A stretch of DNA of 64,000 bases, from the NCBI GenBank assembly GCA_934154515.1, contig CAKPGD010000001.1:2809-66808 (forward strand), in the 5' to 3' direction. Origin of the DNA: an uncultured Clostridia bacterium (lineage in GTDB: Bacteria > Bacillota > Clostridia > TANB77 > CAG-508). Below the pieces are notes generated by a model that ran no database searches, was not told the origin of the DNA, and saw only the letters and a list, made by a program, of their open reading frames with translations. Shown here piece after piece: positions 1-64,000 of this stretch. Numbering within the stretch: the stretch's first letter is position 1; the number at the start of each line of letters is the position of its first letter. The position numbers were made by a program, and so were the translations under genes.

Positions 1-1790
1 ATTACTTTTTCTATTCCTATTTCTTTTGCAATGTGTTTTGCTGTTTTTTCGTTATCTCCTGTAAGCATTACTATTTCTATATTTTTCGATTTTAATTTAT
101 TTATCACATCTATTGTATTTGTTTTTATTGTGTCTTTTACTCCTATTAATGCAATTAATTTTTTATTTTCTGCTACAAATAATATACTGTTTCCGTTATT
201 TACTAGTTCTTCTTCGTGTTCTTTATTTTGTATAGTAATATTATTTTCTTCCATTAGTTTTCGGTTTCCTATTAGATATTCGTCATTTTCTATTTTTGCT
301 TCAACACCATAACCTGCTATTGCTTTAAATTCTTGTACTTCTTCTAGTTCTAATTTATTGTTTTTACTATATTCTACAATTGCTCTTGCTATTGGGTGTT
401 CAGATTTGCTTTCTATGCTCGCTATTTTTGTTATTATTTCACTTTCTTCTTTTTTAGTGTAGTTGTATATTTTTGAGATTGTAAGTTTTCCTTCTGTTAA
501 TGTTCCTGTTTTATCAAAACATATTGTTTTTATTTTGTGAGCATTTTCTAGTGCTTCACTATTTTTTATTAATATTCCTTTTTTACTTGCATTTCCAGAA
601 GCTATTACTATTGCAAGAGGTGTTGCTAAACCTAGACTGCAAGGGCATGCAACTACTAATACTGTTACTAATATGTTTATTGCAAATGCTACGTTTTTTG
701 TAATTATTAGCCATATTATAGATGCTATTAAAGCAATTAACATTACTACTGGCACGAAATATCCACTTATTTTATCTGCTATTTTGGCTATTGGTGCTTT
801 TGTATTATTTGTTTCATATACAAGTCTTACTATTTCTGAAACTGTTGACTCTTTTCCTATTTTTTCTGCTTCATATTTTATTGTTCCTTCATAATTGATA
901 CTTCCTGCTATTACTTTTGAACCTATTTCTTTTTTATTTGGTACACTTTCTCCTGTTATAAAAGATTCATTTGTATGAGTTTTTCCTTCTATTATTGTTC
1001 CATCTACTGCTATTTTTTCTCCTGGCTTACATACAACAATATCTTTCTTTTTTATTTCATCTAATGTTACTTGTGTTTCTTTTCCATTTCTTATTATTGT
1101 TGCTGAACTTGGAGTAATACTCATTAATTCTTGCAATGCTTCTTTTGTTTTTTCTTTATTTCTTCCTTCTATATATTTTCCTATTTCTATAAAGAATATA
1201 ACTATTGCTGCTGATTCATAATATAAGTTATGAACATATGCAGTTTCTCCTCTTAATATTCTTATAGTTCCATATACACTGTATATAAAGCTTGCTAAAA
1301 CGCCTATTGTTACTAATGTATCCATATTGGGAGTTTTATGAATTAAATTTTTATATCCATTTTTTAGTATGTGCATTCCCATAACTAACACTATTAATGT
1401 TAGTACAAATAAGCTAATTGTATAGTTTAGTGTATGGTTCATCATATCTAAATATGGAATTTCTGGAAGTCCTACCATATGTGCCATTGATATATACAAT
1501 ATTATAAGAGAAATTACTGTTATTTCTATTAATTTATATTTTTGCCCTTTCTTTTTCTTTTCTTCTTTTTGCATATTATCTATTCCTAAGCTTTTAAAAC
1601 CTGCTTTTGCTATATATCTTTCTATTTGCTCTTTATTTAGTTTATTTTCGTCATAAGCTATATGAGCATTATTCATTATTAAGTTTACACTTACTTCTTC
1701 TATTCCTTCTTGTTTTTTTAAGAATTTTTCTAATCCTACTGAACATGCACTACATGTCATTCCTTCTATTTTTAATAATATCTTTTTCAT
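1..1790 (-). CDS. copA: Copper/heavy-metal translocating P-type ATPase (N-terminal portion; C-terminus lies beyond the window edge)
   Basis: Minus-strand translation starts at the ATG complementary to 1788-1790. It gives an N-terminal HMA domain with a GMTCSACS metal-binding motif. Multiple TM helices, a CPC ion-translocation motif and a DKTGT-like phosphorylation region follow. The reading frame runs open to position 1. Confidence 0.85.
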   Translation of the reverse strand, partial: MKKILLKIEGMTCSACSVGLEKFLKKQEGIEEVSVNLIMNNAHIAYDENKLNKEQIERYIAKAGFKSLGIDNMQKEEKKKKGQKYKLIEITVISLIILYISMAHMVGLPEIPYLDMMNHTLNYTISLFVLTLIVLVMGMHILKNGYKNLIHKTPNMDTLVTIGVLASFIYSVYGTIRILRGETAYVHNLYYESAAIVIFFIEIGKYIEGRNKEKTKEALQELMSITPSSATIIRNGKETQVTLDEIKKKDIVVCKPGEKIAVDGTIIEGKTHTNESFITGESVPNKKEIGSKVIAGSINYEGTIKYEAEKIGKESTVSEIVRLVYETNNTKAPIAKIADKISGYFVPVVMLIALIASIIWLIITKNVAFAINILVTVLVVACPCSLGLATPLAIVIASGNASKKGILIKNSEALENAHKIKTICFDKTGTLTEGKLTISKIYNYTKKEESEIITKIASIESKSEHPIARAIVEYSKNNKLELEEVQEFKAIAGYGVEAKIENDEYLIGNRKLMEENNITIQNKEHEEELVNNGNSILFVAENKKLIALIGVKDTIKTNTIDVINKLKSKNIEIVMLTGDNEKTAKHIAKEIGIEKV

Positions 1791-1878
1791 ACGCACCTCA
1801 CTTATTTATTATTATACCACTTATTTTGTAATGTAAAAACAAGCTATTCGTTTTTTTGAATAACTTGTTTTTAATTTA

Positions 1879-2868
1879 TTAAAATTCATAAATATATGCT
1901 TCTAAAGTTTTTCTACCATATTGTAATGCACTTGAGTGTGAATTCATGTAAATATCTAACTTACTGTTTGATATTGCTCCACCTCTATCTTGTACTACGA
2001 ACCATCCTCCATTTGGTTTATCTGCTAATGCTGGAATATAAATTACTGTTCCTATTTTATAACCACTACCTGCTGCTACTGTATACCAAGCTGAAGCTTT
2101 AGCTCCTGAAGATGTAATTCCGTTTGTTTTTCCACAACATTTCATACATGCACAATATGCTGATGTATTTAAGTTTCTAACTGTTGGTGTAATTCCTTGT
2201 ACAGATTTTGCAAGTGTAGTTGAAGCTGTAAGTGCAGGATTTGTTGTTGCAACTCTATCTAAAGATCTTGATGTAACTTGTACTGTTTTTACTTCTACTA
2301 TTTTGTTTACTGGTTCTTTTATAACTCTTGAAGATAATTCTATTTTTTCTATTTCTACTTCATTTTGATATCTTACTTTATAAGTTACTTCTTTTAAACC
2401 GTTTACACCATTTCTTACTACTTTATTTTGTCTTGTTCCTTCTCCTGTTGCTTCTTTTGTTATTGTTTCATATGGTATTACTACTTGCTCTGTTACTATT
2501 TTTTCTGTAACACTATTATATCCAGATAAGATTTCTTCTGTTGTAACACTTTCTTCTGCTTCTGCAACTTCTTGTTTTAATTCAGATGATTTCATTATTT
2601 TTATTGTTTTATTGTCTGAAATTTCTGAACTCATATTTGGAACAACTACTTCATCTTCTAACACTGTTATATGATTTTCTTCAAGTATTTCTGATACTTT
2701 TGTTTTTGCTGTTATTACTGTCATTTCATAGTTACTTGAAAGAACTATTTTGACGTTTGTTAATTTAGCATTTGTAGCCATAACACCTACACTTGTTATA
2801 GATATAAGGATTAAGCTTATTATCAATATTTTTATTACTGATACAGATGCTTTATCGTTTTTGTTCAT
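1879..2868 (-). CDS. YabE-like cell-wall protein with N-terminal TM anchor, G5-like region and C-terminal 3D domain
   Basis: The 329-aa ORF has a C-terminus (CACMKCCGKTNGITSSG...QDRGGAI...LDIY) typical of the 3D/MltA-like domain. It sits beside tatD, the same synteny as yabD-yabE in Bacillus. Confidence 0.7.
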   Translation of the reverse strand: MNKNDKASVSVIKILIISLILISITSVGVMATNAKLTNVKIVLSSNYEMTVITAKTKVSEILEENHITVLEDEVVVPNMSSEISDNKTIKIMKSSELKQEVAEAEESVTTEEILSGYNSVTEKIVTEQVVIPYETITKEATGEGTRQNKVVRNGVNGLKEVTYKVRYQNEVEIEKIELSSRVIKEPVNKIVEVKTVQVTSRSLDRVATTNPALTASTTLAKSVQGITPTVRNLNTSAYCACMKCCGKTNGITSSGAKASAWYTVAAGSGYKIGTVIYIPALADKPNGGWFVVQDRGGAISNSKLDIYMNSHSSALQYGRKTLEAYIYEF

Positions 2869-3070
2869 AAAATATACCTCCTATTTATGCAACAATTAAA
2901 TTATAACATTTCTACAAAAATATGTCAAATTTATTACATTTTTGTAAGATGCTTGCATTTCAATGCTTTTATAAATTTTACATAATTTCATTTATTGTAT
3001 AAAATCCACAAAATGCGTCTATTACATTATATGTGGCTTGTACTATTTTTATGAATAAATTTTTTATTTT

Positions 3071-3856
3071 TTATTTAATTTTGAAAATTTTCATCGCATT
3101 TTCATATGTTTTTTTTGCAACTTCTTCTAGTTCTATTCCTTTAAAGTATGATATTTTTTCTGCGATAAGTTTTACATTTCTACTGTCGTTTCGTGTGCCT
3201 CTTTTAGGTTCTGGTGATAAATATGGACTATCTGTTTCTATTAATGTTTTTTCTAGTGGTACCATATTTACTATTTCTTCTGCATTTTTAGAATTTTTAA
3301 ATGTTATTGGCCCTGCAAATGATATATAAAATCCTAAGTCTAATCCTTGTTTTACAAGTTCTCTATTTTGTGGGCAACAATGAAATACACCTTTGTTGTT
3401 TACTGTATTTTCTCTTAGTATTTTTAGGGTATCATCTACTGCCTCTCTTGTATGTATTACTATTGGTAGATTATATTTATTTGCTAATTCTATTTGTTTT
3501 ATAAATACTTCTTTTTGTATTTCTTTATTTTCTTTGTTCCAATAATAGTCTAAACCTATTTCTCCTATCGCTACTATTTTTTTATTACTATATTTCTTTA
3601 TTATATTCTCAATTTTTTCTAACATTCCACTTATTTCTTCTTGTGTTTGTGGTACATCATTAGGAGATATTCCTACTATTGAATATATAAAGTCATGTTT
3701 ATTTGCTATTTCTATACTTAATTCAGAAGATTCTATATTATAACCTGCACATATAAATTTTGTTACTCCATTTTTATATGTTTCTTCTATAATATTTTCT
3801 CTATCTTCATTAAATTTTTCATCATTATAATGCGAATGTGAATCAAAAAATTCCAT
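3071..3856 (-). CDS. tatD: TatD family metal-dependent hydrolase/DNase (YabD)
   Basis: 261 aa. Has the N-terminal FFDSHSHYN motif, the internal HTREA motif and the C-terminal IETDSPYLSP motif characteristic of TatD. Confidence 0.85.
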   Translation of the reverse strand: MEFFDSHSHYNDEKFNEDRENIIEETYKNGVTKFICAGYNIESSELSIEIANKHDFIYSIVGISPNDVPQTQEEISGMLEKIENIIKKYSNKKIVAIGEIGLDYYWNKENKEIQKEVFIKQIELANKYNLPIVIHTREAVDDTLKILRENTVNNKGVFHCCPQNRELVKQGLDLGFYISFAGPITFKNSKNAEEIVNMVPLEKTLIETDSPYLSPEPKRGTRNDSRNVKLIAEKISYFKGIELEEVAKKTYENAMKIFKIK

Positions 3857-3962
3857 ATTTTTTTCATAATATATCTAGTATTCAGATAATTATTTCTCCT
3901 TTTATAATATATTTAGGTTTTTAAAAAGTTCCTATAATCCTTTGTTATTATACTTTTCTAAT

Positions 3963-4340
3963 TTATTTTGAAAAAATTACAACACAATTTGCTGTTGCAT
4001 ACTCTTTTATGTGTGACATACTAATATCTATTTGAATATTTTTTACTTTCTCTTCGTTTATTTTTGCAAATGGTCTTCCTTCACTATCATTTAATATTTC
4101 TATATCTGTCCAGTTTATATTATATTTTCCTTCCAATATAGGTGATATTGCTTTAAATACTGCCTCTTTTGCTGCAAATCTTGCTGCATAATGTTCATAT
4201 TTAGTTATACTTTTACTTTCACAATAATTTATTTCGTTTTGAGTATATACTTTTTTTAAAAATTTTTCTCCTACATTTCCTTCTATACTTTCTTTTATTC
4301 TTTCAACTTCTATTATGTCTGTTCCACACTTAATATTCAT
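3963..4340 (-). CDS. acpS: Holo-[acyl-carrier-protein] synthase (AcpS-type 4'-phosphopantetheinyl transferase)
   Basis: 125 aa. Has GTDIIEVERI and FAAKEAVFKA motifs, and the size is typical of AcpS. Confidence 0.85.
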   Translation of the reverse strand: MNIKCGTDIIEVERIKESIEGNVGEKFLKKVYTQNEINYCESKSITKYEHYAARFAAKEAVFKAISPILEGKYNINWTDIEILNDSEGRPFAKINEEKVKNIQIDISMSHIKEYATANCVVIFSK

Positions 4341-4362
4341 TTTTTCCTCTTTTCTATTTTTA

Positions 4363-4389
4363 AAGGCGTATTCTATAGATACGCCTTTT
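4363..4389. terminator. Perfect 9-bp inverted repeat (aaggcgta...tacgcctt) between the WG-repeat gene and acpS, followed by a T-rich run on the plus strand; putative terminator or attenuator
   Basis: Stem-loop read directly from the sequence. The U-tract is weak in the minus orientation. Confidence 0.4.
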
Positions 4390-4409
4390 GTTGTTTATTT
4401 TGTATTAAT

Positions 4410-5921
4410 CTATTTTGTATAATAATTTGCATTTATATCTTCTGCTAAGTGATATTCTCCAATAAAATCTACTACTAGGTTATTTTCCATAGTATATGTT
4501 GGTTCTACAATTACTTTACCTTTTTTATCTATTGCTCCCCATTTTCCGTCTTTTTTTACTGAAGCATATCCATATTTATTTTGCTCTGTTGCATCATCAT
4601 ATATATAATCTACTACAACTATTCCTTTTTCATTTACATATCCATATTTTCCATCTTTTTTGCTTAAATATAATGTACTATTTAATACTTCTTTGCTTTC
4701 TTTTTCTTCTAGCTTAAAGTTATAGTATTTATATTCATTTCCGACTCTTACTCTAATGTAATTTTTATCTGTATTTATTTCAGATATTATTCCTGATGCC
4801 TTTACTTGTAAATCTCTTGATAATATATCTGTTTCTGAATTTTCTTTTTGAGCTCTTATAAAGTCAGCCTCTGACACATATTCTATATATGTATATTCTA
4901 TTGGTAATTTTACTTCATTGTTTATTGAAATTATTCCATATTTTCCATTATTTTTTGCTATATATGTGTCTGTATATGCAAATGTTAAATCTTCATATTG
5001 TGGCTCTATTTTTGTTTCTCCTGCTAATGTTAAAACTCCATATTTACCGTTGTTTTTAACTATAACATTCGAACCATTTATTTGTTTTACATCTTCAAAT
5101 TTTCCTTCTAAATATGTACTTCCTTCGTTATTTACTATTTTCCAAGTATTTTCCTCTTTTACTACATAACTATTATTTCCATATACATTTTTAATCTCAT
5201 TATATTTTGTTTCTAATGCTACTGTTTTATTGTAGTTTATTACTCCGTATTTTCCATTTTCAGCTTTTACTATGAATCCATCTGAAAATTTATCTGTTAA
5301 TGATGATATTTCTGCATATTCATTATTTATAATAATATTTCCTAAAGCATCTACTAGACCTTGTTTTCCATCTTTTATTGTTATTACTACACCTTTGGTT
5401 CCTGTTAGTGCTTTTATTTCGTCATGTTCACATGGAAGAAGTTCTTTACCGTCTAAGTTTATTAGTCCATATTTTCCGTCTTTTTGAACTTTTAACATTC
5501 CACTTTCATACCATAAATTGTTTGATTTGTCGTTATTATAAATTACTTCTACTTTATTGTAATTTGTAAATAATTTATTGTTTTTGTTGTCTAGTGCTTG
5601 TGTTTCAAATGTATTATTCTCGTAATCTACATTTGTAGTACAAATAAACACTGGTTTTGTATTATCTGGTACTATTATCATTTCATCATAACTTGGTTTT
5701 ATTACAACGTTTTGCTTTGTATCTATTACTCCCCATTTCCCGTTTTCATATATTGTGTAATATCCTGTTGGGAATACTTTTTCTTTTATATTTTTATCGC
5801 CTTTTAATAGTTCTTTTATTCCTATTACAAACATTATTATAACAAGTATTGCAACTATTACGGCTACTACTTTTTTCATATTTAGCTTTGGTTCGTTATC
5901 ATATCTTTTTCCTCTACTCAT
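4410..5921 (-). CDS. WG (KWG/Leptospira-type) repeat-containing protein with N-terminal TM anchor
   Basis: 503 aa. Contains many repeats of the form DGKYG(L/V)I(N/D)...G, typical of the WG beta-repeat family. There is a hydrophobic segment after a basic N-terminus. Confidence 0.6.
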   Translation of the reverse strand: MSRGKRYDNEPKLNMKKVVAVIVAILVIIMFVIGIKELLKGDKNIKEKVFPTGYYTIYENGKWGVIDTKQNVVIKPSYDEMIIVPDNTKPVFICTTNVDYENNTFETQALDNKNNKLFTNYNKVEVIYNNDKSNNLWYESGMLKVQKDGKYGLINLDGKELLPCEHDEIKALTGTKGVVITIKDGKQGLVDALGNIIINNEYAEISSLTDKFSDGFIVKAENGKYGVINYNKTVALETKYNEIKNVYGNNSYVVKEENTWKIVNNEGSTYLEGKFEDVKQINGSNVIVKNNGKYGVLTLAGETKIEPQYEDLTFAYTDTYIAKNNGKYGIISINNEVKLPIEYTYIEYVSEADFIRAQKENSETDILSRDLQVKASGIISEINTDKNYIRVRVGNEYKYYNFKLEEKESKEVLNSTLYLSKKDGKYGYVNEKGIVVVDYIYDDATEQNKYGYASVKKDGKWGAIDKKGKVIVEPTYTMENNLVVDFIGEYHLAEDINANYYTK

Positions 5922-6093
5922 TTATGTTTCTCCCTATTTTATTTTTTCTTTACTATATCACACAAATGCATAAATTACAATAATTGACTAGAAAAAAGCA
6001 GTAAATTTAAAAGCCATATTATCTTGACTGACTCAATTGAGCTTTAACATATTTTTTTACTAATTTAACATAAAAGTTTAGAAGTTGCAATTT

Positions 6094-6624
6094 TTATTCA
6101 TCTATTGTAAATGATTCAATTGTAACATCAGTAATATGTGTATTTATATAATAGTTTCCATTCCATTGTGCGGTACCACTTGCTAAATTTCCTCCACTAT
6201 TTACTATTGTCCTATTTCCATCTTTATTTGTAATTGTAATAGTTCCCGGAGTGTATCCATATCCTGTGTTTCCATTCCATCCTAAGTAAATTTTATATGA
6301 AATTACTAATGTCCAATTTTTTTCTAATTTAAGTTTACCATTAATCAGTTCTCCATTGCTATATGCAATTTTACCATTAATAACATCGTTTTCAGTTGCA
6401 TTTGTCTGATTAAGTATATTTTTTAAAGCGTTTAGTTCTGATACATCAGATTTATTTGCATATAACTCATCTAATGCCTGTGAGACACTTTTGTCATCTG
6501 TATATTTTACCTCTGATGCGAAATATTTATATGTAGCATACACACTTATTCCACTTGTCATTATAATTCCAATTATTAGACCTATAATTAATTTTATATT
6601 TTTCTTTACAAACTTCATTGTCAA
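6094..6624 (-). CDS. Hypothetical membrane-anchored secreted protein
   Basis: 176 aa with an N-terminal TM and a G/N/T-rich C-terminal beta-rich region. It is part of a paralogous trio with the next two genes. Confidence 0.5.
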   Translation of the reverse strand: MTMKFVKKNIKLIIGLIIGIIMTSGISVYATYKYFASEVKYTDDKSVSQALDELYANKSDVSELNALKNILNQTNATENDVINGKIAYSNGELINGKLKLEKNWTLVISYKIYLGWNGNTGYGYTPGTITITNKDGNRTIVNSGGNLASGTAQWNGNYYINTHITDVTIESFTIDE

Positions 6625-6642
6625 TTTTTCCTTTCTTTTGTT

Positions 6643-7143
6643 TTAATTATTTAATAAATAATCCAATGCTTCTTTTACATTATCTACTTTCCAATTAGCA
6701 TTCTCTGGTGTGTATGATAACTCTTTTGCTGTTATTTTCTCAATAACTTTTCCTTTTTCCTTGTATTCTGTTGTATTTCCAGTAACATAAAAAATATAGC
6801 CATCCTTTGTTGTTAGTTTAATTTTTTCTATTCCGTTATCTACTATTACAGTCACAGCATTAATCCAAAGTTTTTGTGTATCACTCTCAAATTCATTTTT
6901 TAAATTTTCAAGTACAATATTGTTATTGTATTTTAATATGGTTTCAAATTTTACAAGTTCTATTTTTTCCCTGTATTGTTCTATTATATTTTGTTCTTTT
7001 GCATATTGTGATCTGTTTATTATTCCATTTTCTCCTAATGTTACATTTATTGCTACTCCTGCTAAAATTATTAATACTACTATTGTTACTACTAGTGCTA
7101 TTAGTGTTATTGCTTTTTCGCTTTTTAATTTGTTTTTATTCAT
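6643..7143 (-). CDS. Hypothetical protein with pilin-like (class III signal-like) hydrophobic N-terminus
   Basis: 166 aa. The N-terminus KAITLIALVVTIVVLIILAGVAINVTLGENGII is near-identical to the N-terminus of the 7284-8513 product. Confidence 0.5.
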   Translation of the reverse strand: MNKNKLKSEKAITLIALVVTIVVLIILAGVAINVTLGENGIINRSQYAKEQNIIEQYREKIELVKFETILKYNNNIVLENLKNEFESDTQKLWINAVTVIVDNGIEKIKLTTKDGYIFYVTGNTTEYKEKGKVIEKITAKELSYTPENANWKVDNVKEALDYLLNN

Positions 7144-7283
7144 AACTTTCCCCTTCTTTTGTTTATATTTTATATTCTTTTATGATTTTATAAGAGTACT
7201 TACTTTTTAACAATATTTTTTATTTCTTTTTGTAGTAATCTTTTTACATAATTTAACTTGTCTTCATACATCTTTTATCTTTA

Positions 7284-8513
7284 TTATTTTAGTTGCCAAA
7301 TGCCATTTGAGTCTTGCGTTGCTGTAACTGTTGTTTTTAAATGTACTAATGGTCTTACCGAATAATTTTGGTTATCATACCCATTTTGGCCTATTGAATT
7401 TCTATAATCTATTCCTAGTATTGCTTTTTCTTCCTTTGCTGATGGAGAAGCAAGCCAATATCCATAACTTTTATTATAAATACCTTTATATGGGAAATAT
7501 AGTTCATCACTCATGTCTAACTTATTTGAAATGTAGTATTGGTCATTTAACCCATATCCGTTCATTTTATATCCAAAATCACCTTCATTTGCAATTGGTG
7601 TTATTGTTGAATTTCCTTTTTCATTCCAGCTTGCACACCACATTTCGAAAGTTGGCCCTCCTATTGCTAAATCCGCATAATTTTCATTAACAAAATCTCC
7701 CCAATTTTCTGTATTCAACAGTGTAGATACACATTTTGAATTGCCTTTTTCTTTTAATGTATATTTTGTTGCTTTGAATAATGTTCGATTGCTTTCCCAA
7801 TTGGAATTTAATGTAGGAGCATTAAGCCATATTGCCATATATAATCTGGTAGCATCTAATGTAAATCCACACGTTGTTGGTAGCTTACTTGCTTCTAAGT
7901 AATCTGACATTATTATAAATACATCGTTTCCTTCTTTATAGAATATTTTCCAATCTGTTATTCCATTTGCACTATAATTTACTTTATCTCCATAGTTTGT
8001 TGATGTTATTTGTGATGATAATGTTCTTTTTACGGTTACTGTGCATGTTGCTTGTTTATTGCTTCCATCATTTGTCTTTGCTGTTATTACTGTTGTTCCT
8101 TCTTTTTTTGCAGTTATTTTTCCATAGTCGTCTACTGTTGCTACTTCACTATCACTGCTTGCCCATGTTATTTTCTTGTTACTTGCATTACTTGGCTTTA
8201 TTGTTGCTATTAGCGTTTCTGTATTTTCGGCTAATATTTCTGTTTCATTTTTATTTAACATTATTTCTTCTATTTTTATATCTTCACTTATTGAATTCAT
8301 CTCTTTTTCAAGTGCATTTATTCTTATCTGTTCTTCCTCTTGTGCATTTATATATAAATTTTTTGCTTCTTTTGCTCTTGTTATTATTCCATTTTCTCCT
8401 ATTGTTAAGCTTATTGTAACTCCTGCTAATATTATTAATACTATTATTGTTATTACTAAAGAAATTAATGTTATTGCTTTTGAATTTTTTATTCTTTCTT
8501 TACTTTGTTTCAT
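7284..8513 (-). CDS. Pilin-like N-terminus protein with Big_2 (bacterial Ig-like) domain and DUF1566-like C-terminal region
   Basis: 409 aa. The N-terminus is KAITLISLVITIIVLIILAGVTISLTIGENGII. The Big_2-like segment reads ITWASSDSEVATVDDYGKITAKKEGTTVITAKTNDGSNKQATCTVTV. The C-terminus carries YGYWLASPS...SVRPLV, which resembles DUF1566. Confidence 0.55.
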   Translation of the reverse strand: MKQSKERIKNSKAITLISLVITIIVLIILAGVTISLTIGENGIITRAKEAKNLYINAQEEEQIRINALEKEMNSISEDIKIEEIMLNKNETEILAENTETLIATIKPSNASNKKITWASSDSEVATVDDYGKITAKKEGTTVITAKTNDGSNKQATCTVTVKRTLSSQITSTNYGDKVNYSANGITDWKIFYKEGNDVFIIMSDYLEASKLPTTCGFTLDATRLYMAIWLNAPTLNSNWESNRTLFKATKYTLKEKGNSKCVSTLLNTENWGDFVNENYADLAIGGPTFEMWCASWNEKGNSTITPIANEGDFGYKMNGYGLNDQYYISNKLDMSDELYFPYKGIYNKSYGYWLASPSAKEEKAILGIDYRNSIGQNGYDNQNYSVRPLVHLKTTVTATQDSNGIWQLK

Positions 8514-8775
8514 TTTTCTTTTTCTCCTCTTTTGTACTAGTTTTTGCTTTTATTTTGTAAACTATTCATTTTGTTTTTAATATCTCATTTTCTTCACTTT
8601 ATTAGTTTTATTTTTTCTTAATTATGTTTATTAGTTACTACTTATTTTGTACTCATTTTACTATTAAATATCTTTTAAGTCAATATTTTTTAATGCTTTT
8701 CTATTTGCTATTAACAATTATTTGCAAGCACTAGATTAAAATCTTATTGCAAGCTTCTGAATCTTAGATATATCA

Positions 8776-8805
8776 TAAAAAGAAGCATCTAAATTAGATG
8801 CTTCT
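8776..8805 (-). terminator. Rho-independent terminator of spoIIE
   Basis: Perfect palindrome agaagcatctaa-att-tagatgcttct at 8781-8805. On the minus strand it is followed by a T-run (the A-run at 8777-8780 on the plus strand). Confidence 0.7.
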
Positions 8806-8822
8806 AATATTATTTAAACTAT

Positions 8823-11312
8823 TTATTTAACTTCTCTTTTCTTAATTTTTGCTACCATAACTGTCATATCATCTTTTGGTCTTCCATAGTTGTTGTCTAT
8901 TGCTTCTTGAAGTATTATGTCTGCAATCTTTTGTGCATCGTCTGTTTCGATATCTTCTAATAAGAATTTTACCCATAGTTCTTTATTTGTATATTCTTCT
9001 GAAGATTCTAGTATTCCATCACTGCACATTACAAGTATGTCTCCATCTTGTAAGTCTTTATCATATACTACTAAGTCTATATCATTTAATATTCCTGTTG
9101 GTAATGATAGAGATTTTAATACTTGTACATTTTTCCTATTTTTTACATATGTAGGACATGCACCATTTTTTATGAATTCTAGTTTTTCGCTATATAAATC
9201 AAATATTCCTATATCTAGTGTTGCATACATGTCTTCTTCGTTTATGCTAGCTAATGTTGAGTTTATTAATCTTAATGATGTGTCTCTATCAAATCCTGAT
9301 GATAGTAATTTATCTAACATTGCTATTGCCATGTTGCTACTTCTTTTTGCTTCTTTTCCTGAACCCATTCCGTCACTTATTGCAAGTAGGTATTTTCCGT
9401 CTTCTAGTTTTGTTTGTATACTACTGTCTCCTGATACTATTGAGTCTGCTTTAGTAATTCTTGCAACTCCTACTTGTATTTGCATTTTATCTTCTGTTAC
9501 AAATGTATATATGCATTTGTCTGTTTTCTCTCTTATTCCACATTTTTGTTTTTGTAGTATCATCTTTTGTCCTAATGATTTTGTTAAAATTCGTGACATT
9601 TTTTTGATATTGCATTTTGGCTTTTCCACATTTTCACATATTTCTGTGTATAAGTTTACTACCGTTCTTCCTGTTTGCTCTTTTTTTATGTTTATGTCTT
9701 TTATTTCTATATCTATTTCTTTTAGTAAATTTTTTATTTCTTGTTTTTTGTCTTCGTATTCATCTTCTTCTGGCTTTTCTATATCTTCTGCTAGTTTTCC
9801 TATTGCCTTAGATACTTCTTCTAATTGGTTTGATACTGCTTTTTTGTTTTCGTCTAATTTTTTCTTCCATATAAAGTTTAGTTTACTTACTCTATATGAA
9901 TTATTTATTACTTTTATTATTTGTGAAATGTCGTCTTTTATTTCTTCATTCATTATGATGTAATTGTTATGTTTTGCTAAAATGTCTATTAGGTCTTTAT
10001 CTACTATTATTTCACTTTCCAATAGTTTCATGAAGATATCTTCAACTAAATTATCTTCTGGTGAATATATATCGTCAAATAATATATTTTCTTCTAGTCC
10101 TTCTAAATTGCTTTGTAGTTCTTTTTCGAATATTTTATAGTTTTCTTTTTCTTGCTCTTTTAGCTCTTCTTCATCTACTATTGTAGCTGCTGCTTCTTTA
10201 TAGCTTTTTGCAATTTCTGATATTGTTTCTGACATTGCTTCTAATTTAAATATCGTATCTTTATTTTCTTCTAAGTTCTTTCCTGTTGTTTCTGGAAGTA
10301 GTTTTATAGAAGGATTTATTTGTTCTATATCTATTTTCATTTTTTTAGGTATTGCAAGTAGTCCTAATGCCGCAATTAGTATTTCGTGTGCATTTATTAG
10401 GTCTTGCGTGTTTCCATTTGCAACATATGAAAGTGCTATATTTCCTAAAATGAAACCTATTATTACTCCAATTTTTCCAAATTTGCTGAATATTCCTGCT
10501 ATCATTCCAGATAGTGCATATGATGATACCATTCCTATATCTCCAGTACCTATTATTCCTAAAACTGTACCTACTGTTACTCCTGTTGTTGCTCCTACTA
10601 ATATTCCATTTTTCCAGCCCATTACTAGTACTATTAATATGCATAATATATTTTTTACTGAATATCCAAATACTACAAAATTTCCTATGCATGATACTGC
10701 AATTGCAAGTAATAAGCTTGTCCCCATTACTTCTTCTATTGAGTATGCTCTTTGCTCTCCTATTCCTTGTATTACTGGAATTGCGTTTGAGAATATTTTG
10801 TAAAATATAAACACGCATACACTATTCATTATTGTTATTAGTATGTCATATATTACAAATTCTTTTATAAATATTAATTTTATAAGCCCTATTATTAGGC
10901 AAGATAAAAATACTCTTATTCCTATTCTTCTTTTCTCGTTGTTTTCTTCTGCATATTTTGGAGGTTTTATTAATATACTAAATAATAACATTAATGCTAT
11001 TAGTACATAATTTAATGTGCTTTCTCCTCCGAATGCTATCGTGTTTGCTATTCCTATTATTACAAGAGGTATCCCTACTGGAACTCCATTTGCTAGTATT
11101 GCTGAAAGCATTGCTATTCCAAATGGTGCTAGATCTTTATTTATACCAAATGATACTAGTGATACCATAAAAGATACTATATATAATAATATTTTTTGTT
11201 TTGAAAATACTCTATTTACTAATTCTTTTATTTTTTCTTTTTTAGTTACTTCTTCGTATTCGTTTTGACTTTCGTCAATATTTCTCTCTATATTTTGAAA
11301 CATCCTTACCAC
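8823..11312 (-). CDS. spoIIE: Stage II sporulation protein E (SpoIIE), polytopic membrane PP2C phosphatase
   Basis: 829 aa. The N-terminal half has about 10 TM helices. The C-terminal PP2C domain reads LLAISDGMGSGKEAKRSS...DGDILVMCSDG. Length matches SpoIIE. Confidence 0.9.
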   Translation of the reverse strand: MVRMFQNIERNIDESQNEYEEVTKKEKIKELVNRVFSKQKILLYIVSFMVSLVSFGINKDLAPFGIAMLSAILANGVPVGIPLVIIGIANTIAFGGESTLNYVLIALMLLFSILIKPPKYAEENNEKRRIGIRVFLSCLIIGLIKLIFIKEFVIYDILITIMNSVCVFIFYKIFSNAIPVIQGIGEQRAYSIEEVMGTSLLLAIAVSCIGNFVVFGYSVKNILCILIVLVMGWKNGILVGATTGVTVGTVLGIIGTGDIGMVSSYALSGMIAGIFSKFGKIGVIIGFILGNIALSYVANGNTQDLINAHEILIAALGLLAIPKKMKIDIEQINPSIKLLPETTGKNLEENKDTIFKLEAMSETISEIAKSYKEAAATIVDEEELKEQEKENYKIFEKELQSNLEGLEENILFDDIYSPEDNLVEDIFMKLLESEIIVDKDLIDILAKHNNYIIMNEEIKDDISQIIKVINNSYRVSKLNFIWKKKLDENKKAVSNQLEEVSKAIGKLAEDIEKPEEDEYEDKKQEIKNLLKEIDIEIKDINIKKEQTGRTVVNLYTEICENVEKPKCNIKKMSRILTKSLGQKMILQKQKCGIREKTDKCIYTFVTEDKMQIQVGVARITKADSIVSGDSSIQTKLEDGKYLLAISDGMGSGKEAKRSSNMAIAMLDKLLSSGFDRDTSLRLINSTLASINEEDMYATLDIGIFDLYSEKLEFIKNGACPTYVKNRKNVQVLKSLSLPTGILNDIDLVVYDKDLQDGDILVMCSDGILESSEEYTNKELWVKFLLEDIETDDAQKIADIILQEAIDNNYGRPKDDMTVMVAKIKKREVK

Positions 11313-11509
11313 CTCATACTTTTAATTCTTTTTTCTTTAGTTATTTTAATACAGCTGTCCTGTATTTTTTGTCATATTTAAGTATGAAATTTAAAAAGTT
11401 TTTTACAACTTTTGATATATTTTTTTATTTATTTTCTTTTTATTTATTTTTTCCGTAATATTTTTGTATATTCTATCGCAAAATAGCAGAAAATACAAGA
11501 CCTATACAT

Positions 11510-11545
11510 AAAAATAGCAAATGCTTTATCACATTTGCTATTTTT
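11510..11545 (-). terminator. Bidirectional rho-independent terminator downstream of the 11625-12551 gene
   Basis: The inverted repeat aatagcaaatg...catttgctatt is flanked by A-runs and T-runs. Confidence 0.55.
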
Positions 11546-11624
11546 ATTGTTTTATTTTTATCTATTTTCTTATCTTTATAATTTTAATTGTTTTATATTT
11601 GATTTTGTTAATTTCTGTATAGTT

Positions 11625-12551
11625 TTATCTATTTAATTCTTGTTTTTGTTCTTGTTCTTTTTGAACTATAAGTTTTTCTGCTGTTTCTTTATATACTTTT
11701 TGTTCTTTTTTTACATCATTTTCATTGTGCATATATTTATATACATTTTGTAATTTTTCTGATTGTTTTATTATTTCTAAGCAGTCTTTAAAATCTTCTT
11801 TATTTTCTATGCTATTATCTTTTATTTCTACTCCTGTTGCATCATATACAGCAACTGTTTTTCCGTCTATTTTAAATTCATATAGACCATTTTGTATTTT
11901 CTTTAATTCTTGGTTGCTTTGTAGTTTTTCATTTTGCGTTTGAGATGTTCTTTCATATGATATATCATTATTAAAATTATCTTTATTTGCAATTACTGTT
12001 TCGTTTAAATGATAGTATTCTAGTTGTTCTGCAGTTATTGGATTTTCTTTATGTTCCTTATTATATGCTTCTACCATTTTTTCTTTTGTAAATTCCGTTA
12101 TTGCTTCATCTCTATCATTTTCTTTTATTTTGCTGTCTATTTTTTCGAATAATTCATCATATGAATCTTTTTCTAAATTTTCTTCTATGTTTTTATCATA
12201 TGAATGATCTTGTGTTTCTATTGTAACTGGTTCTTGTTTATATGCGTTGCTTATTGTATATGTGCCTCCTAAAACAGCTACTGATAGCATTCCCATTCCT
12301 GCCATTACTTTTAACTTTTTTATTCTTGCTTTTTTTATTTCATAGTCTTTTTTTATTTTTGGATGTTTTTCTAAATATTCTTTTATTATTACTTTTTTAT
12401 TTTTTTTGAATTCCTCTTCTATTCCTTTTTGGAATTCTCTTCTCATTTCTTTATCTGTAGTTTTTGCAATTTGATTTCCATAGTATTCTTTTTTATACCA
12501 CTTTTTTGCTATTTTTTCTAATTGTTTATCTATATTCATTAATTTGCTCAT
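11625..12551 (-). CDS. Hypothetical Lys/Glu-rich protein with single internal TM segment
   Basis: 308 aa. Has a highly charged N-terminus, a TM (VMAGMGMLSVAVLGG) and a charged C-terminal part. No recognisable catalytic motif. Confidence 0.5.
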   Translation of the reverse strand: MSKLMNIDKQLEKIAKKWYKKEYYGNQIAKTTDKEMRREFQKGIEEEFKKNKKVIIKEYLEKHPKIKKDYEIKKARIKKLKVMAGMGMLSVAVLGGTYTISNAYKQEPVTIETQDHSYDKNIEENLEKDSYDELFEKIDSKIKENDRDEAITEFTKEKMVEAYNKEHKENPITAEQLEYYHLNETVIANKDNFNNDISYERTSQTQNEKLQSNQELKKIQNGLYEFKIDGKTVAVYDATGVEIKDNSIENKEDFKDCLEIIKQSEKLQNVYKYMHNENDVKKEQKVYKETAEKLIVQKEQEQKQELNR

Positions 12552-12700
12552 AATTACTCCTCCTATGTGCTAAATCTATGTTAATTATACTACTTTTAAA
12601 AACAATTGTCAAAATTTTACAGAATTCGTAATTTTTAATTTTTTTATATTTTTATAATTTTATTTTTATGTTTTTTATTTTGAGTTTGATTTTTTTATTT

Positions 12701-15700
12701 TTACATTATTACTTCTATATCATATATTTTTCCATCGTCTATTAATTTTAGTTCCTTTTGTTCTATTTCTTGCCCGTTTACTTTAAATATTTCTACACCT
12801 GTATTTTTTTCGTCTGGATTTTTTACCTTTATATTATAAATTGTATCTTTATATTGGTAATGAATACTATACTCTTTCCATGTTTTGTCTATGCATGGTT
12901 GTATTTTTAATGTATTATTTTCTATTTTTAAACCTAATATATATTCTATTCCTGCTTTTAGCATCCAGCTTGCTGAACCAGTATACCATGTCCAACCGCC
13001 TCTTCCTGCTAAATTTTTGTGTCCATAAATATCTGCTGATATTACATATGGTTCTACCTTATATTTATTTGCTGATTCCATTGTTTTTGAGTGTTCTATT
13101 GGATTTATCATTCTAAATAGGTCTACTGCTTTATCTCCAAACCCTAACATTGCCTCTGCAATTATTGCCCATATTGCTCCATGTGTATATTGTCCTCCAT
13201 TTTCTCTAGTTCCTGGTAAATATGCTTTTATATAACCTGGCTCTAATTTGCTTTTTTCAAATGGTGGATCTAATAATTTTATTATTCCGTTTTCTCTGTC
13301 TATTAAATGGTTTTCTAAGCTTTCCATTGATATAAATTTTTTATCGTTATCTCCTGCTTTTGAAATTGTTGCCCAGCTTTGTGATATTCCATCTATTCTG
13401 CATTCTTCGTTTTGAAGACTTCCTAGTTCTTCGCCATCATCTGTGTATGCTCTTTTATACCATCTTCCATCCCATCCTGCTGTGTTTAATGCTTTTTTTA
13501 ATTTTTCTGTTGTTTGCTTATATCTAGCTATTGTTTCATTTAATTTTTGTTCTTGAGTAATAATTTCTTCTTTATTTGCTATTTCTTGTTGACTTTCTTG
13601 TTGACTTTCTTGTTGATTTTTCTGTTGATTTTCTTGTTGTTTCTCTTGTTGATTTTCTTGTCGTTTCTCTTGTTGTCTTTCTTGTTGCTCAATTATTTGC
13701 TGTTCTTTTTCTATTTTTTCTTTTTTAGCTTCCATTATTGGTATTAATTTGTTTAATACATCATAAAGGAAAAATCCTAGCCATACACTTTCACCTTTTC
13801 CTTTGTTTCCTACTGTACTCATGCTATCGTTCCAATCTCCTGAGCCCATTTTTGGAAGTCCATGTTCTCCAAAGTTCATTGATTTTTCTATTGCTCTTAT
13901 GCAGTGTTCATATATACTTTCTTTTATATTACTTTCTTCATATAAATCGTATCTTTCATCCACGCCTTCTTCTAGTATTGCTCCTTGTACATATGGTACT
14001 TGTATGTCTAATATTGTATAGTCTCCTGTCTGATTTATATATTCTGCTGTTAAATATACAAGCCATAATAAGTCATCTGAGAATCTTGTTCGTATTCCTT
14101 TTCTGTTTTCTTCATGCCACCAGTGTTCTACATCTCCTTCTATAAATTGATGGGCGGCATGCTTTATTATTTGTTTTTTCATGAATTCTGCATCTAAATA
14201 TTTTATTCCTAATGTGTCTTGAAGTTGGTCTCTATAACCGAATGCCCCTCCTGACTGATAAAATCCGCTTCTTCCCCATAATCTACATACTATTGCTTGA
14301 TATGCTAGCCATCCATTTAATAATATGTTAAATGATTCTACTGGTGTCTTTACTTGTAGCTTTCCTAGTAAGTTACTCCAATATTTTTTTACTTTATCTA
14401 ATTCATCTATGCAGTTTGATATTTTAGCAAACCTATAACTGTTATCTAAACTTGTTATTTTGTCTTCTTCCATTCCAAATATAAATGATATGTCCTTTGA
14501 TTCAAATGCTTCTAGTTCGACATTTATTTGAATTGCAATAACATTATCTATTCCTAGTGAATTTTCGTTGTTTAAACTTACTTTTCTTAATGCTTCTGGG
14601 TTGTTGAATGTTCCATTTCCTATAAAAAATTTCCTACTTCCTGTATATGATTCTATTTCTTCGCTGCATGAGACATAGGCATATTCGTTTTTATTTGATA
14701 TTTCATTTTTTACAAGAATTGTGTTTGAATTTTTTACAAATTCAAGGTTTATATATCCGTTTGAATTTATTTCGTCTTCTCCTAGCACTGGTTTTATATA
14801 ATATACTAGTTTTACTTTTTTTCTGTTTTGTGATAGATTTTTTAAGTTTAGTAGATTTATTTTTACATTGTTTTCGGTTGCTACAAATATGTTTAAATTT
14901 TGTGCTATTTCCATACTTGTATGACTGTATTTTGAGTATCCAAAACCATATGTTACTAAATAATCGTTGTTGTCTGGCATTGGGTTTAAACCTAATGACC
15001 ATGTTTTGCTTGTTGTTTCTTCTTTTAGATATATTACTTCTGAAGGATTATCTATTACTTGATTATTTGACCATGATGACATTCTATTTAATCTACTGTT
15101 TTTACTCCAAGTGAATCCTCCTTGTGCTTCTGTTACAAGTGTTCCAAAGTTACTGTTTGCCATAACATTACTCCATACTGTTGGAAGTCTTCTTTCTTTA
15201 TTTACTCTTATCAAATATTCTTTTCCATCTTTAGAAAATCCACCATATTCATTAAAATATTTTAAGTTTTCTGCTTCTAATAATGATGATGTTTTTTCTT
15301 CTTCTAATATTATTTTTTTAGGTACCTCATAGCCTATTTCTTTTAGTGTGTCTTCATATTCTTCTTCTATATCTTTTAATTGCCTTTCTAACGGTCCTTT
15401 ACTACTGTCTATTATTAGATTTGCTCTATATTCTAAAAGTTCTTTGCTTTCTAAGTCATCTATTATAAATATTCCTCCTCTTATATTTTGCATATAAGAT
15501 AGATTTTGATTTAATATTCCATTTATTATGCTTTCTTTTACATATCTTTCGTATTTGTTTTCTTCTTTGTCTAATATTACTAAATCTATATTTATGTTTT
15601 TTGACCTATAAAATTCGTATGCTTTTAGAATTTCTTCTAATATATATGTTTCGTTTACTTCTTGCATTTCTAATAGTACTATTGGAAGATCTCCTGAAAT

Positions 15701-18700
15701 TCCGTATTTCCATAAATTTTCTTGTGAATAGTCTTTTTCTGGTAATTTGTTTAAATATAGTTTCTTTAACGGATTTTGATATAATATATATCCTAGCATT
15801 TTTTGATAGTTTTCTATATCTTTATGCTTTATTTCTAAATATCTTGCTTCTGCTTCTACTCTAGCCTTTGATAGTTCAAAAGTTTTCTTTATTTTTTCTT
15901 CATTTGAATATTCTTTTACATTTTGTATAGCTGTTTTTCTTTCTTGTGATGCTGAAATTATTAAGCTTAGGTTTGATGTTTTTTCTGGTTCTATTTTTAT
16001 AGTTCTTTTTATTGCTACTATTGGATCTGTTACTAAATTTGTACTTTTTGAAAATGGTTTTGAGTTTTCTACCATTATTGGAAGATTTATATTTCCTCTA
16101 CCATAAAATTTTTCTTTATCTATTTCGTATTCTAGTTCTCCTATTGTTTCGTTATTAGTATACAATGTTACGGCCATATACATTTCTTTTTCTTCAGCTG
16201 TATGTTTTCTTCTTTTTACTACTAAAATATTTTCATCCTCTAAATATTCAAATGTTAGAAATAAATTGTTAAATGCAGGGTGCGCATAGTCTTGAATTGC
16301 TTTAGATAGTACTGGCTCTAAGCTTGTTGTTATTTCTAATGTTTCTTCTTCTAACCCATAATTTTTTAATTCTATATTTCTTATTTCTACCGCTTCTTCT
16401 GGAGCTACCGTTACTTTTAATTTTGTTTCTACAGACCCATCTAATCTTCTTATTTTGCTTACATCTTCGGAAAAACTTACTTCATATTTATCTGGTTTTG
16501 GCAAATAATTCATATAGTTTGATGTCCAAATTTTATTATTTCTAATATTTTTCAAATAAAATACTATTCCTTGTATTTCATCTGAAAGTGGTTTATATCT
16601 ATTTATTAAAACGTCATCTAGCCTGCTAAATCCATTTCCTTTTTGATCCATTACTATTAAATACTTATCATTTGCTATTGCATTTATTATATTTCGTTTT
16701 TCATTTATTTTATTAAATACTCTTGTTGCATTGCTTTCATAGTCCATATATTTTATTTTTTCTGGCTTTTTCTTTTCTTCTTTTGTTATTATCATGTCTT
16801 CTGGCATTTTTTCCTGTAATAGTATATCAACTGCTTCTATTTCCGGATTTTCGTTAAATCTTTTTACTAATATATCATCATTAAACAAGTTGTTTATTGA
16901 TAGTAATATTAAGGCTTGATGATGTGCCATATATGTTTTTACTACTTCATATTTTTTGCCTTTGCTTAAATTTCTTGGTGTAAAGTCTAAAGATTCATAA
17001 AAGCCGTATTTGCCATACATTTTATATTTTTCTAGTTCTTTAAAGTTTTCTATAACTTTATTTGGTATTTCTTTTAATGCTAATGCTGATGCATAGCTTG
17101 CAACTACTATGTCATCTTCTAGTCCTCTTTTTAATCCTAACCACGGAATTCCTATTGCTTTATATTGATAGTTATTGTTTAGGTCTTTTACATTAAATGC
17201 TGTTTCTGAAAATCCCCATGGTATTTCTAATTTTTTTGCATATTGCATTTGATTACTTATCATAAATTTACAAGATTCATCTAATAGGCTTCCTTTATAT
17301 TTTTTCATTATTATATTTGGCATTAGATATTCAAAAGCTGTTCCTGACCATGATATTAATCCTTTATATTCTCCAAGTACTGTTAGAGTTCTGTTTAAAT
17401 TATACCAATGTTTTTCTGGCACATCTTTTTTTGCTATTGCTACAAAGCTTGCTCCTCTTGCTTCTGAAGCTAATAAGTCATAATATGAATCTGTTAGTTT
17501 GTTTTCTTCTATATTAAACCCTATTGAAAATATATTTTTTTCTTTATCATATAGCTTACTAAAATCTGCATTTGCTATTGATATTTCATTTATTGGTTTA
17601 TTTACCCAGTTTGGAATTAGTTCTAGTAGTTTTTCATTTTTACCTATTTTTTCTATAATTTCTTTATAAAATTCTTTTAATACATATACATATTCTATAA
17701 AGTTTCCGCTATCTACTGTTGATATATACCTTGGTATTAATGGTTCTAACGTTTTTGTATTATACCAATTGTATAAATGCCCATTCCATTTTTGTAATTT
17801 TTCTATTGTTGTAAGCATTTTGTTTAAAAGTAATAATGTGTCTTCTAAATTTTCATAGCCCAGGTCATAACTTGCAATTACCGTTAGAAGTCCTAATCCT
17901 ATATTTGTAGATGATGTTCTTGAGACTATTTTTTCTGTTCTATCTTCTTGATAATTATCTGGTGGTAAAAAATTGTTTTTTTCGTTAATATTTTCTTTAA
18001 AGAATTTCCATGTTCTTCTTCCTATTTCAAGTAAGTATTCTTTATCTTCTTTAACTACTTTTTCTATTGCTTTTTCTTCTTTTTTTGTTTTACTTATATA
18101 GCACATAAATGCTGGTGTTATAAGCCAAAGTATAGCAAGTATTAATATTAATACGTTTTTTAATGCTAAAAAATATATTATACCCAATATTCCTAGAACT
18201 ACATTTGAAAACATATTTTTATAATAAGTTTTTAAATCTTGTTTGCTTAATTTTTCGCTTTCTTCTGATGTTATCCATTCTAGCAAGTGTTTATTGCTTA
18301 TTTTCATTCTGTATATACTTTTTATCATAGCATTTAAAGATGTATAGGCCTTGTCTGGTAATGTTGCTATTGCTATTACTCCTCTTATTATACTTGCTAA
18401 AAATGAATTTATTGTAGATTCAAATCTTTTTTGATATTTATTTCCTACTTTTCTAAATACTATTTTATTTATTATATCTATTATTGTTGGCATTATTATT
18501 GATATTATTGCGATTGCCATATATATTGAAGAATATTTTATTTTTAAACCCCTTGATATTGCGAAAATTATTATTAGTAAAACTGATGTAATAGGAAGGA
18601 TTTCTCTTATTAAATTATCTAATATCTTGTACCTACATAAAATATTTAATGGGTTTTTCTTTTTTATTTCTTTTCTATTTATGATGTTTTCTTTAGTCCA

Positions 18701-21061
18701 ATTATATATTTGAAAGTCTCCTCTTATCCATCTGTGTTGTCTTGTTTTATAGCTATTATAGCTTGAAGGATAACCATCCATTAATAGTATGTCTGTGGCA
18801 AGTCCACATCTCAAATAACTTCCTTCTAATAGGTCATGGCTTAGTACTGTGTTTTCTGGTATTTCATCTTTTAATACTTTTGAAAATACTTCTAAGTCAT
18901 AAATTCCTTTTCCAGTAAATATTCCTTCTTCGAAATTGTCTTGGTATATATCTGATATTGCATTCGTGTATGGATCTGTTCCTCCATTTCCTGCAAATAT
19001 TTTTGTAAATAGATTTTTTCTACTGCTTTCTATATTTATTCCTACTCTTGGTTGAATAAGTGCGTGCCCACTTATTACTACGTCTTCTTTTTTGCTTAAC
19101 TCTGGTTTGTTTAATATATGTGCCATCGCTCCTACTAGCTCTAGCCCTGTATTTAGAACTAATTCTGTATCACTATCTAGTGTTATTATATATTTTATTT
19201 TTTGTAATTCTTTTATATTGTTTTCTTTTTTCCATGTTTCTATCGTATTTTCTCTAAATATATTTTTTTCTTTTCCTAGTAAATAGTTGTTAAATTGATT
19301 TAATAAACCTCTTTTTCTTTCCCAACCTAAATAGCATTCTTCTTGTCCATTCCAAAATCTTTTACGATATATGAAGTTAAATTTTGGTAGGATTTTTTCT
19401 TGTTCTTCTTTATTATCGTATTTTTGATTTAATTCTTCTACTTCTTTTATTCCTTCTTCTATTACTTCTTCATCAAATTTTTCTTCTTTATTATTTCCTC
19501 CTGAACAGTCTCCTAATAGCGTAAAATATATATTTTCACTTTTATTTGCTAAATAATATACTTCTAGTTTTTTCATTAGTTCTTCTACTTTTTCTTTTGA
19601 TTTTAATATAGTTGGTATTACAACACAAGTAGCATATTCTTTAGGTATTCCATTATTTTTCATATCTAATTTTACTATCATTTTAGGTTTTACTATTTTT
19701 CCTAATATATATTGAACTATTTGTACAATTATTTCTTGTATTGGTATTAACGATAGTATAAAAAATACTACACTAAGTGTTATATTATTTATTGGTTTTG
19801 CTAATATTGCCCAGATTAGTGTATCTATAATTATTGTGCTTCCCCATATTCCATATATATAAATTTTTGATTTTGTTTGTGCTCTTATTTTTTTGCTTTC
19901 TTGCCCTGTTAATTCTTTTAAAAGTTCTTCTTTTCCATCATCTATTAAATAATACCCAACATGCTTACGTTTTTCTTTGTTTGTATTATTTTCTGATTCT
20001 AATTTGCTTTCTTTTTGTGCTAATTCTAATATTTTATTTGCAATATATATTTCAGATATTTTTGTTTTAGTAGATATTTCTTGGATTTTATTTCTATAAT
20101 ACTCTTTTGATTTATAATCCATTTTTTCATATATTTGTGCTGGATCTTTTTTTAATATTTCTTCTACTCCATTAATGCTTTGAAACACTTGCAAGAAATC
20201 CATTCTAAGTAACTCTTTTATACTTAAGATTGAATTTGCCATACTTACTTTTTTTACTGCTATGTCGAAATGTTCTTTTCTAATTACTTCTTCTGTTGTC
20301 GTTCCCATTTTGTTTACTTCTTCTTCAAGTATGTTTATATAGCTATATGCAGACTTTCCATATTTTTTTAGTCTATATGACATATACTCTATAAAAGGGT
20401 ATTTCATTTCTCCATACCCTTTTACTTTTTGTTTATAGTCTCCTAAATTTTTATATTTCAATTCTTGCTTGTTTTCTACTAGTCTTTCTATTATATTTTC
20501 TACTCTATATTTTTGCATTTGACTAAAATATATTTTTTCACAAATATCTCTTATATTTTGTATTAATGCTATTTGAATAAATAAGCCTATATTCCATATT
20601 TCGTCCATATTTAGACTCTTTTTTCTCTGATAACTATTAACTAATTCTCCTATTGTTTTTGAATCTATGGTGTTGTCTGTATAGGCTGTAATTTCTGTTG
20701 CTAGCACATATATTCTTGCAAATCCTTTATATACTCCATTTGATATTCCTAAAAATTTAACATATTTACTTAATGGCATTTGTTTTTCTACCATTTGAAT
20801 TGTTTCTTCTATTACATAAAAGTTGTCTAACAACCATTCTCCTGCTGGATGTATTGGAATTCCTAATTTTATGTGTTCATTTAGTAATTGATACACTTCT
20901 TCTATTGCTTCAAAATTTTCTTTCAGTTGTGGTATTGGATATGTTTCTTTGCTACTGTTTTGCTGTAATATATGATCTGATGCAATTTTTTCTAAATAGT
21001 TCTCTAATTGACCTTTTTCTAATACTGTTCCTTTTATATTTAATTTTTTATAATTTTTCAT
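12701..21061 (-). CDS. Giant membrane glycosyltransferase/glycoside phosphorylase fusion, cyclic beta-1,2-glucan synthase (Cgs/NdvB)-like (GT84 + GH94)
   Basis: The longest ORF is 2799 aa; the RBS-supported start is the internal Met at 21061 (AAGGGGTGG then 9 nt then ATG). About 6 TM helices flank a GT domain that carries a QxxRW-type motif (RQHRWIRGD). The C-terminal third matches the GH94 cellobiose-phosphorylase-like fold (GWLAYQ...RSGFYQSGGAFGYRDQLQD). Size and architecture match NdvB/Cgs (about 2800 aa). Confidence 0.75.
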   Translation of the reverse strand: MKNYKKLNIKGTVLEKGQLENYLEKIASDHILQQNSSKETYPIPQLKENFEAIEEVYQLLNEHIKLGIPIHPAGEWLLDNFYVIEETIQMVEKQMPLSKYVKFLGISNGVYKGFARIYVLATEITAYTDNTIDSKTIGELVNSYQRKKSLNMDEIWNIGLFIQIALIQNIRDICEKIYFSQMQKYRVENIIERLVENKQELKYKNLGDYKQKVKGYGEMKYPFIEYMSYRLKKYGKSAYSYINILEEEVNKMGTTTEEVIRKEHFDIAVKKVSMANSILSIKELLRMDFLQVFQSINGVEEILKKDPAQIYEKMDYKSKEYYRNKIQEISTKTKISEIYIANKILELAQKESKLESENNTNKEKRKHVGYYLIDDGKEELLKELTGQESKKIRAQTKSKIYIYGIWGSTIIIDTLIWAILAKPINNITLSVVFFILSLIPIQEIIVQIVQYILGKIVKPKMIVKLDMKNNGIPKEYATCVVIPTILKSKEKVEELMKKLEVYYLANKSENIYFTLLGDCSGGNNKEEKFDEEVIEEGIKEVEELNQKYDNKEEQEKILPKFNFIYRKRFWNGQEECYLGWERKRGLLNQFNNYLLGKEKNIFRENTIETWKKENNIKELQKIKYIITLDSDTELVLNTGLELVGAMAHILNKPELSKKEDVVISGHALIQPRVGINIESSRKNLFTKIFAGNGGTDPYTNAISDIYQDNFEEGIFTGKGIYDLEVFSKVLKDEIPENTVLSHDLLEGSYLRCGLATDILLMDGYPSSYNSYKTRQHRWIRGDFQIYNWTKENIINRKEIKKKNPLNILCRYKILDNLIREILPITSVLLIIIFAISRGLKIKYSSIYMAIAIISIIMPTIIDIINKIVFRKVGNKYQKRFESTINSFLASIIRGVIAIATLPDKAYTSLNAMIKSIYRMKISNKHLLEWITSEESEKLSKQDLKTYYKNMFSNVVLGILGIIYFLALKNVLILILAILWLITPAFMCYISKTKKEEKAIEKVVKEDKEYLLEIGRRTWKFFKENINEKNNFLPPDNYQEDRTEKIVSRTSSTNIGLGLLTVIASYDLGYENLEDTLLLLNKMLTTIEKLQKWNGHLYNWYNTKTLEPLIPRYISTVDSGNFIEYVYVLKEFYKEIIEKIGKNEKLLELIPNWVNKPINEISIANADFSKLYDKEKNIFSIGFNIEENKLTDSYYDLLASEARGASFVAIAKKDVPEKHWYNLNRTLTVLGEYKGLISWSGTAFEYLMPNIIMKKYKGSLLDESCKFMISNQMQYAKKLEIPWGFSETAFNVKDLNNNYQYKAIGIPWLGLKRGLEDDIVVASYASALALKEIPNKVIENFKELEKYKMYGKYGFYESLDFTPRNLSKGKKYEVVKTYMAHHQALILLSINNLFNDDILVKRFNENPEIEAVDILLQEKMPEDMIITKEEKKKPEKIKYMDYESNATRVFNKINEKRNIINAIANDKYLIVMDQKGNGFSRLDDVLINRYKPLSDEIQGIVFYLKNIRNNKIWTSNYMNYLPKPDKYEVSFSEDVSKIRRLDGSVETKLKVTVAPEEAVEIRNIELKNYGLEEETLEITTSLEPVLSKAIQDYAHPAFNNLFLTFEYLEDENILVVKRRKHTAEEKEMYMAVTLYTNNETIGELEYEIDKEKFYGRGNINLPIMVENSKPFSKSTNLVTDPIVAIKRTIKIEPEKTSNLSLIISASQERKTAIQNVKEYSNEEKIKKTFELSKARVEAEARYLEIKHKDIENYQKMLGYILYQNPLKKLYLNKLPEKDYSQENLWKYGISGDLPIVLLEMQEVNETYILEEILKAYEFYRSKNINIDLVILDKEENKYERYVKESIINGILNQNLSYMQNIRGGIFIIDDLESKELLEYRANLIIDSSKGPLERQLKDIEEEYEDTLKEIGYEVPKKIILEEEKTSSLLEAENLKYFNEYGGFSKDGKEYLIRVNKERRLPTVWSNVMANSNFGTLVTEAQGGFTWSKNSRLNRMSSWSNNQVIDNPSEVIYLKEETTSKTWSLGLNPMPDNNDYLVTYGFGYSKYSHTSMEIAQNLNIFVATENNVKINLLNLKNLSQNRKKVKLVYYIKPVLGEDEINSNGYINLEFVKNSNTILVKNEISNKNEYAYVSCSEEIESYTGSRKFFIGNGTFNNPEALRKVSLNNENSLGIDNVIAIQINVELEAFESKDISFIFGMEEDKITSLDNSYRFAKISNCIDELDKVKKYWSNLLGKLQVKTPVESFNILLNGWLAYQAIVCRLWGRSGFYQSGGAFGYRDQLQDTLGIKYLDAEFMKKQIIKHAAHQFIEGDVEHWWHEENRKGIRTRFSDDLLWLVYLTAEYINQTGDYTILDIQVPYVQGAILEEGVDERYDLYEESNIKESIYEHCIRAIEKSMNFGEHGLPKMGSGDWNDSMSTVGNKGKGESVWLGFFLYDVLNKLIPIMEAKKEKIEKEQQIIEQQERQQEKRQENQQEKQQENQQKNQQESQQESQQEIANKEEIITQEQKLNETIARYKQTTEKLKKALNTAGWDGRWYKRAYTDDGEELGSLQNEECRIDGISQSWATISKAGDNDKKFISMESLENHLIDRENGIIKLLDPPFEKSKLEPGYIKAYLPGTRENGGQYTHGAIWAIIAEAMLGFGDKAVDLFRMINPIEHSKTMESANKYKVEPYVISADIYGHKNLAGRGGWTWYTGSASWMLKAGIEYILGLKIENNTLKIQPCIDKTWKEYSIHYQYKDTIYNIKVKNPDEKNTGVEIFKVNGQEIEQKELKLIDDGKIYDIEVIM
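13580..13692 (-). repeat. In-frame 15-nt tandem repeat (about 7 units) encoding (QQE[N/S/K]Q)n inside the Cgs-like gene
   Basis: Direct repeats ttcttgttgaytttc on the plus strand. They translate as EQQERQQEKRQENQQEKQQENQQKNQQESQQESQQE. Confidence 0.8.
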
Positions 21062-21141
21062 AAAAATTTTTCCACCCCTTGGCATATGTTTTATACACAT
21101 ATTGTTTGCCAGTTGTGGAAAATTTATGCATTATTTTGTTT

Positions 21142-22194
21142 CTATTTATATTTTTCTTGTATATTTTTTATACTTTCGTAGCGGTTCTTTAGTATGTCTA
21201 AAAATACACTTGCTATTTGTGGATCAAATTGTGTTCCACTGCATCTTTCTATTTCATTTATAACATCTTCTAGTGGAAGTGCATTTCTATATGTTCTTTT
21301 TGATGTCATTGCATCAAAAGTATCTGCAACTGCTGCAATTCTTGCAACTAATGGTATTTCTTCACCTTTTAATTGACTTGGATATCCTCTTCCGTCAAAT
21401 CTTTCGTGGTGATGTAATACTATTGGAATTATATCTTTAAATGTTTCTGCATTTCCTAAGATATGTACTCCTATTGAAGGGTGATTTTTTATTTGTGAAT
21501 ATTCTTCATCATCTAGTTTTGATTCTTTTAATAGAATACTGTCCGGAATTCCTATTTTTCCTATGTCGTGGAATAATCCGCCTATTTTTAATATATGAAG
21601 AGTATTTTCGTCTAAGCCCATTTTTTCTCCAATTAATACAGAGAACTCTGATACCCTGTCTGAATGACCTCTTGTATATGGGTCTTTTGCTTCTACTGTA
21701 TATCTTAATATTTGTATTGTATCTAAATATGCTTTTTCTAATTCTTCTTTTTTGTTTCTAAGTTCTTCATTTATTTGGCTTATTATATGCATTTGGTCAA
21801 CAGATTTTAATCCAGATTCTATTAATAATAGTAATTGATCAAAATTATTGCTTTTTTCACAATATCCTTGTATTTCTAGTTCTTTTAATGTTTGTAATGG
21901 TGGAGCTAAATCTTTATGCCCTGTTAGTAGCAAAATATATAATTCTTTATTAAATTTTCTTATTTCTTCAACTACTTGGTCACCATGTATTGGGTCCATT
22001 ATAAAGTCTAGTAGTAATAAATCATAATGATTCTTTTTTAATTCTTCTATCGCTTCAAGTGGATTTGAAAAGCAGATTAAATCATATCCAGATCTTCTAA
22101 GAACTACTTTTAATGAGTCTAAGATACCTGAATCATCATCTACTGCCATTATTTTATATGCTGAAGTTATTTCTTCTTTCATATATTTTCTCAT
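21142..22194 (-). CDS. Response regulator with REC domain fused to HD-GYP c-di-GMP phosphodiesterase domain
   Basis: 350 aa. N-terminal receiver (MAVDDDSGIL...LLLDFIMDP). HD motif (GGLFHDIGKIG) and HHERFDGRGYP HD-GYP signature. Confidence 0.85.
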   Translation of the reverse strand: MRKYMKEEITSAYKIMAVDDDSGILDSLKVVLRRSGYDLICFSNPLEAIEELKKNHYDLLLLDFIMDPIHGDQVVEEIRKFNKELYILLLTGHKDLAPPLQTLKELEIQGYCEKSNNFDQLLLLIESGLKSVDQMHIISQINEELRNKKEELEKAYLDTIQILRYTVEAKDPYTRGHSDRVSEFSVLIGEKMGLDENTLHILKIGGLFHDIGKIGIPDSILLKESKLDDEEYSQIKNHPSIGVHILGNAETFKDIIPIVLHHHERFDGRGYPSQLKGEEIPLVARIAAVADTFDAMTSKRTYRNALPLEDVINEIERCSGTQFDPQIASVFLDILKNRYESIKNIQEKYK

Positions 22195-22219
22195 ATTATT
22201 TTCCTCCTATTGCTAGATT

Positions 22220-24025
22220 TTATTGTGGTAATACTATATTAAATGTTGTACCAACTCCTACTTTAGATTTAAAGTTTATGTCTCCATTGAAGTGTCCTTT
22301 TATTGTTGAGTATGACATAAATAATCCTAGTCCTGTTCCATTATGTCCTTTTGTTGTAATCATTTCATTAAACAATTTTTTCTGTATTTCTTCTGGTATT
22401 CCACTTCCGTGGTCTATTACAGATATTATTATATTATTTTTTTCTTTATCTATAACTAAATCTATAACTTGGTCTGGTTTTCCGCCATATGATTGTATTG
22501 CATTTGATATTAAGTTATTAACTACTTGTACTAAACTGTTGATGTTTCCTATTATTTTAGTATGATCTTCTACTTTTTTAACTACATTTAATTTTATAAA
22601 TGCATTTTTTAATTCATGTTTCATTAATATATTAACTCTATTTAGTAGCTCTTCTACTTCAAATATCATTGTAGCATCTTCTGTCATATTAACTGCTTGA
22701 CCTTTTACAGCAGTTATGATGTCTGACATATATGAATCATATGAGTTTACTTTATTTACCCATTCTAGCATATCTTTTGCTATTGCTTGGTGGTCTTCTT
22801 TTGTAACATCTGGGTCATTTATAGATTTTTGATATTCTGTTATTAAATCTGTAAGTCCTTCCATTGCACCAGAAATTGACATTATTGGTGTTTTTAAGTT
22901 GTGTGCTATTCCACCTATCATTTGTCCTAATGAAGCAAGTCTCTCACGTTCCATTAATATGTCTTGATTTTGTTTTAAAACCTCCATGTCAAGTATATGT
23001 TGTGTTGTATCTTTAAATAGTATTAGCGTTCCTACATATTTTCTTTCTTTATAAATTCCTGTTATTTCTATATTGAAATATTTATTTTGTTTCTTTAATA
23101 TAGCTTCTGCTATATGTAGTTTTTCGTCATGTTTTATTGTTTTAAAATATTCTCCTAGCTTTTTCTTTTTTACTGTAATGCTTTTGGAAATTTCTATTTC
23201 TTCAAATTGTTTTCCTATTAATTTCTTTCTATCTATTTTAAATATTTTTTCAAATGTTTTATTACAGTTTGTTATAATTTCATCTTTGCTTAATACAACA
23301 TATGCATCTGAAATCTGGTCAACTATTGTTTTTAATGCTATTGGAGCAACGTCTAAGAAATCATATCTAAATATTGCAATAGCAAAACATAAGAATGTTG
23401 TCATGAATGAGATTGGTGTTATATATATGTTCATATCAAATACTGTCATTCCTAATATATTTACTATTAGCGGTACTAATGCACCTATTGCCATTAGTAT
23501 AAATTGTTTAGAAACTCCTTTTGAATCCTTCATAGAATTTTTTAATAGAATTATAATATCTATTATGAATAATCCATATGTATATACAGAATGGACATAG
23601 AAATATGGTCCAAATACTGTAGTTTCAGGATTTACAGAATATACTTTATAAAACAAATTGTGAAATTTATTTGTCCATAATACCAGCATTGTTGTTACTG
23701 GTATTATAAACAATAATAATTGGCTTTTCTTGTATTTCTTGTCTTCTGATAAGTTATACGCTATGAAGAATAATATTACTGGCATAAATACAACAAATAT
23801 GTATATAAAGTATTCTGGGTATATAGGGCTAATTGTTGGCACATAATTTATGATTAAAATTTGAGCTATTAGACCTACACACCAAAACATCATAGAATAC
23901 AACAAATAGTTAAATGTTGTTTTTAATTTTGAGTTCGTTGTCTTTTTCTTATTTATGTAAAAAATTGTTATAGCCTCTATTATGATTGTTATTAGCAATC
24001 CAATAAAGAATTCAAAGTATTTCAT
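22220..24025 (-). CDS. Sensor histidine kinase with N-terminal 7TM sensor domain, PAS-like region, HisKA and HATPase_c
   Basis: 601 aa. About 7 N-terminal TM helices. H-box LASLGQMIGGIAHNLKTP. C-terminal N/G boxes (NLISNAIQ...DHGSGIP...GTGLGL). Preceded by a GGAGGA RBS. Confidence 0.85.
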   Translation of the reverse strand: MKYFEFFIGLLITIIIEAITIFYINKKKTTNSKLKTTFNYLLYSMMFWCVGLIAQILIINYVPTISPIYPEYFIYIFVVFMPVILFFIAYNLSEDKKYKKSQLLLFIIPVTTMLVLWTNKFHNLFYKVYSVNPETTVFGPYFYVHSVYTYGLFIIDIIILLKNSMKDSKGVSKQFILMAIGALVPLIVNILGMTVFDMNIYITPISFMTTFLCFAIAIFRYDFLDVAPIALKTIVDQISDAYVVLSKDEIITNCNKTFEKIFKIDRKKLIGKQFEEIEISKSITVKKKKLGEYFKTIKHDEKLHIAEAILKKQNKYFNIEITGIYKERKYVGTLILFKDTTQHILDMEVLKQNQDILMERERLASLGQMIGGIAHNLKTPIMSISGAMEGLTDLITEYQKSINDPDVTKEDHQAIAKDMLEWVNKVNSYDSYMSDIITAVKGQAVNMTEDATMIFEVEELLNRVNILMKHELKNAFIKLNVVKKVEDHTKIIGNINSLVQVVNNLISNAIQSYGGKPDQVIDLVIDKEKNNIIISVIDHGSGIPEEIQKKLFNEMITTKGHNGTGLGLFMSYSTIKGHFNGDINFKSKVGVGTTFNIVLPQ

Positions 24026-24047
24026 TTTATCCTCCTAGTTTCTTAAT

Positions 24048-27000
24048 TTATAAATTTTCTAGTACTTTTCTTATGTATTCTATATCAATTTCTGGCCAGT
24101 CAAATCCAGCTTCTTTAAAAAATTTAAGTGTATTTTTATTTGAAATTACTAAATTTGTTTTATATACGAAGTTATCATCTTTGTCTAAGTCATTTACCAA
24201 TACATTTACATTATTAGTTCTTGACTCGTCATATAGCCATTTTTTTAGTTTCTTTTTAAATACATAATCTTCTACTATTTTTATGTCTATTTTTAATTGT
24301 TTTAATATTTCATATAATTCTTTTATATAAATGTGTTTTGAATTATATAAGTGCATTATTGATATTGGGAAATTATAGTATTCCATACATACTATAATAG
24401 CTTCTGCTATTTTATCAACTGGACTAAATTCTGCGTAATTTTCCATTATTGATTTTGGAATCATTCCTAATGCTAAAAATGCTTTTAATCTATTTAAAAA
24501 TGCATTATCTTCACTATTTTCTTGGAATTTACCATCTGAATATCTATTAGTTATATTTCCTATTCTTAGTATTATTCCTTTTAGTCTTTTACTTGCTAAT
24601 TCTTCTAAAATTAATTTTTCTGCTTCAAATTTACTTCTAACATATACGTTTTCTAGTGTTTGATTTACAAATAGTTTATCTTCTCCATATTCAATTACTT
24701 CGTCTGGTCTGAAGCTATTTGCTAATCCTACCATTGTATTTCCAGATACACTTACTGTTGAAGTTTGTATGAATTCTTTATTGAATTTTTCACAAAATTC
24801 TATAATGTTTTTTACACCTGTTACATTTATTTTTTCGAATACATTGTAATCTCCATAGTGTTTTACTAATGCAGCACAGTTTATAACTTGTTCTACATTT
24901 TCTCCTAATTGATTATATTGCTCTTCTGAAAGTCCATAATTTTTGTAAGTAATATCTCCGTCTATTACAAATATTCTTGTTCCTAATAAATTACTTAAAT
25001 CACTTCCAAAGTAATATTTGAATTTATTTCTTAATTTGTTTTCTGGTGATGTACTTGGGTCTTTTCTAATTAAACAATATATTTTTATAGAATCTATTTT
25101 TAATAATTCTGCTAATACATGAATTCCTAAGAATCCTGTTGCACCTACTAAAAGCACATTTTGTATTTTTCTTGGTCTTACTCTTATTTTATTTTCTTCT
25201 GCATTTTTCTTTATAAAGTTATTTATTTTTTCAAAGTCTTTTTCTGTATATTGTGGGTATAAAGCTTCTTCTTTGTTTTCTTCTAAGAATTTTGCTAATT
25301 CTCTAATTGTGTTATTCTTAAATATGTCTCCATAGTTAATGTTATACCCTATCTTCATAATTTCTAGTTGTAGTTTTAATGCGCATAAAGAGTCTCCGCC
25401 TATATCAAAGAAATTATCATCTATACTTATTTTTTCTAGCGAAAGGATTTCTTCCCATATTTTTACTAATTTTCTCTCTAATTCTGTTTCTGGTGCAATT
25501 ATTTCTTTTTCCTTTATTATTGGTAAAGGTAGTTCTTTTCTATCTATTTTTCCGTTTGGTGTATATTTAAAGTCTTCTAATTGTACTAGGTATGATGGAA
25601 CCATATAATTTGGTAAACTCATAGATAGTCTATTTTTTAAATTAGATATAGATACTCTACCTGTTGCTACAAAATATCCACATAAGATATCTCTTCCATT
25701 TACATTTTTTACAGCTACTACACTTGATGAAACTCCTTTATATGCACATATAGCATTTTCTATTTCTCCAAGTTCGATTCTTAGTCCTCTTATTTTTACT
25801 TGGAAATCGTTTCTTCCTAAACAGTCTATTTCTCCATTTGGAAGTACTTTTACTAAGTCTCCTGAATTATATATTCTGGAATTATTATATTCTATATATC
25901 TTTCTGATGTAAGTTCTGGTTTGTTTATATATCCTATTGAAACTCCGTCTCCTCCTATGAATAATGTTCCTATTACACCTTGTGGAACTTGATTCATATC
26001 ATTATCTAATACATATATTTCTGTATTTGCTATCGGTGTTCCTATTGTTATTTTTTTATTTAATGAAGTTATTTCTTTTAATGTTGAGCCAACTGTTGTT
26101 TCTGTTGGTCCATACATATTAAATACTTGTGCATCTGTTATATTTCTAATCTTTTTGAATAAGTCAAGTGTAAATGGTTCTCCTGCAAGTGATATTATTT
26201 TCATTTTTTGGATATATTCTATTGCTGTGTTTTCTGACATTAGTAGCTTAAATTTTGAAGGTGTTGTTTGTATTACTTCAACATTATTTTTTAAGCATAA
26301 TTCATTTAAAAGTATTGGGTTGTTTTGCTCTTCATTATTTGCTAAAACAACTTTCATTCCTGTACATAATGGTAATAAGCTTTCTAATACAAATATATCA
26401 AAACACATTGTGGTGATATTTACTATTGTTTTATCTTTTAGTGGCATTCTATCACACATTCCATAAATGAAGTTTACTACGCTTGATTGTTTTAATATAA
26501 CTCCTTTTGGTCTTCCTGTTGAGCCTGATGTATATATCATATATGAAACATCTGAAGATTTTGTATCTGTATCAAATGGTTTATATTCATCATAAGAATT
26601 TTCATCATCTACACATAAAGAGTCTACTTCTATTCTATCTTCGTAATTTTTTTCTGTAAGAACTAGTCCTACTTCACTATCTTCTAGAATATATTTTACT
26701 CTATCAACAGGGTATTTTGGATCGATTGGTAAATATCCTGCCCCCGCTTTTAAAATTGCAAACATAGAAACTATAAGTTCTGCTCTTCTGTCCATCATAA
26801 TTCCTATTACTTTATATTTCTTTTTAGAAATATTATTTTTATATGCTGGCATATTTATAATATGGTTTGCTAGTTTATTTACTTTTGTTTCTAATTCTTT
26901 ATAAGTATATTTCTCGTCTCCAAATACAAGTGCTATTTTGTCTGGTGTTTCTAATACTTGTTTTTCAAATAAATCTATTATTCTAAGTTCTTTTGAATAT

Positions 27001-30000
27001 TCCAAAGTTGGATACATTTTTGGAATTTCTGTAAGTATTTTTATCTTAGAAATTTGTGTTTCTGGTTCTTCTATAATACTGTTTACTATATTTTTGTAGC
27101 AGTCTAAGAATGTGCTCATAAAGTTTTTACCAAATAATTTTGTACAGTATTCTAGTCTTATATTATATGATTCTTGTGTTGGTGTTATTTCAAGTGATAT
27201 GTCAAACTTAGATGTTTTGTTTTCTGGTATAACATATGTACTGCTTAACCCGTTTAGGTCTAATTTTGGTAGTCCTTCACTCTCATATATAAACATCGTA
27301 TCAAATACAGGATTTCTACTATTATCTCTTGCTATATTTAAGTTTTTAACTAGTTCATCAAATGGATATGTTTGATGTTCAAATGCATTCATACAATTAT
27401 TTTTTACTTGATTTAGAAAGTCTATTGCCGTGCTTGAAGATTGTATATTTTGTTTTAGTGCGATTGTATTAACAAACATTCCAACTATATCTGAAAGTTC
27501 TGCATTGTTTCTTCCTACTGTTGGTGTTCCTACTACTATTTCATTTTGCATTGTGTATTTATAAAGAAGAATATAATAGCTTGAAAGTAAGAACATATAT
27601 GGTGTAATTCCTTTACTTTTACAGAATTCATTTATTTTATCTACATTTTCTAGTTTTTCAAATATGCTTTCTCCTTCTTCTGATTTTATACTAGCTCTTT
27701 CAAATTCAGTTGGCATATTTAATAAAGGCACTCCATTTTCAAAAGTAGATAACCAATATTCTTTATCTTTTTCTTCTATTTTTTCTGATATTGCATAATC
27801 TATATAATCAATTTTATTTTCTTTTAGTTCTTTTTCGTTATATAAGTCACACAATTCTTTTGCAAATATTCCTATTGATGTTCCATCACAGATTATATGA
27901 TGCATATCCATTTGTAATAATGCTTTTCCGTCAAACTTATCTAACTCAATATGCATTAAAGGTGCTTTTCCTAAGTCAAATGGTTTTACAAAGTCTTCAT
28001 TTTTGCTGTTTGATACCTTTAATTTAAAGTCTATTTTTTCTACCACTTTTTGAACAACATCTGTATCTTTTAACTCAAAATATGTTCTAAAAGCTTCATG
28101 TCTGTTTATTATTGTTCCTATTGCATTTTCTAATTTTTTTACATCTGGTACTTTGTCGAAAAGTATTCCAAATGGTGTATTATATGCTAATGACTCTTCT
28201 TGCATACTTGCAGTATAGTATATTCTTCTTTGTGCTGAAGATACTGGATAATATTCTGCTTTTTCATGTTTTTTTATTTTTTCTGTTTTCTCTTCTGTTA
28301 CTTCTTTTGTATCAATAAATTCTGACAATTCCTTAATTGTTGGATATTCGAAAATGTCTTTTACTTCTATTTTTACTTTTAAATCATTATATATTTCTGA
28401 AACTAACATTATAGAGCATAGTGAGTCTCCACCTAAATCGAAGAAATTTGCTAATGTACTTATTTTGTTTAGTTTTAAAACTTTTTTCCAGATTTTTTCT
28501 ACTTTTTTCTCTGTGTCTGTTTCGCTTTTTATAAATTCTTTATCTTCTACTATTATTTCTGGCAAATTTTTGCTATCTACCTTTCCATTTGCAGTTATAG
28601 GTAGGTGGTCCATAAATACTATGTGAGATGGTACCATATAGTTTGGTAATTCTTTTGCAAGTGCTTTTTTTAATGTTTTTTCTGTTAATTCACTGTCTGT
28701 TGTCTCTATGTATGCACATATACTGTCTATATCATTTACTTTTTTTATTACTGTTATGGCATTTTTTATATCTTCTAATTTTATTATTTTTTCTGTTATT
28801 TCGTCTAATTCAATTCTTAGTCCATGTAATTTTATTTGATTATCTTTTCTTCCATAATAAACTAGTTCTCCGTTTTTATTTAGCTTTGCGATGTCTCCTG
28901 TTCTATATACCCCATTAAATCTTTGTTTATTTACATATCCTAAACCTACTCCATCTCCTGTTATTACAAGTTCCCCTGGTATATCTATTGGTAGTATATT
29001 TTCATCTTTGTTCATTATATACATTTTTACATTTAAGTATGGAGTTCCTATTGTTATATCATTTTCATCTATAACGTGTTTATTTGAAGCACATGCACAT
29101 GTCTCTGAAGGTCCATAGCCATTATGTATTTCTGCATTTGTTGCTTTTCTTAATTCTTTATATAGACTTGGCTTAAATACTTCTCCACCTAATTGAATTA
29201 CTTTTACATCTCTTAAACATTCATTTTCATTTAATAATAATGATATTTTTGATGGTGTAGATACTATGAAATCTATATTATTTTCTATTATTAATTTACT
29301 TGTAAATGCTGGTATTTTTTGTTCATCTTCATCTGCAAGTATTACTGTTTTTCCTGATAATATTGAAAGAAAATTTTCAACTACAAACATATCAAATGAA
29401 ACAGTACTTGTACTTAAATAGTTCTCACAAATATTAGTATGTAATATTTTTTTGAAGCTGTTTACTAAATTTATAACACTTAGTCTTCTTAATTCAACAC
29501 CTTTTGGCATACCTGTTGAACCAGAAGTATATAATACACAAAATCTATCTTCATTTGAGCTTTTTACTTTTGGTTGTTTATTACTATAATTTTCTAAGTT
29601 TGTTATATCAACTGTTTCGTAATTCATATATAAGTTTGTAATTACTATTGGACATTTTGCATTTGTTAACATATAGTTTACTCTATCTTCTGGAAGATTT
29701 GGGTCTATTAGCATATATGCTGCTCCCGTTTTTAATACTCCCCACATTGCTATATGTAAATCTAATGACCTATTTAGCATTATTCCTACTACATCATCTT
29801 TTTTTATTTGTTTGCTTAATAATATATTAGCAACTTGATTTGATTTTTCATCTAACTCGCCATATGTTAATGTTTTATCTTTAAATTTTGCACATATTTT
29901 ATTTTTATTTTTTCTTACTTGTTTTTCAAAAACTTCTACTATTGTTTGTTTTTTATTATATTTATATTCTGTTGCATTAAATTTATTTATTATAGATTTT

Positions 30001-31319
30001 TCTTCTTTTGTTATAACTTCTATATTTTTTATTACTGGATTTTTTAAAACACTTTTTGCCATATTTATTATTCTTTTGTGTAAGTTTTCTATATCTTCTT
30101 TTGTAAATTTGCTTGTTTGATAATTATAAAATATATTCACTTTTCCTGTGTTGTCCATATCGTAAAAATGTACTTCAACAGGATTTGCAACATTAGAGTT
30201 TGGTACCCAGCCTGATTCATAATCTATATCACTTGTTTTTTTGTTATCTCTTGCATTTTGGTAAGATAATACAAAATCATATAAATTTTCAGACATATCA
30301 AATTTTTCTTTAATGTCTTTTAATAGTTCTAAATATGGATATTTTTGATGCCTATATATTGCTGTTTGATTTAATTCTACTTGTTTTAAAAATTTTGAAA
30401 ATTCTAAATTAGAATTTATATCCATTTTAAAAGGTACATTGCTTACAAACATTCCTATTATTTGTTTTTCATTAAAATTTCTTCTGTTAAGTACTGGAGT
30501 TCCTATTATCGCTGATTTTGTATCATTTATTTTTGCAAGATAAATTAGGTATATCGCCATAAAAAATGTATATACTGAGCAATTATTTTCTTTACTAAAG
30601 CTAGCAATTTTTTCATATAAATTTTTATCTATTTCAAAAGACTCTCTGCTTCCTTCGCAACTATTTATATCTTTTCCACTTGCTTTTTTATCTTTATAGA
30701 TATGTGTAATTACTGGTTCCTTTTCGAAAACTTCATTCCAAAAAGTTCTATCATTTTTAATTTTTGTACTTTGCATATATTTTTGAGAATCTATTATATA
30801 TTGTTCATATTTTGTATAATCTTCGAAGGCATAATTACTTTTTACTAGCATAGAATATATTTCCATTAGTCTAGAAACAAGTAATCCCATTGACCAAGCA
30901 TCACAAATTAAATGGTGAAATACTCCAATTATTCCACCCGTTCCATTTGGATACTTAAAAAGTGTAAATTTGAATAAATTTGAATTAATCATTTTAAAAG
31001 GCGCTTTTAACAAGCGAGAGCACAATTTATTTGTTTCTTCTATATTTTTTGTTTCAATTATTTCTGTTTTAAATTTTTTATATGTTGACACGTGCTGTAC
31101 TGCTTCATCATCTTTTATTTCAAATTGGAATCTCATACTATCTGTATGTTCTACAAATATGTTTGCTGTCTTTTCTAGTAGCTCAAAGTCTACTTTTTCT
31201 TTTATGTATATATAACCACATATATTGTTAACACTCGTATTTGAATAAAACATTTCTGTGTTCCATATGTTTTTTTGTTGATTTGTTAAGTTTAAGGTAT
31301 TTTCCATATTATCCAACAT
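24048..31319 (-). CDS. Dimodular nonribosomal peptide synthetase, C-A-T-C-A-T-R (terminal thioester reductase)
   Basis: Longest ORF 2439 aa; probable start at Met17 (31319) or Met21 (31307). Two HHxxxDG condensation motifs (HHLICDAWS, MHHIICDGTS). Two adenylation domains (YTSGSTGMPKGV/NGYGPSETCA/YRTGD/GRKDNQIKLHGLRIEL and YTSGSTGRPKGV/NMYGPTETTV/YNSGD/GRNDFQVKIRGLRIEL). Two PCP motifs (FFDLGGDSL, FFDIGGDSL). C-terminal NAD(P)-binding reductase (VLLVGATGFLG...YVRSK). Confidence 0.9.
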   Translation of the reverse strand: MLDNMENTLNLTNQQKNIWNTEMFYSNTSVNNICGYIYIKEKVDFELLEKTANIFVEHTDSMRFQFEIKDDEAVQHVSTYKKFKTEIIETKNIEETNKLCSRLLKAPFKMINSNLFKFTLFKYPNGTGGIIGVFHHLICDAWSMGLLVSRLMEIYSMLVKSNYAFEDYTKYEQYIIDSQKYMQSTKIKNDRTFWNEVFEKEPVITHIYKDKKASGKDINSCEGSRESFEIDKNLYEKIASFSKENNCSVYTFFMAIYLIYLAKINDTKSAIIGTPVLNRRNFNEKQIIGMFVSNVPFKMDINSNLEFSKFLKQVELNQTAIYRHQKYPYLELLKDIKEKFDMSENLYDFVLSYQNARDNKKTSDIDYESGWVPNSNVANPVEVHFYDMDNTGKVNIFYNYQTSKFTKEDIENLHKRIINMAKSVLKNPVIKNIEVITKEEKSIINKFNATEYKYNKKQTIVEVFEKQVRKNKNKICAKFKDKTLTYGELDEKSNQVANILLSKQIKKDDVVGIMLNRSLDLHIAMWGVLKTGAAYMLIDPNLPEDRVNYMLTNAKCPIVITNLYMNYETVDITNLENYSNKQPKVKSSNEDRFCVLYTSGSTGMPKGVELRRLSVINLVNSFKKILHTNICENYLSTSTVSFDMFVVENFLSILSGKTVILADEDEQKIPAFTSKLIIENNIDFIVSTPSKISLLLNENECLRDVKVIQLGGEVFKPSLYKELRKATNAEIHNGYGPSETCACASNKHVIDENDITIGTPYLNVKMYIMNKDENILPIDIPGELVITGDGVGLGYVNKQRFNGVYRTGDIAKLNKNGELVYYGRKDNQIKLHGLRIELDEITEKIIKLEDIKNAITVIKKVNDIDSICAYIETTDSELTEKTLKKALAKELPNYMVPSHIVFMDHLPITANGKVDSKNLPEIIVEDKEFIKSETDTEKKVEKIWKKVLKLNKISTLANFFDLGGDSLCSIMLVSEIYNDLKVKIEVKDIFEYPTIKELSEFIDTKEVTEEKTEKIKKHEKAEYYPVSSAQRRIYYTASMQEESLAYNTPFGILFDKVPDVKKLENAIGTIINRHEAFRTYFELKDTDVVQKVVEKIDFKLKVSNSKNEDFVKPFDLGKAPLMHIELDKFDGKALLQMDMHHIICDGTSIGIFAKELCDLYNEKELKENKIDYIDYAISEKIEEKDKEYWLSTFENGVPLLNMPTEFERASIKSEEGESIFEKLENVDKINEFCKSKGITPYMFLLSSYYILLYKYTMQNEIVVGTPTVGRNNAELSDIVGMFVNTIALKQNIQSSSTAIDFLNQVKNNCMNAFEHQTYPFDELVKNLNIARDNSRNPVFDTMFIYESEGLPKLDLNGLSSTYVIPENKTSKFDISLEITPTQESYNIRLEYCTKLFGKNFMSTFLDCYKNIVNSIIEEPETQISKIKILTEIPKMYPTLEYSKELRIIDLFEKQVLETPDKIALVFGDEKYTYKELETKVNKLANHIINMPAYKNNISKKKYKVIGIMMDRRAELIVSMFAILKAGAGYLPIDPKYPVDRVKYILEDSEVGLVLTEKNYEDRIEVDSLCVDDENSYDEYKPFDTDTKSSDVSYMIYTSGSTGRPKGVILKQSSVVNFIYGMCDRMPLKDKTIVNITTMCFDIFVLESLLPLCTGMKVVLANNEEQNNPILLNELCLKNNVEVIQTTPSKFKLLMSENTAIEYIQKMKIISLAGEPFTLDLFKKIRNITDAQVFNMYGPTETTVGSTLKEITSLNKKITIGTPIANTEIYVLDNDMNQVPQGVIGTLFIGGDGVSIGYINKPELTSERYIEYNNSRIYNSGDLVKVLPNGEIDCLGRNDFQVKIRGLRIELGEIENAICAYKGVSSSVVAVKNVNGRDILCGYFVATGRVSISNLKNRLSMSLPNYMVPSYLVQLEDFKYTPNGKIDRKELPLPIIKEKEIIAPETELERKLVKIWEEILSLEKISIDDNFFDIGGDSLCALKLQLEIMKIGYNINYGDIFKNNTIRELAKFLEENKEEALYPQYTEKDFEKINNFIKKNAEENKIRVRPRKIQNVLLVGATGFLGIHVLAELLKIDSIKIYCLIRKDPSTSPENKLRNKFKYYFGSDLSNLLGTRIFVIDGDITYKNYGLSEEQYNQLGENVEQVINCAALVKHYGDYNVFEKINVTGVKNIIEFCEKFNKEFIQTSTVSVSGNTMVGLANSFRPDEVIEYGEDKLFVNQTLENVYVRSKFEAEKLILEELASKRLKGIILRIGNITNRYSDGKFQENSEDNAFLNRLKAFLALGMIPKSIMENYAEFSPVDKIAEAIIVCMEYYNFPISIMHLYNSKHIYIKELYEILKQLKIDIKIVEDYVFKKKLKKWLYDESRTNNVNVLVNDLDKDDNFVYKTNLVISNKNTLKFFKEAGFDWPEIDIEYIRKVLENL

Positions 31320-31335
31320 CCTTTCATATACGGTT

Positions 31336-31364
31336 ATTATACAAAATTCTACAAATAAATGCAA
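31336..31364 (-). promoter_or_regulatory. SigmaA-type promoter of the NRPS operon: -35 TTGCAT, 17-bp spacer, extended -10 TGtATAAT
   Basis: Read on the minus strand. It lies inside the 5' end of the longest predicted NRPS ORF, and an AAGG RBS and in-frame Met codons follow downstream. Confidence 0.5.
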
Positions 31365-31461
31365 CATTTAAAGGAAAATATGTAAATTTATTTTTATACC
31401 TTTTTATCTACTTTTTTTATTTAATTTTTTACCTAAATTTTTATTCAATTTTACACTTTTT

Positions 31462-32185
31462 TTAATTATAAAAATATGAATTTATACCATTAAATATCCC
31501 CCATGCTAATTTATTTTGATAGTTGTCATCTAATAGCAGTTTTTCTTCTTCTTGATTTGAAAGAAAGCCACATTCTACTATAGAAATTGGTATTTCTACA
31601 TGTTTTATTATATATACATTTTCTAGTTTCATTGCTACTCTTTTGTTTTCTTTTTGTATTGCACTATTTAAATTTTCTTGCAATTCTTTTGCAAGTTTTG
31701 TACTATTTTCGTCGCCTTGTTTATAAAAGCATTGCCATCCCCAATACTGTTCTTGTGGAATTTTATTTAAATGTATTGAAATAAATATATCTGCTGAGTA
31801 TTCATTTCCTATTTTTACTCTATTATGTATGTCTGATAACTTTTTTTGTTTTAATGTTTTACTGTCTAAATCGTATATTGCATTTTCATCTGAACGAGTT
31901 AATATTACTGTTGCTCCTGATTGTTCTAATAAATTTTGTAATTTTAATGCTATTTTTAAATTAGTTTGTGCCTCTGTTGTTCCTGTACTACTTTGTGCAC
32001 CGCTCATCTGGTATTCCATGTCCTGCATCTACTACTATTACCTTGTTGGTTACTGGAGTAGCTACTGTTTCAACTGTATTTATTTTTTTATTATTTTGAC
32101 CTATGCTTGCTACAAGTATTGCAACAAATACAAAACTTAATAACATTATTATTCTCTTTTTTCTTATTATAAACATAACAAACAC
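31462..32185 (-). pseudogene. cwlD: cwlD-like N-acetylmuramoyl-L-alanine amidase (Amidase_3) split by a frameshift
   Basis: The N-terminal fragment (31988-32185: signal/TM + VIVVDAGHGIPDE) and the C-terminal fragment (31462-32028: GAQSSTGTTEAQTNLKIALKLQNLLEQSGATVILTRSDE...) are consecutive parts of one amidase in different frames. The frame switch falls near 32015-32030. Confidence 0.7.
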
Positions 32186-32231
32186 CTCATTAATTTATAT
32201 GAGATGTTTGTGTTTTTTATTCTTATAATTT

Positions 32232-33164
32232 CTATTTGAACTCTTTTCTTCTATCTATTACATATGTACTTCCTTGTATTGTTTTTGCTAAATGTTTTAC
32301 TTCTGCCCCTGCTTCTCCTATTTCTAACACATTATCGAATTTTCCTTTTACTACTTCTACTACTCCTATCGATATTGATGTAAGTGGGAATTGTTCTATT
32401 ACTCCTTTTCTGTTTTCTACTTCTATGTACCCTTTTTCTTTATCTTCTTTGGTATAATACTTTCCAACTTTTGCATCGAATTCTACAACTATATTTTGAC
32501 AGATGCTCTCACAGTCTTTTCCAGATATTATTCCTATAAAGTCATCTCCTCCAATGTGTCCTACAAAGCTGTCCTGATATTCTTTTGTATGCACATTTCT
32601 TAATATTACATCTGCTGTAAATTTTATTATTTCATCTCCTTTTAAGAATCCATACACATCATTATATGCTTTAAAGTTATCTAAATCGAAATACATCATA
32701 GTAAATTCTTCTTCATTTAGAAGTCTTTTTTTCATTTCTGCTTGTATTTGTACATTTCCTGGAAGTCCTGTTAGAGGACTTACTCTTCTATTTGCATATA
32801 ATAAGCTTAATACATTTTGTATTGTATAATATAAATATTCTTTATCTACTGGAACTCTTATATAATGTGCTATTCCTATTTCAAGCATTTTTAGTTTGTG
32901 GTCATGTTCTTTTCTTGATGTTACAATTATAATAGGTGTAATACTATTGTTTTCATCTGCCTTTATGTTTTTGCACATTTGTACTCCGTCTTCTAAAAAA
33001 CTATCTTCATTTATTATTATTAAAGATGGTATATTTCTTAATGCTGTATCTATATTGTTGGTTGTTACTCTTGTTACTTTATATTCTTTTTCTTCTTTAA
33101 AAATTTCTTTTATAATTTTCTCTAATTTATGTCCATCATCTATTATATATATTTCTTGTAACAT
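32232..33164 (-). CDS. Response regulator REC-GGDEF with variant GGDDF motif
   Basis: Receiver domain (IYIIDDGHKL...). GGDEF domain hallmarks (PLTGLPGN, DLDNFKAYND). Active-site motif reads GGDDF. RBS-supported start at 33164; longest ORF starts at 33185. Confidence 0.8.
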   Translation of the reverse strand: MLQEIYIIDDGHKLEKIIKEIFKEEKEYKVTRVTTNNIDTALRNIPSLIIINEDSFLEDGVQMCKNIKADENNSITPIIIVTSRKEHDHKLKMLEIGIAHYIRVPVDKEYLYYTIQNVLSLLYANRRVSPLTGLPGNVQIQAEMKKRLLNEEEFTMMYFDLDNFKAYNDVYGFLKGDEIIKFTADVILRNVHTKEYQDSFVGHIGGDDFIGIISGKDCESICQNIVVEFDAKVGKYYTKEDKEKGYIEVENRKGVIEQFPLTSISIGVVEVVKGKFDNVLEIGEAGAEVKHLAKTIQGSTYVIDRRKEFK

Positions 33165-33307
33165 ATTCTTTTGTTCCTTTCTCATGTAAGATTTATTTTT
33201 TATTAACTTTTTATCTCTGGTCTTTTTTATCTTATTTCGCTTTTTTTAGCTTATTATTTTTATTATTCTTATTTTGCTGTTTTTACTTTTTTCTTACTTT
33301 TATTTTT

Positions 33308-34126
33308 TTATTTTTCTTTCTTACTATTTTCCTTCTTGCTATTCTTCTTTTTTATTTTCTTTAGTGCTTCTATATCTATTTTTTCACTTAAGAAATTAGA
33401 AATTTTCTCAGACTTCATTGTTGGGAATGCCTTTTGAAGTCTTCTTGCCTCTCTATATAAATTTAATTTTATTTTTGATTGTTGTAATTTTAATTTTCTA
33501 ATTAATTCTTCTAGTTTAGATTTAGCTTGTGAGTTTATAGCATTTTCTTTTAATTGTTCTATATTTATCTTTATTTTTTCACTAAGTTCATTTATTTTTT
33601 CTATTGCTTCTGTAAACTTAGCCATTGATAATATTGTTGTTATTATATCTACTATGAATATTATGTATATTACTATTGTTGAATATAATAATGTTTTTTC
33701 TGGTATTAAATGAATTATATTTTCTACAAATGGGTGTACCCATTCTATAAATACTACTCCTAAAACTCCCCAAAATATTGAGTTTATTAGACATACTCTC
33801 CCATTTATATTTAATTTGTAATTTGTGTAGTCCCAATATTTTTGTTTAAATACTTTTTCTAAAAATACACCAACTATGTATTCCCATATAGATAGTACTA
33901 TAAAAGATACTATAAATAACAATATTATTTTGCCTTTTAAAAAGTTTAATGTTAATATCATAAATATTGCGGCTAAACCATATATTGGACAGTATGGTCC
34001 TTTTAAAAAACCGCTGTTTACAAATTGCTTTTCCCATGCTGTTTTGTATATACTTTCTAGTATCCACCCGAAGAAAGAATATATAATCAGATATACAAAC
34101 ATATTAAGTATAAATTCTGTATTCAC
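33308..34126 (-). CDS. Polytopic integral membrane protein with Lys-rich coiled-coil C-terminal tail
   Basis: 272 aa. About 6 TM helices. The C-terminus is a long charged/coiled tail (..KKIKKKNSKKENSKKEK). Confidence 0.55.
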   Translation of the reverse strand: MNTEFILNMFVYLIIYSFFGWILESIYKTAWEKQFVNSGFLKGPYCPIYGLAAIFMILTLNFLKGKIILLFIVSFIVLSIWEYIVGVFLEKVFKQKYWDYTNYKLNINGRVCLINSIFWGVLGVVFIEWVHPFVENIIHLIPEKTLLYSTIVIYIIFIVDIITTILSMAKFTEAIEKINELSEKIKINIEQLKENAINSQAKSKLEELIRKLKLQQSKIKLNLYREARRLQKAFPTMKSEKISNFLSEKIDIEALKKIKKKNSKKENSKKEK

Positions 34127-34290
34127 TCTGTTATCCCCTTGTTTTTATTTTATAAAGGGCGTAATTTTTTATTACGCCCGCTTTTTATGTTTATGTTTTT
34201 ATTTTTATATCTATTTCTTTAGAAAATTTCTTATTTTTGTTTTACGTTAATGTTATAAATAGTCTGTTTTCAAGTATTCTTTCAACTAAT

Positions 34291-35214
34291 CTATCGTATT
34301 ATTTGTTTAGTTACTTGTTCTGATAAGCCACTTACATTATATGCTGTTATAACTATGTTATTTTCTCCCGATTGTAGTTTTTGTATAAATTTTGCTTCTT
34401 TCATATTTAGCGGTGTTCCTGTATCTTCTGAATCTGTAGAAGATAGTTGTCCATTTACCGTTATTTCTATTTTTTGTATATTTTCTTCGTCTTTAACTGT
34501 AACTACTATTTCATCATTTTGCTCTTCTATTTCTATGGTTGGCTTTTTAGCTCCTTTAAATACTTGTTCTTTTGTTGTTTCATTTCCTGCTGCATCTACT
34601 GCTGTTATTTTCAAGGTATGTTCACCTTTTAGTATTGATATTTTTTCTTCTATTTGCTTTAATGAATCTTCTCTTGGTTCTACTGTTGTTTTGTCTTCTT
34701 CATCCCAATTATATGACATTTGTCTTAATTCTCTATCGTCTCTTGCTACTATTTTTACTTTTGAACCTTCAACAGCAAACTCTATTTCTGGCGCTATAGT
34801 ATCTTTTTCTGATACTTTGAAATCTTTTGTATATGTATATTCTGCTTTTGTGTTATCTATAATTATTAATTTTAATGTATTTTCTCCAGTTGGAAGATCT
34901 ATTTCTTCTTTTATGCTTGTTTGTCCTTTTCCTTGCATTGTAATTGTTGTACCATTATTCCAAGAATAATTTATTTTATCTATTGCTCTATCATGAATAA
35001 TGCTGATTTGAACTTTACCATCTATTTCTTCTACCGTGATAACTGGTTCTGATAATCCTTTTTTAGAATTATTTGAGCTTGCTATTCCATATATTCCTTT
35101 TCCTATTAATGCTATTGCAAATAATGTTATAATTACTGCAAATATAATTATTACTGTTTTTATTTCTAGAGGTCCTTTCTTTTTATTACCCCCAGTGTAT
35201 AATATTTGATTCAT
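34291..35214 (-). CDS. Membrane-anchored protein with three tandem Ig-like/beta-sandwich repeats
   Basis: 307 aa with an N-terminal TM and three repeats of about 90 aa, each ending in a GE(N/H)TLK/GENNIV motif. Confidence 0.55.
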   Translation of the reverse strand: MNQILYTGGNKKKGPLEIKTVIIIFAVIITLFAIALIGKGIYGIASSNNSKKGLSEPVITVEEIDGKVQISIIHDRAIDKINYSWNNGTTITMQGKGQTSIKEEIDLPTGENTLKLIIIDNTKAEYTYTKDFKVSEKDTIAPEIEFAVEGSKVKIVARDDRELRQMSYNWDEEDKTTVEPREDSLKQIEEKISILKGEHTLKITAVDAAGNETTKEQVFKGAKKPTIEIEEQNDEIVVTVKDEENIQKIEITVNGQLSSTDSEDTGTPLNMKEAKFIQKLQSGENNIVITAYNVSGLSEQVTKQIIR

Positions 35215-35271
35215 ATTTTCACCTCATATTCATAAAAAATTATATCACAACATATTTTTAATGTAAACAAT

Positions 35272-35314
35272 AAAAAAAGAAAAATCTAACTAAAAGTCAG
35301 ATTTTTCTTTTTTT
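35272..35314 (-). terminator. Bidirectional rho-independent terminator after the 1636-aa adhesin gene
   Basis: Imperfect palindrome gaaaaatctaac...gtcagatttttc flanked by an A-run and a T-run. Confidence 0.6.
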
Positions 35315-35325
35315 GTATTATTTAA

Positions 35326-38300
35326 TTATTTTCTTAACACTTTTTTCTTAATGAATATTATTCCTGCAATTAGTATTCCACTTGATAGAAGTATTACTGC
35401 TCCTATTACATATGGCATCGCTGTTGTACCAAATGGTGGTAATATTTTAACAACTTCTGATACGTTGCTGTCTACTTCTTGAGCATCTTTTGTTGGGTTT
35501 TGGTTACCAACTACTGAGTATGCCATTCTTCTACCTACGCTATTGCTTATTGTTGTAATTTCTACAATATTTCTGTAAGTTAAGTCGTCTGTTTCGTTTT
35601 CTGAAGTAATTAATTGAGTTAATACTAAGTCATCTGATACACTGCTTTCGTTTGGATTATATTTTTCTGGTACTAATGCTTTATTTGCAATGTTTGATTT
35701 TTCACTTGTTACTATAATTGTATTGTATTTTCCAGTTTCATTTGCAAGTGTTGTATTAACTGCTCCTGCAAGTAATTCTTCTTGTGTTATAGTTTTCCAA
35801 GCTTTGTTATATTCTGCATAGAATTGTAAGTTATTTGCTATGTAGTCAACTACTTGATTTGCTTGTGTTTTTACAACATTGTTCATATCTGATACTACAC
35901 CTGTATAGTAGAAGCTATTATCTTTGTAATCTACTTCTCCTACGTTTGTTACTGTAACTTTATATGAAATTTTTATTGTTGCACCATGCATTAATTCTTC
36001 GTCCATACTTAATTGTACTAATCCAAATGTTGCATCATATGAGTTTTTCTCTCTTATTTCTGCCATTGGGTCTGATACCAATTTGTTGTCTTTATATTTA
36101 AATTTATATGGTTTATGTTTTCTCCATAATACGTTTGTTGCTTTTTGTGATGCATCAAATAATGTTGAACCGTCTGCTAATGTTAATTTAACATTTGTTA
36201 CTTCTTTATTAATTGCAAGTTGTGCTTTTGGTCTTTCTTCAAGTCCTAAGTTTACATTTGTAATTTTATAAGCTCCGTTTTTGCTTTCTTGGTCAACACC
36301 TTCACTTGTATTTCTGTCATATTCTACTTCTACATTAATTAAACCTGTTTCTGCTGTCATTTGAATTTTTGCCATTAATTCGTTTAATTTATTTGTAAGT
36401 TCTGCTTCGTTTAAAGGCATTTGCTCATGTGATGCTAAAACTTCTGCAATATAATTCATAACGCTCTTATCTGAATAGTCTATAACTTTATTTCTTATGC
36501 TTTCAATGTCTTTTGCATCTGATACATTTGCATTAGCGTCTGATGCTGTTACATCATATAAGTAACCTTTTTGCTCTCTTTCACTTACTAATGGACTTGC
36601 TGTTTCATTGTTGCTTGCATTTGTTTTGAATGTTGTTACTGTTGTTAATTCTTCTCCTAATGTTTTTTGTCCATTTACCCAAGTAGGGTCTTTTCTCCAT
36701 ACATATGAATTATTTTGTGTAATTCCTGTTTGATATGTTGTTGATTTATAGTCTTGACCATTATATGATTTAACGTTTTGTCCTTTTACTCCTTGTGCAT
36801 TTGTTATTGCTGTTGAGGTATTTGGAAGAACTGTTTTTACAGTATCTCCGTAGATAAATCTAACAACAAAGTTTCCTGTTGGGTATGATTTAAATATGTA
36901 TTTACCTTCTGCTTCGTCTACTACATCTGGTATTAAATTCTTTCCGTCAGCTCCCTCTTTGTTTATTATAGGTTTATATGTGTCTGCTGAATTGAAATGA
37001 TTTTGTCCAGATGAAATTGTTTGCCATACATATTCTGTTCCATTGCTTCTTAATTCAACTAATTGAACTGTTACACCATTTATTGCTGATTCTTTTGAAC
37101 TATCGTATATACCATCGCCGACTGCTGTAACTTGTTCTTGATTAATTACATTTCTTTCTTCTTCCCATACAGTACCTTCTATTACTCTGTTTTCATCATT
37201 TTTGTATAATAGTAATCTAATATTTGGTGCTTTATCTGTATCGTCTTCAAAATTACTATTATTAATTGTTCCGTCTTTTGGTACGTCGTTTGGATTTAAG
37301 TTACCATTTACTGAGTCATAATCGAATAATCCTGCTACTTTGTCGTATCCAGATACACTACCAACGTTTGGTATATAAGTTCCATTTCTGTAGTATGTTC
37401 TAAATCCGTTAATTTCAGCAATATTTTCTTTTCCTACTCCGTTTAATGTTGCTTCTATTTCTCCAGTTGTGCTATTGTATTTCCAATTATTTTCATCTAA
37501 TAATACATTTCTGTCTTCATCTTTGTTTACTTTAAAAGTTAAGTAAACATATGCTGTTTGACCTGATGTTAATTTAGTATTTTCTAGTCCACGTACATAT
37601 AATCTGTTGTAACCATCTATTGTACTTGAGTTTCCTTCTCCATATCTGCTAGAATCTTGTGCATTTACTTGTAATGTACTATCTCCTACTTTAATGTAAG
37701 AACGTTCTGCTACATATGTGTAGTCTTTATCGTAGTAATCTACTATTTCCATTACTTGACCAAGTGCTGATTGCGATTGGTTACGAACCATTAATTTATA
37801 TGTTACATATACATTAAGTTCATCATTTTCTGAAGCTCCATAGTCTGCGTAATTGTTTCCATATGCATTATCTACTTTATAAATGTAGTCAGATGGATAT
37901 ATTTCTCTTGAATATTCTGAATTATAATATGCATCTGAAAGTCTTACATTTATATCCCAAGTATTATCATTTAATTCTCTCTTATTGTAGTTGTAAGTTT
38001 GTGACTTACCATTTATTTCTATTGTAGCTGTTGCTACGTCTTTTCTTAATGCTAAGTCAAATATTTCTCTTGGGTTTAAACCAAAGTCTATATTTAAATG
38101 TTTTGGATATAATGCTTTATATAATACACCTGCTATTGTTCTTGATAATGTACTTTCTGTAAATTTATCGTATATTGGATAAACTACTCTTGTTGTATCA
38201 AGTCCTGTGTATGAAGATATTCTACTATCTTCTATAAATTGTAATTTACTTTTTGTTGTATTATTGTTTCCGAAGTGATTTAATGTATTTTCATATGCAG

Positions 38301-40236
38301 ATGAATAATTTTTTGTTGATACTGCTTGGTCTATTAAATATTCATAAACTTCTTGTATTCCATATGGTGTTTCACTTGATGTTTTGTTTATTATCCATGC
38401 TGTATTTGAAGAACCTGCACTATAATATAAACTCTTTCTTACTGTATAGTTTCCTGGTGCTGAGCCTATTTGTGCGAAGTTATCATTAAATGCATTTCTT
38501 TCACTTGCTATTTCTGTTGCATTATTTATTTTTCCTGCAAGTCTATCTTCATTTGTTAGACTTGAGTTATATTGTGTTGCTTGATATAGTTGTCCATTAT
38601 ATATAAATTCTATATAATATTTTTGTTGTGCATCTAAGTTAGTAAATTCATAATGTCCATTTGTATCTGTTACTGTTCTTTTTAATTCTGCACCATTTGA
38701 AAGATGTAGTATTACTTCTATACCTTTCATCCAGCTTTCGTTAGAATCTTTTACACCATTTGGAAGTGATTGTTTTGCCGAATCTTGGTCTTCCCATACA
38801 TTTCCTGCTAAAACAATTTGCATGTTTTTCTCTGGTGGTGTGTTTGGTGGTGTTGTTGGTTCTATTTTTTGTGGTATGTCTATTTCTAGGCTTGCACTAT
38901 TTACCCATCTAGTTGAATTTGCTGATAACATTTTTTGTGCTCTTGTATCGTCCACTCTTACTACACTACCACTTATAATTTCACATGTGAATGTGCAGCC
39001 ACCACACTCTCCATTATATTCAGTATGGCTTCCTACTACTCCCCATTCTGTGCCTATTACATTTCCTTTTGAATCATATACAGGTTTATTACCATAGTCA
39101 TCTACTTTTCTTGGATGATTTTTTGGACAGTAAGGTGTGTGGTTATCTCTATATACTGTTTGATAATAAGCTGGTTTGTAATATGTTATTACAGATTTTG
39201 CTTCCATCCATTTGAAATCTACATGTACTTTCACAATTTTTTGTTGAGTAGTAGTAAATTTTACATAGAACTCTTCTCCTGGTGTAGGATATAGTTGTCC
39301 TAAGTAGTTTCTAGATACGTAACTATTATCTTGATGTTCATCTGGATTAAAATATCCATAATGTTTTCCATCTACATATGTAAAGTATTCTGTCCCATTT
39401 CTTATAATTGAGTTTATTTCTATTCTGTTTGAATTTTCATCTAATAGATACATATCTGTAATTCCACCATAGTACATTCCATAGTTTCCGCTAATATAAT
39501 TTATAGAAAATGGTCCTGCTATATATTCGTTTGCTTTTCCTGTTCTTGTTACTTTTACTTTGCTTTTATTTGTAACATCACCTTTTACCATTGTGTTACC
39601 ATTGTTTTTTATTTTTGTCATAAAATCGCTATAGTTTACAGCATATTGGTTTATGATATCCGCATTATCACCATTTGAAGTTTGTGGTGGGTTCTTTTTA
39701 TTTGCACTTAATGAACCTGTTCTCCATATTGCTTGTTGTTTTAATGGGCTCCAGTCATTATATCCTGTCATTGTTGGGTTTGTATAAGATAGTATAAATG
39801 CTTCTTCATAATTTGCATCACGTCTACTATCTAGTTCATAATAAGTTCTTGATCTTTTCATTTCTGGTTTTATGCATTTTTCATTAGCTTTTTCACCTAT
39901 ATGTCCTCTTGCTTCTGCAAGTAAGGCTTCAAATGAATACTTATAGCTTAAACTTAATGTTCCACCTTTCATTGCACAGTATACTGCTTCTCCATTATAG
40001 TGTGCTCTGTAAAAAGTTTCACCGTTCCAGTTTTCTTTTGTTACAGTTGTTGTATCAAAAAGTGCTCCTGGTGCCATTGCTAATGTTTCTTCTTCTACTT
40101 TAGTTGTTTCTTGTATTTCTCCTACTGAAGTTACATTTCTTACAGAAGTAGGTACAAATTTTATTACTAAAAATGTAACTACTGCTACAAGAGCAACTAT
40201 TATTAAATTAATTAATACCTTCATTTTATTTTTCAT
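35326..40236 (-). CDS. Giant cell-surface adhesin-like protein (signal peptide, CnaB/SdrD-type prealbumin-like repeats, C-terminal TM + KKKVLRK tail)
   Basis: 1636 aa. N-terminal signal anchor. CnaB-like motif (GNVWEDQDSAKQSLPNGVKD...TDTNGHYEFTNL). Cys cluster CGGCTFTC. C-terminus ..ILPPFGTTAMPYVIGAVILLSSGILIAGIIFIKKKVLRK. Confidence 0.7.
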   Translation of the reverse strand: MKNKMKVLINLIIVALVAVVTFLVIKFVPTSVRNVTSVGEIQETTKVEEETLAMAPGALFDTTTVTKENWNGETFYRAHYNGEAVYCAMKGGTLSLSYKYSFEALLAEARGHIGEKANEKCIKPEMKRSRTYYELDSRRDANYEEAFILSYTNPTMTGYNDWSPLKQQAIWRTGSLSANKKNPPQTSNGDNADIINQYAVNYSDFMTKIKNNGNTMVKGDVTNKSKVKVTRTGKANEYIAGPFSINYISGNYGMYYGGITDMYLLDENSNRIEINSIIRNGTEYFTYVDGKHYGYFNPDEHQDNSYVSRNYLGQLYPTPGEEFYVKFTTTQQKIVKVHVDFKWMEAKSVITYYKPAYYQTVYRDNHTPYCPKNHPRKVDDYGNKPVYDSKGNVIGTEWGVVGSHTEYNGECGGCTFTCEIISGSVVRVDDTRAQKMLSANSTRWVNSASLEIDIPQKIEPTTPPNTPPEKNMQIVLAGNVWEDQDSAKQSLPNGVKDSNESWMKGIEVILHLSNGAELKRTVTDTNGHYEFTNLDAQQKYYIEFIYNGQLYQATQYNSSLTNEDRLAGKINNATEIASERNAFNDNFAQIGSAPGNYTVRKSLYYSAGSSNTAWIINKTSSETPYGIQEVYEYLIDQAVSTKNYSSAYENTLNHFGNNNTTKSKLQFIEDSRISSYTGLDTTRVVYPIYDKFTESTLSRTIAGVLYKALYPKHLNIDFGLNPREIFDLALRKDVATATIEINGKSQTYNYNKRELNDNTWDINVRLSDAYYNSEYSREIYPSDYIYKVDNAYGNNYADYGASENDELNVYVTYKLMVRNQSQSALGQVMEIVDYYDKDYTYVAERSYIKVGDSTLQVNAQDSSRYGEGNSSTIDGYNRLYVRGLENTKLTSGQTAYVYLTFKVNKDEDRNVLLDENNWKYNSTTGEIEATLNGVGKENIAEINGFRTYYRNGTYIPNVGSVSGYDKVAGLFDYDSVNGNLNPNDVPKDGTINNSNFEDDTDKAPNIRLLLYKNDENRVIEGTVWEEERNVINQEQVTAVGDGIYDSSKESAINGVTVQLVELRSNGTEYVWQTISSGQNHFNSADTYKPIINKEGADGKNLIPDVVDEAEGKYIFKSYPTGNFVVRFIYGDTVKTVLPNTSTAITNAQGVKGQNVKSYNGQDYKSTTYQTGITQNNSYVWRKDPTWVNGQKTLGEELTTVTTFKTNASNNETASPLVSEREQKGYLYDVTASDANANVSDAKDIESIRNKVIDYSDKSVMNYIAEVLASHEQMPLNEAELTNKLNELMAKIQMTAETGLINVEVEYDRNTSEGVDQESKNGAYKITNVNLGLEERPKAQLAINKEVTNVKLTLADGSTLFDASQKATNVLWRKHKPYKFKYKDNKLVSDPMAEIREKNSYDATFGLVQLSMDEELMHGATIKISYKVTVTNVGEVDYKDNSFYYTGVVSDMNNVVKTQANQVVDYIANNLQFYAEYNKAWKTITQEELLAGAVNTTLANETGKYNTIIVTSEKSNIANKALVPEKYNPNESSVSDDLVLTQLITSENETDDLTYRNIVEITTISNSVGRRMAYSVVGNQNPTKDAQEVDSNVSEVVKILPPFGTTAMPYVIGAVILLSSGILIAGIIFIKKKVLRK

Positions 40237-40255
40237 AATATTTATACCCCCTTCA

Positions 40256-43200
40256 TTATATTTTTCTTAAAACTTTTTTTCTAATTATGTAAGCACTTGC
40301 TGCTAATATTCCACATATTACTATAGAAATTATTGCTGTATAAATTATTGCATCACCAGTTTTTACTGATATTACAAGGTCTGCTGCTGACATATCGTTT
40401 TCATTACTGTTTTTATTTCCTGGTGTTGAATTCATATCTGTAATTCCTTCTTCGTTGTATACTTCATATATTTCTGCATTGTTGTTTACTATACCTGTAT
40501 TATTTTCTGTCATTTTTCTTGTTAATGTTAAGTTTACTTCTAGTGTTTCTCCTGGTAGTAATTTAGTATTTGCAAGGCTTGAATTATATAAGTCTCCATT
40601 TGTAGATTGATACCAGTCTCTATTTAATTCTGAATTGAATTTCATATCATTTGGTACGTAATCTACTATCTTCTTAATATAGTTTGTTATTGCTCCTTCA
40701 TTTGTAACTGTAATTTTGTAATTTACTATTACTGTTGCATTAGAAAGTTCTTTTGCTGGTATTTCAACTTTTGCAAGTTTTACATCTTTGTAATCATATG
40801 TTTTTACTTTGTTTCCATATGTTACTGTTACAGAAGATATATATTTGTCTAGTCTTAAATCATTTTTCTCTGATTCGCAAAGTCCCATATCTATATTTCT
40901 TACACTTGCATCTTTTACTTTTATTGCATCTGATGTAGCAACTGTTTTTTCTTTTCCGTCTATTGTCATTTTTACATTGATTACATCTGAGTTTACTGTA
41001 TCTCCTACACCTTGTTTTTTGTATTCAGTTAAATCATATTTTGCACTGTTGTATACAAACACTACTAAATATTCTCCATTTTCTACATTTGCAAATCTGT
41101 ATGTTCCTGAATTTGATGTAGTTGTTGTTGCAATTACTTCGTTTGTTTCTTTATTTAAAAGTCTTACTTCTATTCCTGCTAATAATTCTTCGTCTTCGTC
41201 TCTTCTACCATCTTTATTTTTGTCTAACCATGCTGTACCCATAATTGAATATTTTCCTTCGTCATCATTTACTTGGTCGTCTCCTGATACATCATCACTG
41301 TCTATATGTGCATTTTTGTTATATTCTATTATTGTTTTTACACTATTAGATGTAATTGATTCGAAGTTACTTCCAGATAATACTGCATTGTTTGTTATTT
41401 CTTTTTGTTTTGTTCCTGCATCTAATTTATCTGCTTCCATTGTTATTTCTATTGTTATAGTAGTGTTAGCATTAACTTCGCTCCATTCTAGGTTAAATGT
41501 TTTCTCGTTATCATTTGAGATTATTTGGTCTTCTAATCCTTCTCTAATAACTTTTGCATATAGAATATGCATTCCTTCAGGTATTTGGTTTTCGAATTTA
41601 GCATTTGTTGCTATTACATTGCTTGTATTTTTTATTACATATTTGTATGTTATTTGTTCTTTTTCTTTTACATATTCGCTTTCCAGGTCTTCTTGTTTTA
41701 TTTGCATTGATATTTTGTCTACTTTATTTTTTGCTTTGTTTGAATAATGTGTTCCTATATCTTTTGCTTCAAGTGTTGCAGAAGCTTCTATGTTTCCTTG
41801 AATATCTCCTATTTTTACTGTTACATCACAGTCAAATAAACTATATAATTGTATTTTTTCTATGTAGAATATTTGTGTATTGTTTTCCTTATCAAACTCT
41901 GTTGTATATTTTATTGGTTCTTCTAGTACTATATTTTCTACTAATTCTGTTTTTTCTACTGTTACACCTTCTGGTAATTTTATTTTTATTACTGCATTTT
42001 CTAATTCTGTATTTTTGCTTATTTCTTCAACTTTTACAGTATATTTTAGTTCATCACCTTTTTGTAAGGTGTAGTTCGAACTAGCATCTGCGTACATTAC
42101 CATTGATACATATCCATTGTCTAATTTTAATTTATATTCATTTGACTCTACTTCTTTTTGAAGATTATCTGCATTTACTTTTACTGTGCTTGTTAATGCT
42201 ATTTCTGGTAATTCAATTTTTTCTCCAGTATCTACATTTATTAATCTTCTATGTTCGTATAATACATAGTCTTCTATTTTTAATTCATATTCTACTGTTT
42301 TTGTCTCTCCTGCTTTTAAAGTTCCTATTGTTATTGTTTTTGTTAATTCATCACTGTCATCATATCCTGTATAGAAAGATTCTTCTTTATATTCTGTGTG
42401 TTTAGTTGAATATTCTACTAATAATTTTTTCTCTGGATTTTCTAATATGCTTGCATCATTAGTATAATGACCATTACCATTTTCATCATAATAAGCATAA
42501 ATCTTATCACTTGGAGCTGTTATATTTAATGCTACATTTTCTGCATCTACTGTTCCTTCATTTTTTACTGTTGCTATAAATTTAATATATTGTCCTTGTC
42601 TTACTACTGTATTTTCTGATATTTCTGATGTTAAAGTTGCTGTTAGAGTTGGTGCAATACCTGTTGTTAATGTTACCATTCTTGATACCGCTTTATCTGT
42701 AAGCGTTTGTTCTTCTTTTATATTGTCAAAATATACTACATACATAGATTTTACAGTTTGTTCATATTTTAAGTTTTCTGGTATTTGCATATTATATGTA
42801 AATTTTAAACTATCTCCAGTGTTCATTGTGTAATTGTCTAGTACTATTAAATATGATTTTACTTTGCTATAATCTGTAACTTGTGTTGTCCAACCATTTG
42901 ATGCAATGTTTAAGTCTTGTGTTGCATTTCCATTTTCACTATAATAAATTGTTGCTCCTTCAAATCCATTTGTGTTTATTGCACTTGTCATTGGTGCATC
43001 AAATGTATTGTTTAAAGCTGTTTGATTATCTGCATTTGTTGTTTCTGTTGTAAATGTTCTTCCTAATATTCTTACATTTTTTATTACATTGCTGTAATTG
43101 TTTATTACTTGTATTTCTGTTGTTGCATTTTTTGCAGATGTTGTTACTTCAAGTGTTGCTTCTTTGTCTTCTGTTAAAGCTTCTACTTGAGCATTGTCTG

Positions 43201-45256
43201 CATAGTTTGATACTTTGTTTAATGTTACTATTCCTGTTGGAGCTACAAAGTTTACTGGTACTTCATTTTCTACTACTTCACTACCATTTACTGATGTCAT
43301 TTTTATTTTTGATGTTGTGCTTGGTGTTAAGTTATTTGCAGTTATATTTGCATTTATTACTATGTTTGCTCCACCATATATTGAGCCTATGTCATATCCT
43401 GTTTGTTTTCCTGTCATTGCTATTGATATTTGTTTTGTTCCATCTGGATTTATTATTAAATTTGCATCTCCAGCATTTATTTTAAGTTCATCTTCAAATA
43501 ATAATTGTACATTTTTTACATCTATTTTTTCTATGTATGAAGGTATATCTATTGTTATTTTTGGATTTTCATATAAACTATTGTTAATATCGTCTGTTTT
43601 TAATATAGCTCTTATTTCAACATTTTCATTTTCTACCATTGTTGAAAAGTTATTGTTGTTTAATGTTAATTCTGTTTTTGTTGTTGGTTCTGTTAATGAA
43701 ACACTTGAATTCATTTCTTGTTCTACTATTGTTGTTTCTCCATTTTTTGCTGTTGCTTTTCCTTCTAATTTAATTGTTTCAAATTTTTGTGTTTGTTCTT
43801 TTGTATAAGAACTTTCTCCTTTTATTGCTTTTTCAAAGTTAAATACAAGTTCACCTTCTTTTTGTGGTTTACTTGTTTTTATTGTTAAAGCATTTACATT
43901 TAAATCTACTTTTATTGTTTCTTCTTTAATATTTTCTATTGTAGAAATTAGATTTTCTCCAGAATATATTTCTATTTTTCCATTTTCTCCTAATATATTT
44001 TGGAAGTTTTCCTTTGATATTGTTACATTCTTAAAGTATGTATCACTTGCATATTCATTTTTTTCTGTTACATATTTATCTGCTAATTCTAAGATTATTT
44101 CATCTACAAGCCCTGGCATTGAAATATTTGCTATTACTGTTTGGTTTAATTTTGTTTCTAGTTTTTCTTCTCTATTAAAGTTTGCATACATATAACCTTT
44201 GCTTATAGCTTCTGTATTTGAACTTTTGAAATCTACTATATTTCCTAACTGTTCTTTTAATGTTACTGTATCTTCGAAAGTATTTGTTAAACTTCTTTCT
44301 TCATAACTATATGCTGTTACACTTGCATTTGCTTTTAGTTCAACATTTGCTTCTTCTACTAAAGCTTCTTCTGGATATTTATATGTTACAATGAATTCTT
44401 CAAATGATTTATTATTCCATTGTATCATTCCATTTTCATCAGCTTCGTTTGTAACTTCTATTGTTATTTTTCCATTTTCTACTTTGTAATTATTTTCTCC
44501 AAAGTTTGAGTTTTCTTTGTTATATACTGTTACTTCTGTTGGTTTTACTCCATTTATTTCTGGGATTTCTACTTCAATTTTATTATTTTTTATTGGTAAC
44601 ACATTATCTTTTATACTAGATTTTACAATAGTTTGTAATACTAGTCCTTTTTCACCGTTTATATTATATGGAATATATTTTGAAACTTCATTTTGTAAAA
44701 CTAATTCTGCTTTTGCTGTCCATTTTAATCCTAATGAAATTTCTTTTTTAATACTGTATTCTTTTCCTTTTTCATCTATATAATTTGCTGTGAATTTTAC
44801 TTTTGACACTTTATTAAATTCATCTACACTTATTTTATCATTTATGTTTAGTGTAATCGGAAGGTTAAGAGTTACTTCTTCTCCATTATCTATTTGATTA
44901 AGTGTAATAACGTTATTTTCTATACTAGCTACTTTATCAGACTTTTCTTCTGATATTTTGAAATTAGCGTCAGAAAATTCAACCCTAGCATCTTTTAAAT
45001 ATCCCGCATTTTTTACAGTTATTTGTGCTACGATTGTGTTATCCTCTCCTATATTTTTAGCCACTTCATATGCTTTTGTTTTTCCTGTTAGGAAATAACT
45101 ATCAAATTGTACATTTACATGGTTTGTTTTGCTGTTTTGATTATTTATATTGGCAGCAAGAACACTTCCTACTTGTCCCATTAATGTACTCATGTTAGTA
45201 AGCATCATTATGAATACTACAATACTTGCTATAATTTTGTTACCTTTCTTGTTCAT
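40256..45256 (-). CDS. Giant cell-surface adhesin-like protein (signal peptide, DUF11/CnaB/SdrD-B-like repeats, C-terminal TM + RKKVLRKI tail)
   Basis: 1666 aa. Signal peptide. SdrD-B-like motif (GTAWLDKNKDGRRDEDEELLAGIEVRLLNKETNEVIATTTTSNSGTYRF). C-terminus ..SVKTGDAIIYTAIISIVICGILAASAYIIRKKVLRKI. The next gene begins 19 nt downstream. Confidence 0.7.
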   Translation of the reverse strand: MNKKGNKIIASIVVFIMMLTNMSTLMGQVGSVLAANINNQNSKTNHVNVQFDSYFLTGKTKAYEVAKNIGEDNTIVAQITVKNAGYLKDARVEFSDANFKISEEKSDKVASIENNVITLNQIDNGEEVTLNLPITLNINDKISVDEFNKVSKVKFTANYIDEKGKEYSIKKEISLGLKWTAKAELVLQNEVSKYIPYNINGEKGLVLQTIVKSSIKDNVLPIKNNKIEVEIPEINGVKPTEVTVYNKENSNFGENNYKVENGKITIEVTNEADENGMIQWNNKSFEEFIVTYKYPEEALVEEANVELKANASVTAYSYEERSLTNTFEDTVTLKEQLGNIVDFKSSNTEAISKGYMYANFNREEKLETKLNQTVIANISMPGLVDEIILELADKYVTEKNEYASDTYFKNVTISKENFQNILGENGKIEIYSGENLISTIENIKEETIKVDLNVNALTIKTSKPQKEGELVFNFEKAIKGESSYTKEQTQKFETIKLEGKATAKNGETTIVEQEMNSSVSLTEPTTKTELTLNNNNFSTMVENENVEIRAILKTDDINNSLYENPKITIDIPSYIEKIDVKNVQLLFEDELKINAGDANLIINPDGTKQISIAMTGKQTGYDIGSIYGGANIVINANITANNLTPSTTSKIKMTSVNGSEVVENEVPVNFVAPTGIVTLNKVSNYADNAQVEALTEDKEATLEVTTSAKNATTEIQVINNYSNVIKNVRILGRTFTTETTNADNQTALNNTFDAPMTSAINTNGFEGATIYYSENGNATQDLNIASNGWTTQVTDYSKVKSYLIVLDNYTMNTGDSLKFTYNMQIPENLKYEQTVKSMYVVYFDNIKEEQTLTDKAVSRMVTLTTGIAPTLTATLTSEISENTVVRQGQYIKFIATVKNEGTVDAENVALNITAPSDKIYAYYDENGNGHYTNDASILENPEKKLLVEYSTKHTEYKEESFYTGYDDSDELTKTITIGTLKAGETKTVEYELKIEDYVLYEHRRLINVDTGEKIELPEIALTSTVKVNADNLQKEVESNEYKLKLDNGYVSMVMYADASSNYTLQKGDELKYTVKVEEISKNTELENAVIKIKLPEGVTVEKTELVENIVLEEPIKYTTEFDKENNTQIFYIEKIQLYSLFDCDVTVKIGDIQGNIEASATLEAKDIGTHYSNKAKNKVDKISMQIKQEDLESEYVKEKEQITYKYVIKNTSNVIATNAKFENQIPEGMHILYAKVIREGLEDQIISNDNEKTFNLEWSEVNANTTITIEITMEADKLDAGTKQKEITNNAVLSGSNFESITSNSVKTIIEYNKNAHIDSDDVSGDDQVNDDEGKYSIMGTAWLDKNKDGRRDEDEELLAGIEVRLLNKETNEVIATTTTSNSGTYRFANVENGEYLVVFVYNSAKYDLTEYKKQGVGDTVNSDVINVKMTIDGKEKTVATSDAIKVKDASVRNIDMGLCESEKNDLRLDKYISSVTVTYGNKVKTYDYKDVKLAKVEIPAKELSNATVIVNYKITVTNEGAITNYIKKIVDYVPNDMKFNSELNRDWYQSTNGDLYNSSLANTKLLPGETLEVNLTLTRKMTENNTGIVNNNAEIYEVYNEEGITDMNSTPGNKNSNENDMSAADLVISVKTGDAIIYTAIISIVICGILAASAYIIRKKVLRKI

Positions 45257-45643
45257 AGAATATTCCTCCTATTTTTGTTTTAAATTGAGTGTCTTTTTAT
45301 AATTTACGCTTATACTTAATTATACCTCATTTTTCAAGTTTTTTCAACTTTTTATTGTTATTTTTTAAACTTTTTATGTATATTAAGAGTATAATCTACC
45401 TAAATTATATATTTATATATATTCTTGCATATTTTTAGAGCTTTTTCAACAAATTTATCTCTTGTATTCTTATAATATTTTCTAAATATTTACGGAAGCT
45501 CATTTTCAGTACTAAATATTAAATTTATATTACAATTTAACATTTTTATGATATTTATTTTTTTAGATTCTTTTTTAGATTTTTTGTAACACTTATTTTG
45601 TTTTTGAATATTATAATATAAAGTTTTATTTTGGGGTGATTTT

Positions 45644-46093
45644 ATGAATGAGGATATGTTTAAAAAACTTTCTAATATGCTTGAAAACTCGAATGATAGC
45701 AATTCTAACGCTAGATCTAATAATTCTAATAATTCTGATAATTTAAAAAATATACTTTCAAATTTTGTTTCGGGTACTCAAAATAATAGTAGTAATGTTG
45801 GTAATAATACTGGTAGCACAACTAACAACAATTCTTCTAATTCAGGATCCTCTAGCGATAATTTGAATGGTTTTGATTTTTCTAATATAGACATGGAAAC
45901 AATTATGAAAATAAAAAATATTATGAGTAAGATTAATACTAGAGGAGATGACCCTAGATCTAATCTTTTAATGTCTCTAAAGCCATATTTGAAGCCTTCT
46001 AAGAAAGAGAGACTAGATCAATGTATGAAGTTTATGAGTCTTTCTTCTGTTATGGAAGCTTTTAATAATGTGGGTGGTGATATTAAAAAATGA
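45644..46093 (+). CDS. Hypothetical Asn/Ser-rich low-complexity protein
   Basis: 149 aa. Strong GGGGTGA RBS 7 nt upstream. Central N/S-rich tract. Conserved-looking C-terminus (RSNLLMSLKPYLKPSKKERLDQCMKFMSL). Confidence 0.5.
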   Translation: MNEDMFKKLSNMLENSNDSNSNARSNNSNNSDNLKNILSNFVSGTQNNSSNVGNNTGSTTNNNSSNSGSSSDNLNGFDFSNIDMETIMKIKNIMSKINTRGDDPRSNLLMSLKPYLKPSKKERLDQCMKFMSLSSVMEAFNNVGGDIKK

Positions 46094-46434
46094 TGATTCC
46101 TCCTCCTTTTTTTAGACCTACATATCCTAATTTTAGGTCTAATTATGGTTTTAAAAATACTATGAATACTAATTATAATATTGGTAAAAGTCCTTATTTC
46201 CCTAATAATTTCAGTAACTCTGACTTTAAGAGTGACTGTTCTAACAATGATTTTAATAGCGGGGATTCTTCTAGTATAGACAGGCATGAAGAATATGATA
46301 ATTTTTTTAATATTTTGGGTTTTAAGCTTTATTTTGATGACCTATTAATTCTTGCAGTCTTGTTCTTCTTATATAAAGAAGATGTTGAAGATACTTATTT
46401 GTATATAATTTTAGTTATTCTTCTTTTATCATAA
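46090..46434 (+). CDS. Hypothetical Pro/Asn-rich protein with C-terminal hydrophobic segment, translationally coupled (ATGA overlap) to the upstream ORF
   Basis: 114 aa. The start codon overlaps the upstream stop. The C-terminus LLILAVLFFLY...YLYIILVILLLS is a predicted TM. Confidence 0.45.
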   Translation: MMIPPPFFRPTYPNFRSNYGFKNTMNTNYNIGKSPYFPNNFSNSDFKSDCSNNDFNSGDSSSIDRHEEYDNFFNILGFKLYFDDLLILAVLFFLYKEDVEDTYLYIILVILLLS

Positions 46435-46484
46435 AAAAATGAAATTCAAGCCGTAAATTGATCTTGAATTTCATTTTTTGTTTT
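46434..46484. terminator. Bidirectional rho-independent terminator shared by the convergent plus-strand ORF pair and minC
   Basis: 15-bp stem aaaatgaaattcaag/cttgaatttcatttt with a T-run on the plus side and an A-run on the other side. Confidence 0.7.
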
Positions 46485-47100
46485 ATTCTAGTATAATTTC
46501 GTCGTTTTCTCCAACATATGCATATTCTTTGCAAATTTCGTTTTCTTCTGTCTCTTCTTTTTCTTTTATAATATTAGCTATACGTATTTGTGGACTATTT
46601 ATTTTACTTGCTGCTATTATTGCTTTCTTATTGCCCTTTGCACCTGCATGAGCAAGACCTCTTAGTACTCCAAGTATTACAATATTTTCTTCTGCCACCA
46701 CTTCTGCTCCAGCATTTACGTCTCCTAATATAACAAGGCTTCCTTCATATTCTATTTTTTGTCCAGAACGTAAAGACCCTTTGTAAAATTTAGTTTGTGA
46801 GTCTTTTATGTCTTTATTAAATGTCTTTTTTATACTATGGAGTCCTAGTGTTTTTGGTGTTTCAAATTCTACTTTTACATCTATTTGTTTTTGTATTGTT
46901 TTTTGAATTTCATCCATATCTGCTGTTTTCAATATTTTTCCTGTTATTTCTATTGGCATTTTTTCTTCTTTATACAATTTTTTTAATTCTGGAATTTTTT
47001 TCTCTAATAATTTAATTATTTCTTCTTGAGTTGCTTCATCTTTAATTTTTATTACTATTGTATCTTTTTTAGAAACTATTGTTACTTTTTCTAATTTCAT
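46483..47100 (-). CDS. minC: Septum site-determining protein MinC
   Basis: The C-terminal beta-helix domain (LRSGQKIEYEGSLVILGDVNAGAEVVAEENIVILGVLRGLAHAGAKGNKKAIIAASKINSPQIRIAN) closely matches MinC. AAGGAGGA RBS 7 nt before the Met at 47100; the longer ORF to 47160 would overlap the PBP gene. Confidence 0.85.
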   Translation of the reverse strand: MKLEKVTIVSKKDTIVIKIKDEATQEEIIKLLEKKIPELKKLYKEEKMPIEITGKILKTADMDEIQKTIQKQIDVKVEFETPKTLGLHSIKKTFNKDIKDSQTKFYKGSLRSGQKIEYEGSLVILGDVNAGAEVVAEENIVILGVLRGLAHAGAKGNKKAIIAASKINSPQIRIANIIKEKEETEENEICKEYAYVGENDEIILE

Positions 47101-47128
47101 TCTAACATCCTCCTTGTATTTTACTACT

Positions 47129-49231
47129 TTAGTTTTGAATTTGAGTAGATGGTTTAGCATTCATATCTTCTGTTACTTTATTTGCATTCATTCCAAAATA
47201 TTCTGCTATTATATCTCTTGCTACTTCTGAGTTATAACCTCCGCTTCCACCGTTTTCAATCATTGCTACTACTGCAATTTCTGGGTCATCAAATGGTGCA
47301 AAGCCAACAAACCATGCTATTGTTTTTCCAGCTACTCCTGTTTGTGCTGAACCTGTTTTTCCTCCTACTTCAATATTAAAGTCCTTAAAGTATGAATACG
47401 CTGTTCCTCCAGATTCACTTGTAACTCCTCTCATTCCTTCTTTTATTGCATCTAAATTCTTTTTGTCAAAATCTAGTTCTGTTGGTGTTTCTTTTGATAT
47501 TCCTAATCTTTTTGTTACAAATTCTTTAAGTTCTTCATTTGATACACTATTTCCATCTGCATCCATTATTCCTTTTATTATTGTTACATCTACATTATTT
47601 CCACCATTTGCTATTATGCTAATATATTTGGCCATTTCTATTGGTGTAAAACTATTGTCATGTTGTCCTATTGCAGCTTGTAGTGTATTTCCTCCTGTGT
47701 ACGTTTCTCCTCTTTCTTTTGAAGTTTCTTTACTTGATACTATTCCAGAAACTTCTCCTAAAAGTTCTACTCCTGTTTTGCTTCCAAGGCCTAATGCTTT
47801 TGCATATCTTGATAATGTATCTATTCCCACTCTATTTCCTAGTTCATAGAAAAAATAATTACAAGAATGTTTTATTGCATCTGTTACGTTTAAATATCCA
47901 TGACCTCTTCCATATGACTTATATATCCAGCATTTAGGTTGATAGTCTGATGAATATCTATATATACCAACATCATTTATTTTTTCTGTTGTTGTTATTG
48001 CCCCTGTTTCTAGAGCTGCAAGTGCAGTTACCATTTTAAATGTAGACCCAGGTGCATATACTGATGAAATTGCTCTATTTAAAAATGGTGAATTTGATCC
48101 TTCTGATATATATTCGTTATATTTTTCACTACTTATTCCATCTACAAATAGTTGTGGTTCGAACTCTGGATAACTTGCCATTGCAAGTATTTCTCCTGTT
48201 TTTACATTCATTACTACAACTGCACCTGCATTTGCATCATATGCTTTTCCATATCCACCATTTCTTATTTTCTCTATATTATTTTTTAATGCATTTTCTG
48301 TTACTTGTTGAAGGTTTCCGTCTATTGTTAGTATTACGTTTTTTCCTGCAACTGCTTCTTCTACAACAGATTCATCTGTTATTGTTCCGTCTACTGCCAT
48401 ATCTATTTGTTTAATTCCGTCTTTTCCTTTTAGATATGGTTCAAATATATATTCTATTCCTATTTTTCCTATTCTATCATTTAAATCATAGCCTTCATTT
48501 TCTTTTAGTTCATCTTCATTTATTTTTCCTACATATCCTAATATATGTGATGCAAGTGTTCCTGAAGGGTAACTTCTTAATGCTTCTGTACTAATTGTTA
48601 ATCCCGGAAATTCATCATTTCTTTCGTTAAAAATCGCTACGCTTGTTTCTGATATATTACTTGCAAACTCTACATTTTTTGTGCTACTATATCCTTCTTT
48701 TGCAATAGTATATCTCATTGTCATTATTTTTCTTGCTTCTTGTACATTCTCATTTGAAATTTTATATTTGTCTTTTAATATGTAAAAACATTCTTCTGCT
48801 GTTTTATTTTCGTCTATATTATTACTTTTTTTCCATTTAATTTGTGATTCTTCTGATATAGTAAATTCAAATGGTTCTACTTTTATTGGTAAATTGTCTG
48901 TGTAGCTATCATTATTTTGTTCTAATATATTTACTATTTTTAATAAAGATGTATTTAGTGTTTCATTGTCTATTTTTGTTTTGTATAATTTTAAAACATA
49001 TCCAGATTTTGTCGTAGCTAGTTTGTTTCCGGACTGATCTAATATATTCCCCCTTGCTGCTTTTAATGTACTTTCTCTTGAAAGTCTTGTGTTTGACTGT
49101 TCTCTATATTCTTCTCCTTTTACAATTTGAAGGTTAAATAGTTGAACTAGTAGAATTATTCCAAATATGTATACAAATGCTGACAATATATTATATCTTA
49201 ATTTTTCTTTTTCACTTCTGCCTCGGTTCAA
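47129..49231 (-). CDS. mrdA: Penicillin-binding protein 2 (class B transpeptidase, MrdA/PBP2-like)
   Basis: 700 aa. N-terminal TM. Active-site STFK motif (PGSTFKMVTALAALE), plus SxN and KTG(S/T) motifs downstream. Positioned between mreD and minC. Confidence 0.85.
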   Translation of the reverse strand: MNRGRSEKEKLRYNILSAFVYIFGIILLVQLFNLQIVKGEEYREQSNTRLSRESTLKAARGNILDQSGNKLATTKSGYVLKLYKTKIDNETLNTSLLKIVNILEQNNDSYTDNLPIKVEPFEFTISEESQIKWKKSNNIDENKTAEECFYILKDKYKISNENVQEARKIMTMRYTIAKEGYSSTKNVEFASNISETSVAIFNERNDEFPGLTISTEALRSYPSGTLASHILGYVGKINEDELKENEGYDLNDRIGKIGIEYIFEPYLKGKDGIKQIDMAVDGTITDESVVEEAVAGKNVILTIDGNLQQVTENALKNNIEKIRNGGYGKAYDANAGAVVVMNVKTGEILAMASYPEFEPQLFVDGISSEKYNEYISEGSNSPFLNRAISSVYAPGSTFKMVTALAALETGAITTTEKINDVGIYRYSSDYQPKCWIYKSYGRGHGYLNVTDAIKHSCNYFFYELGNRVGIDTLSRYAKALGLGSKTGVELLGEVSGIVSSKETSKERGETYTGGNTLQAAIGQHDNSFTPIEMAKYISIIANGGNNVDVTIIKGIMDADGNSVSNEELKEFVTKRLGISKETPTELDFDKKNLDAIKEGMRGVTSESGGTAYSYFKDFNIEVGGKTGSAQTGVAGKTIAWFVGFAPFDDPEIAVVAMIENGGSGGYNSEVARDIIAEYFGMNANKVTEDMNAKPSTQIQN

Positions 49232-49256
49232 GCTATCACCTCCATTTATTATTTGT

Positions 49257-49790
49257 TTAAAAATACCTTGTTAAAATCTTTTGCTCTTTAAATATGTCTT
49301 CTACTTTATATCCTAGTGTTTGTATTGCTGGGTATAAAATTATTGTAAGTATTGAATTGTATATAATTTCTACCAACAGAATTTTTATAAATTGCATTAC
49401 TTCTATATATGAGCCTAATGTTACTATATTTAGTATATAACTTCCTATTTCGTATATTGCTGTGCTTCCTATTACCATAAGCATTATTGTTAATTTACTA
49501 TCTTTTGAAAAGTTTTTATCAAAATACCATCCAAGTATTGCAATTAGTGTTAGCATCAATGTTGATGTTCCTAATTTTTTTCCAAGTACTATATCTAAAT
49601 ATATTCCGAAAAATAGTGCACATCCTATTCCTGGCTTTATTCCAGCAAATAAGCTTATAAAAAGTATTAGTATTATAAATAAATTTGGTTTTATTCCAGC
49701 AATAGTAAACCAACTAAAAAAGTTGGCTTGTAAGAAATATATAATTAAAAACGCTATAAATAGCAAAAAAATTACTAATGTTTTTTTCAT
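49257..49790 (-). CDS. mreD: Rod shape-determining protein MreD
   Basis: 177 aa polytopic membrane protein immediately downstream of mreC. Confidence 0.7.
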   Translation of the reverse strand: MKKTLVIFLLFIAFLIIYFLQANFFSWFTIAGIKPNLFIILILFISLFAGIKPGIGCALFFGIYLDIVLGKKLGTSTLMLTLIAILGWYFDKNFSKDSKLTIMLMVIGSTAIYEIGSYILNIVTLGSYIEVMQFIKILLVEIIYNSILTIILYPAIQTLGYKVEDIFKEQKILTRYF

Positions 49791-49873
49791 TCTATTCCTA
49801 CTTTTCTATATAGTATTAGCTTAAGTTGTAAACTTAAATGTTAGCTTAAGTTGTTGAATTTAAATTATTAAAT

Positions 49874-50689
49874 TTATTTGGTTATAACTAATACTGTTTC
49901 AATCTTTGTAAAGTCTACTGCTGTTGTAATTTGTGCATACCTATCTGTTATATTTTTTGTGTTTACAACATTACTTACTGTTCCTACTAGTATTCCTTTT
50001 GGATATATTCCACCTAATCCTGAAGTTTCTATTGTGTCTCCTTGCATTATTGTTGCCTCTGTTGGTATATATGTTGCTTTTAATAGTGAGTTTCCTTCTA
50101 ATGTTCCTCTTGCTATTATATTGTCTCTTGATGCTGTCAATGTGCAACTTATACTACTTGATGTGTCTACTATTGTTTGGACTTTTGCTGTATTTGAAGT
50201 TACTGATATTACATGTCCTACTAATCCTTTGTCTGATATTACAGTCATATTTACTTCTATACCATCATCTGTTCCTACATTTATAATAATTGTATCATTA
50301 TAATTACTTATGTCCTTATTTATAACATATGCTGGCATCGTTGTGTATTCTGTATATTTATCTTTTAAATTTACATATTCTCTTAAAGTTGCATTTTCTG
50401 ATTTTACTATTTCAAATTCTCTTAATTCTTGCTCTAATTTACTTTTTTCTTCTTTTAACTTTGAATTTTCTTCCTTTAAATTATTTATATCTGTAAAGAA
50501 GTCATCATTTTTTGATATTCCATTTTTTATGTATGTAAGACCATTTTGTATTGGCATTACGAAGAAATTAAATACTCCTTCTACATAAGATAGATTATTT
50601 ATTTGTACATTTGAAATTATTACAATAATAACTAGAATAATTACAGCTATAATAATTCCAATTATTCCTCTTTTTTTATTATTACTCAT
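49874..50689 (-). CDS. mreC: Rod shape-determining protein MreC
   Basis: 271 aa. N-terminal TM, coiled coil (LKEENSKLKEEKSKLEQELREF), beta-rich C-terminal domain. Between mreB and mreD. Confidence 0.8.
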   Translation of the reverse strand: MSNNKKRGIIGIIIAVIILVIIVIISNVQINNLSYVEGVFNFFVMPIQNGLTYIKNGISKNDDFFTDINNLKEENSKLKEEKSKLEQELREFEIVKSENATLREYVNLKDKYTEYTTMPAYVINKDISNYNDTIIINVGTDDGIEVNMTVISDKGLVGHVISVTSNTAKVQTIVDTSSSISCTLTASRDNIIARGTLEGNSLLKATYIPTEATIMQGDTIETSGLGGIYPKGILVGTVSNVVNTKNITDRYAQITTAVDFTKIETVLVITK

Positions 50690-50725
50690 AAATAATCTAC
50701 CTCCTTAATTTTTACATTTTATTAA

Positions 50726-51757
50726 TTAGCGTCTTCTTCTTGAATTTATTAACACACTTTTTAATTTTTCTAAATCTTCTATTGTTTTTTCTGTTCCTTT
50801 TACTACACAATCTAATGGATCTTCTGCTATATATACTGGCATTCCTGTTTTATAACTTAATAGCTTGTCTAAATTTTGAATTAAGGCTCCTCCACCTGCT
50901 AAAACTATACCTTTTTCCATAATATCTGACGCCAACTCTGGTGGTGTTTTTTCCAGTGTTTGTTTTACACTTTCTACTATTTCGTTTACTGATTCTGCCA
51001 TTGCTTGCATTATTTGTGAAGAATATATTTCTATATTTCTTGGAAGTCCTGTTGTTAAGTCTCTTCCTCTTACAGTCATTGGAACATCTGTCATAAGTGG
51101 CATTGCACATCCTATTGCCATTTTTATTTCTTCTGCAGTTGTTTCTCCTATTGCTAGGTTTAACTCTTTCTTTATATAGTTTACTATGTCCTCGTTAAGT
51201 TCATCTCCTGCTACTCTTAATGATGTACTTACTACTATTCCGCCTAAAGATATAACTGCAACTTCTGTTGTTCCTCCTCCAATATCTACAATTATATTCC
51301 CGCTTGGTTCTGCAACATCTAAGCTTGCTCCTATTGCTGCTGCCATTGGTTCTTCTATTAAATATACTTCTCTTGCTCCTGCTTGAAGTACACTTTCTTC
51401 TACTGCTCTTTCTTCTACTTCTGTAATTCCTGATGGTACTCCTACAACAACTCTAGGTCTTACTACGTTATATCTTTGGCATACTTTTGATATTAGATTT
51501 TTTAGCATTAATTGTGTTGCTGTAAAATCTGCTATAACACCATCTTTCATAGGTCTTACTGCTTTTATTTCTTTTGGTGTTCTTCCTAACATTTCTTTTG
51601 CCTCATGTCCTGTTGCTAAAATTGCTCCTGTTTTTCTTTCTATTGCTACAACAGATGGTTCTTTTAATACAATTCCTTTTCCTCTTAATGTAACTAATGT
51701 ATTTGCCGTTCCTAGGTCTATGCCTATATCTTTACTTTTTAGTCCAAATAATTTCAT
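50726..51757 (-). CDS. mreB: Rod shape-determining actin homolog MreB
   Basis: 343 aa. GIDLGTANTLV phosphate-1 motif, DIGGGTTEVAVIS and LAGGGALIQNLDKLL motifs. Confidence 0.9.
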   Translation of the reverse strand: MKLFGLKSKDIGIDLGTANTLVTLRGKGIVLKEPSVVAIERKTGAILATGHEAKEMLGRTPKEIKAVRPMKDGVIADFTATQLMLKNLISKVCQRYNVVRPRVVVGVPSGITEVEERAVEESVLQAGAREVYLIEEPMAAAIGASLDVAEPSGNIIVDIGGGTTEVAVISLGGIVVSTSLRVAGDELNEDIVNYIKKELNLAIGETTAEEIKMAIGCAMPLMTDVPMTVRGRDLTTGLPRNIEIYSSQIMQAMAESVNEIVESVKQTLEKTPPELASDIMEKGIVLAGGGALIQNLDKLLSYKTGMPVYIAEDPLDCVVKGTEKTIEDLEKLKSVLINSRRRR

Positions 51758-51830
51758 AACACTTTTCCTTTCTCATTTTGTATAGTAAAAGGGATAGATA
51801 CTTTTGTTATTTATCTCTCCCTCTAATTTT

Positions 51831-52529
51831 CTAATTTAACTTTTGTGTTTTTAAGAATATGCTTTCATAATTTCCGTCACCAATTACAATATGATCTAGT
51901 AATTGTATTCCTAATAATTTTGCACATTCATCCATTCTATTTGTCATTTCTATATCTGCATTGCTTGGTGTTGGGTCACCACTTGGATGATTATGAACTA
52001 TAATTACTTTTGGTACTTCCATTTTTACGGCTTCTTTTAGTATTTCTTTAGGTTGTACTACTATTGAGGATGTTCCTCCAATAGCAATATCTATTATTTT
52101 TTGTATTACATTTTTACTATTTAATAATATAACCTTTAAAATTTCTTTCTTTTCATACCTTAGTTCTTCAATAAGCAAATTAGCTACATCTTTTGGAGTT
52201 TTTATTATTATTTTTTCGCTATTAATTGGCCTTGCTATTCTTTTTGCAAGTTCACATACTGCCTTTATTTGTATTGCTTTTACTCTTCCAATTCCTTTTA
52301 TTTTTGTTAGTTCTTCTATTGGTGTTTGCTCTAAAAATCTCATACTTTTACTTTCGTCTTTATTTATTGAAAGTATTTTTTGAGCTAATTGTACTGCTGT
52401 TTCTTCTTTTGTTCCTGTTTTTATTATTATTGCTAATAGTTCTGAATTTGATAAAGTTTGTTCCCCATACATTTCTAACTTTTCGTATGGTCTTTCTGAT
52501 ATTGGTAATTCATTTAATTTTATTGGCAT
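51831..52529 (-). CDS. radC: RadC-like JAB/MPN domain protein
   Basis: 232 aa. HhH N-terminus. JAMM motif HNHPSGDPTPSNAD. Confidence 0.85.
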   Translation of the reverse strand: MPIKLNELPISERPYEKLEMYGEQTLSNSELLAIIIKTGTKEETAVQLAQKILSINKDESKSMRFLEQTPIEELTKIKGIGRVKAIQIKAVCELAKRIARPINSEKIIIKTPKDVANLLIEELRYEKKEILKVILLNSKNVIQKIIDIAIGGTSSIVVQPKEILKEAVKMEVPKVIIVHNHPSGDPTPSNADIEMTNRMDECAKLLGIQLLDHIVIGDGNYESIFLKTQKLN

Positions 52530-52578
52530 AGTTTTTCCTTTCTATGCCCCTTTATTATTATTCCTCTTTTTTTAATTG

Positions 52579-52836
52579 TTAAACTTTTCTATATATAAAT
52601 ATCGCTAAAACTAGTCCTATAATGCTTGCAATATTTATTTTGAATACTAGTCCAAAAGTTATTTGCATTATGTTTAGGTCTAATTGAATAGGTGATGTTA
52701 ATCCAAAACTTTGTCCATATGATAACCACCATAAAAAATCTACTTTCCCTGCTAATTCTCCAAGTAATCCCCCTATTACTAATCCTGAAAATATAAATAA
52801 CATTAATATCCATATATTTTTTTCTCTTGTTGCCAT
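52579..52836 (-). CDS. Small DUF4321-like membrane protein
   Basis: 85 aa with two TM helices. Sits in the position conserved upstream of radC/mreB in Firmicutes. Confidence 0.55.
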   Translation of the reverse strand: MATREKNIWILMLFIFSGLVIGGLLGELAGKVDFLWWLSYGQSFGLTSPIQLDLNIMQITFGLVFKINIASIIGLVLAIFIYRKV

Positions 52837-53152
52837 TTTTATTCCTACCTTTCACTTATTTCCCTATGGAAATATTCTCTTTTGTTTTTTCTTCACATAT
52901 TATATATGTAATTGTAATTTTTTTCAAGTAAAACAAGACAAAATTTACAATTTCTCTTTTATTTTTTCTAATGCTGTGTTATATTAATTAGTACATTTAA
53001 AATTTCTTAGCATATAATATAGAAACAGATTAACTTTTACCATAAATTGTTCATTTATTTTTACTACTATTAGTGCTATAATTAATGTATACAAAATTAT
53101 TAAGGAATAATTGTTTTTACAATTACTTTCTAGTCAAATTGGAGGATTTATA

Positions 53153-53779
53153 ATGCGTTTTGAAAAACTTAATGAAAATAAAATAAGAATCACTCTAACA
53201 AATCAAGATTTAATACAAAAAAATATTGATTTTCATTCTTTTATGGCTGACCCTATTGAGTCTCAAAATTTATTTTTTGATATGTTAGATGAGGCTGAAG
53301 AAAAAATTGGTTTTAAAACTAAGGATTATCAAATTAGAATTGAGGCAATGCAAGTTAACGGTGGAGATTTTATTTTAACTGTTACAAGAAGTCTTCCTGA
53401 AGATAAAAAATCTTTGGATAATAAGAGAAAGGTACATATAAAAAGAAAACAAATTAATAATTTTAAGGATGAAGAAGCTATTTATAGTTTTGCATCTTTT
53501 GAAGATTTTTGTGCTTTTACAAATTTCTTAAATAATGCTAATATCAAGCTTTCTAATATTGCTAAAAATATTTCTTTATATGATTATAAAAATGTGTATT
53601 ACTTAGTATTTTCTAATATTAATTTAAATTATCCAGATATTAAAAAATTGTTTTCTGCTATTACTGAATTTGCTACTTATGTTAGTAGACCTGACTTATT
53701 TGTCACTAAACTTTCTGAAAATGGCAAGATAATAATGAAAAATAATGCTTTAAAAACTGCTATTAAGTTTTTTGCATAG
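53153..53779 (+). CDS. mecA: MecA-like adaptor protein (negative regulator of competence; ClpC adaptor)
   Basis: The start at 53153 (MRFEKLNENKIRITLTNQDL...) is preceded by a GGAGGA RBS. The N-terminal domain resembles MecA. The longest ORF starts 14 codons upstream. Confidence 0.7.
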   Translation: MRFEKLNENKIRITLTNQDLIQKNIDFHSFMADPIESQNLFFDMLDEAEEKIGFKTKDYQIRIEAMQVNGGDFILTVTRSLPEDKKSLDNKRKVHIKRKQINNFKDEEAIYSFASFEDFCAFTNFLNNANIKLSNIAKNISLYDYKNVYYLVFSNINLNYPDIKKLFSAITEFATYVSRPDLFVTKLSENGKIIMKNNALKTAIKFFA

Positions 53780-53859
53780 CAGATTGTATTAATGATTTTG
53801 TTATTTGATTTATTACTATAAAAGTCCAAACTATTTTGTTTTAGTTTGGACTTTTTGTT

Positions 53860-54756
53860 TTAATATAAATCTTCAATTTCTTTGTTACTTAATCCTGTTA
53901 TGTCTATTATATCTTCAATAGGCATTTTAATTTTTATTAATTTCTTTGCTATTTCTATTTGAGCTTTTTTTATTCCTTTTTTCTCTCCGTCATCAATTCC
54001 TGCTGCATATATTGACTTTTCATCCATTATTGCTTTATCTCTTAGCTCTGCAAGTTTTCTTAGTTTCTCGTCTTTACTCATTTTTACTATTTCTACTGTC
54101 GCCTCTTTTATATTTTCATTTTTTTCCACTATTTCTTGCACATCCATATCATTTGGATTATTTAAAAATAACAACCATTGTGCTTTCTCATTTGTCTTAT
54201 CTTTTTGGTATTCCTCTCGTACTTTACTTAATTCTATTATACAAATTTCAATTTTGTCTGTCAATACCATTTCTCTATGTTCTTTCTCTCTTAAATTCCA
54301 TACTGTCTCCATTTGTTTTAACTTCTTTGTTATCTCTATATTATAGTCTACTATTGCTACTATTACTACTTTTTTTGCTTTATTATAATCTTTCCCTTTT
54401 TGTATTTCTATTTCATATAACTTTGAAAAATAAAATAGTAGCCTTTCGGCTAAATTTTTTTGATTTATCAGTTGTACTTCTATATCTATTTTTTCTTTTC
54501 CATTTATATCTGCTTCTAAGTCTAATATTCCTAGTTTATCTTCTGGTCTTTCTCTAAATAATTCTTTCATATCATTTATTTGTAGACTTTCTATTTCTTC
54601 ATCTAACATCGCTGATATAAAATTTTTTGTTATATTTTCATTCTTTTGCGTAAATAGGCTCTGAAATACTATATCATTCTTTGGCTTTAATAGTTCCTTT
54701 ACTTTTCCTCCTTCATCTATAAGCTTTGTTTCTAATTTTTTCTCTCTTTTATTCAT
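53860..54756 (-). mobile_element. Rpn/YhgA-family PD-(D/E)XK recombination-promoting nuclease / putative transposase
   Basis: 298 aa. N-terminal motif DIVFQSLF...NFISAML. Nuclease core GILDLEAD...IDIEVQL. DUF4351-like C-terminal tail. Confidence 0.8.
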
Positions 54757-54930
54757 TAGTAATTCCTCCTTTAATTTTATTTTATATTTAATATCAAAAG
54801 ATTCTTTTCTTCATAAATAAAATTACTAACCTACAAAATAATTTTCTTTTTTCTGGAAACCTAAAGAACTAAATTTTATATTAGATTTTAAGATTTAATT
54901 TTTTGAAAAAATATGTTTTGAAAAAAATTT

Positions 54931-54975
54931 TTGACTAAAAATATAATATGGTTATTATACTATATTTTTAGTCAA
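54931..54975 (-). terminator. 15-bp perfect inverted repeat (ttgactaaaaatata ... tatatttttagtcaa) with T-run on the minus strand; putative terminator of the M23 peptidase gene
   Basis: Read directly from the sequence. Two ttttgaaaaaa direct repeats lie immediately upstream. Confidence 0.45.
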
Positions 54976-55022
54976 TTGTATATAATAATATTTCGTCTTA
55001 TTTTTGCATTTTTCGACATTTT

Positions 55023-56024
55023 TTAATATAAGTAATTTTGTGGATTTTGTGCTACGCCATTTACTCTTATCTCTAAGTGCAAATGATTTCCCGTTGAGTT
55101 ACCTGTATTTCCTACTGTTGCTATTGCTTGCCCTTGAGATACGTATTGACCTGGGCTTACAAGTAAACTTGTGCAATGACCATATAGTGTAGATATTCCG
55201 TTTCCATGTGATATCATAACATAGTTTCCATATCCTCCACTATATCCATATTGTGCAACAGTTACTGTACCTGATGCAGCAGCTACTATTGTTGTTCCTT
55301 TTGCTGCTCCTATATCTATACCTTTATGACTTCTTCCCCATCTTGAACCGAATCTTGAAGTTACTGTTCCAGATACTGGTCTTATTAAAGATATTCCTAA
55401 ACTTACTACTTTACTAGAAGAATTAACTCCTGATGCAGCAACCGCTGATGATTTTGATGCTACATACGTTCTTACGACTTTTTTTTCATATAAATCTGCT
55501 ACTGTTTGTTCAACTGTTGCAAATTCTACTAATTCTGTTCCATATTTTTCTAATATTCCAAGACTATCTTTATTTTTACTATCTTTTTTCTTTAATTGAT
55601 CTATAATATCTTCGGCTTCCGTAAAATTTGCCACATATTTTTTTTCTTCATTATCTACTGTTATTGCATAATATTTATAATATTGTGTACCTTGTGAAAT
55701 TACTTTTTCAAAAATTTCATCGTCATTTGCAACAATATTCTTTTTTAGTAGGCATAGTTTGTATTGTGGTAATTCGTCTATGTCTACAAAAGCAACATTT
55801 TCACCATTTCCTCTTTCTATATAATTGTTTATTTTTTCTTGAAGTTTGCTTTTATTTTCGCTATATCCTATCATCTCTCCATTTAATGTTACACTATATA
55901 TTGGTTTGTATACAGATGATATAATTCCAATTATTAAGAACGTTGCTATTGCTAATATTATTATAAATTTAGTACATTTTCTTATTTGAATAACGGTCTT
56001 TTTTAATTTACTAATTTTAAACAA
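55023..56024 (-). CDS. M23 family metallopeptidase with N-terminal TM anchor
   Basis: 333 aa. HKGIDIGA (HxxxD) and GNHLHLE (HxH) zinc-ligand motifs are intact. Confidence 0.8.
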   Translation of the reverse strand: MFKISKLKKTVIQIRKCTKFIIILAIATFLIIGIISSVYKPIYSVTLNGEMIGYSENKSKLQEKINNYIERGNGENVAFVDIDELPQYKLCLLKKNIVANDDEIFEKVISQGTQYYKYYAITVDNEEKKYVANFTEAEDIIDQLKKKDSKNKDSLGILEKYGTELVEFATVEQTVADLYEKKVVRTYVASKSSAVAASGVNSSSKVVSLGISLIRPVSGTVTSRFGSRWGRSHKGIDIGAAKGTTIVAAASGTVTVAQYGYSGGYGNYVMISHGNGISTLYGHCTSLLVSPGQYVSQGQAIATVGNTGNSTGNHLHLEIRVNGVAQNPQNYLY

Positions 56025-56253
56025 CTCCCTTACTTTTACTTATTCTATAATATATTATTTTAGTATTTTTTTCAATACTATTTTTAATATTTTTTAATGT
56101 TCCGTAAGGTTTCTCTTTGTTTTTCATTCATTTCTAAGCATTTTTGACGCAGTGTTCTTTTTTTATATTTTTGTTTTATATTGTTTTTTTGTTATTTTGT
56201 ATTTTATATTTTATTATTTTATTTTTATTACTTTTTCGACTTTATTATAATCT

Positions 56254-56299
56254 AAAAATAGAGTTGAGTACTATTTTTAGTAAACAACTCTATTTTTTT
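56254..56299 (-). terminator. Rho-independent terminator downstream of the cotF-like gene
   Basis: 10-bp perfect stem aatagagttg/caactctatt followed by a T-run. Confidence 0.55.
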
Positions 56300-56540
56300 A
56301 TTGTAATTCATTTTTTACAGTTTGTATTTCTGTTACAGTTGCTGGTTGTGCTGGTTTATAATATCCTTTAGCTTGGGCAACTTTAAATAATTCATATTGA
56401 AAGCTTTCATCATTATTTCTAATTTGTTGTATTGTTTGTCTTAAACTCATATTCTCTGCTTCTGAAATAACTCCTTGATATGTTGTTAGACTAGCTTTTA
56501 CGTTGTCTAAAATGTCATTTACCATTGTTTTTTCGTCCAC
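56298..56540 (-). CDS. Small spore coat protein F (Coat_F domain)-like protein
   Basis: 80 aa. Helical with a conserved D..N...E pattern. Paired with a second Coat_F-like ORF. Confidence 0.5.
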   Translation of the reverse strand: MDEKTMVNDILDNVKASLTTYQGVISEAENMSLRQTIQQIRNNDESFQYELFKVAQAKGYYKPAQPATVTEIQTVKNELQ

Positions 56541-56627
56541 TTTTAATTCCTCCTTTTGTTTTTGTAGATTTATTCTATTTTGATATCTATAAAAAGTATC
56601 AAAAAGAAAATGTTCTTTTTAGAACAA

Positions 56628-56816
56628 TTAAATATTTAAAAATGTCATAAGTTTTTGTTTTGTATTTAAAGCATCTTGTGCTGATTTTGTAAACATTTGC
56701 TTAATTTGTGGATCTACTGCTTGTGAAGCATACGTATTTAATTTTTGGTATGATGTCTCATGTGCACCTATTAGATGTCTTAAATTTTGTAGTTCTACTT
56801 GATTTAAATCTGCCAT
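56628..56816 (-). CDS. Small spore coat protein F (Coat_F domain)-like protein
   Basis: 62 aa with a similar pattern (LQNLRHLIGAHETSYQK...). Confidence 0.5.
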   Translation of the reverse strand: MADLNQVELQNLRHLIGAHETSYQKLNTYASQAVDPQIKQMFTKSAQDALNTKQKLMTFLNI

Positions 56817-57006
56817 TTTTATCCTTCCTTTCTTATTTATTCTTTTTTATTATTTACTTATTCTCTATTTTTATTCAAAAGTTTTTTGCACATATAAAAA
56901 GTCCTCCTGTATGGAGAACTTCTCTGTATTTTTATTTTATGCATTCTTTAGTTTTAAGTATTTAAAATCTAATTTTATAATAATATTTTTTAGCATTATC
57001 TGACTT

Positions 57007-59367
57007 TTAGTTTATTATTTCTAAACCAGCAAATTTTGCCATTAAACGTTTATGTCCTACTTTATCGAAGTTGATGTCGACTTTAGCATCATCTCCTTCT
57101 TGTTCTACATAATTTATCGTTCCTTCTCCAAACTTTTTATGATATACTCTTTGTCCTGCTTCATATTTTGATATATCTGTTTTTTCTTCTTTTTTATTTA
57201 AAGAATTTAAGAAACTTTCTGCAGTTCTAAAGGCAAAACCTGTAGTTGTATCCACTTTTTTTGCAGAACCTGTTGATAAGTTATTTGGTGTAGATGCTGC
57301 AACATAACTTGAAGATGGGTCTTCAAATTTATATGTTTTAACTTTTCCAGAATAATTTGTTCCATAACTCCATCCATAGTTTGAGTCTTCAAAATTATCA
57401 AATGAATTGCTATCTGATTTTGCAATTTCTTCATATCCATCTAGTAAATCTTCTGGTATTTCTTTTACAAATCTAGATATTGAATTATAGCTTGTTGAGC
57501 CGAATATAGTTCTATGTTTTGCACAAGTTATGTATAAATATTGTTTTGCTCTTGTTATTCCTACATAAAATAGACGTCTTTCTTCTTCTAATTCTTTAGG
57601 CTCTCCTATTGATTTATAACCTGGGAATATTCCTTCTTCCATTCCTACTAGGAATACTACTGGGAATTCTAGTCCTTTTGCACTGTGAAGCGTCATTAAA
57701 GTAACCATATCATCTGTTTCTTCTAAATTGTCTATATCACTTGATAGTGTAATTCCTTCTAAGAAGTCATTTAATGTATTTTCTGCTTCTTGTTTTTCAA
57801 ATTCCATTGCTACTGTCATTAATTCTTCCAAGTTTTCTATTCTACTTTCAGCTTCAATTGTGTTTTCTAATTCTAATGCTTTTGTATATCCAGATTCTCT
57901 TAGTACTTCCGTTAATAGCTCTGAAACTGAAAGTGAATCTTTCTTTTCTTGCATTTCGTCTATTAATTTTACAAAATCTCTTGAATTTGCAAAAACTCTG
58001 TTTAGAGCATATTTATCCGCATTTTTTATTATCTCATACATTAAAACTCCACTGTTTTCAGATAGTTCTTGTATATTGTCTAGGCTTGTCTTTCCAATTC
58101 CACGTTTTGGCTCATTTATTACTCTTTTTAAAGCGATATTATCTGACGTATTTGCTATTAATCTTAGGTAGCTAAGTGCATCTTTTATTTCTTTTCTTTC
58201 ATAGAATTTTAGTCCTCCAATTACTTTGTATGGAATACCTTCTCTATTTAAAATATCTTCTATTGCTCTTGATTGAGAGTTCATTCTATATAGTACTGAA
58301 AAATCTGAATATTTATAGTATTCTTCTGTTTTTAAATGATTTATTTGTTCTACTATATATCTTGCTTCATCATATTCGTCGTCACCTTTATAAATGCAAG
58401 GTAGCTTTCCTTCATCATTTTCTGTCCATAGTTTTTTGTCATATTTATTCTCGTTATGCTTTATTACTGCATTTGCTGCTTTTAATATATTTCCTGTACA
58501 TCTGTAATTTTGTTCTAGTTTTATAATTTTTGTTCCAGGAAAGTCTTTTTCGAAGTTTAAGATATTTGTTATATCTGCCCCTCTAAAGCTATAAATTCCT
58601 TGGTCATTATCTCCTACAACTGTTATGTTTCCGTAGTAAGATGCAAGCATTGTTACTAATGTAAATTGAGCCTTATTGGTATCTTGGTATTCATCTACCA
58701 AAACATATTTGAATTTTTGTGAATAATATTCTAATACATCTTGATTTTCTGCTAATATTTTTATTGTGTAATTTATAATGTCATCAAAATCTATTGCATT
58801 ATTTTCTTTTAGACGTTTTTGATATAAACTATATATTTCTGCAATTTTACTTTTTCTAAAGTCTCCATCATATTTTACTGCATATGCCTTTGGCTCTAGC
58901 ATTTCATTTTTTGCATTGCTAATTTCTGATAAAACACTTCTATCTGAAAATGTTTTATCATCTATATTTAACGTTTTTAAGCACTCTTTCATTAATGTTT
59001 TTTGGTCTGAAGTATCAAATATTATAAATGATGATTCAAAACCTATTCTATCTATAAATTTTCTTAGTATACGCACACAAATAGAGTGGAACGTTCCTAT
59101 CCACATATCTTTTACTGCATCTCCTACTAAGTTTTCTATTCTTTCTTTCATTTCATTTGCTGCTTTATTTGTAAAAGTTATTGCAAGTATATTCCATGGA
59201 AGTACCTTTTTTTCTGACATTAAATATGCTATTTTGTGTGTTAATACTTTTGTTTTTCCACTTCCTGCCCCTGCAATTACCAAACATGGTCCTTCTGTGT
59301 TTAATACAGCTTCCTTTTGTTTATCATTTAATCCTTCTATCAATTCTTGCATTTTGATTTTCTCCAT
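57007..59367 (-). CDS. pcrA: ATP-dependent DNA helicase PcrA (UvrD/Rep superfamily 1)
   Basis: 786 aa. Walker A AGAGSGKT. Motifs DEYQDTN, GDNDQGIYSFRGA, VLYR..Q. Helicase C-terminal motifs. Confidence 0.85.
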   Translation of the reverse strand: MEKIKMQELIEGLNDKQKEAVLNTEGPCLVIAGAGSGKTKVLTHKIAYLMSEKKVLPWNILAITFTNKAANEMKERIENLVGDAVKDMWIGTFHSICVRILRKFIDRIGFESSFIIFDTSDQKTLMKECLKTLNIDDKTFSDRSVLSEISNAKNEMLEPKAYAVKYDGDFRKSKIAEIYSLYQKRLKENNAIDFDDIINYTIKILAENQDVLEYYSQKFKYVLVDEYQDTNKAQFTLVTMLASYYGNITVVGDNDQGIYSFRGADITNILNFEKDFPGTKIIKLEQNYRCTGNILKAANAVIKHNENKYDKKLWTENDEGKLPCIYKGDDEYDEARYIVEQINHLKTEEYYKYSDFSVLYRMNSQSRAIEDILNREGIPYKVIGGLKFYERKEIKDALSYLRLIANTSDNIALKRVINEPKRGIGKTSLDNIQELSENSGVLMYEIIKNADKYALNRVFANSRDFVKLIDEMQEKKDSLSVSELLTEVLRESGYTKALELENTIEAESRIENLEELMTVAMEFEKQEAENTLNDFLEGITLSSDIDNLEETDDMVTLMTLHSAKGLEFPVVFLVGMEEGIFPGYKSIGEPKELEEERRLFYVGITRAKQYLYITCAKHRTIFGSTSYNSISRFVKEIPEDLLDGYEEIAKSDSNSFDNFEDSNYGWSYGTNYSGKVKTYKFEDPSSSYVAASTPNNLSTGSAKKVDTTTGFAFRTAESFLNSLNKKEEKTDISKYEAGQRVYHKKFGEGTINYVEQEGDDAKVDINFDKVGHKRLMAKFAGLEIIN

Positions 59368-59492
59368 TTCTTATTGACGTATTTTATAATTTTGTTCATA
59401 ACATATTTAGTCTATACTATTTTTTCTCACTTGTCTAGCGAACATTTAATTTTTTACTAAAAATTAGTTTGCATTTTTTGGAGATTTATTTT

Positions 59493-59957
59493 TTAGAATT
59501 TATTTTTTATTATATAAATAATTTTTTCTAAGCATACTTCTATTTCTTCAGCACAATTTTGGTATACGTTCATGTCATATCCCCATGGATCTTTTATATC
59601 CATATCTTGTCCATTTTTATCTAATTTTGCATATTCCTTCATTGTAAATACTTTTTCTTTTAGTTTTGGATATAAATATAATACTGTTTCTTTGTGTGAT
59701 TCTGTTGCACAAAGTATAATATCCATTTCTTCTATTTTTGAATTTTTTATATTTGTTGCTCTATGTTCTTCTATATTTACATCATAATATTTTGCCGCTT
59801 CTATTGCATTATAAGTTGCATAGTCGCCATCTTCAGCATATATTCCACATGAATATATATCTAAATCTAACTTGTTATCTTTTGCCAACTTTTTCATCAT
59901 TCCTTCTGCCATTGCGCTCCTGCATATATTACCTGTACATATAAACATTATTTTCAT
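59493..59957 (-). CDS. Low-molecular-weight protein-tyrosine phosphatase
   Basis: 154 aa. CTGNICRS P-loop at the N-terminus and a DPW-type Asp loop. Confidence 0.8.
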   Translation of the reverse strand: MKIMFICTGNICRSAMAEGMMKKLAKDNKLDLDIYSCGIYAEDGDYATYNAIEAAKYYDVNIEEHRATNIKNSKIEEMDIILCATESHKETVLYLYPKLKEKVFTMKEYAKLDKNGQDMDIKDPWGYDMNVYQNCAEEIEVCLEKIIYIIKNKF

Positions 59958-60027
59958 TTGCTTTTCCTCCTATTTCTTTTGTATTATATCAGTTTTATAA
60001 TTATATGCCAATACTTTTATCTAATCT

Positions 60028-60066
60028 AAGCGGAACTAAATTGGCCTGACCCAAATAGTTCCGCTT
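60028..60066 (-). other. GC-rich extended stem-loop immediately after the zupT stop codon (no U-tract)
   Basis: 11-bp perfect stem aagcggaacta/tagttccgctt. The inner stem can extend (ttgg/ccaa) around a GUCAGG loop. Confidence 0.5.
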
Positions 60067-60805
60067 ATAGACTCATTGCTATCATTCCAAGTAAAAAGCC
60101 AAATATGTTTCCTATGGCCGTTAATTTACCATTATATAAACTGTTTGATTCTGGTATTAATTCTCCTGAAACTATGTATAACATTGCTCCTGCTGCAAAA
60201 CTTAAGCATATTGCTATTACGTTTTGAGAGATTCCTCCAACTAGTGCTCCAAAGAATGCTCCTATTCCTGTTGTTACCCCAGATAATATAACATAAAAGA
60301 CTACCTTTATTGGATTCATTCCTCCATTTTTCATTGGAACTGCCATACTTATTCCTTCTGGTATGTCATGTAAGCATATTGCTATTGCAAGTGAATATCC
60401 TAATGTTAGTGATGCTCCAAAACCTGAGCCTATTGCTAAACCTTCTGGAAAATTATGAAGAGCTAATCCTATGCTTACTATTATTCCTGTTTTTAATAAA
60501 GAATTATTATTGAATCTTTTGTTTTTTAAACTAAATTTATTTTCTACTAATATATCACATAATATCATAATTATTATTCCTGCGATAATTCCTATAAGTA
60601 CGCTAAATATATTTGATATTTCCATTGCTTCTGGTATTAAGTCGAAACATACTATTGCAAGCATTAATCCTGATGCAAATGATAATATAGAGCTAAGAAA
60701 TTTGTTAGATGTTTTTTTAAAGCATACTCCTATTATTCCTCCTATTGTTGTTCCAAATGTTCCAAAAAATAATCCTATTAACGTTGTTTTTAATATTTCA
60801 TTCAA
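60065..60805 (-). CDS. zupT: ZIP family zinc transporter ZupT
   Basis: 246 aa. HNFPEGLAIG and HDIPEGISMA signature motifs. TTG start with AAGGGGTG RBS. Confidence 0.85.
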   Translation of the reverse strand: MNEILKTTLIGLFFGTFGTTIGGIIGVCFKKTSNKFLSSILSFASGLMLAIVCFDLIPEAMEISNIFSVLIGIIAGIIIMILCDILVENKFSLKNKRFNNNSLLKTGIIVSIGLALHNFPEGLAIGSGFGASLTLGYSLAIAICLHDIPEGISMAVPMKNGGMNPIKVVFYVILSGVTTGIGAFFGALVGGISQNVIAICLSFAAGAMLYIVSGELIPESNSLYNGKLTAIGNIFGFLLGMIAMSL

Positions 60806-60902
60806 ATTAAAACACCCCTTAAAAATAAACTTTTTATTAGTTTATTTTTAAGAAGTGTGATTTATTCTTTTTATTTATTTTCTTTGCATTTTACAAGATT
60901 TT

Positions 60903-61964
60903 TTATTCTTCTTCACCTTTTAGTCTTTCTGCTCTATCTGCTGCTATTAGGTTATCTATCATTTCATCTAAGTTTCCGTTTAGGAAATCTTCAAATTGAT
61001 ATACGTTCATTCCTATTCTATGGTCTGTTATACGACCTTGTGGATAGTTGTATGTACGTATTTTTTCGCTTCTGTCTCCAGAACCTACTTGACTCTTTCT
61101 TTCATTTGCTATTGCACTATCTCTTTTTTGTCTTTCTACTTCATATAATCTTGAACGAAGAAGCCTCATTGCATATTCTCTATTTTGTACTTGTGAACGT
61201 TCTGTTTGACATTCCGCTACTATTCCTGTTGGAACGTGTATTAATCTTACTGCTGATGATGTTTTGTTTACGTGTTGTCCACCAGCTCCTGAAGCTCTAT
61301 ACACTTCTAACTTTATATCTGCTGGGTTTATATCTATTTCAACATCTTCTACTTCTGGAAGAACTGCAACTGTTGCTGTTGAAGTATGAATTCTACCGCT
61401 ACTTTCTGTGTCTGGTACACGTTGTACTCTGTGTACACCGCTTTCGAATTTTAGTCTACTATATGCCCCTTTTCCTGTTATCATAAAAGATATTTCTTTA
61501 TATCCTCCAAGTTCTGTTGCATTTTCGTTTACTACTTCTAATTTCCAATGTTTTCTTTCTGCATACATTGAATACATTCTAAATAATGTTGCTGCAAATA
61601 GGGCTGCTTCTTCTCCACCTGCTCCTCCACGGATTTCACAAATAACGTTTTTATCATCATCTGGGTCTTTTGGAATTAAAAGTATTTTTAGTTCTTCTTC
61701 TATTTTTGGCATAGCTTCTTTATTTGCAAGCATCTCTTCTTCTGCTAAATCTTTCATTTCTGGGTCGTTCATCATTTCTTTTGCTTCTTCATATGCTTGC
61801 TTTGCTTTTTTATATTCTCTATATTTTTCAACTATTGGTTCTAATTCTGCATGTTCTTTCATATATTCACGCCATTCGTTTGTTCTTGATATTACTTCTG
61901 GGTCACTTATTTTTTGTGTTAATTCTTCATAACGTTTTTCTACAGTTTCTAATTTATCAAACAT
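60903..61964 (-). CDS. prfA: Peptide chain release factor 1
   Basis: 353 aa. GGQHVN motif, RF1-type P(D)T tripeptide context ([17 protein letters not shown]). Length typical of RF1. Confidence 0.9.
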
Positions 61965-61996
61965 AAATATTCTCCTTTTTTATTTAATCCTATGGT

Positions 61997-62025
61997 ATTA
62001 TACTACATTTTTTTATTTTATTCAA
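61997..62025 (-). promoter_or_regulatory. prfA sigmaA promoter: -35 TTGAAT, 17-bp spacer, -10 TATAAT, followed by AAGGAG RBS
   Basis: Read on the minus strand upstream of the prfA ATG. Confidence 0.5.
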
Positions 62026-62029
62026 TAGG

Positions 62030-62058
62030 AAAAACCGCTGTTTAGCGGTTTTCTTTTT
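62030..62058. terminator. Bidirectional rho-independent terminator (aaaaaccgct-gttt-agcggtttt) downstream of the SbcC-like gene
   Basis: GC-rich 9-bp stem with A-runs and T-runs on both sides. Confidence 0.75.
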
Positions 62059-62201
62059 ACAATTTTAATATTTCAATTATTTTCTTTTTGTATATATTTA
62101 TAATTGAAAAACAAGTTATAATTGCATTTGCAATTTCAAACCATCAATATTTTATACTTACGATAGCTTTCTTATTATATCCTGTATCTTTTTAGATTCT
62201 A

Positions 62202-64000
62202 TTATAAATTCACTAAATTATATTTAATGTTTTCTTTGTCTAATATCTCCACTTCTCTGTTAGTACATGTAAATATGATTATTTGATTATTTTCATACTC
62301 TTTGCTTATATATGTAAGAACATTTTTTAATCTTTCTTCATCATAATATGCAAATGCTTCGTCTAAAATTATTGGCATACTTTCTTCTGATATTTCTTTC
62401 ATTGCCCCAAATCTTAATGATATGTATAGTTGATCTATAGTTCCTATGCTTAATTTTTCTGCATTTACATATTCTCCGTTTTCCTTTTCTACTATTATTC
62501 CTTCTTCATCATTTATTCTTACTTTTTTATATTTTTCATTTGAAATTTTTGCAACACTTTTAGATAAATTTTCTGTAAATTTAGGAGTTATATTTTCTTT
62601 CATTTTTGTATATGCTAACTCTAAAACTTTTTTTGCGAGTTCAAAGCTTTCATTGTATTTTAGAAGTTCTTGTTCTTTTTCGTTTAACTCTTGTAGTCTT
62701 TCTTCCATACTTGCCATTTTTTCAAGCTTTGGCATTATATTATTTTTATCTATTTCTAATGAATGTAGTTGTAATTTATTATTATTTATTTGAGTTTGTA
62801 GTGCATCTATTTGATATGAAATATTATCTTTTAAATTTATATTTATTTTATGTTTTTGAGTTAGCTCTTTTTGCTTTGTCTCTACCTTTATATTAAGTAT
62901 ATTTTTATTATTTTGTATTTCTTCCTGCTTTTCTTGAATTGATTTTTCTAGTAAATCTATTTGTGTATTGACTCTTTCTAAATCATTTTTTTGTTCATCT
63001 ATTTTATTTTTATATTCTTCTTTTTGTTTTCTTATTTTATTTTCGTTTTCCTTTAATTTTCTTCTGTTTTTTATTATTTTTGTTATAAGAATAATAAAAT
63101 CAATAATACTAATTCCTAAAAATATTGCCATAACAGGAATGTTTTTTATAAAAACAATTGTTAAAATTATTGTTATTATAAAAATTATTATTGGTAAACT
63201 ATTTTTAGATTTTTTTATTTGTTTTTCTTCTACATTTATTTTTTCTATTTCTTTAATATTTTCTCTTATTGTTTCTTTTTGTAACTTTAGTTCGTTTACT
63301 TTTTCTCTTTCTGTATTTATCATTTTTTCATTTAAGTTTATTTTTTCTTGTTCTATTTTTTCTTCGTCTTGTAGTTGTTTAAATTCTTTTAAGACTATTA
63401 ATTTGTTTTCATCTTGTGCTATATTTGATTCTAAGTTATTTTTATTTTCTTCTATTTCATACCTTTTATCTTTAAATTCTTCTAGCTCTCCTATTTCATC
63501 TTGTAATTTAAATTGTTCTTCCTTTACTACATTAATTGGTCTTCCTGAACTTCTTAATGTTCCTATTTCTTCTATTTGTTTTTTATTTATTTTTTCTAAT
63601 GCTTTTTTATATGATACATTGTCTTCCCCAGTTCCTGCTAGGTTGGCTATTTTTTGTATTAATATATTTTGCTCGTTTTTTTCTAGTTTTACTTCTGTTT
63701 GCATTGAAGCAAAAGTAGATAAAAATGTTGCTTCATCTACTTTTGTTTGTTCTGTAAAGAACATATTTCCATTAGTTTTATCTATAGTAAATTCTTTTGA
63801 AATATCATTTAATTCTTCATCATAAATTTTAGGTGATTTTTTATCAAATTCTCTAAATATTTCATATTTTCTACCGTTATCTAACTCATATACCATTTTA
63901 CCTAAATATTCTTTTCCACTCCATGGCTTGAATCTATCATAATCTGAAAAGTTTTTTCCTCTTTTATTATGGCTTACACCATAAAACATACTTGCTATAA
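62202..64000 (-). CDS. SbcC/Rad50-like coiled-coil AAA ATPase (C-terminal part; N-terminus with Walker A lies beyond the window edge)
   Basis: Long coiled-coil region. TM pair. C-terminal signature and Walker B/D-loop (MPIILDEAFAYYDEERL). The frame is open to the window end. Confidence 0.6.
   Translation of the reverse strand, partial: IASMFYGVSHNKRGKNFSDYDRFKPWSGKEYLGKMVYELDNGRKYEIFREFDKKSPKIYDEELNDISKEFTIDKTNGNMFFTEQTKVDEATFLSTFASMQTEVKLEKNEQNILIQKIANLAGTGEDNVSYKKALEKINKKQIEEIGTLRSSGRPINVVKEEQFKLQDEIGELEEFKDKRYEIEENKNNLESNIAQDENKLIVLKEFKQLQDEEKIEQEKINLNEKMINTEREKVNELKLQKETIRENIKEIEKINVEEKQIKKSKNSLPIIIFIITIILTIVFIKNIPVMAIFLGISIIDFIILITKIIKNRRKLKENENKIRKQKEEYKNKIDEQKNDLERVNTQIDLLEKSIQEKQEEIQNNKNILNIKVETKQKELTQKHKININLKDNISYQIDALQTQINNNKLQLHSLEIDKNNIMPKLEKMASMEERLQELNEKEQELLKYNESFELAKKVLELAYTKMKENITPKFTENLSKSVAKISNEKYKKVRINDEEGIIVEKENGEYVNAEKLSIGTIDQLYISLRFGAMKEISEESMPIILDEAFAYYDEERLKNVLTYISKEYENNQIIIFTCTNREVEILDKENIKYNLVNL

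Follow-up and report, generated by a model that had tools for sequence, protein, structure and literature searches.

Four open reading frames, at 12701-21100, 21142-22194, 22220-24025 and 24048-31367, follow one another on the minus strand of the window (the whole 64,000-nucleotide stretch of DNA that was analysed). A sequence-only reading had taken them for genes of an NRPS, a sensor kinase, a c-di-GMP-degrading response regulator and a glucan synthase, and its gene calls stand: the list of open reading frames confirms all four with gaps of 22, 25 and 41 nt, a Pfam search agrees with the domain content proposed for each, and a Shine-Dalgarno sequence is found ahead of every one, as had been claimed. 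The sizes and starts given for two of them do not. The NRPS almost certainly begins at 31307 (2419 aa) and Cgs at 21061 (2786 aa, not 2799), and the exact products of these lengths are found in a public protein collection. With ATG 21061, the better start, the gap between the regulator gene and cgs is 80 nt instead of 41. The features of the locus are as follows.

11625-12551, minus strand: conserved 308-aa open reading frame without a family match, downstream of cgs (right flank)
12701-21061, minus strand: Cgs, cyclic-glucan synthase-like, 2786 aa, with PF10091 and two GH94 regions
21059-21128, minus strand: ancestral cgs leader, a hairpin and then a U-run ending at the AUG
21142-22194, minus strand: response regulator, REC plus HD-GYP, 350 aa (Pfam and motif check)
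22220-24025, minus strand: sensor histidine kinase, 601 aa, HisKA_7TM-PAS-HisKA-HATPase by Pfam
24048-31307, minus strand: bimodular NRPS, C-A-T-C-A-T-R by Pfam domains, with terminal reductase, 2419 aa
31336-31364, minus strand: promoter-like TTGCAT-17 nt-TATAAT upstream of the NRPS gene, read from the sequence
31462-32028, minus strand: Amidase_3 gene (N-acetylmuramoyl-L-alanine amidase), which borders the insertion on the left and was ancestrally the gene upstream of cgs
32232-33185, minus strand: REC-GGDEF-like protein with the non-canonical motif GGDDF, context outside the cassette

The common direction of the four genes is uninformative, because 33 of the 36 gene-sized open reading frames in the window lie on the minus strand and 23% of its same-strand gaps are of 25 nt or less. 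Only the 22- and 25-nt gaps are operon-like. A promoter had been placed in front of the NRPS gene and nowhere else. The site there (31364-31336) falls inside the open reading frame as first called (start 31367) and scores under the −35 threshold of the scan; a similar TTGCCT-17-TATAAT has the same position relative to the NRPS gene in locus L008. That the NRPS alone has a promoter is unsupported, since in this 27% G+C DNA hexamer pairs that resemble promoters are about as frequent as chance predicts (73 observed for 85.6 expected, and 70 for 77.4), several of them within genes. The 308-aa open reading frame, preceded by a perfect TTGACA-17-TATAAT at 12612-12584, is a separate transcription unit.

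To judge by their intact motifs, the NRPS, kinase and regulator should all be catalytically competent. Those of the NRPS are HHxxxD (131 and 1136), GGDSL (959 and 1970), GATGFLG (2055) and YVRSK (2222). About seven TM helices (HisKA_7TM) open the kinase and are followed by PAS, a DHp domain with phospho-acceptor H375 (H-box HNLKTP at 375) and a catalytic domain with N, G1 and G2 boxes; the hypervariable sensor half of the kinase runs from residue 1 to about 350. In the regulator the REC domain keeps its acidic pocket, with the conserved Asp of LLLLD at the expected phospho-acceptor position, and the HD-GYP motifs HDIGK and HHERFDGRGYP are intact; among solved structures, V-cGAP3 (5z7c) and PmGH (4mcw) are its best relatives. 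The best NCBIfam match of the NRPS is AusA (residues 377-2414). It is not an AusA orthologue, since its 1563 bits are below the equivalog cut-off of 2500. It does share the A-T-C-A-T-R core and terminal reductase with S. aureus AusA and with the dipeptide aldehyde or pyrazinone NRPSs of gut Clostridia, and with the latter a gut habitat as well, but has an additional N-terminal C domain. To this reductase-terminated class belong the gut Clostridia family (Guo et al. 2017) and the ruminopeptin enzyme (Schneider & Balskus 2018), both cited through a review (PMC12327764) that gives the related gut products as dipeptide aldehydes. The predicted product here is a dipeptide aldehyde, possibly N-acylated, or a pyrazinone. 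Neither a PPTase gene nor an exporter gene was found in the cassette or elsewhere in the window.

Cgs is a collinear counterpart of known Cgs proteins over its full length (membrane glycosyltransferase region, cyclization domain and GH94 domain). It matches A. tumefaciens Cgs (8rf9) with 1514 bits, its residues 47-996 align to Cgs residues 44-965 (E = 6e-131), and the match to the T. italicus cyclization domain (8wy1) has E = 7.5e-134. What sets it apart is its host, a low-G+C gut Firmicute, and a conserved Shine-Dalgarno-sequestering leader hairpin on the gene. In many relatives cgs is frameshifted or broken into 2-4 open reading frames.

The sequence-only reading had joined all four genes in one system, and comparison with relatives separates them. 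The comparison set consisted of 31 species-level loci from uncultured gut Clostridia with regulators 62-83% identical to that of the window (closest are those of L008, 83%, and L009, 78%). The kinase gene is immediately upstream of the regulator gene in 29 of the 31 and the NRPS gene upstream of the kinase gene in all 28 testable loci, which bears out the linkage of these three; the regulator of L022 is on its own and that of L036 is frameshifted. The two most similar regulators from other species (83% and 85%) come with the same trio. The NRPS, kinase and REC-HD-GYP regulator are thus a conserved and apparently undescribed cassette: nowhere in the searchable literature were reductase-terminated dipeptide NRPSs found described with a linked kinase and HD-GYP regulator of their own. 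Cgs is absent from all 31 loci and from two further close relatives; downstream of the cassette lie instead convergent housekeeping genes for Tex, ABC-F, CorA or Mbeg1-like proteins. Reciprocally, neither regulator nor NRPS lies within 10 kb of Cgs in any of 85 loci from relatives. Among these loci from outside the source species, then, homologues of Cgs and the cassette never co-occur.

These counts (no co-occurrence in 33 cassette loci or in 85 Cgs loci) weigh against the proposal that all four genes form one operon in which the NRPS product or another signal acts through the kinase, HD-GYP lowers c-di-GMP and Cgs activity and glucan follow. It has in its favour the short gaps, the lack of any canonical terminator on the minus strand from 24300 to 11300, an arrangement stable over nine contigs of the source species, and a REC-GGDEF-like gene adjoining cgs in relatives, which hints at a regional c-di-GMP link. 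However, the GGDEF protein next to it has the non-canonical GGDDF, Pfam detects neither PilZ nor any other c-di-GMP-binding domain in Cgs, an Rfam search gave no c-di-GMP riboswitch, and cgs retains an ancestral leader with a terminator-like hairpin that sequesters its Shine-Dalgarno sequence. We consider the proposal very doubtful.

That leader also contradicts the earlier claim that no hairpin lies between the genes, which fails at one junction. The gap between the regulator gene and cgs folds at −24.1 kcal/mol (z = −5.1; none of 200 shuffles as good), with UUUUCCAC paired with the Shine-Dalgarno sequence GGGGUGGAAAA and the start codon covered too. Across relatives there are 38 unique versions, with a median z of −6.8; 82% of cells are paired, as against about 46% with slid partners, and compensatory changes are few. 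An invariant GNATA marks its 5′ edge (21129-21125 in the window). The homology to relatives that have no cassette begins about 13 nt past the regulator stop codon and takes in the approximately 70 nt ahead of cgs.

Gene order tells the same story from the other side. The amidase gene is immediately upstream of the closest outside cgs (73% identity), and it has this position in L001, L006, L007 and L041; in L003-L005 it is within about 1.1 kb of cgs with two small open reading frames intervening, and it is 1.5 kb or less upstream in 29 of the 80 Cgs loci with sufficient upstream DNA. The REC-GGDEF-like gene adjoins the amidase-cgs pair in closer relatives (L006, L007 and about 16 metagenome loci). 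L006 and L007, without the cassette, have in common with the window the order Big-like, REC-GGDEF, amidase, cgs. The CmpB gene of the window order recurs in L007 only, where three additional small open reading frames stand between REC-GGDEF and amidase, and the 308-aa open reading frame in L006 only (a homologue, 47% identical, downstream of cgs). The cassette is found at the amidase-cgs site only in the source species, on nine contigs from independent samples. The locus is therefore a composite of a three-gene cassette and an older cgs, not one four-gene unit, and the cassette, of about 10.3 kb, is an insertion with the amidase gene on one side and the ancestral cgs leader on the other.

Insertion may itself have made an operon, with cassette transcripts reading into cgs and its expression now tied to the cassette promoter, an accidental arrangement that was possibly co-opted. 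The regulator stop codon is only about 13 nt from the conserved leader, and the intrinsic terminator seen after the regulator gene in L008 and L009 has no canonical counterpart in the window copy. In L001 the entire amidase-cgs spacer is the hairpin and cgs is probably transcribed from upstream, the position that the cassette now holds. Against this, the leader hairpin and U-run could themselves stop upstream transcripts, and the leader's invariant GNATA and AATAT could represent a promoter of cgs that survived the insertion. Such an operon is quite conceivable, if somewhat short of probable.

Within the cassette, conservation is sharply divided. Median pairwise identity is 74% for the regulator and 69% for the kinase core, and only 28% for the sensor, 31% for the PAS region and 34% for the last NRPS module; kinase core and regulator are kept at 70-99% identity while the NRPS and sensor half are hypervariable. 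The identity breakpoint falls at kinase residues 310-353, just ahead of H375, in 98 of 99 locus pairs. Sensor and NRPS identity are correlated with r = 0.95 (partial correlation given the regulator 0.947), the locus pairs being phylogenetically non-independent, as against 0.31 for regulator and NRPS. Clustering at a 45% threshold gives the same seven groups from sensor and NRPS, and these cut across regulator clusters. L023 and L025 have regulators 99% identical and flanks 95-100% identical (DNA), yet their NRPSs, one bimodular and the other monomodular, are 34% identical and their sensors 29%. Similarly, L030 and L037 have 97% identity in both the left-flank HtrA-like gene and the regulator, and 36% in the NRPS. 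Sensors of 7TM+PAS type (about 600 aa) pair with bimodular NRPSs, and those with 5TM, about 120 aa and a further TM (660-690 aa) with monomodular ones, both without exception. A-domain pocket residues, approximately assigned, are identical within a type and different between types. The NRPS and the sensor half of the kinase have been exchanged jointly, while kinase core and regulator stayed conserved.

The earlier idea, in which the kinase is a sensor for the NRPS product, fits this joint variation. Joint inheritance could, though, be linkage and not function: NRPS and sensor are physically adjacent, and an exchange of the NRPS can terminate only where DNA is next conserved, in the kinase core. 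Homologous recombination can resolve only where flanking sequence is conserved, to the left in the HtrA-like gene and to the right in the kinase core, and co-clustering of NRPS and sensor is expected from physical linkage alone. The kinase-regulator pair would then sense an external cue from host, diet or competitor, with the sensor hitch-hiking in a hypervariable island; products of related gut NRPSs are reportedly inhibitors of host proteases and not signals. This leaves unexplained any replacement of the sensor half beside a regulator that keeps up to 99% identity, the match without exception between sensor architecture and NRPS modularity, and the adjacency of the NRPS and kinase genes in nearly every locus. 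An external cue seems to us rather unlikely.

The best explanation, in which we have moderate confidence, is that a signalling cassette, whose NRPS product is sensed by its kinase, has been inserted beside a separate cgs. The trio has the look of a module for cell-to-cell signalling, and by analogy its locus pattern resembles that of agr/com pherotype loci and its function would resemble that of the Rpf/DSF system. In agr (Staphylococcus, Clostridia) and com pherotype loci the signal genes and the sensor half of the receptor are one hypervariable exchanged block; as here, kinase core and response regulator are conserved and the break is at the sensor-kinase junction. Their signal is a processed ribosomal peptide, whereas that of the cassette is putatively non-ribosomal, and their regulator is a LytTR transcription factor, where the cassette has an HD-GYP enzyme and no evident autoinduction promoter. 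An autoinduction loop is not evident here because the regulator has no DNA-binding domain. Rpf/DSF of Xanthomonas has the RpfF synthase, the RpfC sensor kinase and the RpfG REC-HD-GYP regulator. It likewise clusters signal synthase, polytopic-membrane sensor kinase and REC-HD-GYP regulator, with c-di-GMP hydrolysis, not DNA binding, as output (in the cassette, as predicted from its genes), and monomodular cassettes have a separate AMP-binding ligase gene alongside, as RpfB is in Rpf/DSF. The differences are an NRPS in place of a crotonase-family synthase, a non-hybrid kinase without REC or HPt domains, Firmicutes hosts and many exchangeable specificity types. PvfC of the Pvf system is a reductase-terminated NRPS giving pyrazine-type molecules. 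The Pvf (Pseudomonas virulence factor) cluster is, like the cassette, NRPS-centred and makes extracellular autoinducers (PMC10194917); it encodes no receptor, whereas here a candidate receptor and output enzyme adjoin the NRPS.

On the signalling explanation, the NRPS would make a small dipeptide aldehyde or pyrazinone, probably carrying an N-acyl group; this product would exit the cell and be detected by the cognate 7-TM sensor. The kinase would then phosphorylate the REC domain of the regulator, switching its HD-GYP phosphodiesterase and so changing the level of a cyclic dinucleotide (c-di-GMP, possibly cGAMP); the direction of the c-di-GMP change is one that we infer. If this is true, these gut Clostridia would have a quorum-sensing-like circuit in many specificity types.

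The three-gene cassette formed by the genes for an NRPS, a kinase and a REC-HD-GYP regulator is real and is widespread in the clade. A regulator-anchored search of species-representative genomes gave 31 loci, with regulators 62-83% identical. The kinase gene is directly upstream of the regulator gene in 29 of them (the exceptions are L029, where the contig ends, and L022, where the HD-GYP regulator gene, 4338-5453, is alone with neither kinase nor NRPS upstream), and the NRPS gene is upstream of the kinase gene in all 28 loci that could be tested. Outside the species, the two regulators most similar to that of the window (83% and 85%) are also part of the trio, and again there is no gene for Cgs, the cyclic-glucan-synthase-like protein encoded directly 3′ of the cassette in the window. 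Cgs is absent from all 33 cassette loci, i.e. the 31 and these two; elsewhere the cassette is followed by convergent Tex, ABC-F and CorA genes, or by ABC-F and a Mbeg1-like gene. Conversely, neither an HD-GYP regulator nor an NRPS is within 10 kb of Cgs in any of 85 Cgs-anchored loci (Cgs 48-73% identical). The sequence-only reading had taken all four genes as one candidate coupling system. Its NRPS-kinase-regulator part is kept in gene neighbourhoods, while Cgs is never with the cassette outside the window species, and as a four-gene system it is not supported from either direction.

Features of the window
11625-12551, minus strand: 308-aa ORF, unmatched in Pfam and NCBIfam; L006, a Cgs locus of a relative, has a 47%-identical homologue downstream of cgs
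12612-12584, minus strand: perfect consensus TTGACA-17-TATAAT, preceding the 308-aa ORF
12701-21061, minus strand: cgs
about 21059-21141, minus strand: conserved cgs leader, also in the relatives' Cgs loci L001, L003, L006, L007, L041 and ~40 of L046-L125
21142-22194, minus strand: regulator gene
22220-24025, minus strand: kinase gene
24048-31307, minus strand: NRPS gene
31364-31336, minus strand: promoter-like TTGCAT-17-TATAAT upstream of NRPS, with a counterpart in the cassette locus L008
31462-32028, minus strand: Amidase_3 gene
32232-33185, minus strand: REC-GGDEF-like gene; its motif, GGDDF, is non-canonical and its phospho-acceptor region doubtful
35326-45256, minus strand: a pair of neighbouring giant ORFs, 1636 and 1666 aa long; domains SdrD_B, DUF11 and CarboxypepD_reg

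The four ORFs themselves exist as claimed, with matching Pfam domains and a Shine-Dalgarno sequence before each, and all four products have exact matches in the public protein collection (NRPS, 2419 aa; kinase, 601 aa; regulator, 350 aa; Cgs, 2786 aa). The NRPS likely starts at ATG 31307 and Cgs at ATG 21061, and with the starts so revised the intergenic gaps are 22, 25 and 80 nt. The median same-strand gap in the window is 106 nt, with 23% of such gaps no longer than 25 nt; the junctions of 22 and 25 nt resemble those of an operon and the 80-nt junction looks ordinary. Shared orientation is uninformative since 33 of 36 gene-sized ORFs (92%) are on the minus strand. The window, 27% G+C and with negative GC skew over its whole length, is a housekeeping chromosomal stretch (SpoIIE, MreBCD, PBP2, MinC, RadC, PcrA, RF1, TatD) whose closest public relatives are uncultured gut Clostridia, e.g. 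Clostridium sp. CAG:793, CAG:354 and a circular 1.57-Mb MAG. In such a compact, strand-biased genome a system cannot be defined by short gaps and common orientation, which here hide a recent insertion.

That a promoter is present solely before the NRPS is not supported: promoter-like hexamer pairs are at or below shuffle expectation (73 versus 85.6 and 70 versus 77.4), and at such chance density an NRPS-only promoter cannot be claimed. The NRPS-kinase and kinase-regulator gaps show no structure on folding; the regulator-cgs gap, contrary to the statement that there is no hairpin between the genes, folds at -24.1 kcal/mol (z = -5.1).

Comparison of loci indicates that the cassette, ~10.3 kb, is an insertion, in the window lineage, that separates the amidase gene from cgs. 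Of the 80 loci tallied whose upstream DNA is long enough, 29 have an Amidase_3 gene at most 1.5 kb upstream of cgs. L006 and L007 lack the cassette yet keep the window order Big-like, REC-GGDEF, amidase, cgs (CmpB is in the shared order in L007 only and the 308-aa ORF in L006 only, and in L007 REC-GGDEF and amidase are separated by three additional small ORFs). The order amidase-NRPS-kinase-regulator-Cgs is present on nine conspecific contigs, and only conspecifics have it; because these contigs come from independent samples and assemblers, the four-gene order is not an assembly artefact. The right insertion boundary is no more than 13 nt from the regulator stop codon, and beyond it there is homology to the cgs leader of cassette-less relatives. 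In L008 and L009, the closest cassettes among the 31, the regulator gene is followed by a clean intrinsic terminator, and the window copy is without one. (The home-made detector applied 3′ of regulator genes was too strict, missing the clear L008 terminator, and terminators are therefore claimed only where explicitly folded, in L008 and L009.) Any link of Cgs to the cassette may be at most recent read-through, a view to which we give a little less than an even chance. The REC-GGDEF-like gene is conserved 1-3 kb upstream of amidase-cgs in L006, L007 and ~16 metagenome Cgs loci. Of the c-di-GMP-related genes it is this one, and not the HD-GYP regulator gene, that is the conserved neighbour of cgs. 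Upstream of the Big-like/CmpB/REC-GGDEF block are the two giant ORFs, which from their domains probably encode surface proteins; homologues (26-49% identity) are near Cgs loci and near cassette loci alike.

A 13-nt target-site duplication, TGAATAAAAATTT (31447-31435) versus TGCATAAATTTT (21130-21119, minus strand), was considered and rejected as not significant in AT-rich DNA: 0.85 chance matches to the degenerate pattern are expected, and two or more matches occurred in 21 of 100 shuffles. Both of these cassette-flanking 12-13-mers resemble a motif conserved at the cgs leader's 5′ edge, and they may be a duplicated target or recombination site, though statistically not significant. No PPTase, exporter or mobile-element gene adjoins the window cassette. 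There is active mobile DNA around the amidase-cgs locus and around the ancestral locus of the cassette. On the conspecific contigs L043 and L044 a large serine recombinase (Resolvase/Recombinase/Zn_ribbon_recom; positions 1-153) is directly upstream of the amidase, and a recombinase of the same kind (L126, 16135-17673), together with an AAA_14/DUF4143 gene, is near the ancestral locus in L126.

Of 65 unique leaders, about 47 share the conserved ~70 nt 5′ of cgs. First comes an invariant GNATA, then a long hairpin, then an inner ATATGT/ACATAT stem whose loop is conserved, and last a U-run that finishes in the start codon, which is often TTG; the 5′ arm of the hairpin, UUCCAC[UCUU], pairs with the Shine-Dalgarno sequence (AAGGAGUGGAA). 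RNAalifold on a MAFFT alignment of the leaders gave no structure because indels shift the two arms out of register, and folding of single sequences with a hand-defined structure was used instead. The 38 unique versions folded have a median MFE of -20.2 kcal/mol and a median z of -6.8, and 82% of cells in the hand-defined structure pair versus about 46% with slid partners. Double-sided changes are seen at 5 pairs versus 2.4 in shuffles, a level reached in 14 of 500 shuffles (weak compensatory support). With conserved pairing and few compensatory changes, an RNA structure of the leader is therefore likely, not proven. It could serve in translational control by sequestering the Shine-Dalgarno sequence, as a terminator or attenuator of upstream transcripts, or as a terminator overlapping a cgs promoter. 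Sigma-A candidates inside the leader (TCCACA-18-TATAAA; TTGCAA with a downstream -10) are poor matches, and in a sigma-F/G-like reading (GHATR, 20 nt, CAATATG) the spacing is wrong. The leader hairpin is a separate candidate cis-regulatory element, in a gene family otherwise known from host-associated Proteobacteria.

Window Cgs aligns collinearly, end to end, with 8rf9, the cryo-EM structure of A. tumefaciens Cgs (1514 bits). The N-terminal membrane-embedded glycosyltransferase region, residues 47-996, aligns to 8rf9 residues 44-965 (E = 6e-131); the central cyclization domain (GH189, GH144-like) matches T. italicus 8wy1 (E = 7.5e-134), with Pfam PF10091 at residues 1206-1419; and the C-terminal GH94 phosphorylase domain is recognized by PF06165 (E = 4.6e-103) and PF17167 (E = 5.2e-118), with GH94 structures matching residues 1938-2767 (structure and cyclization-domain comparison, PMC10834661). 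The predicted product is cyclic beta-1,2-glucan. The suggestion that c-di-GMP gates this synthase fares poorly, as Cgs has no Pfam match to a PilZ, GIL or MshEN-type receptor domain and in the window and four cassette loci Rfam recognizes tRNAs and nothing else, neither a riboswitch nor any other RNA family. Many relatives (L001, L003-L007, L041; proteins P0002-P0010) have a cgs that carries a frameshift or is broken into 2-4 ORFs, e.g. 1046+1652, 1390+912+172+230 or 756+1702+114 aa. In L003 a one-base frameshift that is not in a homopolymer causes the split, and 9 contigs carry this split product. In conspecific L043 and L044 Cgs is C-terminally truncated (2615 aa); an AAA_14/DUF4143 gene follows the truncated cgs in L043, and L044 ends there. 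This suggests that Cgs is decaying, or functionally splitting, in the clade of the window species.

The cassette proteins are intact in their motifs. The NRPS is C-A-T-C-A-T-R by Pfam, with a terminal NAD-dependent reductase, two HHxxxD, two GGDSL, GATGFLG and YVRSK. The kinase is ordered HisKA_7TM, PAS, HisKA, HATPase, with H375 and the N, G1 and G2 boxes. The regulator has REC plus HD/HD_5 (HD-GYP), with HDIGK and HHERFDGRGYP, and its REC domain has an acidic pocket and the conserved Asp of an LLLLD motif where the phospho-acceptor is expected. (P0145, a database protein of 517 aa with an additional HDOD-type domain, PF08668, scored slightly higher in the regulator search than the cluster representative P0012, whose identity to the query is 100%; P0145 may represent a fusion or an extended form of the regulator.)

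Pairwise comparison of 26 complete cassette loci divides the cassette within the kinase gene.

Median pairwise identity of cassette parts, 26 complete loci
Regulator: 74%
Kinase core: 69%
Last NRPS module: 34%
PAS region: 31%
Kinase sensor: 28%

Sensor and NRPS identities are correlated at r = 0.95 (partial correlation given the regulator, 0.947), and those of regulator and NRPS at only 0.31. Between L023 and L025 the regulators are 99% identical and the DNA downstream 95-100%, against 34% for the NRPSs, one bimodular and the other monomodular, and 29% for the sensors; in L030 and L037 the left-flank HtrA-like gene and the regulator are each 97% identical and the NRPS 36%. For pairs with regulators at least 85% and NRPSs under 50% identical, the maximum-likelihood break is at kinase residues 310-353, just before the DHp helix with H375, in 98 of 99, with identity of 21% to its left and 79% to its right. 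Clustered at 45%, sensors and NRPSs fall into one and the same set of seven groups, which cuts across the regulator clusters. The 7TM+PAS sensor (about 600 aa) is always with a C-A-T-C-A-T-R NRPS, and the sensor of 5TM, about 120 aa and one TM (660-690 aa) always with a C-A-T-R NRPS, usually with a divergent AMP-binding ligase gene alongside. A-domain pocket residues are the same within types and differ between them (approximately, as read against a GrsA reference sequence).

Among side observations, one subgroup of monomodular cassettes (L028-L038) has a co-directional DUF975 membrane-protein gene after the regulator gene (e.g. L030, 11074-12012), which may there belong to the cassette as its fourth gene. 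In the circular MAG L036 (10001-11057) the regulator is frameshifted into 277-aa and 89-aa pieces, and in L020, L025 and L026 the kinase is split into ORFs of 404 aa and roughly 270 aa.

In the proposed mechanism, the NRPS would make an (acyl-)dipeptide aldehyde or pyrazinone, a product suggested by domain order only, and its cognate membrane sensor would detect it, a step whose chances we rate slightly above even. Phosphotransfer to REC would then switch the HD-GYP enzyme and c-di-GMP would change; cGAMP is possible as substrate since the best solved relative of the regulator is V-cGAP3. The main caveat on the signal-receptor step is that linkage alone could yield the joint inheritance of NRPS and sensor. 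The signalling reading, in full and tentatively held, is that small-genome gut Clostridia may carry polymorphic, pherotype-like quorum sensing, with a strain-type-specific NRPS peptide aldehyde or pyrazinone read by a cognate multi-TM kinase encoded directly downstream, HD-GYP cyclic-dinucleotide hydrolysis as output, and NRPS plus sensor swapped jointly between lineages, the whole being wired before cgs in the window species; it would be of a kind without description in the papers searched.

Related gut NRPS products are reportedly host-protease inhibitors (a finding ascribed to Guo et al. 2017). The window NRPS shares A-T-C-A-T-R and the terminal reductase with AusA-type and gut dipeptide-aldehyde NRPSs and differs in its extra N-terminal C domain; as it scores 1563 bits against the NCBIfam equivalog cut-off of 2500 for AusA, it is not an AusA orthologue, though related in architecture, and by architecture it fits the gut dipeptide-aldehyde NRPS class (PMC12327764). 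With Rpf/DSF the cassette shares a REC-HD-GYP regulator whose HD and GYP motifs are intact. However, RpfC is a hybrid kinase with REC and HPt, neither of which the window kinase has, and RpfF is a crotonase-family synthase where the cassette has an NRPS. The cassette may work like Rpf by analogy and is no member. With agr/com it shares hypervariable, co-varying signal genes and sensor beside a conserved kinase core and regulator, but those systems rely on a ribosomally made peptide precursor, an enzyme that processes it and a LytTR regulator where the cassette has an NRPS and HD-GYP. The cassette is thus without the defining features of both. Pvf autoinducers are also NRPS-made, but their receptor is unknown (PMC10194917), and in the cassette a candidate receptor and output enzyme adjoin the NRPS. 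No paper linking an NRPS to a histidine kinase or HD-GYP regulator, or describing such a cassette, was found in the part of the literature searched. The cassette is a new form of an already known type of signalling circuit.

With receptor and output enzyme encoded beside the NRPS, each step is directly testable, and the NRPS-plus-sensor types are natural matched ligand-receptor pairs for studies of specificity. That they are many and exchangeable implies that uncultured gut Clostridia with small genomes have "dialects" at strain level. Should the NRPS product be what the kinase senses, the abundant gut peptide-aldehyde NRPS family would gain a second role, that of a bacterial cell-to-cell signal.

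What the first reader, a model, noticed from the sequence alone, without database searches (positions are those of the whole stretch)
12701..21100. 2799-aa GT84 + GH94 cyclic beta-1,2-glucan synthase-like protein in a Gram-positive spore former
Size and TM topology match Cgs/NdvB (about 2800 aa). There are two TM helices before and four or more after a GT domain carrying a QxxRW-like RQHRWIRGD motif. The C-terminal GH94 region includes RSGFYQSGGAFGYRDQLQD. Cgs/NdvB is best known from alpha-proteobacteria, where the cyclic glucan is a host-interaction factor. A Firmicute version placed in an operon with a c-di-GMP phosphodiesterase and an NRPS is unusual. Its product (cyclic vs linear beta-1,2-glucan) is unknown.
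Basis: partly seen in the sequence, partly recalled or inferred. Interest (0 to 1): 0.65.

Follow-up and report, generated by a model that had tools for sequence, protein, structure and literature searches.

The report

Summary
An uninterrupted ORF lies at 12701..21100 (minus strand, 2799 aa; the likely true start is M14 at 21061). It aligns colinearly over its whole length with the cryo-EM-solved A. tumefaciens Cgs (E=0, 1514 bits). Every residue shown experimentally to matter is present:
- GT84 D531, D642/D644, base D756 and R790-W791
- the primer tyrosine Y711
- GH189 cyclase E1213/E1299 with E1257 and H1393/H1394
- GH94 D2291 and catalytic acid D2425, with the GGQYTH motif

The claim that this is unusual in a Firmicute is not supported. 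At least 80 species-level genomes, all labelled Clostridia, Clostridium or Eubacteriales and mostly gut MAGs, carry full-length homologues at 47-63% identity. The GT84 half alone matches 2,593 50%-identity clusters. The cyclase domain of a Firmicute Cgs (Thermoanaerobacter italicus) has already been characterised.

The NRPS, sensor kinase and REC-HD-GYP genes are real, co-directional and tightly spaced. They form a ~10 kb block inserted between an amidase gene and cgs. Relatives at 70-72% identity lack the block, and it was found in only 1 of 80 other species, inverted there.

A side finding: in 11 related loci cgs is split exactly at the GGQYTH codons by a mobile element carrying a large serine recombinase. 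The window has the empty site.

Verdict: new member of a known kind, modest interest.

The parts
12701..21100 (-). cgs ORF, 2799 aa from the first ATG (probable true start M14 at 21061, giving 2786 aa)
19865..21100 (-). N-terminal scaffold domain (aa 1-412), homologous to the AtCgs NTD
   Evidence: query 60-1140 aligns with AtCgs chain 8RF9_A 44-1095 (native 63-1114)
19715..19864 (-). TM helices 1-2 (aa ~413-462)
   Evidence: hydropathy scan
18626..19663 (-). GT84 glycosyltransferase domain (aa ~480-825) with D531, D642-x-D644, primer Tyr Y711, catalytic base D756, R790-W791
   Evidence: alignment to 8RF0_A; residues defined in PMC10901819; invariance in 120/120 sequences
18092..18613 (-). TM helices 3-6 and an amphipathic segment (aa ~830-1003)
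16766..18073 (-). Cyclase (CY, GH189) domain, aa ~1010-1445: S1127/D1130, acid/base E1213, E1257, nucleophile E1299, H1393/H1394
   Evidence: 8WY1 E=2e-136; 8RF0 E=4e-104; PF10091; residues from PMC10834661
12704..16765 (-). GH94 phosphorylase half (aa ~1446-2799): two supersandwich modules and the catalytic barrel, with D2291, catalytic acid D2425 and GGQYTH 2635-2640
13582..13687 (-). 12-bp tandem repeat, 8.8 copies, encoding QQEx repeats inside a 116-aa loop of the GH94 barrel. Copy number differs between strains.
13179..13192 (-). Empty target site (CAATATACACATGG, codons Q2637-G2641) at which a large-serine-recombinase element interrupts cgs in related genomes
21142..22194 (-). Response regulator REC + HD-GYP (HDIGK and HHHERFDGRGYP intact), a putative c-di-GMP phosphodiesterase, 41 bp upstream of cgs
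22220..24025 (-). Sensor histidine kinase (HisKA_7TM-PAS-HisKA-HATPase)
24048..31367 (-). Two-module NRPS with terminal reductase (C-A-T-C-A-T-R). With the two genes above it forms a ~10 kb block inserted relative to close relatives.
31462..32176 (-). Amidase_3 (CwlD-like) gene, the conserved upstream neighbour of cgs in relatives. Here it is split by a +1 frameshift into a 62-aa ORF (31988..32176) and a 188-aa ORF (31462..32028).
11625..12551 (-). 308-aa Lys/Glu-rich single-TM protein downstream of cgs, with its own perfect sigma-70-type promoter (12612..12584) and an AGGAGG RBS

Best explanation
[quoted passage not shown] By homology with the A. tumefaciens enzyme, it is anchored by six TM helices with all catalytic domains in the cytoplasm. 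The GT84 domain first glucosylates Tyr711, then extends a beta-1,2-glucan from UDP-glucose. The C-terminal GH94 phosphorylase trims the chain and sets its length. The central GH189 domain cuts the chain off the protein-bound primer by transglycosylation onto its own end. This releases a cyclic beta-1,2-glucan of roughly 17-25 glucoses. What is shown here: domain architecture, colinearity, and conservation of every experimentally defined catalytic or primer residue, in this protein and across 118 clostridial homologues. What is inferred: enzymatic activity, product ring size, and the fate of the product in a cell that has no periplasm. The neighbouring NRPS, kinase and REC-HD-GYP genes are a later insertion next to cgs. 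They may be co-transcribed with it but are not part of the conserved system.
For: Full-length colinear match to solved AtCgs: E=0, 1514 bits, three stretches covering query 60-2749. Pfam finds Glycoamylase, 2x GH94 supersandwich and the GH94 catalytic domain. GT84 residues D531, D642/D644, Y711, D756 and R790/W791 align with AtCgs D527, D624/D626, Y694, D739 and R773/W (roles from PMC10901819). GH189 residues E1213, E1257, E1299 and H1393/H1394 align with TiCGS E1356, E1400, E1442 and H1536/H1537 (roles from PMC10834661). GH94 D2291 and D2425 align with AtCgs D2393 and D2528. Y711 and the RxxRW.RGD.Q motif are invariant in 120/120 aligned sequences; other motifs occur in 114-120 of 120. The hydropathy pattern is 2+4 TM helices. 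Intact orthologues occur in 80+ species at 47-63% identity, and the frame is open over 8.4 kb at 27% G+C, which indicates purifying selection.
Against: No biochemical data exist for this protein or for any full-length Firmicute Cgs; only the isolated T. italicus cyclase domain has been assayed. No ChvA/NdvA/Cgt-like ABC exporter is present among ORFs of 150 aa or more in the 64-kb window, and a monoderm has no periplasm to fill. The physiological destination and role of the product are therefore unknown. The cyclase domain is ~110-145 aa shorter between the VDSGN and DLLASE motifs than in AtCgs and TiCGS. The GH94 barrel carries a 59-aa low-complexity insert. Either could alter ring size or length control. 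NCBIfam returned no family.
Confidence: 0.85

Rival explanations
1. cgs is a functional part of an NRPS / two-component / c-di-GMP operon. The kinase senses a signal, the REC-HD-GYP regulator lowers c-di-GMP, and glucan synthesis and the NRPS product are co-regulated.
For: The four genes are co-directional with 22, 25 and 41 bp gaps and no minus-strand terminator-like site between them. The HD and GYP motifs are intact. The identical arrangement recurs on at least 9 metagenome contigs of the same species. A related NRPS-HK-REC-HD-GYP cassette also lies next to cgs in a distant species, L069. A REC-GGDEF-like gene is a conserved neighbour two genes upstream in relatives.
Against: The closest relatives outside the species (70-72% identity, L081-L083) have the amidase gene next to cgs and no cassette. 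Only 1 of 80 other species has the cassette, and there it is divergently oriented, so co-transcription is not conserved. Pfam finds no PilZ or other c-di-GMP-binding domain in Cgs. The REC-GGDEF neighbour has a degenerate GGDDF motif. Other cgs neighbours in relatives are housekeeping genes: OmpR-type regulator/kinase, signal peptidase, HolB, RuvA.
Confidence: 0.15
2. The enzyme makes linear rather than cyclic beta-1,2-glucan, or works mainly in the degradative direction (phosphorolysis/transglycosylation of imported beta-1,2-glucans).
For: The cyclase domain has a shortened segment compared with the two characterised enzymes. TiCGS-Cy gives linear or cyclic products depending on substrate length (PMC10834661). 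GH94 reactions are reversible.
Against: The cyclase nucleophile, acid/base and supporting residues are all conserved. The GT84 active site and primer tyrosine are conserved and invariant across the clade, which makes no sense for a purely degradative enzyme. All catalytic domains are cytoplasmic in the homologous structure (PMC10901819).
Confidence: 0.08
3. The gene is a decaying or non-functional relic in this reduced genome.
For: In some strains of the same species, cgs is truncated at aa 2640 by a mobile element. The adjacent amidase gene is frameshifted.
Against: The window copy is intact over 2799 codons with all catalytic residues. Orthologues are intact in dozens of species.
Confidence: 0.03

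Closest known systems
Agrobacterium tumefaciens Cgs/ChvB (PDB 8RF0, 8RF9; Sedzicki et al. 2024, PMC10901819) and Brucella Cgs, Sinorhizobium NdvB
   Same: Same length class (~2800 aa) and the same order: NTD, 2 TM, GT84, 4 TM, CY (GH189), GH94 with RFL insert. All mutationally defined residues are conserved, including primer Tyr, GT base Asp, RW, CY Glu and GP Asp.
   Different: The host is a monoderm, spore-forming gut Clostridia rather than a diderm alpha-proteobacterium. No ChvA/NdvA/Cgt exporter gene lies nearby. The CY domain is ~110 aa shorter between VDSGN and DLLASE. There is a 59-aa Q/E-rich repeat insert after the GH94 catalytic acid. The biological role is unknown; no periplasmic osmoprotection is possible.
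Thermoanaerobacter italicus CGS cyclization domain, founding member of GH189 (PDB 8WY1; Tanaka et al. 2024, PMC10834661)
   Same: A Firmicute Cgs. It is the best PDB match for the middle domain (E=2e-136, 459 bits). E1356/E1442/E1400/H1536/H1537 equivalents are all present.
   Different: TiCGS has an extra ~145 aa (chain 145-291) that the window protein and its gut relatives lack. Only the isolated TiCGS domain was studied, in vitro.
GH94 1,2-beta-oligoglucan phosphorylases (Listeria innocua, Lachnoclostridium phytofermentans SOGP) and cellobiose phosphorylases
   Same: The C-terminal half shares the supersandwich + (alpha/alpha)6 fold family, the catalytic Asp and the RDxxQD / GGQYTH motifs.
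   Different: Those are stand-alone soluble catabolic enzymes of ~800-1100 aa without GT84, TM or cyclase modules.
Gene-intervening elements of spore formers: skin in sigK, SPbeta in spsM, gin in gerE, yin in yabG (PMC4191935, PMC5595907, PMC10747680). Relevant to the side finding only.
   Same: In related genomes a 6.35-kb element with a large serine recombinase at one end splits cgs precisely within a codon run, with a short shared core and inverted-repeat ends.
   Different: Excision during sporulation has not been shown. cgs is not a known sporulation gene. The window itself carries the uninterrupted gene.

Membership tests
[quoted passage not shown] | Full-length colinear homology to a structurally solved Cgs, with the domain order NTD-TM-GT84-TM-CY-GP | tested here: met
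   E=0, 1514 bits; query 60-1140, 1177-2459 and 2523-2749 align in order with AtCgs 8RF0/8RF9. Pfam PF10091, PF06165 x2, PF17167.
[quoted passage not shown] | GT84 active site: UDP-binding Asp, DxD, catalytic base Asp, R-W of the QxxRW-like motif | tested here: met
   D531, D642/D644, D756 and R790-W791 align with AtCgs D527, D624/D626, D739 and R773-W (roles: PMC10901819).
[quoted passage not shown] | Autoglucosylated primer tyrosine on the IF1-homology loop (AtCgs Y694) | tested here: met
   Y711 in GGTDPYT aligns with Y694. Tyr invariant in 120/120 aligned sequences.
[quoted passage not shown] | GH189 cyclase catalytic pair (acid/base Glu, nucleophile Glu) with supporting Glu and His-His | tested here: met
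   E1213, E1299, E1257 and H1393/H1394 align with TiCGS E1356, E1442, E1400 and H1536/H1537 (roles: PMC10834661). AtCgs S1101/D1104/E1300 equivalents are S1127/D1130/E1213.
[quoted passage not shown] | GH94 phosphorylase catalytic acid and phosphate-site motifs | tested here: met
   D2425 (GDWND) aligns with AtCgs D2528, and D2291 (FGYRDQLQD) with D2393. ENGGQYTH is present at 2633-2640.
[quoted passage not shown] | Six TM helices, two before and four after the GT domain | tested here: met
   Kyte-Doolittle scan finds ~415-433, 444-462, 830-848, 859-877 and 984-1002; ~963-981 was read from the sequence. No dedicated topology predictor was available.
[quoted passage not shown] | Product is a cyclic beta-1,2-glucan made from UDP-glucose | not testable with these tools
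   Needs enzyme assay, TLC, MS and NMR.
Proteobacterial cyclic-glucan system (Cgs + ChvA/NdvA/Cgt ABC exporter, periplasmic product) | A dedicated ABC exporter encoded with or near cgs | tested here: not met
   No ABC_tran or ABC_membrane protein among window ORFs of 150 aa or more, nor among the recurrent neighbour clusters of 80 related loci. The rest of the genome was not available.
HD-GYP c-di-GMP phosphodiesterase response regulator (RpfG type), the upstream neighbour | REC domain plus an HD-GYP domain with intact HD and GYP motifs | tested here: met
   Response_reg + HD_5 (E=4e-40). HDIGK and HHHERFDGRGYP. Activity not testable.
Conserved cgs operon with NRPS and two-component genes | The gene association is conserved across related genomes | tested here: not met
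   the cassette is absent from L081-L083 and from 79 of 80 species loci. In L069 it is present but divergently oriented.
Sporulation gene-intervening element (side finding in relatives) | A large serine recombinase element that precisely splits a coding frame, with developmentally regulated excision restoring the gene | tested here: inconclusive
   The precise split at aa 2640, the LSR at the element end and the shared 13-bp core are shown. Excision and its timing cannot be tested here.

The most novel reading that the evidence does not exclude
In this clade of spore-forming gut Clostridia, cgs could be a conditionally reconstituted gene. Large-serine-recombinase elements sit exactly in the GGQYTH codons of cgs, and another sits in the adjacent CwlD-like amidase gene. 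They could be excised in a programmed way, for example in the sporulating mother cell, as with skin/sigK or SPbeta/spsM. This would point to a role for cyclic beta-1,2-glucan in spore envelope formation or gut-host interaction in a monoderm bacterium, a physiological context never described for these glucans.
Probability: 0.1. Interest if true: 0.7.

Novelty: new member of a known kind. Interest (0 to 1): 0.3.

Why it matters
Cyclic beta-1,2-glucans are known as periplasmic osmoprotectants and host-interaction factors of diderm Proteobacteria such as Brucella, Agrobacterium and rhizobia. This window, together with the survey it prompted, shows that a complete and apparently active Cgs is a conserved gene of many uncultured gut Clostridia. 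At least one of these has a genome of only ~1.6 Mb. These cells have no periplasm and no obvious exporter gene nearby. The enzyme assignment itself is routine. The open question is what a monoderm gut commensal does with the product. That question becomes testable with the residue map given here. The cgs-targeting recombinase element offers a natural on/off polymorphism within one species that could be exploited for it.

Tried and rejected
1. NCBIfam scan of the protein returned no family, so it was uninformative.
2. I looked for a conserved functional partner by clustering ORFs around cgs in 80 related loci. The recurrent neighbours are housekeeping or sporulation-region genes: CwlD-like amidase, OmpR-type regulator and kinase, signal peptidase, HolB, PSP1, RuvA, RarA. 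No exporter or glucan-modifying enzyme appeared.
3. The 308-aa downstream gene has a homologue only in L083 and has its own perfect promoter. I rejected it as a conserved partner.
4. Promoter and terminator scans do not exceed shuffled expectation for promoters. They were used only to note the absence of minus-strand terminators between NRPS, HK, RR and cgs.
5. I considered whether the Q/E-rich insert is a domain. It is a hypervariable loop: median 57 aa in homologues, non-homologous inserts of up to ~50 aa, and strain-variable 12-bp repeats.
6. Structure prediction of the full protein is impossible (the limit is 1200 aa) and unnecessary given the E=0 sequence match to a solved structure. It was not run.
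7. I considered that the recombinase left of the amidase in L086/L087 is the other end of the cgs element. Its junction sequence differs, so it is more likely a second element. This was not resolved, because the flanks could not be fetched.
Full report
**Observation.** The window has ~27% G+C throughout, and nearly all long ORFs lie on the minus strand. A single ORF runs from 21100 down to 12701, giving 2799 aa. A hydropathy scan shows two helices before the GT region and four after it. A ribosome-binding site (AAGGGGTGG) precedes the third ATG. Homologue matches mostly start at query residues 4-13. Gene callers on identical metagenome contigs report 2786 aa. The true start is therefore most likely M14 (21061).

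**Identity.**
- Pfam finds PF10091 (Glycoamylase, GH144-like), two GH94 supersandwich modules and the GH94 catalytic domain.
- A sequence search of the PDB gives a colinear, essentially end-to-end match to the cryo-EM structures of A. tumefaciens Cgs (8RF0, 8RF9/E/G). The E-value is 0 and the score 1514 bits, with query 60-1140, 1177-2459 and 2523-2749 aligning in order.
- The middle domain gives a 451-bit match to 8WY1, the cyclization domain of Thermoanaerobacter italicus CGS.

I then mapped every residue with an experimentally assigned role. The AtCgs residues come from Sedzicki et al. 2024 (PMC10901819).

| Domain | Reference residue(s) | Role | Window residue(s) |
|---|---|---|---|
| GT84 | AtCgs D527 | UDP-binding | D531 |
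| GT84 | AtCgs D624/D626 | UDP-binding / DxD | D642/D644 |
| GT84 | AtCgs D739 | catalytic base | D756 |
| GT84 | AtCgs R773-W | RW motif | R790-W791 |
| GT84 | AtCgs Y694 | O-glucosylated primer tyrosine | Y711 |
| Cyclase | AtCgs S1101/D1104/E1300 | cyclase pocket | S1127/D1130/E1213 |
| GH94 | AtCgs D2393 | active-site Asp | D2291 |
| GH94 | AtCgs D2528 | catalytic acid | D2425 |
| GH189 | TiCGS E1356 | acid/base | E1213 |
| GH189 | TiCGS E1442 | nucleophile | E1299 |
| GH189 | TiCGS E1400 | supporting | E1257 |
| GH189 | TiCGS H1536/H1537 | supporting | H1393/H1394 |

The TiCGS residues come from Tanaka et al. 2024 (PMC10834661).

In an alignment of the window protein, AtCgs and 118 clostridial homologues, the primer tyrosine and the RxxRW.RGD.Q motif are invariant. 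Simple motif counts show the other catalytic motifs in 114-120 of 120 homologues. The protein is a Cgs by every sequence-testable criterion.

**Mechanism (inferred by homology).**
- The enzyme has six TM helices, with all catalytic domains cytoplasmic.
- GT84 autoglucosylates Y711 and elongates a beta-1,2 chain from UDP-glucose.
- GH94 phosphorolysis controls chain length.
- GH189 transglycosylation cyclises and releases the ring, regenerating the primer.

**Differences from the characterised enzymes.**
- The segment between the VDSGN and DLLASE motifs of the cyclase is 74 aa here. The median is 76 aa in 117 gut homologues, against ~187 aa in AtCgs and ~220 aa in TiCGS.
- The loop after the GH94 catalytic acid is 116 aa, against a family median of 57 aa. 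The extra length is a Q/E-rich stretch encoded by a 12-bp tandem repeat with 8.8 copies at 13582..13687. Its copy number differs between strains of the same species: the loop is 116, 108 or 100 aa.

**How unusual is it?** It is not unusual.
- The word-indexed protein search returned more than 4,100 hits at E<=1e-50. The top 120 were all ~2,450-2,900 aa with the same Pfam trio, at 56-98% identity.
- A scan of one genome per GTDB species found 488 stretches encoding a relative. The 80 best are nearly all full-length, at 47-63% identity. All are labelled Clostridia, Clostridium or Eubacteriales, and most are MAGs or uncultured isolates from human, rabbit, goat or chicken gut. They include Clostridium sp. 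CAG:389, CAG:780 and 28_17, and a closed 1.57-Mb MAG.
- The NTD-TM-GT84 part alone, which is specific to Cgs, matches 2,593 50%-identity clusters at E<=1e-30.
- A Firmicute Cgs domain has already been crystallised and assayed (PMC10834661), and GT84 has been listed for clostridial MAGs (PMC7229112).
- The literature searched does not discuss the physiology of cyclic glucans in monoderm bacteria. One review even calls T. italicus Gram-negative.

**Context.** Upstream of cgs, on the same strand, lie three genes:
- a REC-HD-GYP regulator with intact HD and GYP motifs;
- a HisKA_7TM-PAS histidine kinase;
- a C-A-T-C-A-T-R NRPS.

The gaps are 41, 25 and 22 bp, with no minus-strand terminator-like site between them, so co-transcription is plausible. 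Comparative data show this is a recent acquisition.
- In the nearest relatives outside the species (L081/L082 at 72% and L083 at 70% Cgs identity) the order is SdrD_B giant proteins, 306-aa gene, CmpB, REC-GGDEF, Amidase_3, cgs (with two extra small genes before cgs in L081/L082). In L083 the amidase is 83 bp from cgs.
- The window has exactly this upstream series at 31462..45256, but with the ~10.3-kb NRPS/HK/RR block between the amidase and cgs.
- Among the 80 species loci only L069 has a related cassette (HK 48% and RR 66% identity, with a single-module NRPS). There it is transcribed away from cgs.
- The arrangement is stable within the species. The exact regulator protein occurs on at least 9 contigs, from Hadza and British gut metagenomes among others.
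- Other recurrent neighbours of cgs are housekeeping genes.
- No ABC exporter is encoded in the window.
- Cgs has no PilZ domain.

I therefore rate a functional c-di-GMP/NRPS-cgs operon at about 0.15.

**Side finding.** In 11 of 88 loci, homology to Cgs stops exactly at His2640 of the ENGGQYTH motif. Eight of these are different species and three are strains of the window's own species. The junction continues with a conserved sequence, CATG|AGTGTTGTTGTTA, and the frame then reads ...GGQYTH-ECCC-stop.
- L066 contains the whole 6.35-kb insert, with cgs codons 2637-2799 resuming beyond it. The insert encodes an AAA_14/DUF4143 ATPase, an HTH protein, an FGE-sulfatase-like protein and a bAvd protein (DGR-like parts). 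A 542-aa large serine recombinase abuts the 3' part of cgs.
- The two junctions share the core CAATAYACMCATG and have inverted-repeat ends.
- The L086 and L066 elements are 86-91% identical in DNA, although their host Cgs proteins are only 52-63% identical. This indicates recent horizontal spread.
- The window carries the empty site (13179..13192).
- In L086/L087 a second serine recombinase abuts the 3' part of the amidase gene. In the window that gene is frameshifted 9 nt from the same junction.
- This geometry resembles the gene-intervening elements of spore formers (PMC4191935, PMC5595907, PMC10747680). Regulated excision is untested.

**Verdict.** This is a correct and well-observed annotation of a known enzyme family, so I class it as a new member of a known kind. 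The premise that it is unusual in a Firmicute fails, and the operon premise is lineage-specific. Residual interest lies in the unknown role of cyclic glucan in monoderm gut Clostridia and in the cgs-targeting recombinase element.

Noticed in passing
window 13179-13192 (empty site); L066 15868-22214; junctions in L008, L014, L022, L034, L042, L054, L079, L084, L086, L087: A family of mobile elements with a large serine recombinase integrates exactly in the GGQYTH codons of cgs. This truncates the protein at aa 2640 (...GGQYTH-ECCC*). The L066 copy is 6.35 kb and carries an AAA_14/DUF4143 ATPase, an HTH protein, FGE-sulfatase-like and bAvd (DGR-like) genes, and the recombinase. Occupancy is polymorphic within the window's own species. 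The L086 and L066 elements are 86-91% identical in DNA across hosts whose Cgs proteins are only 52-63% identical.
   Followed up: partly
window 31462-32176 (-); L086/L087 1-190: The CwlD-like Amidase_3 gene upstream of the NRPS is split by a +1 frameshift into a 62-aa ORF ending just after VVDAGHG and a 188-aa ORF. The frameshift is identical in four independent contigs. In L086/L087 a second large serine recombinase gene abuts the 3' part of this amidase, with its junction 9 nt from the frameshift.
   Followed up: partly
window 21142-31367 (-): The NRPS (C-A-T-C-A-T-reductase), 7TM-PAS histidine kinase and REC-HD-GYP regulator form a ~10.3-kb block inserted between the amidase gene and cgs, relative to the closest relatives. 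From memory and not verified here: the domain order resembles the gut-Clostridia NRPS family that makes dipeptide aldehydes/pyrazinones (Guo et al., Cell 2017). A related single-module cassette sits next to cgs in L069, in the opposite orientation.
   Followed up: partly
window 13582-13687 (-): A 12-bp tandem repeat (8.8 copies) encodes QQEx repeats inside the GH94 catalytic domain. The loop is 116 aa here, 108 aa in L084 and 100 aa in L086/L087. This is an in-frame VNTR in a hypervariable surface loop.
   Followed up: yes
window 32232-33185 (-): A REC + GGDEF-like response regulator with a degenerate GGDDF motif. With the CmpB-like membrane protein (33308..34126) and an Ig-like protein (34291..35214), it is a conserved upstream neighbour group of cgs in relatives (10-12 of 80 loci, limited by flank length).
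   Followed up: partly
window 35326-40236 and 40256-45256 (-): Two adjacent giant proteins (1636 and 1666 aa) with SdrD_B, DUF11 and CarboxypepD_reg-like domains. They are probably cell-surface adhesins and are also present upstream of cgs in L081-L083.
   Followed up: no
window 12584-12612 (-) and 11625-12551 (-): A perfect TTGACA-17-TATAAT promoter and an AGGAGG RBS precede a 308-aa Lys/Glu-rich single-TM protein just downstream of cgs. Its only detectable homologue is the gene in the same position in L083.
   Followed up: yes
window 21061-21100 (-): The first 13 codons of the listed ORF are probably not translated. The RBS and homologue alignments point to M14 as the start, giving a 2786-aa protein.
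   Followed up: yes
window 53860-54756 (-): A PD-(D/E)XK family transposase gene (PDDEXK_2). Homologues occur ~4 kb downstream of cgs in 9 related loci.
   Followed up: no
window 62202-63989 (-) and 6094-7143 (-): A 595-aa ORF and two ORFs of 166 and 176 aa have no Pfam match at E<=0.001.
   Followed up: no

Follow-up and report, generated by a model that had tools for sequence, protein, structure and literature searches.

The 64-kb stretch of DNA analysed here (the window) carries on its minus strand a two-module non-ribosomal peptide synthetase (NRPS) gene, followed immediately by genes for a sensor histidine kinase and a response regulator. The features are given below, with the residues of the NRPS domains numbered on the 2439-aa form of the protein.

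31336–31364, minus strand: putative promoter-like element read from the sequence, TTGCAT-17 nt-TATAAT, with an extended -10 TG
24048–31307, minus strand: NRPS gene, C-A-T-C-A-T-R, 2419 aa from Met21 (Pfam, database gene call, ribosome-binding site)
30033–31304, minus strand: C1 (aa 22-445), N-terminal condensation domain, HHLICDA; presumed N-acylating starter C
28581–29930, minus strand: A1 (aa 480-929), adenylation domain, Stachelhaus code DMVVQGGACK
28314–28505, minus strand: T1 (aa 955-1018), carrier domain, GGDSL with Ser982
27027–28259, minus strand: C2 (aa 1037-1447), condensation domain, HHIICDG
25530–26969, minus strand: A2 (aa 1467-1946), adenylation domain, code DILQSAMVGK
25284–25472, minus strand: T2 (aa 1966-2028), carrier domain, GGDSL with Ser1993
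24057–25238, minus strand: R (aa 2044-2437), terminal thioester reductase, GATGFLG and YVRSK; Pfam NAD_binding_4 at 2073-2324
22220–24025, minus strand: sensor histidine kinase, 601 aa, H-box IAHNLKTP; start 22 nt past the NRPS stop, with AGGAGG ahead
23336–24025, minus strand: kinase aa 1-230, HisKA_7TM, seven predicted transmembrane helices
22991–23335, minus strand: kinase aa 231-345, PAS
Within the kinase gene, minus strand: aa 346-601, DHp/CA core
21142–22194, minus strand: response regulator, 350 aa, REC (aa 15-125) and HD-GYP (aa 165-327); start 25 nt past the kinase stop, with AGGAGG ahead

The synthetase gene and its domains

The open reading frame is present as the preliminary description gave it, at 24048-31367 on the minus strand (2439 aa), and because so long a frame stays open in DNA of 27% GC it is a real gene rather than a product of chance. 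Its true start is most likely Met21 at 31307, giving a protein of 2419 aa. This shorter form is that of the database gene call, and a GAAAGGA ribosome-binding site (31319-31325) lies 11 nt ahead of its ATG; the first in-frame ATG (31367) is overlapped by the promoter-like TTGCAT-17-TGTATAAT read directly from the sequence.

The C-A-T-C-A-T-R order first read from core motifs is recovered by Pfam, with E-values from 1e-172 to 1e-25. A motif scan places HHLICD in C1 and HHIICDG in C2, the A3 motif TSGSTGxPK, the A4 Asp and the A10 Lys (NGKVD, NGKID) in both adenylation domains, GGDSL in both carriers, and GATGFLG and YVRSK in the reductase. Thus the R domain, the A4 Asp and the A10 Lys, on whose presence the preliminary description had made its reading depend, are all there. 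In an alignment with 65 relatives, not one departs from the catalytic residues of C1, C2, T1, T2 and R. The assignment of a terminal thioester reductase stands on the NAD_binding_4 match, on the motifs and on homology to the NRPS PCP-R didomain 6vtj (3.7e-58) and to AusA-R 4f6c (5.2e-34), with MxaA also homologous (1.2e-26); this sequence evidence fits two-electron as well as four-electron reduction. Judged from its sequence, the NRPS is an intact, functional two-module enzyme.

No MbtH, thioesterase or Sfp-type gene had been seen beside the NRPS, and none occurs in the whole 64 kb; the sole PPTase there is, as had been noted, of the AcpS type (125 aa, 3963-4340). It could be argued that the NRPS is silent or non-functional here for want of an Sfp-type PPTase, and the frameshifted NRPS or kinase genes of several relatives would fit such a view. 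We regard it as very improbable, for the window gene is intact, copies 100% identical to it occur in other samples, its catalytic residues are conserved family-wide, and the rest of the genome lies outside the window.

Substrates and product release

A database search returned at least 750 NRPS homologues with E<1e-50. The family is large rather than rare and is metagenome-only, from low-GC gut Clostridia; all near relatives are metagenome sequences, and the closest protein from another species is 67% identical. The Stachelhaus codes that the preliminary description had called for were extracted and are those listed above, both of them unassigned. A2 is 71.5% identical to the A2 domain of a relative bearing the canonical Gly code DILQLGMVWK, and is by this comparison a Gly-type domain with changed pocket residues. 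In some kinase-linked relatives from the human gut, module 1 has a Met-type code, either DVWYLGGICK, which is assigned to Met (PMC12283262), or its one-residue variant DVCYLGGICK, and module 2 has DIYTVGIILK, a pair that would fit a Met-Phe product if DIYTVGIILK specifies Phe.

Among solved structures, the best match of C1 is TycC 2jgp (4e-33), an ordinary peptide-bond-forming condensation domain of the LCL type. Within the same set, its matches to RzmA 7c1h (3e-13, partial), the rhizomide domain that we take to be an acylating starter C, and to CDA-C1 4jn3 (2e-6) are weaker. C1 is kept in every family member, its active site is intact, with His152 and Asp156 found in all 65 relatives, and because no carrier domain lies upstream of this N-terminal domain it has no peptidyl donor. 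By NRPS logic, C1 would probably add a fatty acyl group to the first amino acid, C2 would couple the second, and the terminal NAD(P)H reductase would free the T2-bound thioester as an aldehyde, yielding an N-acyl dipeptide aldehyde.

Alternatively, C1 may be vestigial or serve some other role, in which case a free, unacylated dipeptide aldehyde would cyclise to a (dihydro)pyrazinone and oxidise to an active, aureusimine-like pyrazinone; pyrazinones such as DPO and AI-3 do serve as bacterial signals. The nearness of C1 to LCL-type structures is consistent with this outcome, as is the AusA model's standing as the top NCBIfam match to the protein (1562 bits), and C-A-T-C-A-T-R has been called the canonical pyrazinone architecture (PMC10979478). 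We nonetheless consider a pyrazinone rather unlikely, since the invariant active-site pair, the retention of C1 in all members, the want of an upstream carrier domain and the N-acylated products on record for Clostridium and Ruminococcus relatives (PMC8518294) all argue against it. Dipeptide aldehydes are in any case made by this logic in gut Clostridia, as had been claimed at the outset: N-octanoyl-Met-Phe-H comes from Clostridium BGC0001686, and ruminopeptin is an N-acyl Leu-Glu aldehyde (PMC8518294; PMC12327764).

Linkage and co-variation with a sensor kinase

The preliminary description took the NRPS for an orphan and overlooked the two genes immediately downstream, which are its conserved partners. 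The NRPS gene is the first of a conserved NRPS / 7TM-PAS kinase / REC-HD-GYP operon, with no terminator predicted between the three genes. For kinase residues 1-345 the predicted structure has a mean pLDDT of 81 (mostly 80-95 over the 7TM region), and a search with it found no significant solved relative of the 7TM part, the matches falling on the PAS part; no ligand is known for the HisKA_7TM domain (PMC6944256, PMC5847659). The REC domain of the regulator matches Pfam and its HD-GYP motifs HDIGK and HHHERFDGRGYP are intact, from which it is predicted to be a c-di-GMP phosphodiesterase. Domain analysis found no DNA-binding domain in it, which sets the regulator apart from the usual cluster-specific transcription factors.

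The linkage holds in both directions. A HisKA_7TM kinase is encoded directly downstream in all 14 loci examined for NRPS homologues (38-100% identity, one of them a trimodular variant), and a REC-HD-GYP gene lies close downstream in 13 of the 14, at the widest about 2 kb past the kinase stop (L012); the outer flanks of these loci vary. One locus, L094, has a kinase with no ATPase domain and no regulator gene. Conversely, the kinase alone as query found 80 metagenome loci, of which 73 reach 600 bp or more upstream; in 72 of these an NRPS ORF stops where the kinase begins, and in the remaining one (L050) it lies behind a split kinase, so that the NRPS is present in 73 of 73. Of the 70 loci that extend far enough downstream, 68 have the regulator. 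In 37 related loci a gene for an HtrA-like Trypsin-PDZ protease also lies near the cassette, and where genes have been called it stands directly upstream in divergent orientation.

The window's own species is represented by a single allele (the window, L002 and L003), and co-variation of synthetase and sensor is seen in its relatives. The contigs compared match at 97-100% of nucleotides in their flanks and at 99-100% of amino acids in kinase core and regulator. In four apparent species, a swap of A1 or of the entire NRPS between such contigs goes with divergence of the kinase over residues 1-340 only. L044 and L056, for example, differ in two patches, and the stretch of about 4 kb that separates these is 95-100% identical. 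Of 30 pairs whose codes differ, 29 have sensors less than 90% identical, and sensors reach 97% identity or more in 41 of the 48 pairs with matching codes, these locus pairs not being phylogenetically independent; grouped by species, a diverged sensor is found in 6 of 6 comparisons of different-code alleles, across four species groups. The sensor differences end sharply at the PAS/DHp boundary, and the co-exchange recurs in independent assemblies. Two pairs run counter to strict co-variation: L064 and L084 differ in A1, yet their 7TM and PAS parts are 90% and 99% identical, and L092 and L084 have the same codes, yet their PAS domains differ (72%). Family-wide, 7TM distances track those of NRPS C1, C2 and R (Spearman 0.70-0.77) better than those of their own kinase core (0.57), and kinase core distances track the regulator (0.79), but by themselves such correlations are weak evidence, because a sensor domain as a rule changes more quickly than a kinase core.

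That NRPS and sensor vary together suggests that the peptide may be a cell-to-cell signal. The kinase might instead sense a generic cue, such as a disturbed membrane or a molecule from the host or the diet, with the shared polymorphism reflecting a recombination hot spot, or phage or immune selection on surface-exposed loops, and the A-domain swaps hitch-hiking. A 7TM domain with neither known ligand nor significant solved relative would suit such a cue, and the two exceptions to strict co-variation lean the same way. Generic sensing is nevertheless quite unlikely, given that in independent assemblies and in four species groups the two patches change in concert on either side of some 4 kb that remain 95-100% identical, and that the differences stop so sharply at the PAS/DHp boundary.

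It is a real if doubtful possibility that the product is a secreted dipeptide aldehyde that inhibits proteases of the host or of competitors, and that the kinase and regulator are syntenic or indirectly connected rather than sensors of the product. Characterised members of the same biosynthetic logic yield protease-inhibiting aldehydes (PMC8518294, PMC12327764), and the nearby HtrA-like gene would be in keeping with such a role. The linkage, however, is kept both ways despite rearranged flanks, and it is difficult to account for the joint replacement of A1 and sensor, which are not contiguous, within otherwise identical DNA unless the two are functionally coupled. Signal and protease-inhibitor roles are compatible and not mutually exclusive.

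A candidate signal circuit and its known counterparts

We assign a probability of about one half to the reading in which reduction releases a dipeptide aldehyde, probably N-acylated, which the kinase senses and which thereby brings c-di-GMP down. The NRPS would be co-transcribed with the 7TM-PAS kinase and the REC-HD-GYP regulator, and its amphiphilic product would bind the 7TM/PAS sensor of the kinase; the kinase would then phosphorylate the regulator, whose HD-GYP domain would hydrolyse c-di-GMP.

Like AusA/PznA, the aureusimine synthetase of Staphylococcus aureus, the NRPS of the window is dimodular and ends in a thioester reductase, and the two R domains are homologous. Assignment as an AusA equivalog (NCBIfam NF047350) was rejected at 1562.8 bits against a curated cut-off of 2500, and the alignment to the model starts only at residue 397, leaving C1 (aa 22-445) essentially without a counterpart. 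The published AusA architecture is A-T-C-A-T-R, and we know of no kinase or HD-GYP pair that accompanies it. By domain architecture, the NRPS itself belongs to the known dipeptide-aldehyde type of gut Clostridia (Guo et al. 2017, BGC0001686; RupA), with which it shares the N-terminal C domain, the two A-T modules and the terminal reductase, whereas in sequence it is at most 67% identical to proteins of other species in the database. No mention of the kinase and HD-GYP partners or of the co-variation was found in the literature searched, which left out Guo 2017 and Schneider and Balskus 2018. The coupled NRPS / kinase / HD-GYP cassette looks new, while the NRPS type is already known.

For the circuit as a whole, the Rpf/DSF system of Xanthomonas offers a precedent, in which the synthase RpfF, the sensor kinase RpfC and the REC-HD-GYP regulator RpfG link a signal to c-di-GMP hydrolysis. 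Here too a synthase gene stands beside genes for a membrane sensor kinase and a REC-HD-GYP protein with intact HD-GYP motifs, but the synthase is an NRPS rather than a crotonase, and the kinase is a classical 7TM-PAS histidine kinase rather than a hybrid. Homology to RpfF and RpfC was rejected, their places being taken by the NRPS and the HisKA_7TM-PAS kinase; the likeness is one of circuit, with homology just in the REC-HD-GYP regulator. A second precedent is provided by the pherotype quorum-sensing loci agrBDCA of staphylococci and comQXPA of Bacillus. There a signal-making gene and an N-terminal membrane sensor are hypervariable and co-vary within species, kinase core and regulator show little variation, and the mosaics have sharp borders, as is also seen in the relatives described here. 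Unlike in those systems, the signal would be non-ribosomal, its specificity set by A-domain exchange instead of by a ribosomal peptide, and the output would be a predicted HD-GYP enzyme in place of a transcription factor.

A reductase-terminated synthetase and its predicted chemistry

The minus-strand reading frame at 24048-31367 encodes 2439 amino acids and carries Pfam domains throughout, which bears out the preliminary description in treating it as a real gene and, through the placement of those domains, in giving their order as C-A-T-C-A-T-R.

Genes of the cassette (window coordinates) and Pfam domains of its synthetase (2439-aa numbering)
24048-31367, minus strand: non-ribosomal peptide synthetase (NRPS)
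22220-24025, minus strand: sensor histidine kinase
21142-22194, minus strand: REC-HD-GYP regulator
NRPS residues 22-445 and 1037-1447: Condensation domains (C1, C2)
NRPS residues 480-929 and 1467-1946: AMP-binding domains including the C-terminal subdomain (A1, A2)
NRPS residues 955-1018 and 1966-2028: PP-binding domains (T1, T2)
NRPS residues 2073-2324: NAD_binding_4, the reductase (R)

A motif scan found HHxxxD, the A3 loop, the A4 Asp, the A10 Lys and the GGDSL carrier site twice each, with GATGFLG and YVRSK in the reductase; the NAD_binding_4 domain and both A4 Asp and A10 Lys pairs, whose absence had been named as grounds for rejection, are in place. The enzyme is very probably an active, reductase-releasing dipeptide synthetase. 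Its start most likely lies at Met21 (31307), 11 nt after a GAAAGGA ribosome-binding site, which corrects the first ATG (31367), located inside the -35 region of a promoter-like element, TTGCAT-17-TGTATAAT; the identical protein in the public database (entry P0001) is annotated in the 2419-aa form.

The N-terminal condensation domain, C1, has no carrier domain upstream and bears the motif HHLICDA. All 65 relatives aligned retain its catalytic His and Asp, and its motif in the family is always HHxxxD[A/S] and never, unlike that of C2, ends in G; together these features argue for an active, specialised domain. Among solved structures C1 best matches the LCL-type (peptide-bond-forming) C domain of TycC (2jgp, 4e-33), with weaker matches to CDA-C1 (4jn3) and to the rhizomide RzmA domain (7c1h), which we take to be an acylating starter C domain. 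N-acylation would be the natural role for C1 and is somewhat favoured. A 572-aa AMP-binding ligase, a possible supplier of the acyl donor, is encoded in eight related loci and absent from the window.

Specificity codes (Stachelhaus 10-residue signatures) were extracted by alignment to the GrsA-PheA reference sequence; because the reference returned DAWTIAAICK at the canonical positions and the same alignment recovered textbook codes for Gly, Val, Thr and Pro from relatives, the extraction is considered valid. The window's codes are DMVVQGGACK for A1 and DILQSAMVGK for A2. The A1-type code DMV[L/V]QGGACK is common within the family, and a full-text literature search returned no substrate assignment for it or for the A2 code, matching only the relatives' code DVWYLGGICK, which is assigned to Met (PMC12283262). 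To judge from its 71.5% identity to a relative's A2 bearing the canonical Gly code DILQLGMVWK, and from three substitutions in the pocket (L to S at 299, G to A at 301, W to G at 331), the window's A2 is a Gly-lineage domain with an altered pocket. Across 85 loci the A1/A2 codes combine in at least 35 ways, and one code can occupy either module 1 or module 2.

The best NCBIfam model for the NRPS is AusA, to whose reductase its own is homologous (4f6c, 5e-34), although the score of 1562 bits falls well below the equivalog cut-off of 2500; the reductase also matches an NRPS PCP-R didomain (6vtj, 3.7e-58) and MxaA. At least 750 homologues are present in the protein database at E<1e-50, and the best 120 of these are nearly all 2400-2550 aa long with the same domains, a few being trimodular, and derive almost always from metagenome assemblies. 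An identical protein is present in other samples, the next species among the matches listed being 67% identical, and a species-representative genome collection gave a single match, 62% identical, in a rabbit-gut 'uncultured Clostridia' MAG. For RF1, the window's protein shares 95% identity with one from a 'MAG Clostridia bacterium' and 87% with one from a 'Clostridiaceae bacterium'. C-A-T-C-A-T-R is the canonical pyrazinone architecture (PMC10979478); the Clostridium cluster BGC0001686 yields N-octanoyl-Met-Phe-H, and ruminopeptin is an N-acyl Leu-Glu aldehyde (PMC8518294; PMC12327764). The biosynthetic logic invoked in the preliminary description is thus already in the literature, the dipeptide-aldehyde or pyrazinone interpretation is reasonable though not new in kind, and the NRPS alone is a further member of a known family.

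The kinase and regulator downstream of the synthetase

The synthetase had also been called an orphan, a label that must be withdrawn, as kinase and regulator partners adjoin it and are conserved in relatives. The 601-aa histidine kinase, comprising HisKA_7TM, PAS and a complete DHp/CA core, begins 22 nt past the NRPS stop, and the 350-aa REC-HD-GYP regulator, whose HD-GYP motifs are intact (HDIGK and HHHERFDGRGYP), begins 25 nt past the kinase stop. An AGGAGG site precedes each, and neither gap contains a predicted terminator. The regulator's output domain is enzymatic rather than DNA-binding, so kinase and regulator do not make up a conventional cluster regulator. As modelled by AlphaFold (mean pLDDT 81), kinase residues 1-345 form seven helices and a PAS fold, and a fold search with this model returned solved relatives for the PAS part only, the 7TM bundle giving no significant solved match. 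Reviews mentioning the HisKA_7TM domain report no known ligand for it (PMC6944256; PMC5847659).

Near the operon, no Rfam family, c-di-GMP riboswitches included, reached its gathering score, and the sole hit at E<=0.1 was an unrelated, sRNA-like one in a helicase gene. This sub-threshold hit (57517-57611, minus strand) is to the C. difficile sRNA n00280, scores 43.9 bits (E 6e-4) where the gathering score is 65.2, and lies inside the PcrA/UvrD gene; the Rfam description, too, places this family in a helicase gene.

The window's GC content is 27%, and its other genes are housekeeping genes of Clostridia (spoIIE, mreBCD, minC, a PBP, prfA, pcrA). The sole phosphopantetheinyl transferase in the 64 kb is, as first reported, of the AcpS type (125 aa, 3963-4340). 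The large genes neighbouring the cassette were considered as megasynthases and rejected as non-biosynthetic: one encodes a GH94 glucan-phosphorylase-like giant, the other two SdrD_B surface proteins.

Neighbouring genes in the window
12701-21100, minus strand: 2799-aa GH94/glucoamylase-domain giant resembling cyclic beta-1,2-glucan synthase
32232-33185, minus strand: REC-GGDEF-type response regulator (GGDDF motif, partial GGDEF Pfam match)
35326-40236 and 40256-45256, minus strand: tandem proteins of ~1650 aa with SdrD_B, DUF11 and CarboxypepD_reg, GC slightly raised (~31%)

The GH94 giant starts 41 nt past the regulator stop with no terminator predicted between them, and may be co-transcribed with the cassette, in the window's species only. 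The tandem proteins are likely surface adhesins. Two genes upstream of the NRPS lies the REC-GGDEF gene, which is also c-di-GMP-related but in other species is not conserved beside the cassette. In locus L002, which comes from another sample of this species (18 kb at 99.7% nucleotide identity), the 5' end of the Amidase_3 gene bears an insertion of 7.5 kb (L002:1772-9296). The insertion, which the window lacks at the corresponding site (~32004-32012), encodes two large serine recombinases and small genes.

Linkage and co-variation among relatives

The association of the three genes was examined in both directions. Among 14 loci with NRPS homologues (38-100% identity, one trimodular), the kinase lies directly downstream of the NRPS in all 14 and the regulator close downstream in 13, at most ~2 kb from the kinase stop (L012); the exception, L094, has no regulator gene, and its kinase lacks the ATPase domain. 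The outer genes vary between loci. Conversely, a metagenome scan by kinase alignment gave 80 loci, many labelled human gut, with kinases 49-64% identical. An NRPS reading frame ends at the kinase start in 72 of the 73 loci with at least 600 bp upstream (in L050 the NRPS stands behind a split kinase), and a regulator is present in 68 of the 70 with enough downstream DNA, co-directional in 61 and convergent in 7.

The convergent loci are L036-L038, L040, L048, L050 and L053 (compare L033-L035). Between L034 and L038 the flanks are 98-99% identical, and the NRPS-kinase block (~90%) has the opposite orientation with respect to regulator gene and flanks. An invertible switch was considered for these opposite-strand loci and rejected, since the flanking 'inverted repeats' look like terminator hairpins and not recombinase sites; no inverted repeat surrounds the window's regulator gene. 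The NRPS-kinase block seems instead to have undergone an inversion that is now fixed. The NRPS is split into two reading frames in L029, L048, L050, L055-L057, L059 and L086, a split reproduced in independent assemblies for L055-57, and the kinase is split in L008, L012 and L050; the split-gene loci and L094 could be decaying or 'signal-blind' variants. Some homologues, of ~3500 aa, are trimodular, C-A-T-C-A-T-C-A-T-R (P0038, P0042, P0052, P0053, P0056, P0057). P0052, from the only such locus examined (L012), is followed by the same kinase, there in two reading frames, and by the regulator; tripeptide aldehydes may therefore also serve the cassette. A gene for an HtrA-like Trypsin-PDZ serine protease, absent from the window, occurs near the NRPS in 37 loci (including L008, L010-L012 and L094), directly upstream and divergent where gene calls exist, a suggestive neighbour because peptide aldehydes inhibit serine proteases.

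Comparison of cassettes within a species, defined by flanks 97-100% identical in nucleotides and by kinase core and regulator 99-100% identical in amino acids, revealed that in selected pairs where A1 or the whole NRPS has been exchanged the sensor region of the kinase has also diverged.

Identities in selected same-species comparisons
L044 versus L055-57: C1 100%, A1 44% (Val code versus DAQFLGGICK), A2 100%, R 96%; 7TM 61%; core 99%; regulator 100%
L063/L071 versus six others: A1 43%; 7TM 82%, PAS 50%; core 99-100%; regulator 99-100%
L042/43 versus L051/60: whole NRPS replaced; 7TM 55%; core 99%; regulator 99%

Sliding-window nucleotide identity between L044 and L056 resolves two patches, one over A1-T1 and the start of C2 (46-76%) and one over kinase residues 1 to ~180 (59-67%), separated by ~4 kb at 95-100% and bounded by flanks of ~100% identity; amino acid differences end sharply near kinase residue 340, the PAS/DHp boundary. 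The unit exchanged in the synthetase (nt 3900-5700, NRPS aa ~460-1060) consists of A1-T1 and the N-terminal part of C2, changes module-1 specificity, and matches the 'exchange unit' boundaries of NRPS engineering.

Among 78 same-species pairs, the sensor is less than 90% identical in 29 of the 30 whose codes differ and at least 97% identical in 41 of the 48 whose codes match. All six different-code allele comparisons, from four species groups, show a diverged sensor, and the alleles recur in independent assemblies and are therefore not chimeras. Exceptions include L064 versus L084, where A1 differs and the sensor changes only to 90%/99% (7TM/PAS), and L092 versus L084, where the codes are shared and PAS differs. 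Across the family, 7TM distances follow NRPS C1, C2 and R better than the kinase's own core, which follows the regulator, and partial Mantel tests of sensor against code distance are significant, though weak evidence; rate differences and shared ancestry leave both with little weight, and the co-variation argument is carried by the same-species mosaics. These come from relatives, the window's own species having yielded a single allele (window, L002, L003).

A signalling model and its counterparts

In the proposed mechanism the NRPS would reductively release a dipeptide aldehyde, probably N-acylated, and the co-transcribed kinase would detect this amphiphilic product through its 7TM/PAS region. 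Phosphotransfer would then activate the HD-GYP domain of the regulator, a putative phosphodiesterase, and c-di-GMP would fall. We place this full sequence of events at even odds, presuming that the window's cassette behaves like those of its relatives. More tentatively, with a probability of roughly 0.4, the reductase-terminated NRPSs widespread in low-GC gut Clostridia may be synthases of dipeptide-aldehyde autoinducers, probably N-acylated, for each of which a dedicated 7TM-PAS kinase would serve as receptor and feed an HD-GYP c-di-GMP phosphodiesterase, with the specificity of signal and receptor diversifying within species through A-T exchange and sensor replacement. This would constitute NRPS-based pherotype quorum sensing, of which the window holds one cassette.

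The dipeptide aldehydes of gut Clostridia are abundant and have so far been treated as inhibitors of host proteases; if this pherotype reading is correct, a dedicated, co-evolving kinase and c-di-GMP phosphodiesterase would make them bacterial signals, tying non-ribosomal peptide chemistry to the second-messenger pathways by which uncultured gut anaerobes control their lifestyle. The mosaics would then be natural cases of productive A-T unit exchange with matched receptor change, useful for NRPS engineering, and the cassettes would offer a route to ligands for the orphan HisKA_7TM sensor class. Were the coupling incidental, the NRPS would be one more member of its known family. A literature search returned nothing linking such NRPSs to a kinase, HD-GYP or quorum sensing, earlier mention in the family's primary papers being possible, and the conserved, co-diversifying NRPS, sensor kinase and HD-GYP cassette is, as far as we can tell, an undescribed variant. 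Its circuit logic parallels that of RpfF-RpfC-RpfG, although RpfF and RpfC are unrelated to the NRPS and kinase, and polymorphism in the NRPS-sensor mosaics follows the same architecture as in the pherotype loci agrBDC and comQXP.
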